Assembly (NCBI GenBank): GCA_965248535.1
Contig: CBDFJR010000002.1
Span: 800,001-864,000 of the forward strand
DNA length: 64,000 bases
Direction of reading: 5' to 3'
Source: Phormidesmis sp.
Lineage (GTDB): Bacteria; Cyanobacteriota; Cyanobacteriia; Leptolyngbyales; Leptolyngbyaceae
Shown here in pieces: positions 1 to 64,000 of this stretch. Positions within the stretch are counted from its first letter, which is position 1. Each line of letters opens with the position of its first letter. The position numbers and the translations under genes are program-made. The notes beneath the pieces were generated by a model. That model made no database searches. It saw nothing but the letters and a program-made list of their open reading frames with translations, and had not been told where the DNA came from.

Positions 1-1032
1 CAGCCCAAGCAATATGACATTTTTGATGGGGAATATTTCAGTCTACCCCTAGTGTTTCCATCAGGAAATCTGCAACCGCTGGAGGTGAAGAAGATCAAAA
101 ACTGGGACAAAATTGTTTCCTACTTCACCACAGGCAAATTTGCTGACGGGGCAAAGGTGAACACGTCGCAAGGAACAGCGCCCTTCAAGGTGATGTATGT
201 CAAAGCCAAAGATTCTAAAGAGTTTTCACCCACGCCGACCGACTGGGCCACGTTGATTCCGTTTCAATACAATGCTGACACCTTGGGCTATCGACCTGAC
301 CTGACGGGCAAAAAGATCGAATCTTGGGCAGAACTGCTTGATCCCAAATATAAAGGCAAAACGGCCTTGTTGGATATTCCCTCGATCGGGATCATGGATG
401 CCGCCATGGTCTTAGAAGCCGCAAACTTGATGAAGTTTGGCGACAAGGGCAACATGACCAAAGCAGAACTCGATAAAGTCACCGACATGCTGATCAAGCT
501 CAAAAAAGAGGGGCAGTTTCGAGCCTTTTGGAAAAACTTTGACGAGTCGGTCAACCTGATGTCATCGGGGGAAGTAGTGCTGCAATCGATGTGGTCGCCT
601 GCGGTGACAGCCGTTAAAGCACGAGGAATTGGCTGCGTCTATGCTCCCCTCAAAGAAGGCTATCGCGGCTGGGGTGGCGGCATTGGCATCTCTAAAAACT
701 TACAAGGGGTCGCCCTTGATGCCGCCTACGAGTATCTCAACTGGATGCTAGATGGCTGGATGGGCGGATTTTTGGCTCGTCAAGGCTACTACAGCGCTGC
801 ACCAGAGACTGCCCGCAAGTTTATGAAGCCAGAAGAGTGGGATTTTTGGTATGAAGGCAAACCAGCAGCGATCGACATCATTGATCCCTTTGGCAAAAAG
901 ATTGAGTCGAAGGGGGCAGTCCGAGATGGGGGTTCCTTTAGAGATCGCTTTGCCAATATTGTTTGCTGGAACTCAGTCATGCAAGAACAGACCTACCTAG
1001 TGCAGAAGTGGAACGAGTTTGTGGCGGCTTAA
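1..1032 (+). CDS. PotD/PotF-family ABC transporter substrate-binding protein (5'-truncated by the window edge)
   Basis: The frame is open from base 1 (QPKQYDIFDGEYFSLPLV...). Motifs SWAELLDPKYKGK, ESVNLMSSGEVVLQSMWSPA and LKEGYRGW are present. PotB/C-like permeases follow. Confidence 0.85.
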   Translation, partial: QPKQYDIFDGEYFSLPLVFPSGNLQPLEVKKIKNWDKIVSYFTTGKFADGAKVNTSQGTAPFKVMYVKAKDSKEFSPTPTDWATLIPFQYNADTLGYRPDLTGKKIESWAELLDPKYKGKTALLDIPSIGIMDAAMVLEAANLMKFGDKGNMTKAELDKVTDMLIKLKKEGQFRAFWKNFDESVNLMSSGEVVLQSMWSPAVTAVKARGIGCVYAPLKEGYRGWGGGIGISKNLQGVALDAAYEYLNWMLDGWMGGFLARQGYYSAAPETARKFMKPEEWDFWYEGKPAAIDIIDPFGKKIESKGAVRDGGSFRDRFANIVCWNSVMQEQTYLVQKWNEFVAA

Positions 1033-1047
1033 CCGTTGGAGACGTGT

Positions 1048-1120
1048 GTAGGTTGGGTTAGAGAATAGCAAAACCCAGCCCTTTATCAGGATTGGACGCT
1101 GTAATTTCAGCCCAATCTAC
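1048..1120. repeat. REP-like intergenic inverted repeat (GTAGGTTGGGTT...AGCCCAATCTAC)
   Basis: Imperfect terminal inverted repeat with GTAG/CTAC ends and an internal hairpin, between the binding-protein and porin genes. Confidence 0.55.
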
Positions 1121-1164
1121 AGCCCTGAGAGTGATTTTATAACCGTTGGTGAGAGGAGTTGAAT

Positions 1165-2877
1165 ATGTTGACGTTACTCAGAACCGTCCTGGGGCGGAGT
1201 TCTATGGTCTTGATGGGGTTGGTGATATCTGCTCAAGTGCCGCTGGCTCAGAAGACCGTGGCTGAAACTGCTCCGGTTTCTTTATCGGTTGATACTGGGG
1301 CTGCTTCCTCAAAGCAGATTGATTCCGATGCTCAGAACGCTCTTCAAGATCAGGTGACATCTGTCTCCCAGCTTTCTGATGTTAGACCCACTGATTGGGC
1401 CTTTCAGGCCCTGCAATCGCTGGTTGAACGCTATGGCTGCATTGCGGGATATCCCGATAAAACCTATCGAGGCAATCGGGCCCTGACTCGCTATGAGTTT
1501 GCGGCAGGGTTAAATGCGTGTCTCGATCGGGTGAATGAACTGATCGCAGCCGCCACCGCAGACCTGGTTAAAAAAGAAGACCTGGCAACCCTGCAAAAAC
1601 TGCAACAAGAGTTTGCAGCAGAGCTAGCCACCCTGCGGGGGCGAGTCGATGCGTTAGAAGCGCGAACAACCACCCTTGAAAAGCAACAATTTTCTACCAC
1701 AACCAAGCTGAATGGTCATGTGGTTTTTGCCATGGTGAATGCGTTTGGCGGCAAAAAAGCCATCACCTCTGGAGCCAATCTGCGACCCGCAACGCCTGGT
1801 GAGTTTGGGGGCGGCCCCGGTGCTAGACCTGTGCCTGCTCCGACTGATGTTGATAAAAACTTGATCTTCACCGATCGGGTGCGGTTAATTCTAACGTCTA
1901 GCTTCACGGGCAAAGACAAGCTGATCATGCGACTGCAAGCAGGCAACACTCCATCATTAGCCGATGCCACAGGCACACCGTCTTCTAAGCTGGCGTTCAC
2001 CTCGCCCAGCAACAATGCTCTCAGCGTCAACCAGCTAGAATATCGCTTTCCATTGGGCGATCGGGGCACATTTTACGCCGAAGCCTTTGGATTTCTAGAT
2101 CTCTTTGTGCCCACACTCCATCCTCTCGATGGTGACTATGACACGGTGTTGACGGGGTTTGCTTTGCGGAGTCCGATTTACTTTCCCAGTGGGGTGACGG
2201 GTGCAGGGTTTAACTACAACATCACCGATGCCATTAATATCGGCGGCGGTTATCTAGCCGGAACGCCTACGGCTAACAATCCTGCCTCTGGTGTAGGTGC
2301 GGGTGGGTTGTTTAACGGCCCCTATGGTGCTCTAGGACAAGTGACGATTAGACCGTTTGATAAGTTTGCGATCGCGCTCACCTATCTGCACTCTTACGAC
2401 GACGGCAGCGGCAACGCGCCCCCCGGTGGATTTTTTGGCGGCACCAACTCCGCCTTTCCCTTTGGCCCCTTTGCCACCTCAAACAATGGCTATGGCGTAG
2501 AAGCACAATATGCCTTTAGTCCCCAATTTTCGCTCAGTGGCTGGTACTACTACGCCAACGCTAAGGCAGAAGGCGGGTTTGGCAAAGGAGCCAATGCCAC
2601 CATTCAGTCTTGGGCCGTGGCACTGGCGTTTCCAGACTTGTTGAAAAAAGGAAACCTAGGCGGTGTGGTGGTCGGAATGCCTTCAAAAGTCACGCAGAAT
2701 GATGTGAGAGGATTTGCCGATCGAGACACTGCCATTCAGCTTGAAGCCTTTTATAAAGTTCAGGTCACCGATCACATCGGCATTACTCCCGGTGTGGTGG
2801 TGATCACCAATCCAGAACACAACCGCAACAATGACACGATTTTTGTTGGTTTAATCCGAACTAATTTCAATTTCTAA
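1165..2877 (+). CDS. Cyanobacterial SLH-domain outer-membrane porin (SomA/OprB-like, 'iron uptake porin' family)
   Basis: Motifs QVTSVSQLSDVRPTDWAFQALQSLVERYGCIAGYPD, TRYEFAAGLNAC and FSTTTKL, a coiled coil and a C-terminal Phe. RBS GAGAGGAG precedes ATG 1165. Confidence 0.92.
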   Translation: MLTLLRTVLGRSSMVLMGLVISAQVPLAQKTVAETAPVSLSVDTGAASSKQIDSDAQNALQDQVTSVSQLSDVRPTDWAFQALQSLVERYGCIAGYPDKTYRGNRALTRYEFAAGLNACLDRVNELIAAATADLVKKEDLATLQKLQQEFAAELATLRGRVDALEARTTTLEKQQFSTTTKLNGHVVFAMVNAFGGKKAITSGANLRPATPGEFGGGPGARPVPAPTDVDKNLIFTDRVRLILTSSFTGKDKLIMRLQAGNTPSLADATGTPSSKLAFTSPSNNALSVNQLEYRFPLGDRGTFYAEAFGFLDLFVPTLHPLDGDYDTVLTGFALRSPIYFPSGVTGAGFNYNITDAINIGGGYLAGTPTANNPASGVGAGGLFNGPYGALGQVTIRPFDKFAIALTYLHSYDDGSGNAPPGGFFGGTNSAFPFGPFATSNNGYGVEAQYAFSPQFSLSGWYYYANAKAEGGFGKGANATIQSWAVALAFPDLLKKGNLGGVVVGMPSKVTQNDVRGFADRDTAIQLEAFYKVQVTDHIGITPGVVVITNPEHNRNNDTIFVGLIRTNFNF

Positions 2878-2901
2878 TCGGGTTATAACCAATCCATCCC
2901 A

Positions 2902-2935
2902 GTAGGGCAGGTTTGGTGATCCCAACGCCTGCCCT
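2902..2935. repeat. REP-like hairpin GTAGGGCAGG...CCTGCCCT
   Basis: Intergenic inverted repeat with a GTAG foot. Confidence 0.45.
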
Positions 2936-2962
2936 TGGCTCCCATCCTCAAGCGGAACCCCT

Positions 2963-3877
2963 ATGACAGCCACTCAAAATCGCTCAACCTCTGCGCTGCC
3001 TGTTCGCCCCAGTCGAGCAAAACCGTTTAACTGGAAGGCTCTTCAGCCCTATCTGCTAGTCTCTCCCCAAACGATCGTGCTGCTGTTGTTTTTGGTGTTG
3101 CCGATCGTGGCCATCATCACCGTCAGTTTTTGGAACTTCAATGGCTATTCAATGGTTCCTGGCTTTACGCTGGCGAATTACATCACGGTTTTTACGTCTA
3201 AAGTCACGGTCGCGACTTACCTCAACACGTTTAAGTTTGCGGCAGTGGTGTGGTTGATTTGTCTGCTGATTGGTTACCCGGTTGCCTATTTTCTGTCATT
3301 TCACATTAAAAACTCAACGTGGCAAACGATTCTATTTTTGATTTGCACGGTGCCGTTTTTGACCTCAAACATCATTCGGATGATTTCCTGGATTCCTTTT
3401 TTAGGGCGAGAAGGATTGTTAAACCAGGCGTTGATGGGGCTGCATTTAACCGATCAGCCAGTGGAAATGTTTCTGTTTTCTGACTTCTCAGTGATTTTGG
3501 CAATGGTGCATCTCTATGCGCTATTTATGGTGGCACCCATTTTTAACAGCATGATGCGAATCGATCGGGCGCTGGTGTCTGCGGCCGAAGATGCAGGGGC
3601 ATCGCCCTTTCAAATTCAGAAAGAAATCATCTTGCCCTTATCAGCGTCAGGAATTGCGATCGGCACTATTTTTATCGTCACCCTAGTGATGGGAGAGTTT
3701 GCCACCGTGCGGCTGATGGGCGGCGGACAGGTGGCCTCAGTGGGCAACTTGATTAAAAACCAGATTGGCAGTTTGCAATATCCCCTGGCTGCTGCAAATG
3801 CGGTCATTTTGCTGATCATTACGCTAATTTTGGTCGTGGCTATTTTGCGCGTCGTCGATATTCGTAAAGAACTGTAG
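2963..3877 (+). CDS. ABC transporter permease, PotB family
   Basis: Hydrophobic multi-TM protein with an EAA-type loop (SAAEDAGAS). Confidence 0.88.
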   Translation: MTATQNRSTSALPVRPSRAKPFNWKALQPYLLVSPQTIVLLLFLVLPIVAIITVSFWNFNGYSMVPGFTLANYITVFTSKVTVATYLNTFKFAAVVWLICLLIGYPVAYFLSFHIKNSTWQTILFLICTVPFLTSNIIRMISWIPFLGREGLLNQALMGLHLTDQPVEMFLFSDFSVILAMVHLYALFMVAPIFNSMMRIDRALVSAAEDAGASPFQIQKEIILPLSASGIAIGTIFIVTLVMGEFATVRLMGGGQVASVGNLIKNQIGSLQYPLAAANAVILLIITLILVVAILRVVDIRKEL

Positions 3878-3884
3878 AGGCATC

Positions 3885-4709
3885 ATGGAAAAAAAACGTC
3901 CTCTCTCTTACTATTTGCTGGCTGGTTTTTTTGGTCTGTTTGTGCTGTTTCTCTACGGCCCCATGTCCGCCATTTTTATTCTGTCGCTGCAAGGCCCTGA
4001 AGGCAATTTAACCTTTCCGATGAAGGGGTTTAGCCTGATGTGGATGCAGTCAGTGTTTGAGGAACAGCGAGTCGGAAACTTTGTCGATGCATTTTGGCGA
4101 TCGCTCTGGTTAGGGTTGATTGTCATGGGGTTGACCGTTCTCTTCAGCGTCATGTCGGGCATGGCATTTCGCGGCCGCTTCAAAGGCTCAAATGTGATTT
4201 TTTATCTCACCATTTCTAGTCTGATTGTTCCCAGCATTCTGATCTCGTTGGGGATTGCAGTCGTGTTTAACCTATTAGGGTTAGAAAACGCCTGGTATAC
4301 CTCAGCATTAGGCGCGCATCTGACTTGGACAATTCCGTTTGCATTCTTAATTATGTTAGGCATCTTTGGGCGGTTTAACCCTGCCTATGAAGAAGCGTCT
4401 CGTGATCTGGGTGCCAATGATGTCACAACATTCTGGCAGATTGTTTTTCCGCTCATTGCGTCTAGTGTGGTGGGGGTGGCATTGCTGAGTTTCACGTTGT
4501 CCTACGATGAGTTTACGCGCACGTCTTTGGCATCGGGTGACACAAACACCCTGCCCCTAGAAATCTTTGGCATGACGACTAACGTCACGTCTCCGGCGCT
4601 CTATGCGTTAGGCACTCTCACAACGATTTTTTCGTTTGCCTTGATTGGACTGACTCTATTTGTGATCACCTATCTCTCAAAGCGGCAGAGCCAGCCAAAG
4701 CGCGAGTAG
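3885..4709 (+). CDS. ABC transporter permease, PotC family
   Basis: EEASRDLGA loop and motifs FTLSYDEF and TLPLEIF. Confidence 0.88.
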   Translation: MEKKRPLSYYLLAGFFGLFVLFLYGPMSAIFILSLQGPEGNLTFPMKGFSLMWMQSVFEEQRVGNFVDAFWRSLWLGLIVMGLTVLFSVMSGMAFRGRFKGSNVIFYLTISSLIVPSILISLGIAVVFNLLGLENAWYTSALGAHLTWTIPFAFLIMLGIFGRFNPAYEEASRDLGANDVTTFWQIVFPLIASSVVGVALLSFTLSYDEFTRTSLASGDTNTLPLEIFGMTTNVTSPALYALGTLTTIFSFALIGLTLFVITYLSKRQSQPKRE

Positions 4710-4976
4710 GTAGTTTAGCCAAATTTAATTCTGATCTTTTATGGGAGATGGACGATCGCGGTTGCATCCAGACGAAAGGGAGGAAGATAGAATCACTAAC
4801 CTGAGAGGACTTTAATTCAAATAGTTTAGAAGGGCTTAGGGCAATCTAGTGCTCAGAGATTTATGAAAGCGATCGCAATCGAGCACTTGCCAGTACTATT
4901 TGCTTGAGCACTTTACGCCAGATAGCGTATATATTGGCTCACTCTCACCGTTCCGTAAGCTCTTCTTCTGATTTTT

Positions 4977-7605
4977 ATGTGGCAAACTGTCTTTCTCAAG
5001 CGTCTGCCTCGATTGCTCCAACCCAATCAGCTAGCCATCTTTGAGGCGTGTTTGATCGGGTTGATCTCTGGTTTAGCCGCGGTCTTGCTCAAGCAAGGAA
5101 CGGGCGCGATCGGAGGGTGGCGTTTGCACCTTGCCCAACAATATCCAGTCTGGATCGCCTTGCCCATCGTCGGCTTGGTGGGAGGATTTTTGGCTGGGTT
5201 GCTGATTGAGCGAGCCGCCCCCGAAGCCACCGGAAGCGGCATTCCGCAAGTGAAAGCTGCTTTGGGTCATGTCTCGATCGCTCTGAATGCGCGAGTGGCG
5301 ATCGTCAAACTTTTGAGCACGCTGCTCTCGCTGGGATCGGGTTTAACCCTGGGGCGACAAGGCCCGACCGTGCAAATCGGAGCCGCGATCGCCGCTCAAC
5401 TCAGCGCCTGGGTGCCCACCTCGCCCGAACATCGCCGCCAGTTGATCGCGGCCGGGGCGGCCGCCGGACTCGCGGCCGGGTTTAATGCCCCGATCGCCGG
5501 GGTCTTATTCGTCGTCGAAGAACTGCTGCAAGACGTGTCAGGGCTGACCTTGGGAACCGCCATTTTGGCCTCGTTTATCGGGGCAGTTGTGTCGCGGCTT
5601 TTGGGCGGTGGCGGACTGAATGTGAACATGACTGGGCTGTATACCAGCTTCTCGATCGCCGAGATTCCGATTTTCATCGGGCTAGGAATTTTGGCGGGGC
5701 TGTTTGGGTCTTTGTTTAGTCGCGGGGTGCTGTTGAGTCTGACGGTGAATCGGCGTTTTTTAAAAGTTGGCCTACCGTTAAAAATCGGGTTTGCCGGGTT
5801 GATCTCTGGGTTGGCCGTCGCCTTTCTTCCGGCGGTTTTGCGCGATAACGCCAGCCTCCAAGAAGTGTGGCTCACAAGCGAACTAGGCTGGAAGATTACG
5901 GCCGTGCTCTTCGTCACCAAATTCATTTTGACGCTTGATCGCGTCTGGGTCAGGGGCCCCTGGCGGTTTATTTGCTCCCTCGCTGATTTTAGGGTCTGCC
6001 CTAGGCTATCTCGTCAGCACGGCGGCCCAACATTTGCAGTTGATGGGCATTCCTCTAGGGGTTGAGTTTGGCGAAGGACTGATCACCACCTCAGCTTTGA
6101 CGGGCATGGGAGCCTTTTTTAGTGCTGTCACCAGAGGCCCGATCACGGCGATCGTGATTGTCTTTGAGATGACGACTAACTTTAATCTCGTTTTGCCGTT
6201 GATGATCGGGTCGGTGACGGCTTATCTCGTGGCCGAAAGTCTCTACAGTGGCTCGATTTATAAACATTTGCTGGCCTCAAACGGCATTCATCTCAAGCCA
6301 GAAACGGCGATCGATGCCCGTCTCGCGGGGTTGACGGCCGCCGATATCATGCAGCGCCGCGTCGAAACGGTTTCGAGTCAGATGCGATTAGATGAAGCGA
6401 TTCAGGCGTTTTCACGATCGCACCATCGCGGCTTTCCGGTTGTCGATGACGGCAAGCTAGTGGGGATCATTACCCAGAGCGACTTGACGAGAATTCATGA
6501 GCGACATCTGGCAGGCGATTTGTTTCTAAATCTAATCATGACTCCTAACCCGGTCACGGTTAGCCCGACGGCTCCCCTGTCTCAGGTGCTCTATCTGCTG
6601 AACCGATTTAAGATCAGTCGTCTGCCCGTGCTCGATCGCCGTAACCTGTTGGGAATCATCACCCGCGCTGACATTATTCGCGCTGAGTCTGAGCAGTTGA
6701 GCGGCGATCGTCAGGTCGGCCCGCAGCCCGATCCCTCTTATGTGGTTTATCAAACCCGTGCGCCAGCCGTCGGACAAGGGCGTTTGCTCGTGCCGATCTC
6801 TAACCCCCAGACGGCTGAGTCTCTGCTGCAAATGGCGGCCGCGATCGCCCGTGAGCGCCACTATGAGTTGGAGTGCCTGCAAGTCATTTTGATTTCGCGA
6901 CATCAAGCCCCCGCAGAGACGGCGGTTTCGACCACGATCAGCCGTCGTCTCTTAAAACGGGCGGCGCGGCTGGGCGAAGAGTGGCAGATTCCAGTGCATA
7001 CTCAAGTGCGCGTTACTCACGATGTTGCCCACGCCATTTTAGAAGCCGTTAAAGATCGCCACATTAACCTGCTGCTCATGGGCTGGAAGGGCAGCACCGT
7101 CACACCGGGGCGAGTCTTTGGCAATGTGGTCGATACGATTATTCGGCAGGCGAGTTGTGATGTGGTGTTGATCAAAAATCCCAGTGCTGGCGATGCGGCT
7201 TTGCCACCTAAGCTCGATCGCTGGCTGATTCCCACGGCGGGCGGGCCCAATTCTCGGCAGGCGATTCAGCTTTTGCCTGCGTTTGCGCGGTTGACCACAA
7301 AGCCCCAAGTCTTTTTGTGTCAGGTGCATCAGCCTGAGCAATCGCCTGCTGATATCGAAGCGCTCAAAGATGCGATGGTGTTTTTGAGCAATCGTCTGCG
7401 GTGCCCGGTGATGCTGCGATCGGTGTGCGCCAAATCGGTGTCTGAAGCCGTAGTCGATCTGGCTCAAAAAGATCAGTGTGATGTGATTGTGCTAGGCGCA
7501 ACCAGAGAAGGACTGCTGCAACAGGTGATCAAAGGCAACATTCCTGAAGAGATTGCGCGGCAGTGTGACTGTACGGTAATTTTGGTACGAAGCGCGATCA
7601 AATAA
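4977..7605 (+). CDS. ClC chloride channel/antiporter with 2 CBS and 2 USP-like domains; +1 frameshift near 5934 as written
   Basis: ClC motifs GSGIP, GRQGP and GGLFAP, then a CBS pair (HHRGFPVVD, ISRLPVLD) and USP-like domains. ORFs 4977-6065 and 5935-7605 join if one T is removed from 'acgcttgatc'. Confidence 0.88.
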
Positions 7606-7684
7606 AAAGCTGTTCGATTTGATACATTCTCAAAAAGAGCGATCGCGTTAAGTGGAACTAAAGTTTGTGTTTGAGATATCCCGT

Positions 7685-8947
7685 ATGAGATTGAATGGTC
7701 TGCTCGTTAAGTTGATCAACTACCCGGCTCTAAAGTCTTGGAGACTGATCGCGGTTTTAGGGCTGCTGCTAGGGTCGTGTGGCAGTCCCAGTGCTAAGTC
7801 ACCCCCTGATGCAGCCCCTCAAGGGTCGCCTGCTGCCGGAAAAGACTTTACGATCGGCATGGTGCTAGTTGGGCCAAAACAAGATGGCGGCTGGAATCAA
7901 GCCCAATTTGAAGGACTTCAAACAGCGTTGAAGACAATTCCTGGCACCAAATTAGAATATGTCGATAAAGTTAACGGGGGCGATCGTCCCAATGTTAAAG
8001 GCTCTCAAGTTGCCGATGATCTGATCAGCAAAGGGGCTAAGTTTATCATTTTTAACTCTGATGATTTCAAAGATGACGCGCTGGCTACTGCTAAGAAACA
8101 TCCCGATGTGACGGTGATTCACGCCTCTGGTGACTATGCCTGGAAGGACGGAAAAAACTTTAAAAATCAGCCAAACTTGGGCAACATCATGGGGCGGATG
8201 GAGTATGGCAAGATGATTGCAGGCTGCGCGGCAGCTTTGGGCACCGAGACCGGAAAGATCGGCTATCTGGGGCCCTTAATTAACGACGAAACCCGCCGCT
8301 ATTCATCATCTGCCTACCTAGGGGCAAAATATTGTTGGCAAACCTATCGCCAAAAAAAGGCAGAAGACCTCACCTTTAAAGTCACCTGGATCGGGTTTTG
8401 GTTCAACATTCCGGGTAAGACGCTAGACCCGACTAAAGTTGCAGATGACTATTACAACGGTGGCTATGATGTCGTGATGTCAGGCATCGACACGCCCGAA
8501 GCAGCGGTGCAGGGCAAAAAAGCGGCAGAAGCGGGCAAAAAGGTGAAATTTGTTCACTATGACTTAGCCTCTGGCTGCAATTTAGCGCCTGATATTTGTC
8601 TGGGTGTGCCTTACTACAATTGGTCGTTTCCCTATGCCAACTCGATTAAGAAAGCGATCGCGGGCAGCTACACCAGCGAATTCACCTGGCTGGCACCCGA
8701 TTGGAAAAATATCAACAGTGCTGAAACGTCAATGGTCGGCTTCAACCCTGGCGCGGCCCTAGGCGACAACAAAAAGTTTTTAGATGCGTTCATCAAAGGC
8801 TTAGGAGACGGCAGCATTAATCCTTTGAAAGGCCCGTTAAACTTTCAAGACGGAACGCCTTTCTTAAAAGCTGGAGAAACCGCCACCGATCAGCAGATTT
8901 GGTATTTGCCCCAACTGTTAGCAGGCATGGAAGGATCGAGCAAATAA
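7685..8947 (+). CDS. BMP-family ABC substrate-binding lipoprotein (purine/nucleoside type)
   Basis: Lipobox LLLGSC and motifs VGPKQDGGWNQAQFEG and VTWIGFWF. The start codon is uncertain (7652 or 7685). Confidence 0.88.
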   Translation: MRLNGLLVKLINYPALKSWRLIAVLGLLLGSCGSPSAKSPPDAAPQGSPAAGKDFTIGMVLVGPKQDGGWNQAQFEGLQTALKTIPGTKLEYVDKVNGGDRPNVKGSQVADDLISKGAKFIIFNSDDFKDDALATAKKHPDVTVIHASGDYAWKDGKNFKNQPNLGNIMGRMEYGKMIAGCAAALGTETGKIGYLGPLINDETRRYSSSAYLGAKYCWQTYRQKKAEDLTFKVTWIGFWFNIPGKTLDPTKVADDYYNGGYDVVMSGIDTPEAAVQGKKAAEAGKKVKFVHYDLASGCNLAPDICLGVPYYNWSFPYANSIKKAIAGSYTSEFTWLAPDWKNINSAETSMVGFNPGAALGDNKKFLDAFIKGLGDGSINPLKGPLNFQDGTPFLKAGETATDQQIWYLPQLLAGMEGSSK

Positions 8948-8954
8948 AGTCACT

Positions 8955-8982
8955 CTAGGGGCGCGGCAGGGCCGTGCCCTAG
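8955..8982. repeat. REP-like hairpin of the GGGCACGGCA..TGCCGTGCCC family
   Basis: ctaggggcgcggcagggccgtgccctag; same family as the copies near 11682, 11716, 13435, 42832 and 61645. Confidence 0.6.
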
Positions 8983-9033
8983 GGTTGCATTAGTCCCAAG
9001 TCGCTCATCAATAGAACCCGATAATAGAACCCG

Positions 9034-10524
9034 ATGAAAGTCGAACTTCAAAGCATTTCAAAACGGTTTGGCAATGTGCAAGCGAATGATCAAGTTTCGC
9101 TGGTGGTCGAAGCCGGAACTATTCACGGGTTGTTAGGCGAAAATGGAGCCGGAAAAAGCACGCTCGTCAAAGTGCTGAGTGGGTTCATCAGCCGAGATGC
9201 CGGGGCAGTCTTGCTAGACAAAAAATCGGTAGAAATTAAAACGCCTGCTGACGCGATCGCGGCGGGCATTGGGATGCTGCACCAAGACCCGTTAGACTTT
9301 CCGCCGCTGTCGGTGTTAGAAAATTTTATGGTGGGCAAACCTGGAACTGGATTGATTGATCGGCGGCGATCGCTGCGCCAATTACGGCAGTTGGCGGCCG
9401 CTTTTAACTTCAATCTCAACGGCTATGAAACCGTCAACAATCTCACCGTGGGCGAACGTCAGCAGTTAGAACTTCTGCGGCTGTTGTCGTTGGGGGTGAA
9501 CATCCTGATCTTAGACGAACCCACTACTGGAATTTCTGCCTCTCAAAAAACCGCATTGTTCACGGCAGTCAAGCAGCTAGCCGCCGAGGGAAAATCGATT
9601 ATTTTTGTCTCCCACAAGCTAGAAGATGTTGAAGAATTGTGCGATCGTGTCACGGTTTTGCGGCACGGCAAAGTCATGGGCCGGGCTGAGATTCCCTGCG
9701 CGGATGCGGTGCTGATCGAGATGATGTTTGGGCGCGAACTAGCTCCACCCCTTAAGCCCCAGACTCGTCAAGCCGAAACCATGCTGCACCTGGAAAAAAT
9801 TCGGGTTGCCACCGATCGCTTGACGCTTTGCCTCGACGATCTCACCGTCTATAAAGGTGAAGTGATCGGACTCGCCGGACTCGAAGGCAGTGGACAACAA
9901 TTGTTGCTATTGCTCTGTGCGGGGTTGCTGCATTCTGCTTCAGGACAACTGACAATTAATGGTGCAGACATGACGCGCCAACCCTACTCAGACTATCTCG
10001 ATCGGGGCATTGGATACTTGCCCGCCGATCGCTTAAAAGAAGGATTGGTGAGGGGTCTGTCGATTCACGATCACGTCGCCTTACGGACTCCTACCCGCAG
10101 TTTATTTGTCGATTGGCAAGCAACCTTAAAGCAAACGGTGCAAGCGATCGCGACCTTTAACATTCGCGGCAAGCCCAACACTCCAGTCGAACGATTGTCA
10201 GGCGGCAATCAACAGCGCACTCAATTAGCCTTGCTGCCAGTGCCTTTAAATTTGTTGTTAATGGAGCACCCAACACGGGGCTTAGATATCGAATCTGTAT
10301 TATGGGTGTGGCAACAGTTGATTACTCGATGTCAAACGGGCACGACCATTTTGTTTATGTCCTCTGATTTAGATGAGATTATGCGCTACAGCGATCGGGT
10401 GATCGTGTTTAGTGGGGGGAAAGCGTCTCGCCCGATCGCCGTTACTGATCTCACCGCCGATCGCTTAGGAGAATTGATCGGCGGTCGTTTAAGCGATGCA
10501 ATGGAGCTATCAGCAATCTCATGA
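9034..10524 (+). CDS. ABC transporter ATP-binding protein with duplicated NBD (sugar/nucleoside type)
   Basis: Motifs GENGAGKS, LILDEPT, LSGGNQQ and HPTRGLD. Confidence 0.92.
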   Translation: MKVELQSISKRFGNVQANDQVSLVVEAGTIHGLLGENGAGKSTLVKVLSGFISRDAGAVLLDKKSVEIKTPADAIAAGIGMLHQDPLDFPPLSVLENFMVGKPGTGLIDRRRSLRQLRQLAAAFNFNLNGYETVNNLTVGERQQLELLRLLSLGVNILILDEPTTGISASQKTALFTAVKQLAAEGKSIIFVSHKLEDVEELCDRVTVLRHGKVMGRAEIPCADAVLIEMMFGRELAPPLKPQTRQAETMLHLEKIRVATDRLTLCLDDLTVYKGEVIGLAGLEGSGQQLLLLLCAGLLHSASGQLTINGADMTRQPYSDYLDRGIGYLPADRLKEGLVRGLSIHDHVALRTPTRSLFVDWQATLKQTVQAIATFNIRGKPNTPVERLSGGNQQRTQLALLPVPLNLLLMEHPTRGLDIESVLWVWQQLITRCQTGTTILFMSSDLDEIMRYSDRVIVFSGGKASRPIAVTDLTADRLGELIGGRLSDAMELSAIS

Positions 10525-11561
10525 TCCCGAAAACTCTTTATTATCAACTGGCTGCCATTGCATTGGCGCTGCTGTTCATCACAGCAATCATCTTAGGAGT
10601 TGGTGCATCTCCTGCTCAAGTGATCGCTGAGATTTGGTCAGGTGCATTTGGTAGCGTTGGTCAATTTGCAAGAGTGATTGCAACGCTTGCGCCGCTTTTG
10701 CTGTGTGCGAGTGGATTGCTGTTTACATTCACCGCAGGGTTATATAACTTAGGCATCGAAGGGCAAATTGCTTTTGGAGCGATCGTCTCCACGTTTGCAA
10801 TCCAACTGACTCAAAATATGCTTCCTCCAGCGTTGGTGATTGCATTAGCGATCGTGATGGGTGGGTTAGGTGGTGCCCTGTGGGGATTGTTTGCAGGAGT
10901 GCTCAATGTCTATGGGCGCATTAACGAAATTTTTGCAGGCTTAGGTCTTAACTTTGTGGCCGATGGATTAGCTCTCTATCTAATTTTTGGCCCTTGGAAG
11001 CGAGAAGGCGTGGCCTCCATGAGCGGCACTGAGCAGTTTTCAGAAGCGTTGTGGCTACCGACGTTTAGCGATACTGATGCGAGTCCGATCGCACTGCTGA
11101 TCGCGATCGCTGCGGTTATCATCACATTAATTACCCTGCGAGGCACCTATTTTGGCTTACGGTTACGAGCCGTCGGGCAAAACCTTCGCGCTTCCTATGT
11201 GTTAGGCATTCCTTCTATTCGTCAATTGTTGAGTGCGTTCGCAATCTGTGGTGGATTTGCTGGCATTGCCGGAGCGTTGCAAGTTCTAGCAGTTTTTCAT
11301 CGTCTAATTCCTAATATTTCTAGTGGCTTAGGTTACCTCGCACTGTTGGTTGCCATGTTAGTTGGACTGAATGCCTGGTTTATACTTCCCGTTGCGTTTT
11401 TCTTTAGCGCTTTGAATATCGGCAGCCTACAGCTTCCATTAGATTTAAATCTAGAATCTTCTCTCGCGGGTGTGATCCAAGGGACGCTGGTTCTATTTGT
11501 TCTATTGAGTCGCGGGGTCAGTGAATTGCGCCGTCAGGCTCCTAAAAAACTCCCGTCCTAG
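10521..11561 (+). CDS. ABC transporter permease (nucleoside/BPD_transp_2 type)
   Basis: Motifs GLYNLGIEGQ and TYFGLRLRAVGQN. Overlaps the ATPase stop (ATGA). Confidence 0.88.
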   Translation: MIPKTLYYQLAAIALALLFITAIILGVGASPAQVIAEIWSGAFGSVGQFARVIATLAPLLLCASGLLFTFTAGLYNLGIEGQIAFGAIVSTFAIQLTQNMLPPALVIALAIVMGGLGGALWGLFAGVLNVYGRINEIFAGLGLNFVADGLALYLIFGPWKREGVASMSGTEQFSEALWLPTFSDTDASPIALLIAIAAVIITLITLRGTYFGLRLRAVGQNLRASYVLGIPSIRQLLSAFAICGGFAGIAGALQVLAVFHRLIPNISSGLGYLALLVAMLVGLNAWFILPVAFFFSALNIGSLQLPLDLNLESSLAGVIQGTLVLFVLLSRGVSELRRQAPKKLPS

Positions 11562-11640
11562 CGCTGTTTCTGCTTCGCTTTTCTCCATAGTTTGCCGATA
11601 GGATTATTGATAAATATCGAACTCCTTGCGTCAGTGACTG

Positions 11641-11778
11641 ATACCAATTTCGGATGCAATTGCGACTGATCGTTCAATCCGACGGGTCACGGCATGCCAT
11701 GACCCTACGCTTTTTGTACGGGTATGGCACTGCCGTGCCCTCGTGCGGATCTGTCGCATTCACAAATCAAATTGGTAT
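11641..11778. mobile_element. MITE/REPIN-like element with ATACCAATTT...AAATTGGTAT termini enclosing two inverted REP hairpins
   Basis: Perfect 10-bp terminal inverted repeat, inner TGCGAC/GTCGCA pair, and two internal GGGY..GGCA..TGCC..CCC hairpins. Confidence 0.65.
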
Positions 11779-11790
11779 GAGTTTTAAATC

Positions 11791-13347
11791 TTAAGCGTCG
11801 ATTTCTAAGGAACCGATGGGATAGGCCACGCAGGTCAGTGCATAACCCGCTTGCTGATCGGCACTCGTCAAGGCCGCGGGAGAATTTTGATAGCGCACCT
11901 GTCCTTTTTGAATGCTGACTTTACACGCTCCGCAGGCTCCGACTCGACACGCATGGCGCAGTTGAATGCCCTCTTGCTCGGCTGTCTCTAAAATAGAGGT
12001 GCTATCGTCGGCTAAAACCTCTCGATCGGACTTCGTGAAATAGATCACAGACACCGCAGGCTGAGTTGACAGGGGCAGATCTGAGGGAGCATCTTGACCA
12101 TTGCCGAGAGTGTAAAACTTAGACGACAGTGGTTTGATCAGGGTCGCATCCAACTGTCCCCCATCAGAGATTGCAGTTTGGGGTGCAGTGGGCGAGATTG
12201 AGCTTGACGACTGACCCCCAAAGCTTTCTTCTTGATAGTTTTGCATAGGAAATTTTAGGCTTTCTAACAAAGCGCGAATCGCCTGCATAAACCCTTCTGA
12301 GCCACACACATAAGCCGATCGCTCCAGCAGATCGGGGGCCACCATCGGCAACATTGAGGCAGAAATGCGTCCGGTTAGTCCCATCCAAGCCTGTTTGAGG
12401 GAAGGTCGAGTCACGGTGATCGCCAACCGCAAATTAGGCATTTGCGCTGCGATCGCTTCTAACTCGGCGCGAAATACCACATCTTCGGGCGAAGTGGCGC
12501 TGTAGAGGAAAATAATGTCACAGTCTATCAAGGTGTCTTGCAGCCAGCGCAGCATTGACATCATCGGCGTGATGCCGCTTCCGGCAGAAATCAACAGCAG
12601 TTTAGGCGGCACTGTGGGCAAACAGCTAAAACTTCCCATCGGGCCGCCGACGAGCTTAACGCGATCGCCCACTTTAAACTGATCGTGCAGCCAGTTAGAA
12701 ACCAGACCCGGAGACACTTCTGGCTGATCTGGCGGACTGGGCACTCGCTTCACCGTGACGCTCAAGTGATAAGGGCGAGTCGGCGATGAAGAAATCGAGT
12801 AACAGCGCCTCACGGGTTTGTCATCAATCACCATTTCTAAGTTGACAAACTGCCCCGGCTGATAGCAAAACAGCACAGGCGGTTCTGCCACTAGGCAAAA
12901 GGTTTTGACATCGGGAGTTTCGTCAACAATGCGACAACAGCGACAGACTAAATCTTCTGCGACCCAAGGCTGAGTAGGCACTAGGGTAGGAGTCTCGATC
13001 GCCGTTTCAAGACTTGCCGCCGAGATGGGAGCAACTAGGGACTCAATGTGTAAAAATGTCTGCCCAAGCTGAAGCAAATCGCCAGGGTGAAGGGGATGCG
13101 GGTCGTCTATGGGAATCATCTCCCCATTGAGCAGTGAGCCTGATGCGCTGCCGACATCAATAAAATAGTAGGCAGGGTCAAGATAGATAATCCGCCCGTG
13201 CACTCGACTGACTTCGGGATTGGTTAGCACTAGGTCGCAGGTGGTGCTGCGGCCAATCACCCAATCTGTTTGTCCGGGGTAAGATGCTTGAAGCTGATGA
13301 TTTTGAAACTCTCGCTGTTCAAAGTTAACTGATTTCAGGATCAACAT
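11791..13347 (-). CDS. FHA domain + FNR-type FAD/NAD(P)H oxidoreductase + C-terminal [2Fe-2S] ferredoxin (Hcr/PaaE-like)
   Basis: FHA motifs IGR...VSRVHG...GSASGSLLNG; FAD motif RCYSISS; NAD motifs AGSGITP, YVCG and EESFG; ferredoxin motif CRVGACGAC...C. Confidence 0.9.
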   Translation of the reverse strand: MLILKSVNFEQREFQNHQLQASYPGQTDWVIGRSTTCDLVLTNPEVSRVHGRIIYLDPAYYFIDVGSASGSLLNGEMIPIDDPHPLHPGDLLQLGQTFLHIESLVAPISAASLETAIETPTLVPTQPWVAEDLVCRCCRIVDETPDVKTFCLVAEPPVLFCYQPGQFVNLEMVIDDKPVRRCYSISSSPTRPYHLSVTVKRVPSPPDQPEVSPGLVSNWLHDQFKVGDRVKLVGGPMGSFSCLPTVPPKLLLISAGSGITPMMSMLRWLQDTLIDCDIIFLYSATSPEDVVFRAELEAIAAQMPNLRLAITVTRPSLKQAWMGLTGRISASMLPMVAPDLLERSAYVCGSEGFMQAIRALLESLKFPMQNYQEESFGGQSSSSISPTAPQTAISDGGQLDATLIKPLSSKFYTLGNGQDAPSDLPLSTQPAVSVIYFTKSDREVLADDSTSILETAEQEGIQLRHACRVGACGACKVSIQKGQVRYQNSPAALTSADQQAGYALTCVAYPIGSLEIDA

Positions 13348-13434
13348 CGGGATTAACCTCTTGGGTGATGAGCAATTTGCACAGAGTCTGGTTTTGGGAT
13401 CGTGGATTAACGATATTGGTGAATGGCATGGGCC

Positions 13435-13461
13435 AGGGGCACGGCAATGCCATGCCCGTAC
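13435..13461. repeat. REP-like hairpin
   Basis: aggggcacggcaatgccatgcccgtac, between the two redox genes. Confidence 0.6.
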
Positions 13462-13519
13462 ATCGATCTGGGGTCGCCCCGGATATCGATTCGTTTTTTA
13501 ATCCCCGATCGCTAGGGGA

Positions 13520-15214
13520 TTAGACATTCGATTTTTTAGATGGTTTTGCGATCGTTCTAGCCAGGGTGATAGCGCTGTGAAAGGCTTCGGTTGAGGGCTG
13601 AGAGCAGGCGAGAATCTCTGAATTTGTGGCCGCGATCGTCTCGATCGTCGAAAAGTGATCGGCATCGGTTAGCTGCAAATCTTGTCGCAGTTGCCGACAA
13701 AATTCAAAACTGCCAGAGGCACTCATGGTTTGCTGTCGCAGCAAGTCGAGCACAACTCCCGTATAGGTTTGCAGCCGCAATTGTTGAGAGACTCCCTGCA
13801 AAACTTTGACCAGCGTATAGATTTCATCGGGGGTGAGATCATCGAGCGATCGTCCTTCTAAAAGCGCTGGCTCGATCGCCAGCTTTTGCAACTGTTTGCG
13901 GAGGCTAGTGGTCATATTTTCGCGCTCATATTGAGAGCGAGTGCGGCGCATTGTGCGATAGAGCCACAGCGAACCAACCAGAACAATGAGAGCATTAAAC
14001 GCAAACAGGGGATAGTCGGGCAAACGGTTGAGCGAAGGACGAGCACCATAGGAAAAGAACGTCCAAAAAGAGGTGACCGTAAACAGCGTAAACACAATAT
14101 GCTGTGCCTGCTCTTGAGAAATAGCGCGACCTTTTCTAACAATCACTTTGCGACACAGTTTTTCTGCAATCAGCCCCAGCGTGAAAGTGATTGCGATTAA
14201 GACTGCAAACGTGATGAACACTGCAAACGCTTTTGGAATCGGAATGCTGTGCTGATAAAGATAAAACCCAGTGTCGAATGAGTTGGCAACCTGATCGTGT
14301 TCATGAGTCCATGCGCCTGTGAAGTAATAATCCCAGTTGCCCGCATAGAGGAAATAGTATAGATAAAACGCAATCACCATCCCCAAATAGCCATATTGAA
14401 CAAGCCGACGACCGGGTTTATTCAACTCTGTCCAATAAGTCTTTTCGGCATCAATATCAATGCAGGCTGTTTTGCATCCCACGCAGGCACTTTGTTCTCT
14501 GCCCGTTTGGGAGTCAGTGGTGCGACACATCGATTGAGTCACGGCTGCTTTAGGCTTGAGATAATTTTGACTGCCTAGGAGCGATCGTGGCCCCGTGTAA
14601 ACCATCTGCACAGGTGCCATCGGGCAAAAATATTGACACCAGCTTTTGCCCGCATACAAATAGCCCACCAGCATGGCGCAGAGAATCGTCGCGATCAGAA
14701 AGATGCCCAGGGCAAAACGATCGGAGTTGACGTAGAGAATTCGCAGCCCTAACCCCAGCACAAATAGCCCAAACTGAACATAGAGATGGTTGCGCCCTAG
14801 CCAGGAATTTTCCCCGATCGTCACGACCTCCTTTCGCACCTCACCTGTGACCCGATCCACCACTTTTTTTCGTCGCTGAATGCCTAGCGCCCGCGGGATC
14901 TGTGACAAAAAAGAGAGCGGACAAATTCGCCGCCAAAATTCATGGCCAAGCACCAACAGCACAAAAATTGCAGTCGGCACGATCATGGCCCACCAGATCA
15001 GAGCACTCATTGAAAAGGGTGCCTGCGCCAGACACGTCTCTCGAACCTTGACACACTGACTGAGATTGATCCGAAATGGACTGCTGAGATTGTTAGGCTG
15101 AGTCCACGCGATCGTAATAGGGTCATAAAAAAGTGACGCAATTAACACCAGCCAGCCAATGGTTAGCAACCAGCGGACACGGTGCATGGTCTTCTCAGAA
15201 ACTTGTTGCAGCAT
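13520..15214 (-). CDS. Polytopic membrane protein with NapH/CcoG-like Fe-S Cys motifs ('4Fe-4S binding protein')
   Basis: About 8 hydrophobic segments; motifs WRRICP, WCQYFCP, SMC and CVGCKTACIDID; soluble helical C-terminus. Confidence 0.75.
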   Translation of the reverse strand: MLQQVSEKTMHRVRWLLTIGWLVLIASLFYDPITIAWTQPNNLSSPFRINLSQCVKVRETCLAQAPFSMSALIWWAMIVPTAIFVLLVLGHEFWRRICPLSFLSQIPRALGIQRRKKVVDRVTGEVRKEVVTIGENSWLGRNHLYVQFGLFVLGLGLRILYVNSDRFALGIFLIATILCAMLVGYLYAGKSWCQYFCPMAPVQMVYTGPRSLLGSQNYLKPKAAVTQSMCRTTDSQTGREQSACVGCKTACIDIDAEKTYWTELNKPGRRLVQYGYLGMVIAFYLYYFLYAGNWDYYFTGAWTHEHDQVANSFDTGFYLYQHSIPIPKAFAVFITFAVLIAITFTLGLIAEKLCRKVIVRKGRAISQEQAQHIVFTLFTVTSFWTFFSYGARPSLNRLPDYPLFAFNALIVLVGSLWLYRTMRRTRSQYERENMTTSLRKQLQKLAIEPALLEGRSLDDLTPDEIYTLVKVLQGVSQQLRLQTYTGVVLDLLRQQTMSASGSFEFCRQLRQDLQLTDADHFSTIETIAATNSEILACSQPSTEAFHSAITLARTIAKPSKKSNV

Positions 15215-15333
15215 AGGTGTTACCTCTTGTCATAACGGTGAGTGTCACGTCAGCTAGACACGACAAAATGCAAAACTAGAGCAAAATTTATCGATCGACA
15301 ACCCTGCGAAAACGGCAGCCGTCATTAAATTAA

Positions 15334-17298
15334 TTAATGAATCGCTTCATGATTGATTTGCCAAAAACTAACCCGTTGATTTGCATTCCAAGTCACTAAA
15401 TAGTCATGATCGGGACTGAATGCAACATTAGTCGGATGCTCTAATGTTCCTGTCTCTCGCATCGCTAAACTTCCCGATTGAGGAATCCAAGTGCGAACGC
15501 TGCCGTTACCGTGAACGGTCATAATATTGCGATTGCATTTAGAAATGAGAATAGGATTGGCAGAAGCTTCGGGCAAAATCTGAACTAAGACTTCGCGGTT
15601 GAGATCCCACATCAGTCCTCGGTCTTTGCCAAAGCTAATCAGCGTGTGATCATTCACCAGTTGTAAGCCCACGATCGTATCGGTATGCCCCGAAAACGTT
15701 CGGTGAATCTGCCCGGTGCGAAGATCCCAGATTTGAAGCTGGCGATTAGCACAAGGTGCAGCATCACAAGACCCGCGACTGGCTGTGATCAGAGTGTCAG
15801 AAGTCGCGCCATAGGTGAGAGCGGTCACGTCTGCTTGAGAAAAGTTTAAAGTTTGCAGCAGGGTGCCCGTGTTTAAATTCCATTGGCGCAGGGTTCTATC
15901 TTTACTACTACTGACCAATGTTTGTAGATCCGGACTAATTGCGATCGCTGTTACAGACTTTTGATGTCCTCTAAACGTTTGCAGCAATTTTCCTGACGTT
16001 GCATCCCAAAGCTGAAGCGTCCCGTCTTCGCGACCACTGACCAAAACCTTGCTGTTTCGGCTCACTGCTAACGCTGTCACAGGTGCGTTATATCCCGCCA
16101 GTGTCTTGATGCGGATGCCACTGGGCAATGACCACAGCCGCAAAACATGATCGGCTCCGGCGGTGACCATGACTCGATTATCAGGGGCAATCAGCACCCG
16201 CTCGACCCCCGACTTAATCGACATTTCCCGCAGCATGGTTAAATGCCCATCAGACGGAGGAAGAAACTTCTGCTCTAGTTGAGTGAATGCAGATTTAGCC
16301 TGCTGACCATAATCTAGAAACCATCCGCCCACTGCCCCTTTAGAAGCCTGCGAAGCCACCGTTCCGATCAATAACAGCGTGCTGGCAGGCAAAACCAACT
16401 GTTGCACCCATTGATGTTTGCGACGAACCCCTTTTTGAAAACTCTGGGCTGCGGGCAATGTCTGAAGGTCGGTCAAAACCTCTACGGCCTCTTGGTAGCG
16501 ATCGCCGACTCGACTTCGCACCATGCGATTAAGAATCACTAACAGATCGGGAGGAACAGAAGACGACTGTAGATAACGCTGCCAATCTAGCTCCCCAGAG
16601 ATCAAATCTTGCTTAAACTGCCGCGGATCAACCCCCGTCAGCAGATGAATCACCACAATGCCCAACCCATAGAGGTCGCTGCTGATCTGAGCCATTCCCA
16701 GGCGTTGTTCATCGGGCATATAGCCCGGAGTGCCAATTTCAAGGGGCAGCAAGTCAGTGCCAGGTTGCAGACTAGCCTCGGTTTCTGGCAGGCGATCGGC
16801 TGCGCCAAAGTCAATCAAAACCACCTTGCCGTCTCGACGACGACGAATTAAATTGCTAGGTGTAATATCGCGATGGATCACCCGATGCGAATGAATATAG
16901 TTCAAAACAGGCAGCATTTCTAGCAGCAATGCGATCGCCGCCTTAGCAGAAAAGCGCTTTCCGTGAGTTAACCATTGGCTCAAATTTTCACCCTCAATAT
17001 ACTCTTGCACCAGATAGGTTGAATCCGGTTCTTGTTCTTGAACGTAAGCAAAGAGTGTCGGAATTTGCTTGTGATGTTGCCCAAACTGCTCTAACAGATG
17101 AGCCTCTGTCTCAAACAAGCGATGCGCTGTCTCTAGCGAAATCGTGCTGTGTGCGGGCAGTTTAAGACACTTGACAACGCACAGCGGATGTTGAGGAAGA
17201 TATTTGTCGCGAGCCAGATAGGTTTCGCTAAACCCTCCCGCTCCTAGCTTCTCTAAAATCAGGTAGCGTCCAGTTAATAGTTGCCCAATCATGCTCAT
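15334..17298 (-). CDS. Hanks-type Ser/Thr kinase with a hydrophobic linker and C-terminal WD40 repeats
   Basis: Kinase motifs LGAGGFSETY, VVK, HRDITPSN, DFG and GTPGYMP; WD40 repeats (GH...WD/WN). Confidence 0.92.
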   Translation of the reverse strand: MSMIGQLLTGRYLILEKLGAGGFSETYLARDKYLPQHPLCVVKCLKLPAHSTISLETAHRLFETEAHLLEQFGQHHKQIPTLFAYVQEQEPDSTYLVQEYIEGENLSQWLTHGKRFSAKAAIALLLEMLPVLNYIHSHRVIHRDITPSNLIRRRRDGKVVLIDFGAADRLPETEASLQPGTDLLPLEIGTPGYMPDEQRLGMAQISSDLYGLGIVVIHLLTGVDPRQFKQDLISGELDWQRYLQSSSVPPDLLVILNRMVRSRVGDRYQEAVEVLTDLQTLPAAQSFQKGVRRKHQWVQQLVLPASTLLLIGTVASQASKGAVGGWFLDYGQQAKSAFTQLEQKFLPPSDGHLTMLREMSIKSGVERVLIAPDNRVMVTAGADHVLRLWSLPSGIRIKTLAGYNAPVTALAVSRNSKVLVSGREDGTLQLWDATSGKLLQTFRGHQKSVTAIAISPDLQTLVSSSKDRTLRQWNLNTGTLLQTLNFSQADVTALTYGATSDTLITASRGSCDAAPCANRQLQIWDLRTGQIHRTFSGHTDTIVGLQLVNDHTLISFGKDRGLMWDLNREVLVQILPEASANPILISKCNRNIMTVHGNGSVRTWIPQSGSLAMRETGTLEHPTNVAFSPDHDYLVTWNANQRVSFWQINHEAIH

Positions 17299-17621
17299 TA
17301 TCCTTTGTGCGCGGACGTGCTCAAAGGGCTGGTGTCCGCGAAAACCATTAAAAAGCTCGTTGAGATTGCCTAGAAAGACTCAGGAGATTTCCCGCTGAAA
17401 ATTGATCGAAATGCACCTTCCCCAAGTCTGGGAATTCTCAGTTAACGTCCTTTAGTGAATGCTGTGAAGACTTAAGCCAAAGCGGTAGATAAACCTCAGC
17501 CTAACTCCAGTTCATGAATGAATGAGATGTAACTTTGGCTAGATGCTCGTGTAGATTATAACGATTAGCGTCGCTGTTGACCACCCACTCTGCCAAAAAT
17601 CAGCAAAAAGAGAAGGTAAAT

Positions 17622-17657
17622 TAATTAGAACTAGGTCTGATCCCCCTGTTCTAATTA
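17622..17657. promoter_or_regulatory. Palindrome copy 1: TAATTAGAAC-N16-GTTCTAATTA
   Basis: Perfect 10-bp inverted repeat in the divergent kinase/PAS intergenic region. Confidence 0.6.
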
Positions 17658-18254
17658 GTCTAATATGGGGCGATCGGGCTGACTGATCGAGATCAATCGC
17701 CTTAACGTTTTTCAAAATTGGGGAAGTTAGGGGCAAAAAGCTTGATACCTGCAATAGAGATCGTTCGGTGCAGCAATGCTTAGAGAGAGCATTGAAGGTG
17801 CAGCCATAGCAGAATAACTGGCTGGTGCAGATATTTTGTGCCAATTTACCAACAAGCCCATCCCAGTTCGCCCCTGCGACCCTCCTCGATCGTAAAAGAC
17901 TGTGACACTTCAAAAACAAGCACAGGCACGGATTTTAATTTGTAGAGAATCAATGAGTCTAGGATGCAGTAATCAGGATCGTTGGCAATGAATTCAGTTG
18001 AGCAAATGCTGACAAAACGATTTAACCTTTTGTTAGGGTAGACAGGTTTGCCGAAGAACATGGGTGCAGCTACTAGAGAGTTTGTTCGTCCAGATCAGGC
18101 TCACTCCATTCAAGCAAGTAGAGATCGAGTCCATTGATTCTAGGTTTCAATCGAAGCTTTTAGAAAGGCTGGCTCAGATCACTGCCAAAGCTTAGAGTCG
18201 GTGCAAATCTACTCTGAGACGCGCTTCACCCGAAACACAGGCATATAGTCAAAG

Positions 18255-19808
18255 ATGATTTCTACTTTTTGGAATATTCCTGGAATTCAATCTTGCAAGT
18301 CATTAGAGTTCTTAGAGCGATCGCTGACTCCGACAAGCGTGTATGACCAACAAGGACACATGCTTTATGCCAGCCAGAGCTTTTTAGAATTGCTGTTGAC
18401 TCCTGCGCCAACTCGCTTCTTAGATTGTTTTCCATCGACATCCATCGCGTTAATAGAATTGACCAAGGTTTGGGAGCAAGCTCTGCAAGGCGAGACTCCC
18501 CGATTTCTCTCTAAAACCAGAGACGCAGCAGAAACGCTCGAATGTTCCCTTCAGTTTGATCCAGAAGCCAACTTGATGTGGGTCAATGCTAAAAAAATTG
18601 ATGCCGCCGAACGAATTCGCAATCTCACAGAGGCTTATGAACAGGCGATTGCCCGATCTGCTCACGCCAACCTGGCAACAGTTTTGATCAATCCTCAGGG
18701 CGGCATCATTCAGTGCAATCAAAATCTGCACAAGCTTTTAGGAACTAGCGATCGCGATCTCCTCAATCTTGAACAGTTTGTACATCCCGAAGATCGGTTT
18801 ATTGATCAGCCGTTAAAGCAAAATTTGCTCGACGGCAATCTTCATGCCTACACGATCGAAAAGCGGTTTATTTCTAGAAACAACGAGGTTCTGTGGCTGA
18901 ATGTCAATGTCTCCTCGATCGCCATTTCTGCCTGCATTGAAGGACATCAGCGTTATTATGCCGTGCTGTTAGAAGACATTACAGAAAGTAAAAAGATCTA
19001 TAGCACGTTAGTAAGAACCGAAGAAAAGTGGAAAACACTTTTTCTCAATAGCCCTTATTTGTTTATTCAAACTAGCCCCAGCGGCCAAATGATCTATGTG
19101 AGTCCTGCGGTAGAAGACTTGCTGGGCTATCAGCCCGAAGAGTTGCTCGGACGACAGATCAAAGAACTCATTCACCCTAGCAATTTAAACGAGGTAGATC
19201 TGGCTCTCCAGCTATGGAGCAGCAATATTCAAACCCACCAATCCGGCATTGAATGCTGGTGGAGAGCCAAGTCTAACCGATGGGTGTCCCTGTCAATTCA
19301 AGGACAACGGTTTCCTTCGGCGCTAGAAATTGATGGCGTGATCATCAGTGGGCACAATATCACCGATCGTAAGTGTTTAGAAGTAGAACTGAGGGCAAAC
19401 GAAGAGAAGTTTAGATCTCTGGTGCTCAATAGTTTGGGCGTTGTGTTTCGCTGTGATGCAAGCTACATGATGGAGTTTGCTAGCGACGGAATTCAAGACA
19501 TGACCGGGTATCCGGCTTCTGTTTTTGTGAACAATCAGGTGCGATCGTATCTCAGCATTGTTCACCCAGATGACATTATCGTTCTTAAAGATTCACTGAT
19601 TCAAGCGGTTTTAGACCGTCATCGCGGCTCGATCAATTATCGAATTATCGATGCCCAGGGTCAGATTCGCTGGGTCACCGAACGTAAGCAAGGCGTATTT
19701 GACCAGAACGGCAACTTGTTATGGCTTGATGGCGTGCTGCTAGAAGTCAGCGATCGCAAGCCCCTAGAGGCAGAGTTGCGTCGCCGAGAAGCGATCGAGG
19801 GCAATTGA
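18255..19808 (+). CDS. Multi-PAS/PAC sensor protein with no output domain
   Basis: PAS motifs VHPED/IHPSN/VHPDD and PAC ends DITE, NITDRK and EVSDRK. The protein stops shortly after the last PAC. Confidence 0.85.
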   Translation: MISTFWNIPGIQSCKSLEFLERSLTPTSVYDQQGHMLYASQSFLELLLTPAPTRFLDCFPSTSIALIELTKVWEQALQGETPRFLSKTRDAAETLECSLQFDPEANLMWVNAKKIDAAERIRNLTEAYEQAIARSAHANLATVLINPQGGIIQCNQNLHKLLGTSDRDLLNLEQFVHPEDRFIDQPLKQNLLDGNLHAYTIEKRFISRNNEVLWLNVNVSSIAISACIEGHQRYYAVLLEDITESKKIYSTLVRTEEKWKTLFLNSPYLFIQTSPSGQMIYVSPAVEDLLGYQPEELLGRQIKELIHPSNLNEVDLALQLWSSNIQTHQSGIECWWRAKSNRWVSLSIQGQRFPSALEIDGVIISGHNITDRKCLEVELRANEEKFRSLVLNSLGVVFRCDASYMMEFASDGIQDMTGYPASVFVNNQVRSYLSIVHPDDIIVLKDSLIQAVLDRHRGSINYRIIDAQGQIRWVTERKQGVFDQNGNLLWLDGVLLEVSDRKPLEAELRRREAIEGN

Positions 19809-19995
19809 ATCGGATCGAAAGGTTGATTCTTAATAAATCTCCCGGCTTCTTCGTCTAATCTTTGCATTTAGACTTTCTAGATTAAGAGAGCTTTAGGATA
19901 GAATAAGTTCACCGAGTTGACCAACTTAGGTCTAGCGAGTTAGTCTAACAAAATCGCTCCGTGGTGTGTAGGTTCCACAATCTTTTTGCCCTAAT

Positions 19996-21357
19996 ATGAG
20001 TCGTGAAATTTCCCCAGTGGGCGTTGACGAGCGGCTAATTCAAGCAGCGATCAAATCAGACCTTGAGGCGGTGACTGAAGGAGGGTTTCAGAGTCAGCTT
20101 GGGCCGCAAGAGACAACGCCTGAAGACGAGCTTGAGCGTCAGGCTGACTTACTCGATCAGTCCATTCAGCTTCCTGCTAAGGCAAAGGTGGCGTTGATTC
20201 GCAGGCTGATGTCTCACCTTGAAGCTGACAACATTCAAACCATTGTCGAATTTGGGTTAAGGGAGATCGGCGATCGTCATCGTCGCGGGGTAGCGGCCTC
20301 TGCCCTCGTCGAGCACAACACTCGACTGCTGCTCAAAAAAGACTACAGTTATCAAACTCGTGGTCTTGATGAACCCACTCAATATTTTGTCTATCTAAGG
20401 CGGCGCAAACCCAAATTAGACCGATATATTGGCACGCTGTTTCATGTGCCTCAAGGCTGTGTGCTTTCCTACTTTCTAGATGCTGAAGAACGGCTGATCT
20501 TCAACCCACCGCACAATGTTTTTCAACTACGAGACAGCAAAAATCCTGACATTGTTCAAGTGGTGCGGTTGATTTGCTTGGAGCCTCCCCCGCCAGACTA
20601 CACCTTTGCCAAGCAGCAAAATGACCTGCCCAACATTCAGCTACACCTAGAATATCTCGATCTCCAAACTCACCAACCCATTGCAAAGCTGACCTACCCG
20701 TTTCCGATGTGTATGCACGAGGGAGGCAAGCTCGATCGCTATCGCTGGGAAGTAACTACCGTCACCTCTTCGCCTGATCTGCCCATTGCCCGTCAACACT
20801 TTCCTCAAACCTCTGTGGTCGAGCCGTTGCCCTCAGCAGGTGTCGTCTCAGCAGCGCCCAAGTTTGACCCCAATCTCGCGCCCCTCGATCGCTCTAAGCC
20901 AGAGACTGCTCAACCCCTGCGCCGCGTGTTAGAGCTACAGCCAAAGCCCCTGACGTTTTATCTGAGCGATCGCGGTGACGCAGATGCAATTTTAAAGCGA
21001 ATGCGGTTGTGGGTAGCCTGGAGCGAGAAAGCCATGCCGCAATCAAAATGGGAGATTGTTCAAGATGCAGGCAGTTATACCCTGATGAATGCTCGGTTTA
21101 AACGACGAATTTTGCGATTCTCGCCTGACCTAAGCGCTGTCATCTTAGAGCATTCCCTGCCAGTTTTGATGAAATGGTTTCACGATTTGAGCTTGGCGGT
21201 GTCTCAGTCTCAAAACCAGCGACAATACACTTCGGTGCAATTAAAGCTGGCTCACACGCTGTTTATAGAAATGAGCCTACCTCAAACTGATCCCTTCATT
21301 GCTCTCAACAAATTGTTTGGCGCAGAGTTTTCTAAAACGTCTCCGACCAACACCTAG
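19996..21357 (+). CDS. Hypothetical protein, 453 aa; possible nucleic-acid-binding protein
   Basis: Long ORF with an ATG start and a basic segment YFVYLRRRKPKLDRYIG. No family recognised. Confidence 0.7.
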   Translation: MSREISPVGVDERLIQAAIKSDLEAVTEGGFQSQLGPQETTPEDELERQADLLDQSIQLPAKAKVALIRRLMSHLEADNIQTIVEFGLREIGDRHRRGVAASALVEHNTRLLLKKDYSYQTRGLDEPTQYFVYLRRRKPKLDRYIGTLFHVPQGCVLSYFLDAEERLIFNPPHNVFQLRDSKNPDIVQVVRLICLEPPPPDYTFAKQQNDLPNIQLHLEYLDLQTHQPIAKLTYPFPMCMHEGGKLDRYRWEVTTVTSSPDLPIARQHFPQTSVVEPLPSAGVVSAAPKFDPNLAPLDRSKPETAQPLRRVLELQPKPLTFYLSDRGDADAILKRMRLWVAWSEKAMPQSKWEIVQDAGSYTLMNARFKRRILRFSPDLSAVILEHSLPVLMKWFHDLSLAVSQSQNQRQYTSVQLKLAHTLFIEMSLPQTDPFIALNKLFGAEFSKTSPTNT

Positions 21358-21521
21358 CCCAAACCGTCTAACTCGCGGGCAACGGCAAGACCGCTAGCCA
21401 TCTGTTTAAAGCTGCAAAACTCGATCGGCTCCCAAAACCAGTTCTTAAGACTTGAAGGTTTGGGAGCACGATCGTTCTGCCTGTCACACTTGATTCAGGG
21501 TTGCTATGGCTGCAAAGTCTG

Positions 21522-22388
21522 CTACTTAAGCCCGATCTTCACCGTCTTTAGAGCCACAGAGGGCATTGGCGGCGCGTCTACGGCAGCAATTTGCAGCAAG
21601 GATGCGTCTGGCTCATAGCGTTGTATCATTGCTTGCTGCAACAACTCCTGCACCGGGAGACTATTGTAGAGAGGAGAACCCTCTAGTGACTTGATGGCAT
21701 CAATCACTCCCGGCCAATCTTCGGCAGATTGTGCGGCAACGGCCTGATTGAACAATTTAGCTTGTTGACTCCACCGCTGCTTGAGTTCTACGCTGCGATC
21801 GTGCCATTGGCTAGTGTCTGGAATGCTGTCTAACAGGGCGATCGCCGGAGCAATCTCACCTTGTTGAATGTGGTTGGTTGCTTGGCGCACTAGCTCTTGT
21901 GACCACTCTTCCTGAAGTTTTTGCACTAACTCATAGTGCTGACTATTTTTCGGAATTCCGGCGACGGTGGTGACGGCTACTGTCAACTGATCCCGGCTGG
22001 CAGCCGCCTGCGCTTGGTTTAACAAATCGGCGTATACCGCTTCCATTTTGCTGGGCAGCTTGTCAGATTGCCCATGGCTCTGCAACTGATCACTCCACTG
22101 ATGATTTAGAATTTTTTCGGGAGGTGCAGTCGTGAAGTATTGCACGGCTTTAGAACAATGCTTTTCTAAAGCGGCACTAGTGGGGATCTGGGGACAGGAT
22201 TGGGGGTTAACCTCTGACACGGCTGCTTGTGAGCCATTGTTAATCAACAGTGCAGAGCAAACAATCATGCCACTGCTAGCCGCCATTCTTAAATCAGAAG
22301 TCTGAACATTGAAGGGCAAACGGCGGTTTTTTTTGAAGGAGGGAGCGATCGAAGGGTCTGTAAACGGCTCTAATAGCTGATGGCTCAT
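21522..22388 (-). CDS. Hypothetical protein with TPR-like helical repeats (A...IP..S..Y...W)
   Basis: Repeats VAGIPKNSQHY...EWS and LDSIPDTSQWH...RWS, with a short hydrophobic segment near the N-terminus. Confidence 0.65.
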   Translation of the reverse strand: MSHQLLEPFTDPSIAPSFKKNRRLPFNVQTSDLRMAASSGMIVCSALLINNGSQAAVSEVNPQSCPQIPTSAALEKHCSKAVQYFTTAPPEKILNHQWSDQLQSHGQSDKLPSKMEAVYADLLNQAQAAASRDQLTVAVTTVAGIPKNSQHYELVQKLQEEWSQELVRQATNHIQQGEIAPAIALLDSIPDTSQWHDRSVELKQRWSQQAKLFNQAVAAQSAEDWPGVIDAIKSLEGSPLYNSLPVQELLQQAMIQRYEPDASLLQIAAVDAPPMPSVALKTVKIGLK

Positions 22389-22587
22389 AATTAGGAAAAT
22401 TACACAATGAACGATCGTGATATGGCAACCTGTTTTGAGTCGTGATTGATTCGCTCACAAACCCAAGATTGGAGAAACAAAACACGGATTCCGCCAACCT
22501 TGGGCTTTGAGGCGGTCGCTCTGCACCTCATGATTGATTGAGAGGGGCTATAACCCCAAACCATCAGAGGACTGTCGAGACCGAAGA

Positions 22588-23406
22588 TTAGACCAGGGTA
22601 AAATCGGCTGCTGAAAACTTGGATAGATTGGCCAATCCAGTTTCGCCCCGTTGATTATCTAAATTAGCCAACACGCTCACATCTCCACCATTGCTCAGAT
22701 CTTGAGAGTAGGCCAAACGGGTCAACCCCAAGGTCGAGTTGAAGTAAACAAACGCGCCTTCGTGAGCGGTGATCTGATCATTGTTGGCGATCGCACGAGC
22801 CGCCGCCCCTGCTGCCGGAAAGGGATCGGTGAGCACAATTACGTTACTGTCTCCAGCAATCTGAGACGACTGTCCTTTTTGAAACTTGAGGGTGTCAAGG
22901 TTCAGATCAAACTTGTTGAATGCAAATTTATCTTCTCCGATCGTAAAGTCTGAAATCACATCAGGCTGGTTTAGAACATTGATGCCTGTTTTGCCAGCAG
23001 GTGCCGGAATGCCGTTGGCAAACACATCGCCCGTGTAGACAAACTGATCGGCTCCTGCGCCGCCCGTGAGTTGATCGACTCCATTGCCGCCAACCAGCAG
23101 ATCATTGCCCGCATCACCCATGATTAGATCGTTGCCATTGCCGCCTGAGAGCCGATCATTGCCAGTGCCCCCAAACAAGGCATCATTGCCGTTGTCGCCG
23201 GAGAGAAAATCGTTGCCATCATTGCCGAGCAGCAAATCGTTGCCTTCTTTACCTCTAGCAACGTTGTTGGTGGTGTTGCCAACAAACAGATCATTGGTTT
23301 GTGCGGTGCCGTTAAAAGATAAACCATCGGTGGCGCGATTGACGGTAGTGATGTCGTTTAAGAGCGCTAAGACTGTCTGTAGTCCAATTTGGGCGTTAGT
23401 AGTCAT
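22588..23406 (-). CDS. RTX (hemolysin-type Ca-binding) secreted protein
   Basis: Tandem GxxGNDxLx nonapeptides; DVISDFTIGEDK and terminal FSAADFTLV are typical of T1SS substrates. Confidence 0.9.
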   Translation of the reverse strand: MTTNAQIGLQTVLALLNDITTVNRATDGLSFNGTAQTNDLFVGNTTNNVARGKEGNDLLLGNDGNDFLSGDNGNDALFGGTGNDRLSGGNGNDLIMGDAGNDLLVGGNGVDQLTGGAGADQFVYTGDVFANGIPAPAGKTGINVLNQPDVISDFTIGEDKFAFNKFDLNLDTLKFQKGQSSQIAGDSNVIVLTDPFPAAGAAARAIANNDQITAHEGAFVYFNSTLGLTRLAYSQDLSNGGDVSVLANLDNQRGETGLANLSKFSAADFTLV

Positions 23407-23898
23407 GGTGATTTCCTTAAGATTGATTGAACTCTAGAGCGGCTCAAGTCAGCTTATAAACTAGAAGCTGTGGCCACTTGGATTCGGTTGGTTGAAATGA
23501 TCTGAGGGGCGATCGCACTGAGCAAAATCGGCTAACAGCACGAACCCAGCACCCTGCCTTTGCCACCCCTGATAAAGTCTGCCGTTGATCTCGCTTGAAT
23601 GAATCTTTAGGATGGACTGGTCAGACTCAACGAATTAGCTACCCACTCCATGAGTTTACTATGAAGCTTCACTCTATACCAAGGTTAAAGAACTAAATGG
23701 ATTTCTCCAACCTGGTAATCTCAGAACTTTCTAAAGACAGCCTAACTTTTTTATACCTGCCTAAGTTTGCGAGTCTAGAGTGATATCTAGAAAAAAATCG
23801 TCTCAATACTGGGACTATAACGTAATTTTAGCGATCGCATCTAGCGAATTCACTCAGTGTTTGGTGTTTTATTTTTAACCAAAAAGCCGTAATATTGC

Positions 23899-23936
23899 TA
23901 ATTAGAACCCACTGATTTGAGAAATTGTTCTAATTA
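23899..23936. promoter_or_regulatory. Palindrome copy 2: TAATTAGAAC-N18-GTTCTAATTA
   Basis: Perfect 10-bp inverted repeat in the divergent RTX/T1SS intergenic region. Confidence 0.6.
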
Positions 23937-24135
23937 AATAATTTATCAAATAGTATCCGGGTTGTTGCGGGTTAGCCTGTATAAATGACAGTCAGGATGT
24001 AGCTGACTGCTGGTTAATGCACACCAATATCCACCTAGAAATTTTCTGGTGACGAGTTTAGATCTCTGGGCACAAGTCCTTAACCCCTTGAACCCTTGAA
24101 GCCTGCGGAGTTAATAGAAAACCTACGGCGGTAGT

Positions 24136-24169
24136 TAATTAGAACTTAATTTATGGTTGGTTCTAATTA
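24136..24169. promoter_or_regulatory. Palindrome copy 3: TAATTAGAAC-N14-GTTCTAATTA
   Basis: Perfect 10-bp inverted repeat, followed by TAGACA-N17-TAGCCT (24173-24201), a possible promoter. Confidence 0.6.
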
Positions 24170-24343
24170 GTCTAGACAGGCGGTAGATAGTGTTGTAGCC
24201 TGTGAAACGATGAGGCATTGCCATGATCTAGATTGTTGACTAGTTCATAAAAACTATATGCGTGGTTTCTCAATCTGCTGATTCACCGCGACACACGTTA
24301 GCTGATCAAAAAGATTGTCTATTTGAACATTTGGAACACTTCC

Positions 24344-25135
24344 ATGAGTAGCTGCTTAAAGATTGGTAGTCGCCTGTTAGATGGTGACCAAATTATCTCT
24401 GCTTTAGTTCAATACAAGCTTCTAGAACCGCTAGTTGGGCATCTCTTGTTAGACGAAGTGGTTAAAGAAGTTCCTCTATTAAAACAGGAGGTTTTTCACA
24501 CTCTAGTAGGCGAGAGCGAGACCCCCATACCCGATGACTTTGAGGGTTTTTTAACTCAATGGTGTCAACAAAAGGAGATTGCCCTAGAGTATTTTAAGAC
24601 CGTGATGATGCGCGAGTGGCAACTGCAAAAATTTAAACAACTTCAGTTTGATGATCAAGTAGAGTCAGAGTTTCTTCGCATTAAGTCAGATCTCGATCGA
24701 GTGGAATATTCACTGATTCAGCTTGATGATGGGGCGTTGGCCCAAGAAGTCTATTTTCAGCTTCGAGACGATGGCGTAGAGTTTGCTCAACTTGCCCAAG
24801 CATACTCATTGGGGCGTGAGCGACACGCAGGCGGATTAGTCGGCCCAGTGGCATTTTCGACACTGCCGATCGACGTTGCGGCCTTATTTCATCACCAACA
24901 AACGGGAATAGTTTACGCTCCGGTGCCTGTCGGCGATCGATTTTGGGTAGTGCGACTAGAGCGAGTCATTGCTGCTCGGCTGACTGAGGTAACTCGATCG
25001 GCTGTGGTCGATCGTCTCTATACTCAATGGCTGCAAACGCAAGTTCAAAAAGTGATGGATACACCGGGAGCGATCGCGGTGCAGTCCAATACAACAGAGC
25101 AATCTTTAGAACTCCAACGTGTTCCCTCTGGGTAG
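24344..25135 (+). CDS. Parvulin/PpiC-type peptidyl-prolyl isomerase (T1SS-associated)
   Basis: Motifs LDRVEYSLIQ...AQEVYFQL and FAQLAQAYSLGRERHAGGLVGPV, in the usual position upstream of cyanobacterial hlyB. Confidence 0.85.
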   Translation: MSSCLKIGSRLLDGDQIISALVQYKLLEPLVGHLLLDEVVKEVPLLKQEVFHTLVGESETPIPDDFEGFLTQWCQQKEIALEYFKTVMMREWQLQKFKQLQFDDQVESEFLRIKSDLDRVEYSLIQLDDGALAQEVYFQLRDDGVEFAQLAQAYSLGRERHAGGLVGPVAFSTLPIDVAALFHHQQTGIVYAPVPVGDRFWVVRLERVIAARLTEVTRSAVVDRLYTQWLQTQVQKVMDTPGAIAVQSNTTEQSLELQRVPSG

Positions 25136-25192
25136 CCTTCAATTCCTTAGGAGATGAGATTAACAGAGTTTACAGCGTGAGGATTCGTATCA

Positions 25193-28175
25193 ATGATGCA
25201 AAGTGATGAACGAATGCAATCGTTTCTGACAGATTTTTTTACGGCATGGCTGTTTAAACCTTTGCCCGATCATTTGCGAGGCGCGATCGCGGCAAAACTG
25301 CGGTTGTGTTCTTTTCAGCCGGGGGCGGTGATTTATCCCCCAACCGAGTTGCCGTCAGATGTTCACTTTATTGTGCAGGGAAGCGTGCGGATTCTCGGCG
25401 CTGATTCTCAAAAAAATCCAACGCTGGGGGTGCTAGGGCCGGGCACTGTGATCGGGTGGGATAGCTTGATTCGTCGCGTTGGAGAGGGATCAGTGCGCGC
25501 TGCAATGACTCCTCAGGTCGCCGATCGAGAAGTGTTGACGCTGGCCCTTGCAGCCGATGAATTTGAATCACTGGCCTTAAACTATCTCATGCCTGTGTTG
25601 ATGCAGCAGGTAAGTTTATTAGAACTCTTTGATACTCTGTCTCGTGCGCTGTCGCATTTGCTCGATCCAACCTCTGATCTCGATTTGTCAGAAGTCGTGC
25701 AGTCGATCGATCGAGGACAGTTTGCCGTTGCTCAACATTGGGATGCAGCCATGCCAGAGGCGCGATCGCTGACGCTCTCCGACGATCGTATCTGGCTAGT
25801 CAGCGGAGGTGGAGGGTTGAACTTGCCGATCGGAACTCCGATCACCCACGTCAACCAATTGCAGCAAACTCGTCCGTCTCGATTTCCGGTGCGGTTGTTG
25901 GGACTCGATCGCGTCTGCCTAACCTCAACCCTTCAACAAACTCCGGCAATTCTCGCCCCGATCGAGCCTTCTGCTCCCATTTCTGCCCCTGATGATAAAG
26001 CCTATCCTGCCTGGAAGTCGCGTTCTCTAGAACCGATCGAGGACATTGTAGCGTGCTTTGGAATGGTCTGTGAGCGCCTACAGGTGCCCTATCGTCCCGA
26101 CTCTATGCGCCGCTCACTCAAACAGCAATCGCTCGATCGGTTTAAACCCGTCGATCTGTATATGCGGATTGCTCAAGCGATCGGGCTAAATGCTCAAGTG
26201 ATTAACTTCACGCCTACGGGCGGCGGCATCAATCGGCTGATCACTCCGGCGCTGATTCAGTTTGGGGATGTGTTTGCTGTGCTCTATAGCGTCACACCGA
26301 CCATGACCGTGTTGGGGTCACCCCGAACTGGATTGGTGCGCTTGACTCCCGATCGGTTAGCAGAACGCTTGACGATCGAGTCTCCTTCAGGCTCCGGGGC
26401 AGCGGCTTGTCGAGCGATCGTGCTCGATCGACTTGGTGTCTACGCCGACCAAGCGGTTTGGGTTCCAGCGGTTTGTGCCTATGGTGATCAAACAGCGCGA
26501 TATTTTGGTGCAGGTTCTGCTGGCTTCGATCGTCATTCAACTGTTGAGTTTGGGCAATCCCTTATTAGTGCAGCAGGTAGTCGATAACGTGATTATCGGG
26601 GCCAATGTAGGCGCGATGTCAACGTTTGGAACGTTGATGATTGTGTTTGCACTTCTAGAAGGGGTGTTGACTATTCTGCGGACGCAAATGTTGACCAGCA
26701 CCACCAACCGCATGGATCTGCATCTAGGCGTTGAAATTGTGCGACATCTGCTGCATTTGCCCCTAAAGTTTTTTGAACAGCGTCCAGTCGGAGAGCTAGC
26801 TTCGCGGTTATTAGAATTAGAAAACATTCGTCAATTTATGACAGAGACGGCAATCACTACAGTGATGGATGTCGTGTTTTCGATATTTTATATTGGCGTA
26901 ATGCTTCTTTATAGCACTCGTTTAACGCTGTGCGTTCTGGCGACAGTTCCTATTGTAATTATTTCGACCCTGCTGATGTCTAAAATTCAGCAAAAACTGA
27001 TTCGGGTTAAAGCCGATCAGGGGGCAAAAGTGCAGTCCTATATGGTCGAAGTTTTAAGCGGCATTGCGTCGGTTAAATCTCAGCACATGGAGTCTTTAGT
27101 CGAAGCAACCTGGCGCGATCGCTATGTGCAATATCTGACCAGTGGCTTCACAACCTCAAACATCAACACAGTCTTTTATTCCTATAGTAATTTTCTCAAC
27201 ACAGTCAGCAGTTTGTTGGTGCTGTGGGTCGGTGCCGAACTGGTGCTGAAGGGTGAATTAACTCTGGGTGGACTGATCGCCTTTCGCATTTTGACGGGGT
27301 ATGTGACGGGCCCACTTTTGCGCTTGGCGCGGCTCTGGCAGCGATTTCAAGAAACCTCACTGTCGATGGAACTGCTCGCCGACATTGTAGACTCGCCTGC
27401 CGAAGAAGAGTTATCTCAAGAACAAAAACTGCAAATTCCCCCGATCGTGGGGCGAGTTCAATATCACGAGGTTTGTTTTGGGTTTAACCCAGGGCAACTG
27501 CAATTATCAGAGATTCAGTTAGACATTGCGCCCGGCACCTTTGTCGGCATCGTGGGTCAGAGCGGCTCTGGAAAAAGCACGTTAATGAAACTGTTGCCGC
27601 GTTTATATTTACCTCAGAGCGGCAGCATTACCATTGATGATTATGATGTTTGCAAAGTTGATTTGCACTCTCTGCGATCGCAGGTGGGTGTGGTCTCTCA
27701 AGATGCCGTCTTATTTCAAGGCACGATTCGAGACAACATTGCCCTGTTTGAAAATTTGCCCGATGAGGTGGTGATGGAAGCGGCACGGGTCGCTGATGCT
27801 CACGAGTTTATCATGCAGTTGCCCGATGGCTATGCGACGCAAATTGGCGAACGCGGCGCGGCTCTCTCAGGCGGTCAGCGACAGCGAATCGCGATCGCTC
27901 GCGTCGTGCTTCGCAACCCCCGACTGCTGATTTTTGATGAGGCCACAAGCGCCTTGGATTATGAGACTGAGCGCCGAGTTTGCACCAATTTGATGCAGCG
28001 ATTTCAGGGTCGCACCTGCTTTTTTATCACCCATCGACTGAATACGATCGCCCGCTCAGATTGGATTCTCTTTATGCAGTCTGGCATCATTGCCGAGCAA
28101 GGAACCCATCAAGATTTGATGGCACGTCGTCAACTTTATTACTGCCTCTATGCTCAACAATCACGGCAGCCCTAA
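25193..28175 (+). CDS. hlyB: HlyB-family type I secretion ABC transporter (cNMP-like + C39-like + TMD + NBD); +1 frameshift near 26433 as written
   Basis: N-terminal cNMP-like region and ACFGM segment; NBD motifs GQSGSGKST, LSGGQRQR and DEATSALD. ORFs 25193-26587 and 26433-28175 join if one base is removed from 'cgacttggtg'. Confidence 0.85.
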
Positions 28176-28228
28176 GCAGCCAAAGGATTGTTTACAGAAA
28201 TCACCTATTGCTTGTCTGGAGAAAATCT

Positions 28229-29701
28229 ATGCGTCGTCCTCGATTGTTTGCACCTTTAGGAGCACTGAAAACCCGTTACCGAACCATGCAAGATCAGGTC
28301 GAACAAGATCTGGAAACTAAAGCAACAGGGCTACCCGCCGCTGGCAACTGGACAAAGCGACTGACGCAAGTGATTCTGCTAGGAGTCACGGTTGGGGTTG
28401 GCTGGTCAGTGTTGGCGCGAGTAGATGTGGTCGTCAACGCCAGTGGTAAATTAGAGCCACAGTCCCAGTCTCAAGTGGTGCAGGCGAGAGCAGGCGGAGT
28501 CGTGACGGCGGTGCTAGTGCGCGAAGGTGAATCAGTGAAACAAGGGCAACTGTTGATGCAGTTCGATCGGACATCACTACTCAATCGACTGCAAGAGTTG
28601 TTGCTTCAACGTCAGAGACTGGTGAAAGAAATAGCGGTGCTGCGAGTTGCCCAACAGGGAAAATCATTGCCAACGGCGGGAAAGAGCAATCTTGAGATCT
28701 CACCCGAACTGACGAGCCAGGTGCAGACGCGCTTGCTGTTGGTGGCTCAACTCACCGGAAACCCCAGCAGTCTTGCGCCCGATCAGCTTCGACGATATAA
28801 CCTCTTTCAACAGCAATTGCGCGATCGTCAATCGCTCAGTCAGCTACAAAAGTCCACGTTGCTAACCAAAATAGCTGACTCTGATGCCCAGATTACTCAA
28901 ACTCAGTTTCAGCTACAGCGAGAGCAAGAACTGCTGGCAAATTTGCGCCCATTAGTCCAGCAAGGTGCGATTCCTCGTGTCACCTTGTTGCAGCGTGAAG
29001 TCGGAGTTGGCGATCTGCAAAAACAACTGATCCAGAATCGGCTGCAAAAAGAGCAGGTAGAAATCGGGCAACTGCAAACCAGAGTTGAAGACAGCAAACT
29101 GCTAAATGAAACCCAACAGGATTTGCAAAAACAGTTGGCAGAATTAGATGCCAAATTTGACTCCATTATTAAAGACAATCAGCGCCAGATGATTGAAGTA
29201 GACTCGCAGTTGAATCAAAGTCGGCTTGATCTCAAAAATCAGGGGTTGCGCGCTCCCACCGATGGAGTGGTGTTTGAACTGGGGTCAAAACTGCCGGGTG
29301 CCGTCACTCAGCCCGGTCAGACGCTGCTGCAAGTGGTGCCTAATGAGTCGTTGACAGCACGGGTGCAGGTAGCCAATGCTGATATCGCCAATGTTCGGGT
29401 GGGGATGCCTGTTGATGTTCGCATTGATGCTTATCCCTTCACTGAGTTTGGCTCTGTCAAAGGGGTAATCTCAAAAGTAGGCAGCGAAGCGGTTCCGGTG
29501 AGTCAGCAGTCCCCGCGATCGACCGTTTTCCCCATCGAAGTGCGGCTCGATCGCCAGTTTCTTGAGCGGCGATCGCAGCGATTTTCCCTCACACCGGGCA
29601 TGACCATCACGACTTTGATCAAAGTTCGTCAACGTGCGCCTATTAGTTATGTCACCGAAGAAATCACCAAGGCCTTTGATGGCATTAAATCTGTTCGCTA
29701 G
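28229..29701 (+). CDS. hlyD: HlyD-family membrane fusion protein
   Basis: TM anchor, motifs ASGKLEP and LVREGESVKQGQLL, a long coiled coil, and IDAYPFTEFG. ATG 28229 follows GGAG. Confidence 0.92.
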   Translation: MRRPRLFAPLGALKTRYRTMQDQVEQDLETKATGLPAAGNWTKRLTQVILLGVTVGVGWSVLARVDVVVNASGKLEPQSQSQVVQARAGGVVTAVLVREGESVKQGQLLMQFDRTSLLNRLQELLLQRQRLVKEIAVLRVAQQGKSLPTAGKSNLEISPELTSQVQTRLLLVAQLTGNPSSLAPDQLRRYNLFQQQLRDRQSLSQLQKSTLLTKIADSDAQITQTQFQLQREQELLANLRPLVQQGAIPRVTLLQREVGVGDLQKQLIQNRLQKEQVEIGQLQTRVEDSKLLNETQQDLQKQLAELDAKFDSIIKDNQRQMIEVDSQLNQSRLDLKNQGLRAPTDGVVFELGSKLPGAVTQPGQTLLQVVPNESLTARVQVANADIANVRVGMPVDVRIDAYPFTEFGSVKGVISKVGSEAVPVSQQSPRSTVFPIEVRLDRQFLERRSQRFSLTPGMTITTLIKVRQRAPISYVTEEITKAFDGIKSVR

Positions 29702-29707
29702 CCGAAT

Positions 29708-29791
29708 TAATTGGAACTAGTAATAATTTGGTTCTAATTAATGCAATTTAATTCAAAAAGGGGTTGCCATTCGCTCGAAGTTTGTTATAGT
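29708..29791 (+). promoter_or_regulatory. Palindrome copy 4 (TAATTGGAAC-N13-GTTCTAATTA, 29708-29740) plus a downstream sigma70-like promoter TTGCCA-N16-TATAGT
   Basis: The inverted repeat has 1 mismatch. -35 at 29764-29769; extended -10 TGTTATAGT ends at 29791. Confidence 0.55.
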
Positions 29792-30266
29792 AGTTGCAGG
29801 GCGACGATGGGACTCAGAAGAACTCAAATCTCCACTCTGCCCAAGCGTTTTAACTCTTTTCACTCACCTGCATCTACCGCAGAGATCTTAGCGACATGAT
29901 CGCCCTTAGAACCTTCTAAGCATAGACTCCACAGATTTCTGGGTGATTTTCTTGGCTTGTGCAAGATTGAGACTATTGTTTCTTAAGTCCATGATCACCG
30001 CTTCAGGGTGAAATCAGAGCATAGATTAATTCTGAAACCTTAGCAGGAATCAGATGTGCATAATCACTACTGTTCAATCAGCCTCTAATTTACGAAGTAA
30101 ACCTTTTGTAAATTATGGCAACACCTGCTATCAGAGCTAATCTATCTATCGTTGTTAAAACTGATTTCTACCTGCCAAAAATTGACTGATAAAACTCTAC
30201 ATCAGCCTTGATGTCAGCAGTTTAATCTTTGCAGACTGTCCTTTTTCTTAACCGTTAGGAGCCACT

Positions 30267-31658
30267 ATGGAAGCCTTAGACAACAAAGCTCTGTTAGAAA
30301 AGCAAAACTCGACTGGAATTGCAGATCCGACTCTTGGCACTGCAAACTCTAACCTTTCGACTAGCCAATCAAAAGGCTCTCTGGTGCAAGATGCAACGTT
30401 AGAACGATCGCTCAACAACTCACTCGCAGCCGACGAGCGCGAAACTCTTCCGGCTAACCTAGATGACCACGATCACGCGCCTGTTGTTGGCACTTTTCAG
30501 TTTCACGTCGAGCTAAGTCAAGTTGCCTCTGCTAGAGGGCTTGATGTGAGCAAACTGGTGCGTGAAGATTCCTTCAAAGATAACCTTGGCGCTAAGGGCG
30601 ACTACTTGAACCCCAGAGGTGGCAACAACGTCGTGATTGGGTCGGGTGACAGTGACATTATTCGCGGCACCGGGCGCGGCTTTAACACGATCACCACGGG
30701 CACGGGCAAAGACACGATCATTCTAGGGCCCGAAACGACCAACCGAGTGCTTGACTTTGATGCTGCCAGCGATCGCTTTGTGCTATCGGGACTGAACGCC
30801 AAAAACATCATCATTGCTCAAGGCAAAAACCCCGGTAAGGGAGGACTAGACCAACCTCTTGATTCGGTCAACAATACCCTGATCATTGACAAAAAAACAG
30901 AGCACATTCTTGCATCGTTGCCGTTTGTGAAAGCATCTGATCTGTCTGAAAAGAACTTTGCTCTCAACAGCCGTGAGGCAAACAGCAGCTTGGGAGACCT
31001 CAAAGAGTTAGGCTTTAAAACTCAGCGAGGAGATGGCAAACTCACAGGCACCCAGGGGCACGATCGCTTAATCGGGGGCAGCGGTGATGACTTCCTCTAC
31101 GTGGGCAATGACGGCTTTAAGACGGGGATTGCTAAGGGCACCGGCCCGACCGAGTTTCCTTTTCCTAATGACAGCCCTGGAGTCACAGAACTCAAGACTG
31201 AGCTAAAAGACGGAGTTCTCCGCATTAATGGCACCTACAAAAACTTTGATGCTGCGCCTCTGTTTAGCCAAGGCGAAACCACCATTGATCCTAACGCTAA
31301 GATCCTCAACGGCTCAGATCCTGTGTCGTTGGTAAACAACTTCTTGAAAGTTCCCAAAGATGTTGAGGGCAACCTGCTGTCTGGCACTCACTTGCACTTC
31401 AGCCCCTCTGAAGATAGTCGCGGCAACTTTGCTGATGCAACAGTTGTTCGCTTCTTAACTAACACTCCAACTGATGCCAAGTCGGGCACGATTTCGGGTC
31501 AGTTTAACCTAACTCCAACTGAGCAAGCTGCTTTCTTGGCAGGCGATCTCTATGCCAACGTTCACACCAACATTGATCTCGATAAGGATGGTAGAGCCGG
31601 ATTCCCCACCGGAGAAAACCGCGTCAACTTCAACAAAAATGTTGTGCAGTTTGTCTAA
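30267..31658 (+). CDS. RTX-repeat protein with a C-terminal CHRD domain
   Basis: GxGxD repeats; CHRD motifs THLH...LYANVHT...FPTGENR; DLDKDG Ca-loop. RBS AGGAG. Confidence 0.82.
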   Translation: MEALDNKALLEKQNSTGIADPTLGTANSNLSTSQSKGSLVQDATLERSLNNSLAADERETLPANLDDHDHAPVVGTFQFHVELSQVASARGLDVSKLVREDSFKDNLGAKGDYLNPRGGNNVVIGSGDSDIIRGTGRGFNTITTGTGKDTIILGPETTNRVLDFDAASDRFVLSGLNAKNIIIAQGKNPGKGGLDQPLDSVNNTLIIDKKTEHILASLPFVKASDLSEKNFALNSREANSSLGDLKELGFKTQRGDGKLTGTQGHDRLIGGSGDDFLYVGNDGFKTGIAKGTGPTEFPFPNDSPGVTELKTELKDGVLRINGTYKNFDAAPLFSQGETTIDPNAKILNGSDPVSLVNNFLKVPKDVEGNLLSGTHLHFSPSEDSRGNFADATVVRFLTNTPTDAKSGTISGQFNLTPTEQAAFLAGDLYANVHTNIDLDKDGRAGFPTGENRVNFNKNVVQFV

Positions 31659-31665
31659 AATAACT

Positions 31666-31760
31666 GACCTCTTGCACCCCTGATCTCTAGGAGAACTAAT
31701 AATCTCTCAGCCCTTCAAATTCGGAGGGCTGAGGATTTCTCAAGAAGAGTGCAAGATCTC
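31666..31760. repeat. Inverted-repeat element (GACCTCTTGCAC...GTGCAAGATCTC) with an internal hairpin; possible terminator
   Basis: Terminal TCTTGCAC/GTGCAAGA and inner CTCAGCCCT/AGGGCTGAG stem just after the CHRD gene. Confidence 0.5.
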
Positions 31761-31796
31761 AGTTGATATCAGAACTCATTTTTCGTGGAGGTCACT

Positions 31797-32348
31797 ATGA
31801 GCCAGATTCAGGATATTTTGACGCTAGCGATCGCCAGCCTGCTGCTGGGCACCTCAACCGCCACTGCTCAGTATAATACTTCAAATGACGATAGCTCCTC
31901 TATGTCCCAAGTCACGACCCTGAATGGATATGAGATGAGTGCTGAGGCTCTCAATTCCAATCGGGCAACTGCTAGCGAAGATGCCTACTCCTTCACAATG
32001 ACGCTACCTCAGACGGGCAGCCACTTCGCAAAACTGTCTTTTTCGTTCACTAAGCCCGATCGAGATCACACGATCGTCCCTGTTCCTCTCGACTTAAAAG
32101 GCACTCGTGCATTTGTTGGCACCTCAACAATGGGGCAAGCGATCGGGGTCAAAGACACATGGATCGATGAAACGGGAACTGTCTGGATAGAGTTAAATTC
32201 ACCAGTTGCTGCCAAAACGACTTTGACTGTTGTGCTTAAACCGCAGAAGTTGTTGCCAGCAGGACAGTATGTTTATGGCATTGCTGCTTACCCAGACATA
32301 AAACCTGGCATTCCTGTTTTTGTGGATAGTGGCACCGTAAAAATTTAG
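31797..32348 (+). CDS. Exported DUF2808-like protein
   Basis: Signal peptide and pattern YSFTMTLP...TRAFVG...TLTVVLKP...GQYVYGIAAYP. RBS GGAGG. Confidence 0.65.
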   Translation: MSQIQDILTLAIASLLLGTSTATAQYNTSNDDSSSMSQVTTLNGYEMSAEALNSNRATASEDAYSFTMTLPQTGSHFAKLSFSFTKPDRDHTIVPVPLDLKGTRAFVGTSTMGQAIGVKDTWIDETGTVWIELNSPVAAKTTLTVVLKPQKLLPAGQYVYGIAAYPDIKPGIPVFVDSGTVKI

Positions 32349-32387
32349 AGTTATGGATTCAACACCCTGTCAATCATTGACTGGTTG

Positions 32388-32418
32388 CTGACCCGTACTA
32401 TGACTACACGTCTTGACT
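32388..32418 (+). promoter_or_regulatory. Candidate MerR-type promoter (19-bp spacer with dyad GAC-N2-GTA-N7-TAC-N2-GTC)
   Basis: CTGACC-N19-TTGACT with dyad symmetry across the spacer. Both hexamers are imperfect. Confidence 0.4.
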
Positions 32419-32451
32419 GTCTTATTCCAACCGCTTGAGCGGGAGTTTACC

Positions 32452-32925
32452 ATGCATAAAATTTCACAGATTTTCACCACAACCCTGATCGGGGCGGCGC
32501 TTTCACCATTGATCTCAGTGTTGCCGTTAAATGCTCATCAACACAAGATGACTGCTTCTAAGAACGTCGGAGCCATGATTCATCTTGAGCCAAATGATTC
32601 GCCTGCGGCCGGAAAAGCCACAACAACCTGGTTTATGTTGACACAGCGCGGCGGAGCAGTGATCGCTCCTGCAAACTGCGATTGTCGAGTAGTTGCTTAC
32701 GACTCTGGCAAGAAAGCAACTAGCAAGGCAAAGTCATCATGGAGCGCCGAGCGCCTACCGCTTTCAACCATAGCCATGGAAGGACACCAAACAGGGCATC
32801 AGGGAATTCAGACCACCATTACGTTTCCGAAGGCTGGCGCTTATTGGGTCGTGTTGTCTGGCAAATCAAAAGATGGCAGTTTTGACCCCTTTGAGTTGAA
32901 GTTTCCGGTCACTGTTCGTCCCTAA
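32452..32925 (+). CDS. Exported His/Cys-containing protein, putatively metal-binding
   Basis: Signal peptide followed by AHQHK, IHLEPNDSP, CDC and ITFPKAGAY. RBS GGGAG precedes ATG 32452. Confidence 0.65.
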   Translation: MHKISQIFTTTLIGAALSPLISVLPLNAHQHKMTASKNVGAMIHLEPNDSPAAGKATTTWFMLTQRGGAVIAPANCDCRVVAYDSGKKATSKAKSSWSAERLPLSTIAMEGHQTGHQGIQTTITFPKAGAYWVVLSGKSKDGSFDPFELKFPVTVRP

Positions 32926-32957
32926 TCACCTAATTTTCTCCTTACCAAGAGATTGAT

Positions 32958-33062
32958 ATGGCTAAACTGCGTTCTCGATCGCTACAGTCTTTGGCGCTGG
33001 CTCCTGTCTTAGGGGTCGCCATGTATTTAATCTGCACTGTTCATTGTGCAATGCCTCATTAA
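32958..33062 (+). CDS. Small 34-aa membrane peptide MAKLRSRSLQSLALAPVLGVAMYLICTVHCAMPH (not in the ORF track)
   Basis: Translated by hand. AAGAG lies upstream; basic N-terminus, hydrophobic helix, Cys/His tail; co-oriented between two genes. Confidence 0.45.
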   Translation: MAKLRSRSLQSLALAPVLGVAMYLICTVHCAMPH

Positions 33063-33119
33063 GCCTAATTAATCAGGGGCATCACCACTTTGATTTTTGT
33101 TTCTCAAAGGTGGTGAGTT

Positions 33120-33530
33120 ATGACGGTGTTGTCTGAACGAAACGAGCAAAACACTGCAACAATAGTGCCTGTCCAACCTTCGCGAGAGCGAGTCAGACAA
33201 GAGTTGGGGCAAAAGATTCATGCCGCACTCCAGGCTGCTAAAAATCTGTCTCGCGAAGAGGCTTTGACAGCAATCAAAACCAGTCTTCTAGCTATTCAAA
33301 TTGAGTGTCGAACGATCGGCAAGTCTTTCATTTTTATCGAAGAAAGAGTGACCTGTAGCCAGTATGGGTTAAAAGGACGCATTCAAGACAGTGCGACTGT
33401 GTTTAGAGGCCCTAGTGAGAATGCTTCTGTTGCAATTTGTGTCACTGATCGAGGGTCGCTGCTGCATCGTAACGGCGATCGCTGGCAGATCTATAAAGAC
33501 GTTGGAGATGTAAATCCTGTAATTATCTGA
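33120..33530 (+). CDS. Hypothetical protein, 136 aa
   Basis: ATG start after GGTGAG. No family recognised. Confidence 0.65.
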   Translation: MTVLSERNEQNTATIVPVQPSRERVRQELGQKIHAALQAAKNLSREEALTAIKTSLLAIQIECRTIGKSFIFIEERVTCSQYGLKGRIQDSATVFRGPSENASVAICVTDRGSLLHRNGDRWQIYKDVGDVNPVII

Positions 33531-33575
33531 TCTGCACAGCAAAAAATATTGCAACAGAAAGCATTCTTTAATCAG

Positions 33576-34367
33576 CTAGAGCGTCAAGTTATCGGCATAG
33601 ACGAGCCGCGTTGCCGATCGCAACTCAAACAGCATATATTCCTCCATCACACTCCAGAAAAAAGCCCGCAGCGTTTTCTGTCGCATCGCCTCTGGAATGG
33701 TGTATTCAAAAGCTGAATCACAAGACTTGAGCTTTGCCAAATGGTTTTCACACCCACACTCATGCTCTAGAAAGTAACCATAGCGACTCGATATACTGTC
33801 AATCAACCGCCGAAATGGGGACACATAGCCGCCGTGCAAAATGGCATCAAACTTGCGGGCGACCCCTAGATCTTGTTCACTAAAGCGAAACGATCGCACT
33901 TCAAACAAATCTTGACGCTGCAACGGGTTTAGAAATGTCCAGTAAAAAGTAGCCGGGACATCATACCCAAGTTCGTCAAACAAATCGCTAACAATGTTGA
34001 TGAGAGCAATCCGCTCTTCTTGCTGGTCACTGGCGGGCAACTCACTCCGAATCTGCTGCAAATCTGGATAGTTCTCTGGCAAAAAGGCTTCCCCATAGTG
34101 AGCCACAGCTTCCCACGCTAATAGGCTGCTTCCTTCGCGGTAAGCTTCTTTGAGATGGGCAGTGTCTGGGCGTTCTGCGAACAGAATGTGTCCCTGTTGA
34201 TTTTTTGCTAAGAAGACCTGCGCCAGTGCCGTATATACACGCGGCTCTGTCATCCAGGTTCCTTCTCGAATGCGCTGCCAGCTTTCTGGCATAGACGCGA
34301 TCGCGATCGCAGGTTCACCGTTAATCGTGGTTAAGCTCGAACTAGATGGAATTGTTGACGATCGCAT
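33576..34367 (-). CDS. Hypothetical protein, 263 aa, with an EHECGCENH motif
   Basis: RBS AAGGAG upstream; Cys/His cluster. Confidence 0.7.
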   Translation of the reverse strand: MRSSTIPSSSSLTTINGEPAIAIASMPESWQRIREGTWMTEPRVYTALAQVFLAKNQQGHILFAERPDTAHLKEAYREGSSLLAWEAVAHYGEAFLPENYPDLQQIRSELPASDQQEERIALINIVSDLFDELGYDVPATFYWTFLNPLQRQDLFEVRSFRFSEQDLGVARKFDAILHGGYVSPFRRLIDSISSRYGYFLEHECGCENHLAKLKSCDSAFEYTIPEAMRQKTLRAFFWSVMEEYMLFELRSATRLVYADNLTL

Positions 34368-34667
34368 GACTGGTTTCTCCTTTCGGTAGATCTGTCTTTG
34401 AGTGAGAAGGGTTGAATGGCTTGTTCACTTCGGCTCTCTCTGTTTGACCTAAACATTTAGGCTATTGACTAAAATACACTGAAGTGGACTGAAAAGCTGA
34501 CCAAGTTTAACGTTTAACCCTCTGAAACGGTTTAGGCAACTCGTTTCTTGCTCAAATTTCTGCATTAGCTCTTCATCGCTAGGGCTAATTTTTCTGCTGT
34601 TAGCCCCAATTCCCTAAGGGGCACTCTAGCAGGGAAACTTAATTTGTTACACAGGTTGTGTGGTTTT

Positions 34668-37600
34668 ATGCCTACGTGCAGCCCGATCGCCCCTCTCGGC
34701 TACCAAATCACTGATCAACTCTATGCAGGCTCTCGCACACTCGTTCACCGGGCAGTTCGTGAAGTAGACCAACAACCTGTGGTCATCAAACGCTTAAGAA
34801 ATGAATGCCCCAGCTTTAATGAACTGGTGCAGTTTCGCAATCAATACACCATTGCCAAAAATCTAGACAGTCCGGGGATTGTCAAACCCTGTAGCCTAGA
34901 ACCCTGTGGCAGTGGTTATGCCCTAGTGATGAATGACTTTGGCGGAGTTTCGCTCTCCACTTATGTCAGAGAGCAGACAAACAATAGCAATTCTCGCGGG
35001 CTGCCCCTGGCTGATTTTTTGGCGATCGCGCTGCAACTGTGCGACATTCTCCACGAGCTCTATCAGCAGCGAGTGATTCACAAAGATATCAAACCTGACA
35101 ACATTCTGATCCACTCAGCAACTAAGCAAATTAAACTCATTGACTTTAGCATTGCCTCGTTGTTGCCTAAAGAAACCCCAGAGATCCAAAGTCCAACCGT
35201 TTTAGAAGGAACTCTGGCTTATCTGTCTCCTGAGCAGACCGGGCGCATGAATCGGGGCATTGACTACCGCAGCGACTTTTATTCACTAGGGGTGACCTTC
35301 TACGAACTGTTAACGGGGCAACTCCCCTTTTTGAGCAGCGATCCCCTAGAGCTAATCCACTGTCACATTGCCCAGCATCCTGTCGCTGTTGACCAGATTA
35401 ACCCTGAGATTGCCTCTGCGCTGTCTGCCATTGTCAACAAGCTAATGGCAAAAAATGCTGAAGACCGCTACCAAACTACCTTTGGACTCAAGCACGACCT
35501 GACACGCTGCGGGGAACAATGGCAGCAAACAGGCACGATAGAATTCTTTGACATTGGGCAACGGGATATCTGCGATCGCTTCCTTATCCCCGAAGTGCTC
35601 TACGGGCGTGAGTCAGAGGTGCAGCGGCTGTTAGATGCCTTTGAGCGCGTCAGTCAGGGCAACACCGAAGTCTTGCTGGTGGCAGGCTTTTCGGGGGTTG
35701 GCAAAACGGCTGTTGTCAACGAAGTCCACAAACCCCTGGCCAAAGGCACAGGTCACGCCACCGTGCGCCAGCGTGGTTATTTCATCAAAGGCAAGTTTGA
35801 TCAGTTTCAGCGCAATATCCCTCTGTCGGCGTTTGTGCAGGCTTTTCGAGATCTAGTAGGGCAACTGTTGAGCGAATCTGACGCGCAGTTAGAGCAGTGG
35901 AAAACCAGCATCCTGGCAGCATTAGGCGAAAATGCTCAAGTGATCATAGAGGTGATTCCTGAACTAGAATGCGTTATCGGGTTGCAGCCCCCTGCCCCTG
36001 AGTTGTCTGGGAGTGCGGCTCAAAACCGCTTCGATCGCCTGTTCCAGCAGTTCATTCAAGTGTTTACCACCCCTGCTCACCCGTTGGTGATTTTTATTGA
36101 TGACTTGCAGTGGGCAGATGCCGCCTCACTTAACCTGATGCGATCGCTGATGAGTGAGACAGCCACCCGTTATCTCTTGTTCATCGGAGCCTATCGAGAT
36201 AACGAAGTCACCGGGGCACACCCGCTGATGTTGAGTCTAGCTGAGATGCAGCAGTCAGGGGCAACAGTCACCACCCTAACGCTTGCGCCGCTGCCCCTAG
36301 GGTCTGTCAATCAGTTAGTAGCAGATACCTTAAGCTGTTCGTTAACGCTGGCGCTGCCTCTAACCACGTTGATTGTGGAAAAAACTGGCGGCAATCCGTT
36401 TTTCACGACTCAGTTTCTCAAGGCGTTATATGACGATCGCCTGCTCACGTTTAATAGCAACGAGAACTATTGGGAGTGTGAGATTGTTCAAGTCAGAGCG
36501 CTCACCCTCACCGATGATGTGGTGACCTTTATGGCAACGCAGTTGCAAAAGCTGCCGACTCTGACGCAAGCTGTTCTCAAACTAGCCGCCTGCATGGGCA
36601 ATCAGTTTGACTTGAGCACGCTGGCGATCGTGGCCCAGCAGCCAGAAGCCGAAATCGCTGCAAACCTCTGGAAGGCTCTGCAAGAAGGCTTAGTAATTCC
36701 CCAAAGCACCGTTTATAAGTTTTTTAGCAACTCATTAGAGATCGATGATTTGTGGCCCAATTCAGTAGATAACTTTTCTGTCACCTACCGATTTTTGCAC
36801 GATCGGGTTCAGCAAGCCGCCTATTCTCTGATTCCAGATGACCAAAAACAAGCCACCCACCTAAAAATAGGGCACTTGCTGCGGCAAGAAAGCAGTGAAA
36901 TTCAACGTCAAGAACGAATTTTTGAGATTGTCGGTCATTTCAACTTGGCGCGGGGGCTGATCTGCGATCGCGCAGCCCACTATGAATTAGCCGCGCTGAA
37001 CCTGCAAGCGGGGAGAACTGCCAAAGCGTCTGCTGCTTTTGAGTCGGCACTAATGTTTGTCAATCTCGGCATTCACAGCTTACCCGCCGATAGCTGGCAA
37101 GAACACCCCACTCTAACGTTAGCCCTGCACAATTTAGCAGCCGAAGCCGCCTATTTGTGCAGCCAGTTTGAGCGAATGGAACAGTTAGTAGCGGCGATTT
37201 TGCAGGAGACAACTCAACTGCTCGATCAAGTCAGTGCTTATGAAATTCAGATTCTTGCTTATCTAGCTCAAAGTCAACCCCAGTCTGCTATTGATGTTGC
37301 CCTTGAGGTGCTTCAACAGTTTGACATTCGGTTGCCCAAAACCCCGACTCAGCTTCAAGTATTGTTGGGTCTAGCTAAAACCAAGTTAGTGCTCGGCAAC
37401 AAAAAACCGGGCCAGTTGATCAATCTCCCCACAATGACCGATGCCAACGCCTTAGCCGCGATGCGAATTCTGTCGAGCGCGGCTTCTGCGGCCTATATTT
37501 GTGCTCCGCAGTTGATGCCACTGTTAGTGTTTGAGCGGATTAATTTATCCGTTCGCTATGGCAACACTGCCCTATCGTCGTTTGCCTATGCTTGGTATGG

Positions 37601-40600
37601 ACTGATTCTCTGCGGCATCGTGGTCGATATCGAAACAGGCTACCAGTTTGGGCAACTGGCGCTGCAATTGTTAGAGCGGCTTAACAGCACAGATCTAAGA
37701 GCCAAAACGCTATTTACGACGCATACCTTTATCAGTCATTGGCGCGATCGCGTCGCAGACACCATGCCCGCCCTGTTAACTGCCTACCAGAGCGGTTTAG
37801 ACTCAGGAGATGTAGAATATGCTGCCTGGTCAGCTTTAGTAGATTCTTATAATCGCTATTGGACGGGGCAACCCTTGACGGAATCGGAAGCGGCCATGCG
37901 ATCTTTCATCACCACGATCGCGCCCTTCAACCAAAAAAATGCCTCGCTCTACCTTCAGATTTACCATCAAGCTACCTTAAATCTTTTGGGTGAGTCTAGC
38001 GACCCAGGCTGCCTGTCTGGCGAGAGCTATCAGGTTGCTCAAGAGATTCCGGCTCAGGTGCTAGCCAACGATCGGACAGGGTTATTTTTTAGCTATGTTT
38101 GTCAACAGCATCTTCACTATTTGTTCGGGCAATATGCCGAATCTGTTGAGAAGTCAAACCTGGCTAGACCTTATTTTGATAACTGCATTTCTTCGCTGCC
38201 CACCGTTCTACACTATTTTTACGATTCTCTGGCTCGATTGGCTCTTTATGAGACGGCCACCTCTTCGGAACGCAAACAGATTCTCAAGTGTCTTCAAACA
38301 AACCAGAAAAAGCTGAAGAAATGGGCGCACTATGCCCCGACGAACTATCAGCACAAGGTTCTGTTAGTCGAAGCAGAACAGTGCCGGATTTTAGGACAAA
38401 AAGCGGAGGCAATCGATCGGTATGATCAGGCGATCGCGCTAGCCAAACAACACAACTACCTCAACGAAGCAGCGCTAGCTAACGAACTCGCGGCCCGCTT
38501 CTATCTAGACTGGGGCAAAGAGCGCCTCGCACAAGATTATTTGATCGATGCCTACTATGACTATGCTCGTTGGGGAGCCAAAGCCAAAGTCAAAGACCTA
38601 GAACAGCAATACTCGCAGCTTTTGACCGCTATTCTACAACCCGAAAAGCCGTCTCTCAGCGCCAAGGCCCCGATCACGTCCGGTTGGGTTTCTTCTCATT
38701 CCAACCACTTGTTATCGACCTCTAGCCGAGTCTTGGCCGCGCTGGATTTAGAAACAATTCTCAAAGCCTCTCAGTCTCTTTCGAGCGAGATCGAGTTAGA
38801 AACGCTGTTGTCTACTTGGTTGGCGATCGTGCTAGAAAATGCAGGAGCCGATGCCTGTACCCTGCTGTTGCTCAAAGCAGATCAATTGTTTGTTGAAGCA
38901 ACAGCAGCGATTGATCAGCCGTCAGTGGTGCTGCAAGCGTTGCCTTTAGCAGAGAGCCAGACGGTGCCGATCTCCCTGATCAACACCGTTAAACACAGTC
39001 TCAAACCTGTTGTCATTGCCAACACCGCCCAACATGAGGGGCTGATGGCTGACCCCTATATTCTGCGGCAGCAGCCCAAAAGTGTGCTGTGTACACCGAT
39101 TGTGCATCAGGGCAACCTGTTGGGCATTTTGTATTTAGAAAACAATCTCACCTTGGGAGCCTTTAGTAGCGATCGGGTTAAACTCCTCAACTTGCTGTGT
39201 GCCCAAGCCGCCATTTCTCTTGAAAATGCCCGTCTCTATCAAGAATCACAACAGTCGCTGTCAGCCCTCAGCACGATTAGTGCTCGATTTCAAAGAATGA
39301 CGGAAAACCTTCCGGGCATTGTCTATCAGTTTCGGTTGACTCCCGATGGGTCTGCCTCAACGCCTTACATGAGTCCGGCGAGTCTGACGTTGCTTGAGGT
39401 CTCACCCGAAGACTTCATGACGGGCACACAAGATTTTCGAGCGATGGAACACCCCGACGATCGTCCCGGCATCGAACGAGTAGCAGCACAGTCTGCTCAG
39501 ACGCTCATGCCGTTTGAACACCTCTCTCGCTATATCACGCCGTCTGGGACGATGAAATGGATACAATCTTTCGCCCGACCCGAACAGCAACCCGATGGCT
39601 CAATTTTATGGGATGGACTGAAGATAGACGTGACGGCCCGTGTGCAAGCAGAATGCCAGTTGCAAGAGTCGCAGCAATTGTTGCAACTGGTGTTAGATAC
39701 TATTCCTCACAGAGTGTTTTGGAAAGATCTAAACCGAGTCTATCAGGGCTGTAATTCTTCGTTTGCTGAGGTTGCAGGGGTTGGTTTACCGATCAACATT
39801 GTTGGCAAGTCAGACCACGATCTTGCCTGGACACCCGAAACAGCAGATTGTTTTCGTGAGTGCGATCGCCGAGTGATGAACTCAAACACGCCCGAACTCA
39901 ATGTTGTGGAATCCCAGATTCAAGTCAATGGCATCCCCGTCTGGCTAGAGACCAGCAAACTGCCCCTCCATGACGCAGATGGCAAGGTTATGGGTCTGCT
40001 GGGAGTCTATCAAAACATCACCGATCGCAAACACGCCGAAACTCAATTGAACCAGCGAACCGCAGAGTTAGAGCAAACGCTGCAAGAACTTCAGCACACA
40101 CAGATGCAAATGGTGCAGTCAGAAAAGATGTCGGGTCTGGGTCAATTAGTGGCCGGGGTTGCCCATGAAATCAACAATCCAGTCAATTTTATCTATGGCA
40201 ATCTCAACCATGCCGATAACTATCTCCAAGATTTGTTAATGCTTTTAAACCTCTACCAGCAGCATTATTCCACGCCCCATGCAGATATTCAGCGCGCTAT
40301 AGAAGCGATCGATCTAGAATTTTTAACTGAAGATTTACAGAAACTGTTGACCTCTATGAAAGTTGGGGCAGACCGCATTCAAAAAATTGTGGCATCGCTG
40401 CGAAACTTTTCGCGCATGGACGAAGCAGCTATTAAAGAAGTCGATATTCACGAAGGTATTGAGAGCACGCTGATGATTTTGCAACATCGGCTCAGAGATC
40501 GGGTCAACACTCCTAATATTGAGATCGTCAGAGCCTTTGGAGAGTTGCCGCTGATCGAGTGCTATGCCGGGCAACTCAACCAAGTGTTTATGAATCTCTT

Positions 40601-40946
40601 GAGCAACGCGATTGATGCGTTAGACGAGTCATTAGCCAGCGAAAAAATGAGGCGAGCGCCCGGAAAACCTGCTCTGACTCCGACGATCACGATTCACACC
40701 GCTTTGTTAGATGATCAACAGATTGCTATTCAAATCTCAGACAATGGGGTAGGTGTTCCCGATTCGGTCAAGCAGCGATTGTTTGATCCTTTCTTCACCA
40801 CAAAGCCTGTGGGCAAAGGCACGGGGATGGGGCTTTCTATCAGCTATCAGGTGGTGACTGAGAAACACAAAGGCACATTGCACTGTGTTTCTGCCTTAGG
40901 GCAGGGAGCCACCTTTATCGTCACCATTCCAACTCGGCAGGGTTGA
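34668..40946 (+). CDS. Hybrid Ser/Thr kinase - AAA ATPase - GAF - 2xPAS - histidine kinase (HstK-like)
   Basis: Motifs HKDIKPDN, GTLAYLSPEQTGRMNR and Walker A GFSGVGKT; GAF (YLENN); PAS/PAC; H-box VAHEINNP; FDPFFTTKPVGKGTGMGL. Confidence 0.93.
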   Translation: MPTCSPIAPLGYQITDQLYAGSRTLVHRAVREVDQQPVVIKRLRNECPSFNELVQFRNQYTIAKNLDSPGIVKPCSLEPCGSGYALVMNDFGGVSLSTYVREQTNNSNSRGLPLADFLAIALQLCDILHELYQQRVIHKDIKPDNILIHSATKQIKLIDFSIASLLPKETPEIQSPTVLEGTLAYLSPEQTGRMNRGIDYRSDFYSLGVTFYELLTGQLPFLSSDPLELIHCHIAQHPVAVDQINPEIASALSAIVNKLMAKNAEDRYQTTFGLKHDLTRCGEQWQQTGTIEFFDIGQRDICDRFLIPEVLYGRESEVQRLLDAFERVSQGNTEVLLVAGFSGVGKTAVVNEVHKPLAKGTGHATVRQRGYFIKGKFDQFQRNIPLSAFVQAFRDLVGQLLSESDAQLEQWKTSILAALGENAQVIIEVIPELECVIGLQPPAPELSGSAAQNRFDRLFQQFIQVFTTPAHPLVIFIDDLQWADAASLNLMRSLMSETATRYLLFIGAYRDNEVTGAHPLMLSLAEMQQSGATVTTLTLAPLPLGSVNQLVADTLSCSLTLALPLTTLIVEKTGGNPFFTTQFLKALYDDRLLTFNSNENYWECEIVQVRALTLTDDVVTFMATQLQKLPTLTQAVLKLAACMGNQFDLSTLAIVAQQPEAEIAANLWKALQEGLVIPQSTVYKFFSNSLEIDDLWPNSVDNFSVTYRFLHDRVQQAAYSLIPDDQKQATHLKIGHLLRQESSEIQRQERIFEIVGHFNLARGLICDRAAHYELAALNLQAGRTAKASAAFESALMFVNLGIHSLPADSWQEHPTLTLALHNLAAEAAYLCSQFERMEQLVAAILQETTQLLDQVSAYEIQILAYLAQSQPQSAIDVALEVLQQFDIRLPKTPTQLQVLLGLAKTKLVLGNKKPGQLINLPTMTDANALAAMRILSSAASAAYICAPQLMPLLVFERINLSVRYGNTALSSFAYAWYGLILCGIVVDIETGYQFGQLALQLLERLNSTDLRAKTLFTTHTFISHWRDRVADTMPALLTAYQSGLDSGDVEYAAWSALVDSYNRYWTGQPLTESEAAMRSFITTIAPFNQKNASLYLQIYHQATLNLLGESSDPGCLSGESYQVAQEIPAQVLANDRTGLFFSYVCQQHLHYLFGQYAESVEKSNLARPYFDNCISSLPTVLHYFYDSLARLALYETATSSERKQILKCLQTNQKKLKKWAHYAPTNYQHKVLLVEAEQCRILGQKAEAIDRYDQAIALAKQHNYLNEAALANELAARFYLDWGKERLAQDYLIDAYYDYARWGAKAKVKDLEQQYSQLLTAILQPEKPSLSAKAPITSGWVSSHSNHLLSTSSRVLAALDLETILKASQSLSSEIELETLLSTWLAIVLENAGADACTLLLLKADQLFVEATAAIDQPSVVLQALPLAESQTVPISLINTVKHSLKPVVIANTAQHEGLMADPYILRQQPKSVLCTPIVHQGNLLGILYLENNLTLGAFSSDRVKLLNLLCAQAAISLENARLYQESQQSLSALSTISARFQRMTENLPGIVYQFRLTPDGSASTPYMSPASLTLLEVSPEDFMTGTQDFRAMEHPDDRPGIERVAAQSAQTLMPFEHLSRYITPSGTMKWIQSFARPEQQPDGSILWDGLKIDVTARVQAECQLQESQQLLQLVLDTIPHRVFWKDLNRVYQGCNSSFAEVAGVGLPINIVGKSDHDLAWTPETADCFRECDRRVMNSNTPELNVVESQIQVNGIPVWLETSKLPLHDADGKVMGLLGVYQNITDRKHAETQLNQRTAELEQTLQELQHTQMQMVQSEKMSGLGQLVAGVAHEINNPVNFIYGNLNHADNYLQDLLMLLNLYQQHYSTPHADIQRAIEAIDLEFLTEDLQKLLTSMKVGADRIQKIVASLRNFSRMDEAAIKEVDIHEGIESTLMILQHRLRDRVNTPNIEIVRAFGELPLIECYAGQLNQVFMNLLSNAIDALDESLASEKMRRAPGKPALTPTITIHTALLDDQQIAIQISDNGVGVPDSVKQRLFDPFFTTKPVGKGTGMGLSISYQVVTEKHKGTLHCVSALGQGATFIVTIPTRQG

Positions 40947-41052
40947 TCACTCTTTTTTGTCGGCTTTGTTGTCGGGTTATGGCAGCAGTTTAGATTCATA
41001 GCACAGGGTCTGGTCTGAGGTATGCTATTGAGGTATAAAGTACCCGATCGGA

Positions 41053-42150
41053 ATGGCTCAGACTGGCTACACTCTACCCGTTTTTGCCGTCGCATCTGCC
41101 AAGGCTGCATGGTTGTGTCTGCTTAATCGGAGCGATCGCCCACTCTCGATCGCCCTCGATCTTTTGCCCGGAACGGCTGACATTCCCATTCAACAAGCGG
41201 CTGTGCTAGACGAAACGAGCGCTCTAGCCGTCACCCTGAGTGAGCCAGGCGACAATCTTGATCTGACTCGCAACACGCCGATTTGGGCCTGGGTAAAAGG
41301 GTCACCGCGACAGTCTCACCCCCTCGTGTTAGAAGCGGGTGAAGGACTCGGACGCACTCTCACAGGCGAAGCGGCCATTTATCGCTATGCGCGGCAATTA
41401 TTTGATGCCAACCTGCTGCCGTTGATTCCAGACGATCGCACCCTCACCGTGCGAATTATTTTGCCCGAAGGTCGGCAGTTAGCGCAACGCACGTCTAACG
41501 AGGCATTCGGCGTTTTAGAAGGCTTATCGCTGTTGGGAACTAGTGGCATTTCTAAACCGCTATCAGCCGCCGATCATCTTGAAAACTTTCGGGTGATCTT
41601 GCAGCAAAAAGTGAGTGAGTCGCCTAATTTAGTGTTTTGCATTGGCAGCAATGGTCAGCAGGTTGCCCAACGGTTAAACATTCCCGATCGGGCGATCGTG
41701 CCCACCGGAAACTGGCTCGGTGCGCTGCTGGTCGAAGCGGGGTTAGGTCAAGCGCAATCGGTCTTGCTGTTGGGCTATCAAGGCAAACTGATCAAGCTAG
41801 CAGGCGGAATCTTCAACACATCTAGTCATCTAGCCGATGCAAAGCTAGAAATTATCAGTGCGGCTGTCTTACGATCGGGGGGCAGTTTGGCGGCGGCGCA
41901 AGCCGTGCTCAATGCCAAGACAGCCGATGAGGCTCATCAGCAACTCAGCAGATTGGGATTGACTGATCCGGTGTTTTCTTATCTGGCAGCGTTAGTCAGC
42001 CAAAAAGCGGTGCAGTATGTCAAAAAATATGCCGATGCCTCGCTCAAAGTGGGAACATTTTTGTTTGATCGCCAAGGACAATGTATTGCCCAAGACGCGA
42101 TCGCTCCAGCCTTAATTAGCGCCCTCTCTTCTCCTAGAGATTTGTTATAA
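41053..42150 (+). CDS. cbiD: Cobalt-precorrin-5B C1-methyltransferase
   Basis: Motifs GYTLPVFAVASAKAA, EPGDNLDLT, RTSNEAFGVLEGLSLLGTSG and GKLIKLAGGIFNT. Confidence 0.93.
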   Translation: MAQTGYTLPVFAVASAKAAWLCLLNRSDRPLSIALDLLPGTADIPIQQAAVLDETSALAVTLSEPGDNLDLTRNTPIWAWVKGSPRQSHPLVLEAGEGLGRTLTGEAAIYRYARQLFDANLLPLIPDDRTLTVRIILPEGRQLAQRTSNEAFGVLEGLSLLGTSGISKPLSAADHLENFRVILQQKVSESPNLVFCIGSNGQQVAQRLNIPDRAIVPTGNWLGALLVEAGLGQAQSVLLLGYQGKLIKLAGGIFNTSSHLADAKLEIISAAVLRSGGSLAAAQAVLNAKTADEAHQQLSRLGLTDPVFSYLAALVSQKAVQYVKKYADASLKVGTFLFDRQGQCIAQDAIAPALISALSSPRDLL

Positions 42151-42429
42151 ACATCGTTCTCTGGTTAGATCAGTCAAGACTCGACTCTATTCCAGATGGA
42201 GACTAGGTTTTCTGACTTTTGGAATAAGAAAAAAAGGTTTATCTAAACTACCATTTTGGAACATCAACAAACTTGATAGTCAATAATGTCGATCGCTGAC
42301 AGAACTAACTCTCAGCTTACACGCGGCTGTTGTGATCTTGTCGGATTGGCGTTTTTTGAGATTTGCGGACTGATTAACGTTCGCGTTTTATTTGATTAGT
42401 GACCTGCATTGATTTCTAGGAGATTTAGA

Positions 42430-42810
42430 ATGAGTCAGATTAAGCAATGGTTCCGCACAGGTGGATTTCGGGCGATCGTGACGCTGGCTTTAGCCGTGGT
42501 GATGGTTCTATCAGTTCCTGCATTTGGATTAGGACTACGATCGGCACAGGCCGCCTCTCTCACTGATCAAACCAGTTCCGATAAAGCTATCATTCAAAAA
42601 ATTCAGCAAGATGCTGAAGACTTGGGCGATAGCCCCGATCGTCCGATCGGTCAAACGGGGTTAAAGAACCTCAAAAAGCTGGGAGAAAACATCAAAGAAA
42701 CGGTTGATCTCAACGTCAGACAAAAGGGTGCAATTTATAACCCCAAAGAGTCAGATAAGTTAGAAGCCCTCAAAGAAGCGCAAGCTGAAGCCGAAAGCGC
42801 TGCAAAATAG
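42430..42810 (+). CDS. Small exported hypothetical protein
   Basis: Signal peptide-like N-terminus and a Lys/Glu-rich helical body. RBS AGGAG. Confidence 0.65.
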   Translation: MSQIKQWFRTGGFRAIVTLALAVVMVLSVPAFGLGLRSAQAASLTDQTSSDKAIIQKIQQDAEDLGDSPDRPIGQTGLKNLKKLGENIKETVDLNVRQKGAIYNPKESDKLEALKEAQAEAESAAK

Positions 42811-42831
42811 CCCCTCATCACGATTAACGTC

Positions 42832-42853
42832 AGGGCATAGCATTGCTGTGCCC
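42832..42853. terminator. REP-family hairpin followed by a T-tract; probable terminator
   Basis: agggcatagcattgctgtgccc followed by attttt. Confidence 0.5.
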
Positions 42854-43240
42854 ATTTTTATGCCCGTCAGCGATCGGACTTAAATTGCCTTAAATCTATG
42901 ATCAGTTGTCCTGATCTGTAATAGTTGCATAAAGGTTCTGTCACCCTACTCTTTTTCCTACCACAGCAAAGCTACGGAACTCTGTCTCCTCGCAAATTTT
43001 GCGATCACCTGAGTCAGTAGACTCAGATAAGCGGTCTAAACCTGCCTCCTCACAAGGGTTTTACACAACTTTGTTAGGGTCGTCGATCGCCGAGTCAATG
43101 TCATAAACGAGAGTCTCGATCGTGCCCAAGCATCGCTAATCTACGGTTGACAAAAAAACCTAACTCCGTGTTTCTACGCTTCTCTGGGTAGACTACCACA
43201 CAGGACTATTAAGTTCATGTAAACTCCCCCGAAACTGACA

Positions 43241-46200
43241 TTGCTGAAACTCATCCACGTTTGGAAGTTAAATTTGGGACTGGCTAGTTCGCTCACTCAA
43301 AGCGGTCTATTGTCCAGCATCCTGGTAGTCTTAGCGGCTGAGGTTGGAGGTCTAAGCGGGGCCTTTGGGGTGATGTCTATCTTGCTCTGCGCGCTCCTGT
43401 GGCAAGCTGCCTGGCTATCAGAGCAACGCAAACGGATGCGCCGTGAGGCAGAGCTAAAACCGCAAGAGCTAGACTATCGCTTTCACCAGATATTTGACCA
43501 CGCTCCCTTTGTGGTGCAGCGATATGCCCCCGATGGCACCCATCGCCAGACCAATAAAGTATGGGAGACAGTTTGGGGCTGCTCTCGTGATGGGTTGGTC
43601 GGCTATAACGTGCTCCAAGACAAACAGGCCATAGCGCTGGGACATTTGCCCTTCCTCCAACGGGCGTTTGCAGGAGACACCGTGACGCTGCCGATGATGT
43701 TTTATGACCCCGCTCTCAACGGCTATGAGGGGCGATGCCGATGGCTAGAGGGGTCGGCCTACGCGATCAAAAACCAGCAGGGTGAGGTCAAAGAAGTCGT
43801 TTTAATCACCAAAGATGTCACCGATCGCCATCAACTCGAAGCCACCCTCAGCCAGCAGGCGCGCCTAATCGCGGTGCAGCAAGAAATTGCTCAAAAAAGC
43901 CTAAACCTAAACGAGAGCCTGGCTTTGATGGTCGATCGCACCCAACAACTTACTCGCGCAGAAGGGGCTGCGATCGAGATCAGAGAAGGAGATGAGCTAG
44001 TCTACCGGGCAGCCAGTGGTTCGGGTGCTTCCCAGGTCGGGCTACGGCTCAAACTAGCAGCGAGTCTCTCAGGGCGATGTGTTGAGACGAGCAAACTGAT
44101 CTACTGCCACGACACCGAAGCCGACCCCAGAGTGGATATTGCGGCCTGTCGTCGGATGGGAATTCGGTCTATGGCGGTTGTGCCTTTGTTGCAAGAAGGC
44201 AGCGTTTTTGGGGTGCTGAAAGTGTTTTCAGCCATGACCCACGCTTTCACCGAGCAAAACCTTCAGACTTTACAACTCATGGCCGGGTTTCTGGCAAACA
44301 CCCTAGAGCTAGCGACCGCGTTTCAAGCTCAAGAAAAGCTCCTTCTCGATTTGCAGGCGAGCGAAGAGCGCTATGCATCGGTGATTGCGGCGATGGCAGA
44401 GGGCGTGACCCTGCAAGACACAGAAGGAGTCATTTGTGCTAGCAATAGCAGCGCCGAGCGAATTTTGGGCTTGTCTGCCGACCAAATGATGGGGCGATCC
44501 TCTCTCGATCCGCGGTGGCATACGATTTATGAAGACGGCTCCTTGTTTCCGGGCGACCAGCATCCGGCTATGGTGACGCTTCGCACTGGAGAGCCTTGCC
44601 GCAACGTGACCATGGGCGTGGCTAAACCCGACGATCGCCTAACGTGGATCTCAATCAACACTCAACCGTTGTTTTATGCAGGCGAGGCGTTGCCCTATGC
44701 AGTAGTGGCCTCGTTTTCTGACATCACAGAACGCAGGCAAGCCGAAGCGCAGGTCAAACTGCTGCAATCGCTGGCCCTCAAAATCGGCGAGTCTAGAGAT
44801 TTTGATGCAGCCTTGACCGAGGTTTTGCAGTGGGTGTGCAAAACGGGTTGGAGCTATGGAGAGGCCTGGATTCCTTGCGCTGAAAGCTATGCTCTCCAGT
44901 GCAGTCCTGCCTATTACATCAACTGTGAGGAGGATACACAGCAGCTAGTTCAGCTTCGGGCCTTTAGGGCAGTGAGTGAGCGATTCTGCTTTCCGTTTGG
45001 GGTAGGCATTCCCGGACGCGTGTGGGCTGCTCAAAAACCAGAGTGGCAGAAAAACGTTTCGCATCAGGCAGAAGAGTGTTTTCTGCGGCAAACGATCGCG
45101 CTTCAGAGCGGCATCAAAACGGGATTCGGCATCCCGGTTGTGGTGAATCAACAAGTACTAGCAGTGCTGATCTTCTTCAAATCAGCAGCCGTTGATGAAG
45201 ACCCACGGTTGCTAAATAGCTTGGTGGCGATCGCGACTCAGTTAGGCTCAATGCTGCAACGCAGACAGACCGAAGATGCCCTACAGGAGAGTGAATCGCG
45301 CTTCCAAACGTTTATGAACCATAGCCCGGCTGTCGCCTTTATGAAGGATGAATTAGGGCGCTATGTCTATGCCAATCAGTCTCTTGAGCGCGTGTTTAAT
45401 GTCAAGCTGTCCGATTTAAAAGGCAAGACAGATTTTGATTGGCTCCCCGAAGAGGTCGCTAGACAGGTACGCGAAAACGATGCCATCGTGCGGGCAACTG
45501 GAGAACCCGTAGAAGTGCTAGAAACCGTTCCGATGTCCGACGGTAATCATCACTATTGGCTAGTCAATAAGTTCCCTTTTCAAGATGCTGCGGGGCGAAC
45601 CTATGTGGGTGGTATTGCCGTTGATATCACTGATCGCCAACAAATGGAGCAAGAACTGTTCCAAGAAAAAGAGTTGGCTCAGGTGACGCTGCAATCGATC
45701 GGGGATGCCGTGATCACGACCGATGCGGCGGGCAAGATTGTCTACTTTAACCCGGTTGCCGAAGCGCTGACGGGTTGGAGTCAACCAGAAGCCCAAGGGT
45801 TGCCGCTGCTAGAGGTGTTTAACATTGTCAACGAGACGACGCGAGAGCCTGTGCAAAACCCGATCGCCAAGGCGCTGAGGGAAGGGCGAATTGTCGGGTT
45901 AGCCAACCATACTGTTTTGATTGCGCGAGATGGGCGGGAAATTGCGATCGAAGATTCGGCCGCCCCGATCCGCGATCGCCAAGGGGAGATTGTCGGCGCA
46001 GTGATGGTGTTTCATGATGTCACTCAAAATCGCACCCTTTCACGACAGCTATCTTGGCAGGCTACCCACGACGTTTTAACCGGATTGGTGAATCGGGCTG
46101 AGTTTGAGCGCCGGGTTGAACAAGCCTTGAGCAGTGCCCGATCGGATCACCAGAGTCATGCTTTGTGCTATCTCGATCTCGATCGCTTCAAGATTGTAAA

Positions 46201-47326
46201 TGATACCTGTGGTCATGCGGCAGGAGATGAATTGTTGCGTCAAATTACCGCCTTGCTGCAAGAAAAGATTCGCAAAACCGATCTGCTGGCGCGCATTGGC
46301 GGCGACGAGTTTGGGGTGTTGCTCAGTCAGTGCACTCTAGAGCAAGCCCTGCGAATTGCCAATGAACTGCGGGAGACTGTCCACACGTTCCGGTTTTTTT
46401 GGGAAGGGCAATCTTTTACGATCGGGGCCAGCATCGGTCTAGTCAGCCTTGATTTTAACAGTGAGGGGTTGGCAGAGATTATGAGCGCGGCTGATGCGGC
46501 TTGCTACACGGCCAAAAATCGCGGGCGCAATCGGGTTTATGTGATTCAAGCCGATGATCAAGAGTTGCGGCAGCAGCGCGGCGAGATGCAGTGGGTCAGC
46601 CGCATTGCTCAAGCGTTAGAGAACGATCGCTTCTGTCTCTATGCTCAACCTATTGCCTCGATCACGGCTGCCGCGCAAAATGGTGACCATTATGAAGTGT
46701 TGCTCCGCCTTCGCGATGAGCAAGACAATTTGGTGCCCCCGATGGCGTTTATTCCCGCAGCAGAACGCTATAACTTAATGCACTTGATCGATCGCTGGGT
46801 GATTCGCAGGTTGTTTAAAGATTGGGACAAAGTGGTGAACAGCGATCGCAGTATCTATGCCGTTAATCTCTCTGGCTCTAGCATTAACGATGACGAATTC
46901 ATCGATTTTTTGCATGAACAGTTTGCTTCTTACCCGATCTCACCCCGACAAATTTGTTTTGAGATTACTGAAACGGTTGCTATCTCTAACTTGGCCAAAG
47001 CCAGCCAATTCATTCAAGACCTGCAACAGTTGGGGTGTCGCTTTGCTCTTGATGATTTTGGGGCGGGGATGTCATCGTTTGCCTACCTCAAATCGCTTCC
47101 GGTCGATTATCTCAAAATTGATGGGGTCTTTATTCGCAATATTCTTGAAAATTCTGTAGACGATGCGATCGTGGCGGCCATTGTGCACATTGGCACCGTG
47201 ATGGGCATTCGCACGATCGCCGAGTTTGTTGAAAACGATGCTATTTTAGAACGCATTACGACCCTCGGTGTTGACTATGCTCAAGGCTATGGAATCGCTA
47301 AACCCAGCATTCTCGTCGCTCTCTGA
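43241..47326 (+). CDS. PAS/GAF sensor with diguanylate cyclase (GGDEF) and phosphodiesterase (EAL) domains
   Basis: 4 PAS and 2 GAF regions; motifs ARIGGDEF, EVLLRL, FALDDFG and YAQGY. The start is uncertain (TTG). Confidence 0.92.
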   Translation: MLKLIHVWKLNLGLASSLTQSGLLSSILVVLAAEVGGLSGAFGVMSILLCALLWQAAWLSEQRKRMRREAELKPQELDYRFHQIFDHAPFVVQRYAPDGTHRQTNKVWETVWGCSRDGLVGYNVLQDKQAIALGHLPFLQRAFAGDTVTLPMMFYDPALNGYEGRCRWLEGSAYAIKNQQGEVKEVVLITKDVTDRHQLEATLSQQARLIAVQQEIAQKSLNLNESLALMVDRTQQLTRAEGAAIEIREGDELVYRAASGSGASQVGLRLKLAASLSGRCVETSKLIYCHDTEADPRVDIAACRRMGIRSMAVVPLLQEGSVFGVLKVFSAMTHAFTEQNLQTLQLMAGFLANTLELATAFQAQEKLLLDLQASEERYASVIAAMAEGVTLQDTEGVICASNSSAERILGLSADQMMGRSSLDPRWHTIYEDGSLFPGDQHPAMVTLRTGEPCRNVTMGVAKPDDRLTWISINTQPLFYAGEALPYAVVASFSDITERRQAEAQVKLLQSLALKIGESRDFDAALTEVLQWVCKTGWSYGEAWIPCAESYALQCSPAYYINCEEDTQQLVQLRAFRAVSERFCFPFGVGIPGRVWAAQKPEWQKNVSHQAEECFLRQTIALQSGIKTGFGIPVVVNQQVLAVLIFFKSAAVDEDPRLLNSLVAIATQLGSMLQRRQTEDALQESESRFQTFMNHSPAVAFMKDELGRYVYANQSLERVFNVKLSDLKGKTDFDWLPEEVARQVRENDAIVRATGEPVEVLETVPMSDGNHHYWLVNKFPFQDAAGRTYVGGIAVDITDRQQMEQELFQEKELAQVTLQSIGDAVITTDAAGKIVYFNPVAEALTGWSQPEAQGLPLLEVFNIVNETTREPVQNPIAKALREGRIVGLANHTVLIARDGREIAIEDSAAPIRDRQGEIVGAVMVFHDVTQNRTLSRQLSWQATHDVLTGLVNRAEFERRVEQALSSARSDHQSHALCYLDLDRFKIVNDTCGHAAGDELLRQITALLQEKIRKTDLLARIGGDEFGVLLSQCTLEQALRIANELRETVHTFRFFWEGQSFTIGASIGLVSLDFNSEGLAEIMSAADAACYTAKNRGRNRVYVIQADDQELRQQRGEMQWVSRIAQALENDRFCLYAQPIASITAAAQNGDHYEVLLRLRDEQDNLVPPMAFIPAAERYNLMHLIDRWVIRRLFKDWDKVVNSDRSIYAVNLSGSSINDDEFIDFLHEQFASYPISPRQICFEITETVAISNLAKASQFIQDLQQLGCRFALDDFGAGMSSFAYLKSLPVDYLKIDGVFIRNILENSVDDAIVAAIVHIGTVMGIRTIAEFVENDAILERITTLGVDYAQGYGIAKPSILVAL

Positions 47327-47340
47327 CCGCAGCGCTAGGC

Positions 47341-47757
47341 CTATTCTGTTTGCTCAATGATCGGGCAAATGGTGTCCGCAGAGGTTTCAGACGGCAACGT
47401 TGAGCTACAGAGAAGCGCTTCTAACTCGTGTTTAAGATGTTGTAGCTGCTGAATTTGGCGATCGACCTCCACCAATTTGCTTTTTAGCTTGAGTTGCACC
47501 TGATCACAGGGCAATTCACCCTGATCGTGAATCGTTAAAAACTCTTGGATCTCGGCCAGGCTTAACCCTAGGCTTTGAGACCGTTTGATAAAGGTCAGGC
47601 GAGAAAACACGTCAGGGCTAAACAATCTAAATCCGCCCTCGGTTCTGCCTGTGGTTTTGAGTAACCCTAGCCCTTCATAATAGCGAATGGTCTTAACGGG
47701 AATTCCGCTCTTTCGAGCCACTGACCCGATGAGTTTTGTGTCTTCTTGAGCGACCAT
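47341..47757 (-). CDS. MerR-family heavy-metal-responsive transcriptional regulator
   Basis: Motifs IGSVARKSGIPVKTIRYYE, RTEGGFRLF and LGLSLAEI; Cys residues in LPCDQV and ICPII. Confidence 0.92.
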   Translation of the reverse strand: MVAQEDTKLIGSVARKSGIPVKTIRYYEGLGLLKTTGRTEGGFRLFSPDVFSRLTFIKRSQSLGLSLAEIQEFLTIHDQGELPCDQVQLKLKSKLVEVDRQIQQLQHLKHELEALLCSSTLPSETSADTICPIIEQTE

Positions 47758-47838
47758 GATGACCTCCTAGTTTGGTCTGACCTTGGCTTGATCGACGATC
47801 GCGCTGCTGTTGGGTTGTTAGCGATCGTGATTGAAAGT

Positions 47839-49242
47839 TTAAATCAAGTCGCGCACGTCAGTCACTTGACCCATCACCGCCGCTGCCACCACCATCGCCG
47901 GACTCATCAGCAAAGTTCGCCCTGACGACGAGCCTTGACGACCCTTAAAGTTGCGATTTGACGAAGAGGCGCTGAGTTGCCGACCTTGCAGTTTATCGGG
48001 GTTCATCGCCAAACACATTGAGCATCCGGCTTCTCGCCATTCAAAGCCTGCGGTCAAAAAGACTTCGTGCAGCCCTTCGGCTTCGGCCTGTTTTTTTACC
48101 CGCTCAGAGCCAGGAACGATAAAGGCTTTGACCCCGTTGGCAACGTGTCGCCCTTTGGCAAACTTGGCGGCTTCTCGCAAATCGCTGATTCGGCCGTTGG
48201 TGCAACTGCCGACAAAACAGACATCGACTTTAGTGCCCTGAATTGGTTGACCAGGAGCCAGATCCATATAGCGATAGGCTTCTTCAGCGATCGCTCTCTC
48301 ATCTTCTGCGATGCCATCCTGCGTGGGAACTGATTCGTCAACCGCAATGCCTTGACCGGGAGTAATGCCCCAGGTAATAGTGGGTGCAATGCCAGCCGCA
48401 TCGAATACGATCACGTCATCATAAATAGCATCGGCATCGCTACGAATATTATTCCACCACGCGATCGCTGCTTCCCAATCTTCCCCTTTGGGGGCAAAAT
48501 CACGACCTTGTAGATAATCGTAGGTGACCCGATCGGGGTTCACATAGCCACAGCGGGCCCCACCCTCGATCGCCATATTGCAAACGGTCATCCGTTCTTC
48601 CATGTTCATCTGCTCAAAGGTCGTTCCGGCAAACTCATGGGCATAGCCCACACCGCCCTTTACGCCCAGTTTGCGAATGATATGCAAAATCACATCTTTG
48701 GCATAAACGCCAGGTTTTAGAACCCCATTCACCTCGATTTTGCGAACTTTGAGCTTTGAGAGGGATAGGGTTTGCGACGCAAGCACATCTCGCACCTGAC
48801 TAGTGCCAATGCCAAACGCGATCGCGCCAAAGGCCCCATGCGTTGAAGTGTGACTATCTCCACAGGCGATCGTCATTCCAGGCTGGGTCAACCCCTGTTC
48901 GGGGGCGATCACATGCACAATGCCCTGACTGCCCGACCCGACGTTATAGAAGGTGATGCCGTTTTCTTGACAGTTTTTTTCTAACGCTTGCATCATCTCT
49001 TCGGCCAGCGAGTCAGCATAGGGCCGCGCCTGATCTTCAGTCGGGACGATGTGATCTACTGTAGCGATCGTCCGTTCTGGAAACGCCACCCTGAGTCCGC
49101 GTTCTCTCAGCATCGCAAACGCCTGCGGACTGGTGACCTCGTGAATCAGGTGTAGCCCGATAAAAAGCTGAGTCTGACCAGACGGAAGCGTTCCAACGGT
49201 GTGTGCATCCCAAACCTTATCAAACAGCGTCCCTTTACTCAT
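47839..49242 (-). CDS. leuC: 3-isopropylmalate dehydratase large subunit
   Basis: Motifs [40 protein letters not shown] and NRNFKGRQG. Confidence 0.97.
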
Positions 49243-49406
49243 GGCGTTTTGTTGTGACTGATACAAAAGCTTAAGTCTAGATTCTACCGCACAAGTTATG
49301 GGGTGCGAGGCGGTTGGTCAGAGATGAATGACGTAGCGACGATCGGATTTTGTAGTACAAAAACTCTCACCACTGTACAATTCCAGTGAGTCAGAGAGGA
49401 ACCGCT

Positions 49407-50009
49407 ATGCGATTGGGTAAAGTAGTCAAATCAAATTCCCACTGTGATTATGTGGTGCAGTTGGATGACGAAATGGATTTTATCGATGCTCCTACAGCCG
49501 ATGACTATGGGTTTGGCACCTTCGTCAAGCTCGAAACCGAGGCACGTCACTGGGCGATCGGCATTGTCTATAATTCTCAACTGCTCAACCCGATGTTTAT
49601 GAACATGGGGCCTCGCCTGTCGAGCGAACCCGATCCGCTTTTTACACCAGATTTGATTAACGAAACTCGGACACTCCTCTGGACGGTGCTGGTCGGCTGC
49701 CTGGATCAACACAACGGCGAATCCTATGGTGTGCAGGGCATTCCGCGGGTGGTGGTGCCTGTGAATACGCCTGTGTCTACGATGACTTCGGCAGAGATTC
49801 ATCAGTTTCATCTCAATCAAGAGCGACGATCGCAGTTTTGTTATTACAGTCATCTGCTTCACTGTGGCGGCACCTTTTCAACGCAACTGACCCACCAAGT
49901 CTTGCAAGAGTTGATCGAGTCAAAACTCTTTAAAGATGCCGAAGAACGTGCTCTGATCGTGCTCTGCAAAGAGTTGTCGTGGAAGAACACAATGGGCGCA
50001 ATGCGTTAA
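49407..50009 (+). CDS. HAS-barrel domain protein
   Basis: MRLGKVVKSNSHCDYVVQ...YGFGTFVK...IGIVYNSQL resembles the cyanobacterial HAS-barrel family. Confidence 0.7.
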   Translation: MRLGKVVKSNSHCDYVVQLDDEMDFIDAPTADDYGFGTFVKLETEARHWAIGIVYNSQLLNPMFMNMGPRLSSEPDPLFTPDLINETRTLLWTVLVGCLDQHNGESYGVQGIPRVVVPVNTPVSTMTSAEIHQFHLNQERRSQFCYYSHLLHCGGTFSTQLTHQVLQELIESKLFKDAEERALIVLCKELSWKNTMGAMR

Positions 50010-50034
50010 GCAGCTATCTCAACCCGCGTTAAAA

Positions 50035-50085
50035 CAAAAAACCCCAGCCGTAAAGCCAGGGTTAATAATCAGGGTGCATCTACCA
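50035..50085 (-). ncRNA. nsiR1: NsiR1-like small RNA, copy A
   Basis: TGGTAGATGCACCCTGATTATTAACCCTGGCTTTACGGCTGGGGTTTTTT: NsiR1-like 5' GGTAGATGCACC plus an intrinsic terminator. Upstream CCCGGA-N17-GAATA. Confidence 0.7.
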
Positions 50086-50208
50086 CTCCTCTATTCCCCA
50101 AACCAGGGACACATCCGGGGATTTTTGAGAAAATTTTCTGCGATCGTGCCCTCTCAACTCTGCTTTAATTCTCAATCCCCTGCTTTAATTCTCAACCCCC
50201 TTTAAACA

Positions 50209-50259
50209 CAAAAAACCCCAGCCGTGAAGCCAGGGTTAATAATCAGGGTGCATCTACCA
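50209..50259 (-). ncRNA. nsiR1: NsiR1-like small RNA, copy B
   Basis: Near-identical to copy A (one loop change). Upstream CCCGGA-N17-GAATA. Confidence 0.7.
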
Positions 50260-50362
50260 CTCCTCTATTCCCCAAACCAGGGACACATCCGGGGATTTTT
50301 GAGAAAATTTTCTGCGATCGCGCCCTCTCAACTCTGCTTTAATTCTCAACTCCCTTTAGACA

Positions 50363-50413
50363 CAAAAAACCCCAGCCGTAAAGCCAGGGTTAATAATCAG
50401 GGTGCATCTACCA
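50363..50413 (-). ncRNA. nsiR1: NsiR1-like small RNA, copy C
   Basis: Identical core. Perfect DIF1 hexamer TCCGGA at 50443-50448, N18 before GAATA. Confidence 0.72.
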
Positions 50414-50487
50414 CTCCTCTATTCCTTAAAGGAGAGATATGATCCGGAAAAACCTGCGAGAATCTTTTTCACCTCTAGAAGAGAGCC

Positions 50488-50817
50488 ATGCACTATCCTC
50501 AAACCCCAGACGGGCGCTACTTTGTGGTCAAGGGGAGACTTTGGCGATGCTCTAACCCTGGGTTAAGTGACGCAGCCCGATCGCGGTTCGTCACCGACCT
50601 AATGAGCGCCCGCCGAGCCGTTAGACAGGCCCTACAAAACAGTGATCAAACCACTCTCAAACAAGCCCGCCTTGAGGTGAATGCTGCCAAAGTCGCGCTT
50701 GGTGAACGAGGTGCCGTCTGGTGGACAGATGGCGCACCCGACTTTAACCGCAAGCTCGTCAAAAATACGCCCTATGCAGATTGGTATGGCACGATCGCGT
50801 CAACGTCTACCCTTTGA
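50488..50817 (+). CDS. Small conserved hypothetical protein (TPDGRY...GRLWR...LGERGxVWW type)
   Basis: ATG with an AGAAGAG RBS; Trp/Arg-rich motifs. Confidence 0.7.
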   Translation: MHYPQTPDGRYFVVKGRLWRCSNPGLSDAARSRFVTDLMSARRAVRQALQNSDQTTLKQARLEVNAAKVALGERGAVWWTDGAPDFNRKLVKNTPYADWYGTIASTSTL

Positions 50818-52302
50818 CTGGGGTTTGGGTTGGGTTCTGCCAATCGAGAATGCCGCGTTATAAACCTGTTCGTTTGCCGCCGCCGACTTAAACAAATCGA
50901 CGATCGGGGTTGGATAATCAACACCTAGTTTCACCCCAAAGCGCTGCTCTTCAACGGGTAAGAGCTTCCAGGGTTCATGCACTTTAGACGCGGGCAGATT
51001 GGCCAGTTCAGGAAGCCAATGCTTTACATAGTCGCCTTGCAGATCGTAGTCTTTGGCTTGCTTAGTGATGTTAAAAAACCGAAACCCACGGGCATCGTTG
51101 CCCACCCCGGCCGTGTAGTTCCAGTTTGCCCAATTGCTGCACACGTCATAGTCAATCAGCCGCGACTCAAACCACTCGGCACCCATTTGCCAATTGATGC
51201 CCAAGTTTTTGGTGAGAAAGCTCGCGACATTTTGCCGTCCGCGATTAGACATAAAGCCTGTGGCTGCCAGTTCTCGCATATTGGCATCGACAAGCGGAAA
51301 CCCGGTTTTGCCGTCGCGCCAGAGATTAAACCGCTCCCAGTCTTCTTTCCAGGGCATCGCGACTCCTTGCAGACCCGATCGTCTAAAAATCTGCGTCCCA
51401 TGTTTGGCACAGATAAACCGAAAATAATCGCGCCACAGCAACTCAAAAATCAGCCAATAAGTCGAGTCATTCTTCACTCGCTGAGACTCATAAGCCTGCA
51501 CTTGCTCGTAGATATAGCGGGGTGACAAACACCCCAACGCCAGCCAGGGTGAAAATTTTGACGAATAATCTGCCCCCAGCATTCCATTGCGGGTTTCTTT
51601 ATAGACTTTTAGATGATCGTGTTGCCAAAAATAATCGTTTAGTCGGGCGATCGCTGCCGTTTCTCCGCCTTTAAACGCCATCACCCCACGGGGATCGCAG
51701 ACGGGAGTTTCTAGCCCAAAATCAGACAGGATAGGCATTTCGCCCACTTCTATATCGGGCAGTGATGGGAGCGTCTGCGGAGCGGGAAACGCCTGATAGA
51801 CAGTGGCATCTTTTTCGACTTCTTTGCGAAACCGAGTAAACAGTTCAGGAATCTCTTGAATCTCAAAGGGCAAATCATCGGGATGGTAGAGAGTGTGACC
51901 CCAAGCGGCGATCGCCGGGATTTTCATCTCTTTTAACGCCTGCTCAAGGGCTGTCTCAACGGCCAACTCTTCTGAGGTGGTTTCGCGATAAAACCGCACG
52001 GTTGTGACTCCCAATTCTTGGGCCAGAGCGGGAATGATTGCTTCGGGCAGCCCGCGCCGCAGGATGAGATCGCTCCCGATCGCTCTCAATGATTGCCGCA
52101 GATCAGCAACGCTCTCTAGCAAAAACTGAGCGCGAAATGCCCCTGTTTTAGGAAACCCATGGGGAGTCTCTCCAAATTGTCTAGGGTCAAAACAATAAAC
52201 CGGAATGACATCGCCTCCGGTCTTCAGCGCTTTGATCAGCGGCTCATGGTCATGCGATCGCAGATCGTTGCGATACCAAACTAAAATCCGTGGCTTAGTC
52301 AC
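50800..52302 (-). CDS. DASH-family cryptochrome
   Basis: Motifs WYRNDLRSHDH, KTGAFRAQFLLESV, YKETRNGMLGADYSSKFSPWL and TGFMSNRGRQNVASFL. Confidence 0.95.
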   Translation of the reverse strand: MTKPRILVWYRNDLRSHDHEPLIKALKTGGDVIPVYCFDPRQFGETPHGFPKTGAFRAQFLLESVADLRQSLRAIGSDLILRRGLPEAIIPALAQELGVTTVRFYRETTSEELAVETALEQALKEMKIPAIAAWGHTLYHPDDLPFEIQEIPELFTRFRKEVEKDATVYQAFPAPQTLPSLPDIEVGEMPILSDFGLETPVCDPRGVMAFKGGETAAIARLNDYFWQHDHLKVYKETRNGMLGADYSSKFSPWLALGCLSPRYIYEQVQAYESQRVKNDSTYWLIFELLWRDYFRFICAKHGTQIFRRSGLQGVAMPWKEDWERFNLWRDGKTGFPLVDANMRELAATGFMSNRGRQNVASFLTKNLGINWQMGAEWFESRLIDYDVCSNWANWNYTAGVGNDARGFRFFNITKQAKDYDLQGDYVKHWLPELANLPASKVHEPWKLLPVEEQRFGVKLGVDYPTPIVDLFKSAAANEQVYNAAFSIGRTQPKPQSKGRR

Positions 52303-52455
52303 AAAAAACTCAAATCAAGACTGTTTAGTGATCTTAGCGTTTATGAAGAAAGGTAACGCGAGAATTCTCACCAAATAAAGCTCAAAGCGCACGATCGAGA
52401 CGTAAGCCAACCTCAGCAGCAAATTAAGTGAGCTACGAATATTCTTGCTTGAGAA

Positions 52456-52482
52456 TTAGCATTCACGCTCCGACAGAGACAT
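52456..52482 (-). pseudogene. Possible remnant N-terminus (MSLSEREC*) of a HEPN/DUF86 partner gene
   Basis: The ATG overlaps the MNT 3' end, as in MNT-HEPN pairs, and the frame stops after 8 codons. Confidence 0.35.
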
Positions 52483-52786
52483 ACTCGACCTCATCTAAAA
52501 TATGGGAGCCAATGTAGGGGCTTAATGACTCGATAGTAATGAGATCGACTGCCCTGCCAAACAGATCTTCTAGAAAAAAAGATAGGTGTATAAAATTGTC
52601 GAAGGTTTTCTGATCTGGCTCAAAAGCAACCAAAATATCGACATCGCTGCGATCGTGAATCTCACTATCTCGCACAAACGAACCAAAAACACCGCAACGA
52701 CTCACCCCAAAACGGTGCAGATCCTGTTGATAGTCTTGAAGGAGAGACAGGACTTTAGCCTTCGTTTGTACAGGCATTATCGACAT
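52463..52786 (-). CDS. MNT minimal nucleotidyltransferase (antitoxin of MNT-HEPN modules)
   Basis: GVFGSFVRD...SDVDILV...LEDLFGRAVDLI. Confidence 0.9.
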   Translation of the reverse strand: MSIMPVQTKAKVLSLLQDYQQDLHRFGVSRCGVFGSFVRDSEIHDRSDVDILVAFEPDQKTFDNFIHLSFFLEDLFGRAVDLITIESLSPYIGSHILDEVEYVSVGA

Positions 52787-52863
52787 GGGCTAATTACCTA
52801 ATGCTGAGTCTATCACAGCCTCTCAGATAGCCTAAAGCAGTGTCTCGATCGAGACTTGAAGCC

Positions 52864-52948
52864 AGCCAACGGCTGAAGTGAGCGGCGGAAAAAAAACTAG
52901 AACGAAGCGCGAAAACTCTGTACCGTCTGATCCACTGCGTTGTTAGCC
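52864..52948 (-). mobile_element. attC-like integron cassette recombination site
   Basis: Minus strand reads GGCTAAC...GTTGGCT (R''/R'-like) over 85 bp, with an internal imperfect dyad (AGTGGATCAGACGG / CCGCCGCTCACT). It lies about 35 bp after a stop codon. Confidence 0.55.
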
Positions 52949-52984
52949 TGCTCTGCGTCACGTCAGGTTAGCATTTACAACTCA

Positions 52985-53344
52985 TCAATCAATTGTCACT
53001 AATCCGCCTTCTGTGAACTGAATGACAAGTTCTTGTTCATCTAGCAAAACAGTTCCAAGTAAGGGTCGCCTTCCTGTCGCAATGACTAGGACTTCTCGCT
53101 CTTCACCATCCCAAAGGACAACTGCCTCATGAACTGGCAGCAAGACTTCACTGTTGTCTGCCAAATTCGCAGGAGTGTCATGTCTGAAGGTCAAGCCCAT
53201 CAATGAAACCGCTTCTAGAGGAAGGCACAATTCCCCGGTGAAGCCTGTATCGATGACAAACTCGATCGGGATGCTTGAGCCATTCGACAACAAGAATGTC
53301 ATCACAACAGTTGCGTGTCTATCCGTCACAATCCCAGAAATCAC
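52985..53344 (-). CDS. Clan AA (retroviral-like) aspartic protease, AF_0612-like
   Basis: Motifs FVIDTGFTGELCLP, LADNS and PLLGTVLL. Confidence 0.88.
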   Translation of the reverse strand: MISGIVTDRHATVVMTFLLSNGSSIPIEFVIDTGFTGELCLPLEAVSLMGLTFRHDTPANLADNSEVLLPVHEAVVLWDGEEREVLVIATGRRPLLGTVLLDEQELVIQFTEGGLVTID

Positions 53345-53613
53345 TTATGAACCCGCTCCATGACACCACCAAATGAGACAGCAACGTTATACCCGATCCG
53401 AATACCAAAGAGTCGAGCGTTTGGGTGCTTCTTGCTGAGGTTACGTGATGCTTGCAGTCCAGTTTTATCGACTTCATAATCGCCTGTCTCAATGTCGATG
53501 ATGACCATCTTGCCAATGTTCGCTTCCGTCTCCACTTTTTGACGAATGCTGCCTTCGTACAATTGCCTTGCACGTCGCGCAACTTCTTCACGGCTTAGAA
53601 GGATTACCTGCAT
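53341..53613 (-). CDS. Small protein translationally coupled to the aspartic protease
   Basis: EVARRARQLYE...GKMVIIDIETGDYEVD...RIGY. Its stop overlaps the protease GTG start by 4 bp. Confidence 0.8.
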   Translation of the reverse strand: MQVILLSREEVARRARQLYEGSIRQKVETEANIGKMVIIDIETGDYEVDKTGLQASRNLSKKHPNARLFGIRIGYNVAVSFGGVMERVHK

Positions 53614-53817
53614 ATATTGACTCCCGATCGCTATGCTTCTCTGCGAACTCCTCCATGATAGCGTATGGGCAAATAGGATAAGCCCTGCCAGCGATACCTA
53701 CTCTGTCTTCTACACAAAAAGCATGTTGCAGGCATCGTCACCTCAAAGATTGAGTTCAACAACAAAACCCAACATCCATTTCAGTATGGCAATCCAAACA
53801 GAGGATTTGGGCCTATG

Positions 53818-55036
53818 TTAGAGGGGTTTTGTCCCTTCATAGACTCTGCCTTTCCAAGCGCCACCTTTGCCTTCCAGTGGCGACGGGCGGAGTCAAGAGT
53901 CATTAACGTGTAGAGAAACGCGATCGCGGGCCAACCCGTCAACCACATCGGGCAACTAAAAACGCACGATCGGGGCATACGCCAAGCTCATCAGCACATA
54001 GATCAAGACATTAACGTGTAGAGAAACGCGATCATCGGGCAACGATAAAAACGCACGATGGAACCGCGATCGTCCATTGTCCTGTGAACAATCCTAAAAT
54101 GGCTCCGATCGGGGGAAGCAGATAGATAAGACTCATTCCAAACATCGTTCCGATCAGCAATAGCGGCGAGTAATTTAGTTGAGTAAATGCCGTTCGCGCT
54201 ACCATTGTCCAAATCGTTTCTAAAGAGTCGTAGGGGCGTAGGCTGCGTGTTAACTCTGCCAATCCTAGCCAGATTCGTTTAGATCCGCTTGATTTGATCG
54301 CGTCTGCTAACGCGCAATCGTCAATTAATGCCTGACGAATTGCCTGAATGCCGCCAATCCGAGTCAGGGCCTCTCGCCGAATTAGACTACATCCACCTGC
54401 TGCGCCCGCGATCGTGTTCTCCGGATCATTCACCCAGCGAAACGGATAAAGCTTTTCAAAAAAGAAGACAAATGCGGGAATCAGCAGTTTTTCCCAGACG
54501 CTTTGACAGCGTAACCGCACCATTAACGAAACGAGTTCGCGATCGTCTTCAACGGCTTTAGCAATTAGTTGAGAAAGATTGGCGCGATCGTGTTCGATAT
54601 CCGCGTCCGTTAATAAAAAATAGTCGGGTTCTAGCGTCATCGCTTTTTGAATTCCTTGATCAAGGGCCCAAAGTTTTCCCGTCCATCCAACAGGCAACGG
54701 TGCCGCCGAGAGAATGTGTAGCTGATCAGCTTTACCTAAGGTCGCAGCCGTTTCTCTAGCAATCTCAGCCGTTCCGTCGGTGCTGTGGTCATCGACTAAA
54801 AAGAGATTAATCGCACCGAGATAATCTTGAGTGAGCAGCGATCGCAGCGTCACAGCCAACAGATCCGCTTCGTTGCGGGCGGGAATAATCACGCAGACAG
54901 ACGGAAGCTTAGAGTCAGCAGTCAGAGTTTTGGCAGGCAAACGCTGATCGGTGCGCCAAAATTGACCCCGAAAGCAGACTAAATAAATCCAAATCGCCAG
55001 GGAAAGGAGCGCCAGTCCTGCAAAAATCTCACTCAT
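53818..55036 (-). pseudogene. hpnB: Hopanoid-associated family 2 glycosyltransferase; 3' end scrambled or frameshifted as written
   Basis: Motifs IPARNEAD, VDDHSTDGT, GWTGKLWAL, LTDADI, LIDDCALA and W.MVARTAFTQL; divergent from shc. The C-terminal FLYTLMTLDSARRHW..GGAWKGRVY is recoverable only across frames, down to a stop at 53818. Confidence 0.8.
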
Positions 55037-55128
55037 TAGGGTTGTCGAAGGTTGGTTGCTAGCTTGCAAATTCCTGATTGTAGAACGCAAAATACAAAGA
55101 CTGTGGTTTTTTGAGTGAACGGGTCAGG

Positions 55129-57105
55129 ATGCAAGAACAAAATCGGGTGACAACTTCTCAACTGGATGCGGCGATCGCTGCCAGTCAAGATTATCTACTT
55201 TCCACTCAAAACCCTGATGGCTATTGGTGGGCAGAGCTTGAGTCTAATGTGACGATGACCGCAGAAGTCGTCTTGCTGCACAAGATTTGGGGCACCGACA
55301 AAACTCGCCCAATGGACAAAGCTGAGAAATTCTTACGATCGCAGCAGCGTGATCACGGCGGCTGGGAACTGTTCTACGGCGATGGTGGCGAACTGAGCGT
55401 CACCGTTGAAACTTACATGGCGCTCAAACTGCTGGGAGTGGCGATCGACGATCCGGCGATGATCAACGCGAGAACCTTTATTCTGGCGCGGGGCGGCGTG
55501 GCTAAAACTCGCGTGTTCACCAAGTTTCATCTGGCGTTGATTGGCTGTTATCCGTGGAGTGGGCTGCCGTCGATTCCGCCGGGGCTGATGTTGTTGCCGT
55601 CGTTGAAGCTGGAGATTCCCAACCCGTTTGGGTCTGAGCCGTTGTTCTCAGCTTCGACCTTTAGCATCTATGAGTTGTCTAGCTGGGCACGCGGCAGCAC
55701 CGTTCCGTTGATGATTGTGTTCGATCGCAAGCCCGTTTTTCTCGTCGATCGTCCGATCACCCTTAACGAACTCTATGCAGACGGGATGACAAACACTAGC
55801 TTTGATCTGCCGCGCAAATCAGACTGGACAGATTTATTTGTGGATTTAGATAAAGTCTTTAAACTGGCTGAAAACTGGAACCTGATGCCCTTCCGAGAAG
55901 CAGGACTCAACGCCGCAGAGCAATGGATTCTCGAACGGCAAGAAGCGTCTGGCGACTGGGGAGGAATCATTCCGGCTATGTTGAATTCTCTATTAGCGCT
56001 GCGTTGTTTAGATTATGATCCGGCTGATCCGATCGTTGAGCGAGGGTTGAAAGCTGTCGATCGCTTTTCCAATCAGACCGACGATCTATTTAGCATTCAG
56101 CCCTGTGTTTCACCTGTTTGGGACACGGCATTGGTGATGCGATCGCTGGTCGATTCTGGCATGGCTCCCAACCATCCGGCTCTCGTGCGCGGCGGCGAGT
56201 GGCTGCTCGACAAACAAATTCTAGACTATGGCGATTGGGCCGTCAAAAATCACCACGGCAAACCGGGGGCCTGGGCGTTTGAGTTTGAAAATCGCTTCTA
56301 TCCTGACGTGGATGATTCTGCGGTGGTGGTGATGGCGTTGGCGGCAGTGGAGCTGCCCAACGATCGGTTAAAAGATCGGGCGATCGCCCGCGCTGTTGAC
56401 TGGATCGTCACCATGCAGTGCAAACCCGGAGGCTGGGCCGCCTTTGATTTAGACAACGATCAAGATTGGCTCAATGCTCATCCCTATGGCGATCTCAAAG
56501 CCATGATCGATCCCAACACAGCCGATGTGACGGCGCGAGTGCTAGAGATGCTCGGACGGTTGTCTGGCTCTTCGATGGATGGGCATCGCCTCGATCGGGC
56601 CCTCACCTACTTAACGCGAGAACAAGAAATCGACGGCTCTTGGTTCGGACGGTGGGGCGTGAACTATATCTATGGCACCAGCGGCGTTTTGGCGGCTCTT
56701 TCGCTAATCGCTCCGGTCACCCAGCGATCGGGCATTGAGCGCGGGGCAACTTGGCTCGTTAAAGTTCAAAACCCCGATGGCGGCTGGGGTGAAACCTGTG
56801 CCAGCTATCAAGATTCTTCACTCAAAGGTCAAGGAACCAGCACAGCTTCTCAAACCGCTTGGGCCTTGATCGGGCTGCTTGCTGCCGGAGACGCGACCCG
56901 TCAGTTTGCGTGGGCTGCGATCGACCACGGCATCGCCTACCTGCTCACGACTCAACAAAAAGACGGCACCTGGAACGAAGACCACTTCACAGGCACAGGC
57001 TTTCCGGGTCACTTCTATTTGAAGTATCACCTTTATCAACAGCACTTTCCTCTCACTGCGCTGGGGCGATATCGAGCCGCACAGCAAAGTCGCCTAGAAT
57101 CTTAG
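55129..57105 (+). CDS. shc: Squalene-hopene cyclase
   Basis: Catalytic DVDDSA, QW repeats (QNPDGYW, QNPDGGWGE), SPVWDT and GTGFPGHFYL. Confidence 0.96.
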   Translation: MQEQNRVTTSQLDAAIAASQDYLLSTQNPDGYWWAELESNVTMTAEVVLLHKIWGTDKTRPMDKAEKFLRSQQRDHGGWELFYGDGGELSVTVETYMALKLLGVAIDDPAMINARTFILARGGVAKTRVFTKFHLALIGCYPWSGLPSIPPGLMLLPSLKLEIPNPFGSEPLFSASTFSIYELSSWARGSTVPLMIVFDRKPVFLVDRPITLNELYADGMTNTSFDLPRKSDWTDLFVDLDKVFKLAENWNLMPFREAGLNAAEQWILERQEASGDWGGIIPAMLNSLLALRCLDYDPADPIVERGLKAVDRFSNQTDDLFSIQPCVSPVWDTALVMRSLVDSGMAPNHPALVRGGEWLLDKQILDYGDWAVKNHHGKPGAWAFEFENRFYPDVDDSAVVVMALAAVELPNDRLKDRAIARAVDWIVTMQCKPGGWAAFDLDNDQDWLNAHPYGDLKAMIDPNTADVTARVLEMLGRLSGSSMDGHRLDRALTYLTREQEIDGSWFGRWGVNYIYGTSGVLAALSLIAPVTQRSGIERGATWLVKVQNPDGGWGETCASYQDSSLKGQGTSTASQTAWALIGLLAAGDATRQFAWAAIDHGIAYLLTTQQKDGTWNEDHFTGTGFPGHFYLKYHLYQQHFPLTALGRYRAAQQSRLES

Positions 57106-57606
57106 CCCGACTCCGCCTTGTAGGGATGCCGCCGCGCCACCCTGCTTATAGGCCCCAAACGAGATAATCGCATTGCCAAACAGCACCACATTGCTATTGG
57201 GCAGCGCATAGTCAATGCCGGGTTGAATGGCAAAACTCGTTTTGTTGCCCACCGGGGTGTCGCCCCCAAGCGGGATCGATGCCCCCGCGCCAATATAGAC
57301 ATCGGTCTGCCAATTGATGGGAATGTCGTAAGAAACCGTCGGCACGATCGCCACATGGCTGCCAATCAAAGCCTGCGCCCTGACCGAAATCGGAGCCGTC
57401 AAAAACTTATAGCGACCAGAAACCACCCCCGAAATCTGGCGATCGTCATTGGCTCCACGAGTCACGCCAAACGAAGGGCCAATGCCCACATAGCTACCAT
57501 AAGCGGCTTGAGCAGAAGCCGGAGCTTGAACGCCAAAGACAAGACTGATGGCCGCAGCGCTGACAGCGGCCCCGATCGGCAAAAACGCAGGATTCAATTG
57601 TTTCAT
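57094..57606 (-). CDS. Exported small beta-barrel-like outer-membrane protein
   Basis: Signal peptide, QAAYGSYVGIG, alternating beta-strands and terminal GLRF. Confidence 0.65.
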   Translation of the reverse strand: MKQLNPAFLPIGAAVSAAAISLVFGVQAPASAQAAYGSYVGIGPSFGVTRGANDDRQISGVVSGRYKFLTAPISVRAQALIGSHVAIVPTVSYDIPINWQTDVYIGAGASIPLGGDTPVGNKTSFAIQPGIDYALPNSNVVLFGNAIISFGAYKQGGAAASLQGGVGLRF

Positions 57607-57832
57607 TAGACGACTCCTCAGTGACCAGACGGCAAAATGATGGCAAGCGATCCTTCAACTGTACGATCGTTGACTCGATCGAATCAATTCATCAATACCC
57701 AAAATCGCTATTTCATGATACTCAACAACGTGAGATGCAAGACATTTGCCCCCGATAAACCCTGAGAAACGGAGGCGCAGGGCGGTAGACTTTGGAGAGT
57801 GAATCAGTCTAACGTCTCTCGGTTGAAAAACT

Positions 57833-58750
57833 GTGCAGCTAAATCAAGTCATTATTATTCATAAGTCGGGTGACCCGCTCAGTCGGCGATGGGCAGAAAA
57901 CTGTGCCCAAGCGTTAGAAAAGCGCCACTGTCGAGTGCTGTTAGGGCCGAGCGGCCCCAGTGACAACCCCTATCCCGTGTTTTTGGCTTCGGTGCAGCAG
58001 CCGATCGACCTGGCGATCGTGCTCGGTGGCGATGGCACTGCCCTGACCGCCGCTCGAAATTTGGCAGCAGACAAAATCCCCATTCTCGCGGTCAACGTCG
58101 GGGGACACTTGGGGTTTCTCACCGAGTCGTCTGAAGATTTCAACACCGAAACCGTGTGGGATCGGCTGTTAGAAGACCGATTTGCCGTGCAGCGCCGCAT
58201 GATGCTGCAAGCCAGCATTCTTGAAGGCGGTCGATCTAATTTGGAGCCAGTCAGCGATCGCTATCTGGCGTTAAATGAAATGTGCATCAAACCCGCCTCT
58301 GCCGATCGCATGATCACTTCAATTTTAGAAATGGAAATCGATGGAGAAGTGGTCGATCAATATCAGGGTGACGGGTTAATTGTGGCGACTCCCACCGGGT
58401 CAACTTGCTACACCGTGGCAGCAAACGGCCCGATTATTCACCCCGGCATGGATGCGATCGCCGTGACTCCCATTTGTCCCTTAAGTTTGTCGAGTCGCCC
58501 GATTGTGTTGCCCTCTGGCTCGGTGGTGAGCATTTGGCCGCTGGTCGATCGCGACATCACAACCAAACTGTGGATGGATGGCGTGTTAGCAACGTCGATC
58601 TGGCCCGGTCAGCGCGTTGACATTCGCATGGCAGACTGTGATGCTCACTTCATTATTCTCAGAGACGATTATTCTTATTACCAAACGCTGAGAGAAAAGC
58701 TGCAATGGGCAGGCGCACGGATTCACTACAGCAATAATCACCGTAACTAA
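57833..58750 (+). CDS. nadK: NAD(+) kinase
   Basis: Motifs LGGDGT, GHLGFL, ALNE and GDGLIVATPTGST. Confidence 0.95.
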   Translation: MQLNQVIIIHKSGDPLSRRWAENCAQALEKRHCRVLLGPSGPSDNPYPVFLASVQQPIDLAIVLGGDGTALTAARNLAADKIPILAVNVGGHLGFLTESSEDFNTETVWDRLLEDRFAVQRRMMLQASILEGGRSNLEPVSDRYLALNEMCIKPASADRMITSILEMEIDGEVVDQYQGDGLIVATPTGSTCYTVAANGPIIHPGMDAIAVTPICPLSLSSRPIVLPSGSVVSIWPLVDRDITTKLWMDGVLATSIWPGQRVDIRMADCDAHFIILRDDYSYYQTLREKLQWAGARIHYSNNHRN

Positions 58751-59083
58751 CCGACTGTAGATTTAGAGAACTCGAACCCGTCTATCCCGTCAGGGCAGAG
58801 CATTGCCGCATCGATTGTCTGTGCAAATCACCGATCGGGTTAGATCGCCGATCGCACCTCTTAACGACTAAAACCCCAAACCTGTCTGTGACCCGCTAGA
58901 CCATCTGGAAACTGAAATCAAAAAACTTTCATCATTCCATCAGGCATGATGCGTGAATCTACTAGAATGACTAACTGGGGAATCACTCGAAAGGATGAAC
59001 TACGAAAGATGAATCAGACGTTCTGCATTCCGAGTTCGTTGTTTCCTGGACTCCTCTCTGCCCCTATCATCCACTGAGTTTTT

Positions 59084-60664
59084 ATGCCCAAGGTTCTTGT
59101 TTCCGATCCCATTGATCAGGTAGGGATTGATATTTTGTCCCAAGTCGCTCAGGTTGATGTCAAAACTGACTTAACCCGTGAGCAACTGGTCGAAATTATC
59201 TCTGAGTATGACGCATTGATGATTCGCTCTGGAACTCGTGTCACTCAAGAAGTGATCGAGGCAGGAACTCAACTCAAAATTATCGGGCGCGCCGGAGTCG
59301 GAGTCGATAACGTAGATGTGACAGCCGCCACGCGCAAAGGCATTGTGGTCGTTAACTCGCCAGAAGGCAATACGATCGCCGCTGCCGAACACACGATCGC
59401 CATGATGATGGCCCTGTCGCGCTACATTCCCGATGCCAATCAATCGGTGAAAGGCAATAAGTGGGATCGCAAGAGCTTTACAGGCGTTGAGGTTTATAAA
59501 AAAACCCTGGGTGTCGTGGGCTTGGGCAAAATTGGGACTCACGTCGCTACCGTCGCCAAAGCCATGGGCATGAAGCTGCTGGCGTTTGACCCGTTTATTT
59601 CTCACGAACGCGCCGAGCAGATCGGCTGTCGGCTGGTGGAATTGGATGTGTTGTTCCAGCAGGCAGACTACATCACCCTACACATTCCTAAAACGGCAGA
59701 AACGACTCATTTAATCGGGGCAGCGGCGATCGCTAAGATGAAGCCCACCGCCCGGATCATTAACTGTGCGCGAGGCGGCATTATTGACGAAGCCGCTCTA
59801 GCAGAGGCGCTAAAAGCAGGCAAGATTGCCGGAGCCGCGATCGACGTGTTTGAATCTGAGCCATTGGGTGAGTCTGATCTGAGAGCCTTGGGCAAAGAAA
59901 TTGTCCTCACTCCCCACTTAGGAGCCTCCACCGAAGAAGCTCAGGCTAATGTCGCGATCGACGTTGCCGAACAAATTCGTGATGTGCTGTTGGGGTTGCC
60001 GGCCCGATCGGCGGTCAACATCCCTGGTTTGCGCCCCGATTTACTGGAGCAACTCAAGCCCTATCTGCAACTGGCAGAAACCCTCGGCAACTTAGTCGGG
60101 CAACTGGCTGGCGGCCGCATCGAATCTTTAAACATCGGGCTGCGCGGAGAATTAGCCACCAATCAAAGTCAACCGATCGTGGTTGCTGCGCTCAAAGGTC
60201 TGCTGTCTCATGCCCTGCAAGAGCGGGTGAACTATGTCAACGCCAGCATTGAGGCTAAAGAGCGCGGCATTCGGGTGATTGAGACCCGCGACCCATCGAT
60301 CAAAGACTACACTGGGTCTCTGCACCTGTCGGCAAAAGGGGCTTTGGGCGAACACTCTGTCACGGGGGCGCTGCTGGGCGATAACGAGATTCGGGTCACC
60401 AGCGTTGATGATTTTCCGGTCAACGTGCCGCCTAATCGTCATATGCTGTTCACCTTGCACCGCGACATGCCAGGGATCATCGGCAGAATTGGCTCTCTGC
60501 TGGGCAACTTTAATGTCAACATCGCCAGTATGCAAGTCGGTCGCAAAATTGTGCGGGGCGATGCGGTGATGGTGTTGAGCATTGATGACCCGCTTCCTGA
60601 AGACATCTTAAATGAGATCAAGAAAGTGCCAGGCATTCGAGACGCTTACACTGTCACGCTTTAG
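59084..60664 (+). CDS. serA: D-3-phosphoglycerate dehydrogenase
   Basis: Motifs [23 protein letters not shown] and TPHLGAST; C-terminal ACT domain. Confidence 0.97.
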
Positions 60665-60680
60665 GAAGGGTAGAGGGTGA

Positions 60681-60708
60681 TTCACCCTTCACCTTTCACC
60701 CTTCACCC
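60681..60708 (+). repeat. Heptamer tandem repeat (TTCACCY)x4, STRR-like
   Basis: ttcaccc ttcacct ttcaccc ttcaccc between serA and prmA. Confidence 0.6.
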
Positions 60709-60720
60709 CTGTTGAGAGAT

Positions 60721-61611
60721 ATGGCAAATAGTTGGTGGGAAATTCAAGTTCTGTGTGACACGGCTCTTGATGATGTGGTGTTTTGGCGGCTTGAAAAGTT
60801 TGGCTGTCGAGGCACCTCTAGTGAGATTAAGGGGTCTTCGTGTCGGGTGTCTGCCTATTTGCCTCAGCAGCAGGTTCAGCTATTAGATCTGTCTGCTCTC
60901 TCTCTGTTGATGCGGCAAGATGCGCTCTGCGTAGGGTTGCCGCTGCCGATCGTGCAGTGGAGCTTAATCGATGAAGAAGACTGGGCCAGTAGCTGGAAGG
61001 TGCACTGGAAACCGCAGAAAGTCGGCGATCGCTTCTTGATCAATCCCGCTTGGCTGCCTGAGCCGGAAGGGAGCGATCGCATCATTCTGCGGTTAGAACC
61101 CGGCGTTGCTTTTGGCACGGGCGATCACGCCACGACTCAGCTTTGTCTCGAAGCGCTAGAGATGCGGTTTAGCGACAATCCGCAAAACGCGGTGATCGCC
61201 GATGTGGGCTGCGGTTCGGGCATTTTGTCCGTCGGAGCCATTCTTCTAGGTGCGAGTAAAGTCTACGCCGTGGATACCGATCCGCTAGCGGTCAAAGCCA
61301 GCCGGGAGAATATCGAACTGAATCATATCAACCCTGAGCAAATGCTGGTAGCAGAGGGCAGCGTCAGCCAGTTAGAAAAGATGATTTCCGCCCCGATCGA
61401 CGGATTGGTGTGCAATATTTTGGCGGAAGTAATTATTGATTTGATTCCGCAGTGGACGGCGATCGTCAAACTCTCTACTTGGGGAATTTTGAGCGGCATT
61501 TTATTAGAACAAGCCAAACCCGTTGCCGACACCCTCGAAGAAAACGGCTGGATTGTGGCGGCGCTGTGGAAACGGGGCGATTGGTGCTGCTTGAATATTC
61601 GGCGATCGTAA
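60721..61611 (+). CDS. prmA: Ribosomal protein L11 methyltransferase
   Basis: Motifs [38 protein letters not shown] and NILA. Confidence 0.95.
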
Positions 61612-61644
61612 CTCCCATTTGGTTGAGACGGCGGATTTAACAGG

Positions 61645-61670
61645 AGGGCACGGCATTGCCGTGCCCTTAC
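61645..61670. repeat. REP-like hairpin between the convergent prmA and acs genes
   Basis: agggcacggcattgccgtgcccttac. Confidence 0.65.
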
Positions 61671-61686
61671 GGTTCTCTACGGGGGA

Positions 61687-63655
<1,969 letters not shown>

Positions 63656-63771
63656 CGTGTTTCGTGGGTTTGGATGGTCTTAGAAAAACGATACTGGTTT
63701 CTGGGCGGCGATCGCCGAAAGGGAATCTTGAGTTTGATTACAATAAACCTAAATCAACCTGTGCCGTGGCT

Positions 63772-64000
63772 ATGAATGCAACCACTCTTGAATCAAAGTT
63801 GACCCTTGCGGCGTTTTTAGAGCAACCTGAAACAAAGCCCGCCTCGGAATTCACTCATGGAGAAATCACCCCAAAACCGATGCCTCAAGGAGAACACAGC
63901 CGCATCCAGTTTAAACTCTGCACAACCATTAATGAAGTCACTGAAGCTCCTAAGATTGCCTGTGCATTTCCTGAGTTGCGCTGCACGTTTGGCGGAGTCT
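63772..64000 (+). CDS. Uma2-family endonuclease (3'-truncated by the window edge)
   Basis: Hand translation: MNATTLESKLTLAAFLEQPETKPASEFTHGEITPKPMPQGEHSRIQ...AFPELRCTFGG. Confidence 0.88.
   Translation, partial: MNATTLESKLTLAAFLEQPETKPASEFTHGEITPKPMPQGEHSRIQFKLCTTINEVTEAPKIACAFPELRCTFGGV

Follow-up and report, generated by a model that had tools for sequence, protein, structure and literature searches.

The window, a 64,000-nucleotide stretch of the Phormidesmis sp. genome, contains a cluster of about a dozen genes, ~20.5 kb long (roughly 11.8-32.3 kb), in which a type I secretion system (T1SS), its putative cargo, a kinase/redox operon and two candidate regulatory genes have the same inverted repeat in their intergenic regions. 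We consider it very likely that these units are genuinely inherited together, as a system that has its own cis-element. On balance, the explanation that we favor overall is a conserved accessory gene system. No published description of it was found in the literature. On this reading, it would be an undescribed co-regulated system of thin filamentous cyanobacteria, with a likely regulator outside known protein families. Open reading frame analysis and Pfam/NCBIfam searches bore out the gene listing of a first-pass annotation in general, with corrections to three labels that are given below (TPR-like, CHRD and hlyB). The genes are as follows.

11791..13347, minus strand: FHA-FNR-[2Fe-2S] reductase, 518 aa (FHA, FAD_binding_6, NAD_binding_1 and Fer2)
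13520..15214, minus strand: membrane Fe-S candidate, 564 aa (six predicted TM helices, Cys motifs)
15334..17298, minus strand: Ser/Thr kinase with C-terminal WD40 propeller, 654 aa (Pkinase and WD40)
18255..19808, plus strand: PAS-only protein, 517 aa (three PAS matches)
19996..21357, plus strand: 453-aa orphan (open reading frame without a family)
21522..22388, minus strand: 288-aa helical protein with hydrophobic N-terminus (likely start ATG 22286)
22588..23406, minus strand: RTX protein (RTX272), 272 aa (HemolysinCabind 1.9e-20)
24323..25135, plus strand: PpiC/SurA-like protein, 270 aa (sub-cutoff rotamase match)
25193..28175, plus strand: T1SS ABC transporter (cNMP-binding, C39-like, ABC_membrane and ABC_tran)
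28229..29701, plus strand: HlyD-type membrane-fusion protein (frame opens at 27980; TIGR01843)
30267..31658, plus strand: RTX-CHRD protein, 463 aa (HemolysinCabind and CHRD)
31785..32348, plus strand: DUF2808 protein (PF10989 2.7e-14; signal-peptide-like N-terminus)

The shared repeat and its candidate regulator

The repeat has the form TAATTAGAAC-N13-18-GTTCTAATTA and occupies four sites in three intergenic regions. A palindrome common to the units had been proposed earlier; the sharing is real, but the element is not contiguous and consists of two 10-bp arms that lie 13-18 bp apart. The sites and the neighboring predicted or conserved elements are listed here.

17555..17583, minus strand: predicted kinase-operon promoter, TGGTCA-17-TATAAT, 10 of 12
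17622..17657, unstranded: operator site 1, TAATTAGAAC-N16-GTTCTAATTA, in the kinase/PAS divergent intergenic region, kept in 10/10 loci
23651..23763, minus strand: conserved block in the RTX272 leader, beginning GTATAAAAA, with cross-genus conservation
23899..23936, unstranded: operator site 2, N18, in the divergent intergenic region, toward RTX272
24136..24169, unstranded: operator site 3, N14, T1SS side
24173-24201: predicted promoter, TAGACA-17-TAGCCT, abutting site 3
29708..29740, unstranded: operator site 4, TAATTGGAAC-N13-GTTCTAATTA, one mismatch
29764..29791, plus strand: predicted RTX-CHRD promoter, TTGCCA-16-TG-n-TATAGT, 10 of 12, extended -10

All 7 copies of the 10-mer in the window fall inside these four sites. 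The perfect repeat occurs at 3 places in the whole 5,028,601-bp genome, all of them in the cluster, and a reversed-pattern control gave 0. Allowing up to 3 mismatches yields 7 matches genome-wide, 4 of which are in the cluster. HIP1 was considered as the identity of the repeat and rejected; it is found at 69 places in the window, for the most part within genes. For the four sites to serve every one of the five units, site 1 has to act on both divergent operons.

The first-pass annotation had raised the question of whether orthologous loci keep the palindrome; 10/10 loci carry the repeat in the matching intergenic regions, the Egbenema and Oculatella records among them. Site 2 was undetectable in genome G003. 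The orthologue of site 4 was found in 6 loci and also ahead of unlinked RTX-CHRD genes. In G355, the repeat stands upstream of an RTX-CHRD gene that is 1.3 Mb from the cluster; it is also upstream of both unlinked G119 paralogues, in 3/4 of the G148 stretches fetched, and 428 nt upstream of an unlinked Egbenema RTX-CHRD gene. One RTX-CHRD paralogue stretch from an orphan-bearing genome (G148 C26) showed no operator. The sites generalize to TAAYTRGAAC-N13-18-GTTCYARTTA.

Three sites are directly upstream of conserved -35/-10 blocks, and the fourth is beside a conserved block; a conserved TTTTGGTTAAAAATA block at 23865-23885 adjoins site 2. The kinase promoter is the top minus-strand promoter-like match, with -35 and -10 kept in the 10-locus alignment. 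The RTX-CHRD promoter is the top plus-strand match and is kept in 6 loci. The 23651..23763 block is possibly the true RTX272 promoter; no conserved RNA structure was found in it (-2.8 kcal/mol, 5 pairs). All promoters are sequence predictions, and the count of promoter-like matches in the region is not above shuffles (12 found vs 14.0 expected). The distance from repeat to -35 ranges from 3 to about 38 bp. This range and the variable arm spacing are atypical of a classical dimeric regulator. We judge it likely that the cis-element is a protein operator, and its placement suggests that the units are co-regulated.

The position of the repeat upstream of promoters, and the way in which it tracks the 453-aa orphan, lead to a specific regulator hypothesis that was absent from the first-pass annotation. 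The orphan matched nothing in Pfam, NCBIfam or PADLOC. It has 164 homologues, whose listed source names all read 'hypothetical protein', and a set of 1.84 billion proteins holds 17 representative clusters of it. Its AF2 model has two confident domains. A fold search returned nothing at Foldseek E<=0.001 (the best VIA Z was 6.6, on a helical hairpin), and neither a PDB sequence match nor a recognisable DNA-binding domain was found. At least one operator is present in 20/21 stretches from orphan-bearing genomes. Seven cluster copies without orphan or PAS genes (stretches fetched, about 190 kb) gave 0 operator matches with at most 1 mismatch. In the type-2 paralogous clusters, the operator has diverged to TAAYTGGA-c...TCCARTTA, which is present 3 times over 30 kb and 4 times over 40 kb, compared with 5 non-cluster matches in the window's own 5 Mb. 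The PAS gene adjoins the orphan gene in cluster types 1 and 2, and no output domain was found in the PAS-only protein. Egbenema has both operator and orphan, and its PAS-only orthologue is absent. The PAS-only protein is a candidate sensor partner. Of the proteins considered as the factor that binds the operator, the orphan is the strongest candidate, an assignment for which we put the chances at about even.

It appears unlikely that the operator is bound by the product of a gene elsewhere in the genome, such as an HTH protein of conventional type, with the orphan and PAS protein doing something else. In favor of this reading, the orphan shows neither a DNA-binding fold nor a family, and its association with the operator is correlative, seen across genomes that are related. 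The winged-helix-like matches of the membrane protein (see below) also keep other cluster proteins as candidates. However, the window has no DNA-binding gene in or beside the block; the closest one, of the MerR family, is about 16 kb beyond the right end of the block. Genome-wide, the operator belongs to this system alone and diverges with cluster type, as fits a cluster-encoded factor. Operator and orphan states change together at least 3 times on the membrane-protein tree, and G210, which has the orphan in its genome, carries an orphan-less type-3 cluster copy without operator.

It is far less probable that the repeats work as hairpins of RNA or single-stranded DNA, be it as terminators, attenuators or processing sites, instead of double-stranded protein-binding sites. 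If transcribed, the four sites would fold as hairpins (-8.6 to -14.1 kcal/mol, z -3.0 to -6.8); conserved arms with a variable loop are hairpin-like, and site 4 starts 7 nt past the hlyD stop codon. Yet the arms show no covariation. Among 37 distinct sites, 327/370 positions are Watson-Crick, where shuffling gives a mean of 324.4 (sd 3.3), and 569/2000 shuffles reach the observed complementarity, which is thus no better than that of independent half-sites. G.T and A.C combinations number 17 each, so neither strand is favored. The repeats have no T-run and no Rfam match, and the predicted promoters downstream of three sites place those repeats in untranscribed DNA.

Co-inheritance of the units

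Relatives keep the block in synteny, with 42-94% identity at the amino-acid level. Gene-neighborhood and phylogenetic profiling across cyanobacteria found the orphan in 30/401 genomes of the class; a membrane Fe-S orthologue (at least 690 bits) is present in 30/30 of these and an RTX-CHRD homologue also in 30/30. Three divergent cluster types (28-82% identity) share the composition of T1SS, cargo and redox genes, and in the type-2 paralogous clusters every gene of the set is kept, with identities of 28-57%. The earlier proposal that the units are one system is strongly supported by this co-inheritance together with a shared private cis-element that follows dispersed genes.

Two or three independent modules (T1SS with cargo; kinase/redox), adjacent by chance or as a genomic island, are very improbable as an explanation. 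The three marker genes (orphan, membrane Fe-S and RTX-CHRD) lie on one contig within 30 kb in 20/30 orphan-bearing genomes and do not in the other 10/30. Furthermore, the window's own genome holds a stand-alone pair of membrane protein and reductase elsewhere, and G012 has the redox trio alone in the stretch fetched. Against this, the three cluster types keep the same content, the co-occurrence is complete in both comparisons, and one operator stands ahead of the redox operon, the secretion unit and the cargo units, even after dispersal.

Redox and secretion operons

The redox operon runs on the minus strand from the kinase gene (first) to the reductase gene (last). The kinase matches Pkinase (1.1e-30) and WD40 (2.3e-31), and its Gly-loop, K43, D144, N149 and DFG163 were all found. 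Hanks-type kinases usually have a lysine in the catalytic loop where the kinase of the window's clade has a threonine (HRDITPSN); most orthologues keep the canonical HRDIKPSN. The FHA domain of the reductase is well matched (Pfam 3e-17), and FAD_binding_6, NAD_binding_1 and Fer2 were also matched. The nearest NCBIfam models are GbcB/PDR-type reductases, below cutoff. Its cofactor- and phosphothreonine-binding motifs are intact (FHA R33/S47/H50/N74, RCYS181, GSGITP256 and C467/472/475/506). They are kept in 21 homologues, except that the FHA histidine is asparagine in both type-2 copies.

The membrane protein gave only a weak Fer4_5 match (E=0.0037, below cutoff). Its cysteines include C98-P, C193-x3-C197-P, C230 and C244-x2-C247-x3-C251, and nine cysteines are invariant in 18 homologues. 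Neither a PDB sequence match nor a Foldseek match was found. The putative cluster-binding loop is modelled poorly (pLDDT below 50 at 215-257), and the C-terminal domain gave weak winged-helix-like matches (Z 5-7.4). The motifs and the sub-threshold Pfam match make it a candidate Fe-S protein of NapH/NosR/CcoG-like type. A widespread paralogue of this protein bears its own cNMP-binding domain.

The PpiC-like gene is first in the T1SS operon and is kept in every cluster type; its product matches rotamase (E=8.3e-4) just under cutoff and the peptide-maturation-related TIGR04500 (1.9e-7) below cutoff. The earlier name hlyB for the ABC transporter was right as to identity (TIGR01846 HlyB, 3.8e-180) and incomplete as a description: at its N-terminus the protein also has a cNMP-binding domain, and it contains a C39-like domain that is inactive. 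In this assembly, its gene is two overlapping frames, whereas the orthologue is one 997-aa frame. The split results from one extra base near 26431-26435, an insertion relative to 3 orthologues that is absent from all covering contigs in 3 public runs. HlyD scores above its NCBIfam cutoff (TIGR01843, 222.6 vs 208.65 bits). Because homology in its long frame begins at residue 57-89 and GGAG stands 8 nt before ATG 28229, this ATG is the likely start. A TolC-like gene is located elsewhere in the genome, unlinked to the cluster.

RTX272 has HemolysinCabind in three stretches and no Cys, and is a candidate T1SS cargo. The RTX-CHRD protein is the candidate main cargo (HemolysinCabind 2.2e-5, CHRD 7e-4). 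The earlier CHRD call is sub-threshold for the window copy (20.9 vs 24.1 bits) and holds for the family, in which the domain is matched in 13/13 members (best E=5.4e-08). His375, His377 and His433 are invariant. The DUF2808 gene adjoins RTX-CHRD in G003, G022, G355 (unlinked copy) and G317. Homology of the 288-aa protein to its relatives starts near residue 34, and it was found in all three cluster types; its earlier label 'TPR-like' was left unconfirmed, with only EAD11 (E=0.0012) and ARM-repeat (E=0.087) matches. The surface, mineral or metal interaction suggested earlier is a guess whose one outside support is a Trichodesmium study in which RTX/CHRD genes respond to iron and dust contact (PMC5776111); the likeness of those genes to the window's gene is one of domain combination.

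That the T1SS operon instead exports double-glycine bacteriocin peptides, with the RTX proteins not its cargo, is hardly credible: the rotamase, N-terminally extended ABC and HlyD organisation does match groups I, II and VI as set out in Wang et al. 2011 (PMC3140520), and weak NCBIfam matches are to peptide-maturation and NHLP-export models, but the C39-like domain lacks the catalytic-position His in 10/10 sequences, its Cys is not conserved, Peptidase_C39 is below cutoff (E=0.014), no conserved small frames were found in the leaders (tblastx matches contain stops in all frames), and the conserved neighbors are RTX and RTX-CHRD genes that bear the same operator.

Proposed mechanism and closest known systems

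In the accessory-system reading, the core of all three cluster versions would be the T1SS operon, cargo and redox operon. The T1SS operon would supply HlyD, the PpiC-like protein and the ABC exporter with its cNMP-binding domain and its inactive C39-like one, with the outer-membrane channel encoded elsewhere. Likely cargo are RTX-CHRD (with its DUF2808 neighbor), the small RTX protein and the exported helical protein. The redox operon would supply the WD40 Ser/Thr kinase, the six-helix, nine-Cys membrane protein and an NAD(P)H-type FNR-[2Fe-2S] FHA reductase. Two of the three versions appear to add regulation, namely the orphan, usually with its PAS-only partner, and the private operator just upstream of the unit promoters. 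The orphan, probably a dimer with flexibly linked domains, would bind the operator and switch four promoters together, with signal input from the PAS protein. The kinase may make a phosphothreonine mark that the reductase FHA domain reads, and this reading would gate the flow of electrons that NAD(P)H donates, by way of FAD and 2Fe-2S, to the membrane Fe-S protein. A cNMP-gated T1SS would export Ca-binding CHRD proteins. It is inferred here that the orphan binds DNA, that the units are co-expressed, that the cargo is secreted, that phosphorylation gates the reductase and passes electrons to the membrane protein, and that there is a metal/mineral role. Metal or mineral handling as the function is a reasonable guess that we hold as rather improbable.

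The cluster resembles HlyB/HlyD/TolC secretion systems in its HlyB-subfamily exporter with an inactive C39-like domain, its above-cutoff HlyD adaptor, the unlinked TolC-like gene and the adjacent RTX-repeat proteins. It differs in the N-terminal cNMP-binding domain of the exporter, the preceding PpiC-like gene, a putative cargo with C-terminal CHRD, and the genetic tie to a kinase/redox operon and private operator. The same three-gene organisation is seen in cyanobacterial SurA, long C39-ABC and HlyD sets, interpreted as double-glycine bacteriocin exporters in Wang et al. 2011 (PMC3140520). Unlike those sets, the cluster has no peptidase dyad, precursor peptides were not found in it, and its neighbors are RTX/CHRD and redox genes.

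In T6SS of the PpkA/Fha1 type, threonine phosphorylation by a kinase, together with an FHA protein, controls secretion. The cluster likewise has a Hanks-type kinase gene beside an FHA-domain protein gene in a secretion-linked setting, and the reductase FHA matches the T6SS TagH FHA model at 5e-13, below the model cutoff. Here, however, the FHA domain is part of one polypeptide with an FNR-ferredoxin reductase instead of a scaffold, the secretion system is of type I, and Pfam found no PP2C phosphatase domain in any cluster frame.

HasA hemophore systems secrete a scavenger protein by T1SS under dedicated regulation. As a working analogy only, the cluster similarly co-encodes a small, putatively T1SS-exported binding protein with its exporter under dedicated control; unlike HasA systems, it has no receptor or TonB gene.

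NapH, NosR and CcoG are Fer4_5-type membrane polyferredoxins, and CcoG is reportedly a cupric reductase. The membrane protein shares with them its multiple helices and a CX3CP plus Cys-rich cluster-type motif, and Fer4_5 is its only Pfam match. It differs in being sub-cutoff, in having one CX2CX3C motif only and no match to solved structures, and in its partner, a dedicated FHA-FNR-Fd reductase.

Gene content, boundaries and phylogenetic profile

The open reading frames (ORFs) and domains of the cluster match the gene content named by the first-pass annotation, as established by ORF calls and domain searches. The window is cyanobacterial, as its GC content of approximately 0.50 and 69 HIP1 copies show, and the genes concerned are as follows.

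11791-13347, minus strand: FHA-FAD-NAD-Fer2 reductase (ORF and domain match)
13520-15214, minus strand: membrane protein, 564 aa, a candidate Fe-S protein (ORF and domain search)
15334-17298, minus strand: Pkinase-WD40 protein (ORF and domain match)
18255-19808, plus strand, divergent from the kinase operon: PAS-only protein (ORF and domain match)
19996-21357, plus strand: orphan, 453 aa, without a family (ORF; domain search empty)
21522-22388, minus strand: 288-aa protein (ORF)
22588-23406, minus strand: RTX protein, RTX272 (ORF and domain match)
24323-25135, plus strand: rotamase-like protein (ORF and domain match)
25193-28175, plus strand: ABC exporter (ORFs and domain match)
ending at 29701, plus strand: HlyD (ORF and TIGR01843)
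30267-31658, plus strand: RTX-CHRD protein (ORF and domain match)
31785-32348: DUF2808 gene, beside the RTX-CHRD gene

The left boundary is fixed by G001, a near-complete, cluster-free genome of the same genus, in which synteny with the window stops right past the permease gene. In G001 the right flank does not adjoin this point, and the genome was rejected as a full empty site; it defines the left boundary only. Because a DUF2808 gene also sits with RTX-CHRD in four other loci, the right boundary is best drawn to include it. Three small genes at 32413-34367 (170, 136 and 263 aa), for which no family was matched, adjoin cluster parts in four genomes (the window and loci of G018, G341 and G148); the 263-aa protein shows 74-78% identity across genera. 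Directly to the right of the block, on the plus strand (34644-40946), lies a gene for a 2100-aa multidomain sensor with Ser/Thr kinase, AAA_16/STAND, GAF, PAS and histidine kinase domains. In a PADLOC search with 11 cluster proteins, nine had no match and no several-protein match to one defence system was obtained; the matches were limited to the generic kinase domain (PD-T4-6, mad6) and the ABC ATPase domain.

The orphan was present in nine of 40 sampled relatives, all from the family of the window, and the entire block is syntenic in five of these nine (42-94% amino-acid identity). Named records with the orphan are from Phormidesmis, Leptolyngbya, Oculatella and Egbenema, and the homologue list further includes Stenomitos, Tildeniella, Thermocoleostomius and others, with the strains Leptolyngbya sp. 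NIES-2104 and NIES-3755 among those that carry it. For three of the genes proposed for profiling at first pass (orphan, RTX-CHRD and membrane protein), one sample of 401 genomes of the class was searched at E<=1e-10. These genomes are mutually related and form a sample rather than a census. The orphan occurs in 30 of the 401: family f1 contributes 13 of 39 plus the window's own genome, family f16 contributes 16 of 39, and the other families contribute 0 of 322. RTX-CHRD was found in 37 genomes. The membrane protein gave matches in 187, and these fall into two classes: orthologues at 690 bits or more, present in 36 genomes, and a widespread paralogue at 45-50% identity. All 30 orphan genomes carry both RTX-CHRD and the membrane-protein orthologue, and in 20 of them the three genes lie on one contig within 30 kb.

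The cluster exists in three divergent types, the window's being type 1. Type 2 (G183, G202) is a paralogous cluster whose gene set matches that of type 1 at 28-57% identity and comprises the orphan, the PAS protein, the kinase, the membrane protein, the reductase, RTX-CHRD, the rotamase-like protein, cNMP-ABC, HlyD and the 288-aa protein. Type 3 (two copies in G362, and one each in G293, G333 and contig C2 of G210) has secretion, cargo and redox genes but neither the PAS gene nor the orphan. G317 resembles type 1 in sequence yet is also without these two genes, and in G012 the examined stretch holds the redox trio alone. Our main argument that the secretion and redox parts belong together is that this composition is kept in three divergent lineages.

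The putative operator repeat and its association with the orphan

The first-pass annotation claimed that the intergenic regions of the cluster share an inverted repeat. Comparison of their k-mers identified arms TAATTAGAAC...GTTCTAATTA, 13-18 bp apart, at four operator sites.

17622-17657: operator site 1
23899-23936: operator site 2
24136-24169: operator site 3
29708-29740: operator site 4

The claim holds, and the perfect form is private to the cluster genome-wide. All seven window copies of the 10-mer fall inside the four sites. The perfect repeat occurs at three places in the 5,028,601-bp genome, all in the cluster, and the reversed-pattern control gave 0. With up to three mismatches there are seven matches in the genome, four of them in the cluster; the half-site has 13 copies genome-wide, seven in the cluster. 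Two other motifs were rejected. HIP1 (GCGATCGC; 69 copies in the window versus 1.8 expected) is spread over the whole genome and is not the shared intergenic palindrome. The sequence ATCTACCGC has three window copies, each in a repeat-bearing intergenic region, but as a second shared motif it fails since it is not rare genome-wide (36 versus approximately 38 expected) and is conserved only in the kinase leader.

Two further repeats were observed in this genome. A 30-nt element, TAACTAGAAC-N10-GTTCTAGTAA, is present as reverse complements at C2:7318-7347 and C5:990890-990919; it is operator-like with a spacer shorter than that of the operator. A GC-rich palindrome family, GGGCAYGGCA-N2-3-TGCCRTGCCC, is dispersed genome-wide (in the window at 8959-8990, 11685-11751, 13437-13457 and 61646-61677), its half-site having 664 genome matches at one mismatch or fewer versus approximately 297 expected. 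This family looks REP-like or terminator-like and unrelated to the cluster operator.

Alignment of the flanks revealed a conserved, predicted sigma-70-like promoter directly downstream of the repeats, with the following elements.

17583-17555, minus strand: predicted kinase-operon promoter, TGGTCA-17-TATAAT
23865-23885, toward RTX272: conserved TTTTGGTTAAAAATA block
24173-24201, toward the T1SS operon: predicted T1SS-operon promoter, TAGACA-17-TAGCCT
29764-29791, toward RTX-CHRD: predicted RTX-CHRD promoter, TTGCCA-16-TG-n-TATAGT

Promoter-like sequences as such are not enriched in the region (12 versus 14.0 in shuffles), so the predicted promoters are drawn only from the conservation of particular hexamers. 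Within the RTX272 leader, a 110-nt block (23651-23763, minus strand; GTATAAAAA...GTTCTGAGATT..CAGGTTGGCTAAATCC...) is strongly conserved across genera. A search for conserved RNA structure in this block found none; the block may represent the actual promoter or a second site for a protein.

The operator repeats can be folded as hairpins, but this is trivially so for any inverted repeat. The arms vary at two positions (Y at 4, R at 6), and these assort independently among 37 distinct type-1 sites. Watson-Crick pairs occupy 327 of 370 arm positions versus a shuffle mean of 324.4 (sd 3.3), a value reached by 569 of 2000 shuffles, and G.T and A.C combinations are equally frequent at 17 each. Rfam families across 11-33 kb gave two chance-level matches only, and no conserved small ORF in the long leaders is stop-free. 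The reading of the repeat as two copies of a putative protein half-site is favoured because of the position of the repeat and the absence of arm covariation. The spacing is unusually flexible: spacers of 13, 14, 15, 16, 17 and 18 bp occur in 6, 8, 12, 7, 1 and 3 of the 37 sites, respectively.

The check at orthologous loci found the palindrome in the corresponding intergenic regions of all 10 loci. Inversion of the secretion half in G022 and relocation of RTX-CHRD in G018 each carried the repeat along with its gene. It also lies upstream of dispersed units: the RTX-CHRD gene of G355, 1.3 Mb from the cluster, both unlinked paralogues of G119, three pieces of G148 and the RTX-CHRD gene of Egbenema, where it is 428 nt away. 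A repeat scan of the G148 paralogue stretch C26 found none, and in G003 the second operator site was not detected. Type-2 clusters carry a diverged operator, TAAYTGGA-c...TCCARTTA (three sites in 30 kb, four in 40 kb), which is without the GAAC/GTTC core and was detected with a shorter-core scan; the element therefore co-diverges with the cluster. The same scan of the window's 5 Mb genome gave nine matches, four of which are the cluster's own sites.

No DNA-binding gene was found in or beside the block in the window. Seven cluster copies without an orphan or PAS gene in the examined stretch (approximately 190 kb) contained 0 repeats at one mismatch or fewer, and stretches from orphan-bearing genomes contained at least one in 20 of 21 cases. 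On a membrane-protein tree rooted on the long paralogues (widespread relatives of the membrane protein; FastTree support 0.76-1.0), the orphan/operator state changes at least three times: G317 falls inside type 1, G012 pairs with G148, and type 2 branches from within the type-3 copies. A two-mismatch operator match in G317 (C250:6403-6433), 430 nt upstream of the kinase gene at the expected place of site 1, may be a decayed operator remnant. The complete genome of Egbenema (7.5 Mb) has three sites, one between the kinase and orphan genes, one ahead of RTX-CHRD and one ahead of a GT2/PhzF pair, and has no PAS-only orthologue. The repeat thus tracks the orphan and not the PAS protein. The third Egbenema site (G415 C1:4814474-4814508) lies approximately 440 nt upstream of the GT2 glycosyltransferase and PhzF-like genes, which may be extra regulon members there. 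A complex prediction for the PAS protein and orphan residues 45-453 scored 0.00 (mark 0.32) and speaks neither for nor against binding.

The orphan has 164 homologues; the 120 matches listed all bear the source name 'hypothetical protein', with no Pfam domain among them. Its profile matched 17 representative clusters among 1.84 billion proteins, and Pfam domains were absent from 10 distant family members. The AlphaFold2 model (mean pLDDT 74, 42-row alignment) has an N-terminal helical region, a beta-rich domain (approximately 106-260) with invariant KKDYSY and RRRKPK motifs, a disordered linker and an alpha/beta domain (approximately 315-445). Foldseek, VIA and a PDB-sequence profile search returned nothing reliable, and the best score in the Protein Atlas was 0.89 with approximately 80 shared features, under the reliability marks.

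The predicted redox and secretion operons

The FHA domain of the reductase has the residues predicted to bind phosphothreonine (R33, S47, H50, N74). All are kept in 19 of 21 homologues, the two exceptions being type-2 copies with His replaced by Asn. The FAD (RCYS181, RxYS), NAD(P)H (GSGITP256, GxGxxP) and [2Fe-2S] motifs (C467, C472, C475 and C506; Cx4Cx2C...C) of FNR-like reductases with a plant-type C-terminal [2Fe-2S] domain (PDR/GbcB-like) are present in 21 of 21, one copy reading RAYT. The reductase matches the GbcB model at 5.8e-96; the score of 321.5 bits is below the cutoff of 500, so it is not an equivalog.

The membrane protein has six predicted helices and nine invariant Cys residues. 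The motifs C98-P, C193-x3-C197-P, C230 and C244-x2-C247-x3-C251 are invariant in 18 sequences. CX3CP and Cys-rich cluster motifs define the Fer4_5 membrane polyferredoxins (NapH/NosR/CcoG-like). Fer4_5 is the sole family match, at 17.6 bits, under the cutoff of 22, and two long-form paralogues score 24.5 and 22.8 bits. No Foldseek match was obtained at E<=0.001 and no solved relative in a PDB-sequence search; the VIA list covers the C-terminal helical domain only, and its winged-helix-like entries are a lead only. Short and long forms of the family together occur in 187 of 401 genomes. The long paralogue (approximately 920-950 aa; L055:2220-4988 and L056:1703-4534, both minus strand) combines the Cys-motif membrane domain with a cNMP-binding domain at its C-terminus rather than with the reductase, and we know of no described function for this widespread cyanobacterial protein. 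The window's own genome holds a second pair of membrane protein and FHA-FNR-ferredoxin (C5:2226069-2229475, 44% identity) adjoining a Crp-like HTH gene and contractile-injection-system genes (Pvc16_N, sheath).

The putative Hanks-type Ser/Thr kinase of the window has the Gly-loop. K43 (beta3 Lys), D144 and DFG are kept in 24 of 24 cluster copies where aligned; three copies do not keep N149. In the clade of the window, Thr takes the place of the catalytic-loop Lys (HRDITPSN), and the canonical HRDxKxxN is seen in most orthologues. No PP2C domain was found in the cluster ORFs.

The exporter has ABC_membrane and ABC_tran domains. TIGR01846 (HlyB) matches its C-terminal 580-aa ORF (E=3.8e-180) at 600.6 bits, less than the full-length cutoff of 725.55 because the N-terminal part sits in another ORF. 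Compared with three orthologues, the gene has one additional base near 26431-26435, which splits it. In three public runs, every contig covering this position is without the extra base, so that the frameshift probably reflects an assembly error or is peculiar to the strain. Acetyl-CoA synthetase at 61687-63655 is present as two neighbouring ORFs, one for the N-terminal and one for the C-terminal half, and at 5396-7605 the ORF of a ClC-type channel spans only model positions 254-345 of 346; both may be further assembly frameshifts. The intact ABC orthologue has 997 aa with cNMP-binding (40-125) and C39-like (290-394) regions, TMD and NBD. The C39-like region matches Peptidase_C39 at E=0.014, under the cutoff. 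At what we take to be the catalytic positions, placed from the C39 consensus, His is absent in 10 of 10 aligned sequences, and C, T or A stands in place of the Cys. A comparison of seven intergenic regions with nine loci found no conserved stop-free small ORF that could be a GG-leader precursor gene, although very short or fast-evolving peptides could escape it.

HlyD scores 222.6 bits against TIGR01843 (cutoff 208.65). A candidate TolC-like partner (PF02321, two repeats, 622-aa frame) is unlinked at C5:1620992-1622224. In the candidate T1SS cargo, the RTX nonapeptide-repeat model HemolysinCabind matches RTX272 (1.9e-20), RTX-CHRD (2.2e-5) and 11 of 13 family members. CHRD (PF07452) matches 13 of 13 at E<=0.01, with a best value of 5.4e-08; the copy in the window scores 20.9 bits, under the cutoff of 24.1.

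Possible function and comparison with known systems

For the cluster we infer four activities, namely DNA binding, secretion, phosphorylation and electron transfer. A joint reading, which we consider improbable as a whole, is that the orphan founds a new DNA-binding class and, with the PAS protein, switches on protein-based metal capture and reduction. The orphan, for which no similarity to a known DNA-binding fold was detected, would recognize TAAYTRGAAC half-sites at flexible spacing. A cNMP-gated T1SS would export the CHRD-RTX proteins, which would take metal (Fe or Cu) from minerals or surfaces. A kinase/FHA-gated chain from NAD(P)H to the membrane Fe-S protein would then reduce the captured metal for uptake. 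If true, siderophore and hemophore systems would have here a protein-based counterpart, particular to the thin filamentous cyanobacteria that live in soils, crusts and ice. To our knowledge, most cyanobacterial type I substrates, and bacterial CHRD proteins generally, have no assigned function.

The analysis defines a testable unit: its gene set is fixed, four promoters are predicted, the half-site measures 10 bp and a candidate regulator is named. The unit is confined to a group of ecologically important, little-studied filamentous cyanobacteria. Binding of the operator by the orphan would add a new DNA-binding family. A functional tie of the redox operon to secretion would mean an unusual Ser/Thr-kinase/FHA switch on an electron-transfer enzyme alongside export. 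Natural clusters with and without orphan and operator give this comparative design clean genetic predictions.

No description of the gene combination was found in the literature on cyanobacterial T1SS with CHRD/RTX or on FHA-ferredoxin-kinase-WD40. In the pertinent sections of Polyviou et al. 2018 (PMC5776111), Trichodesmium RTX/CHRD genes respond to iron and dust contact. An organization of SurA, a long C39-ABC protein and HlyD is described as bacteriocin clusters in the corresponding part of Wang et al. 2011 (PMC3140520). The present cluster differs from kinase/FHA/PP2C secretion pathways in having ORFs without PP2C, and from double-glycine bacteriocin exporters, with their peptidase-containing ABC protein, in having a C39-like region without the Cys/His dyad.
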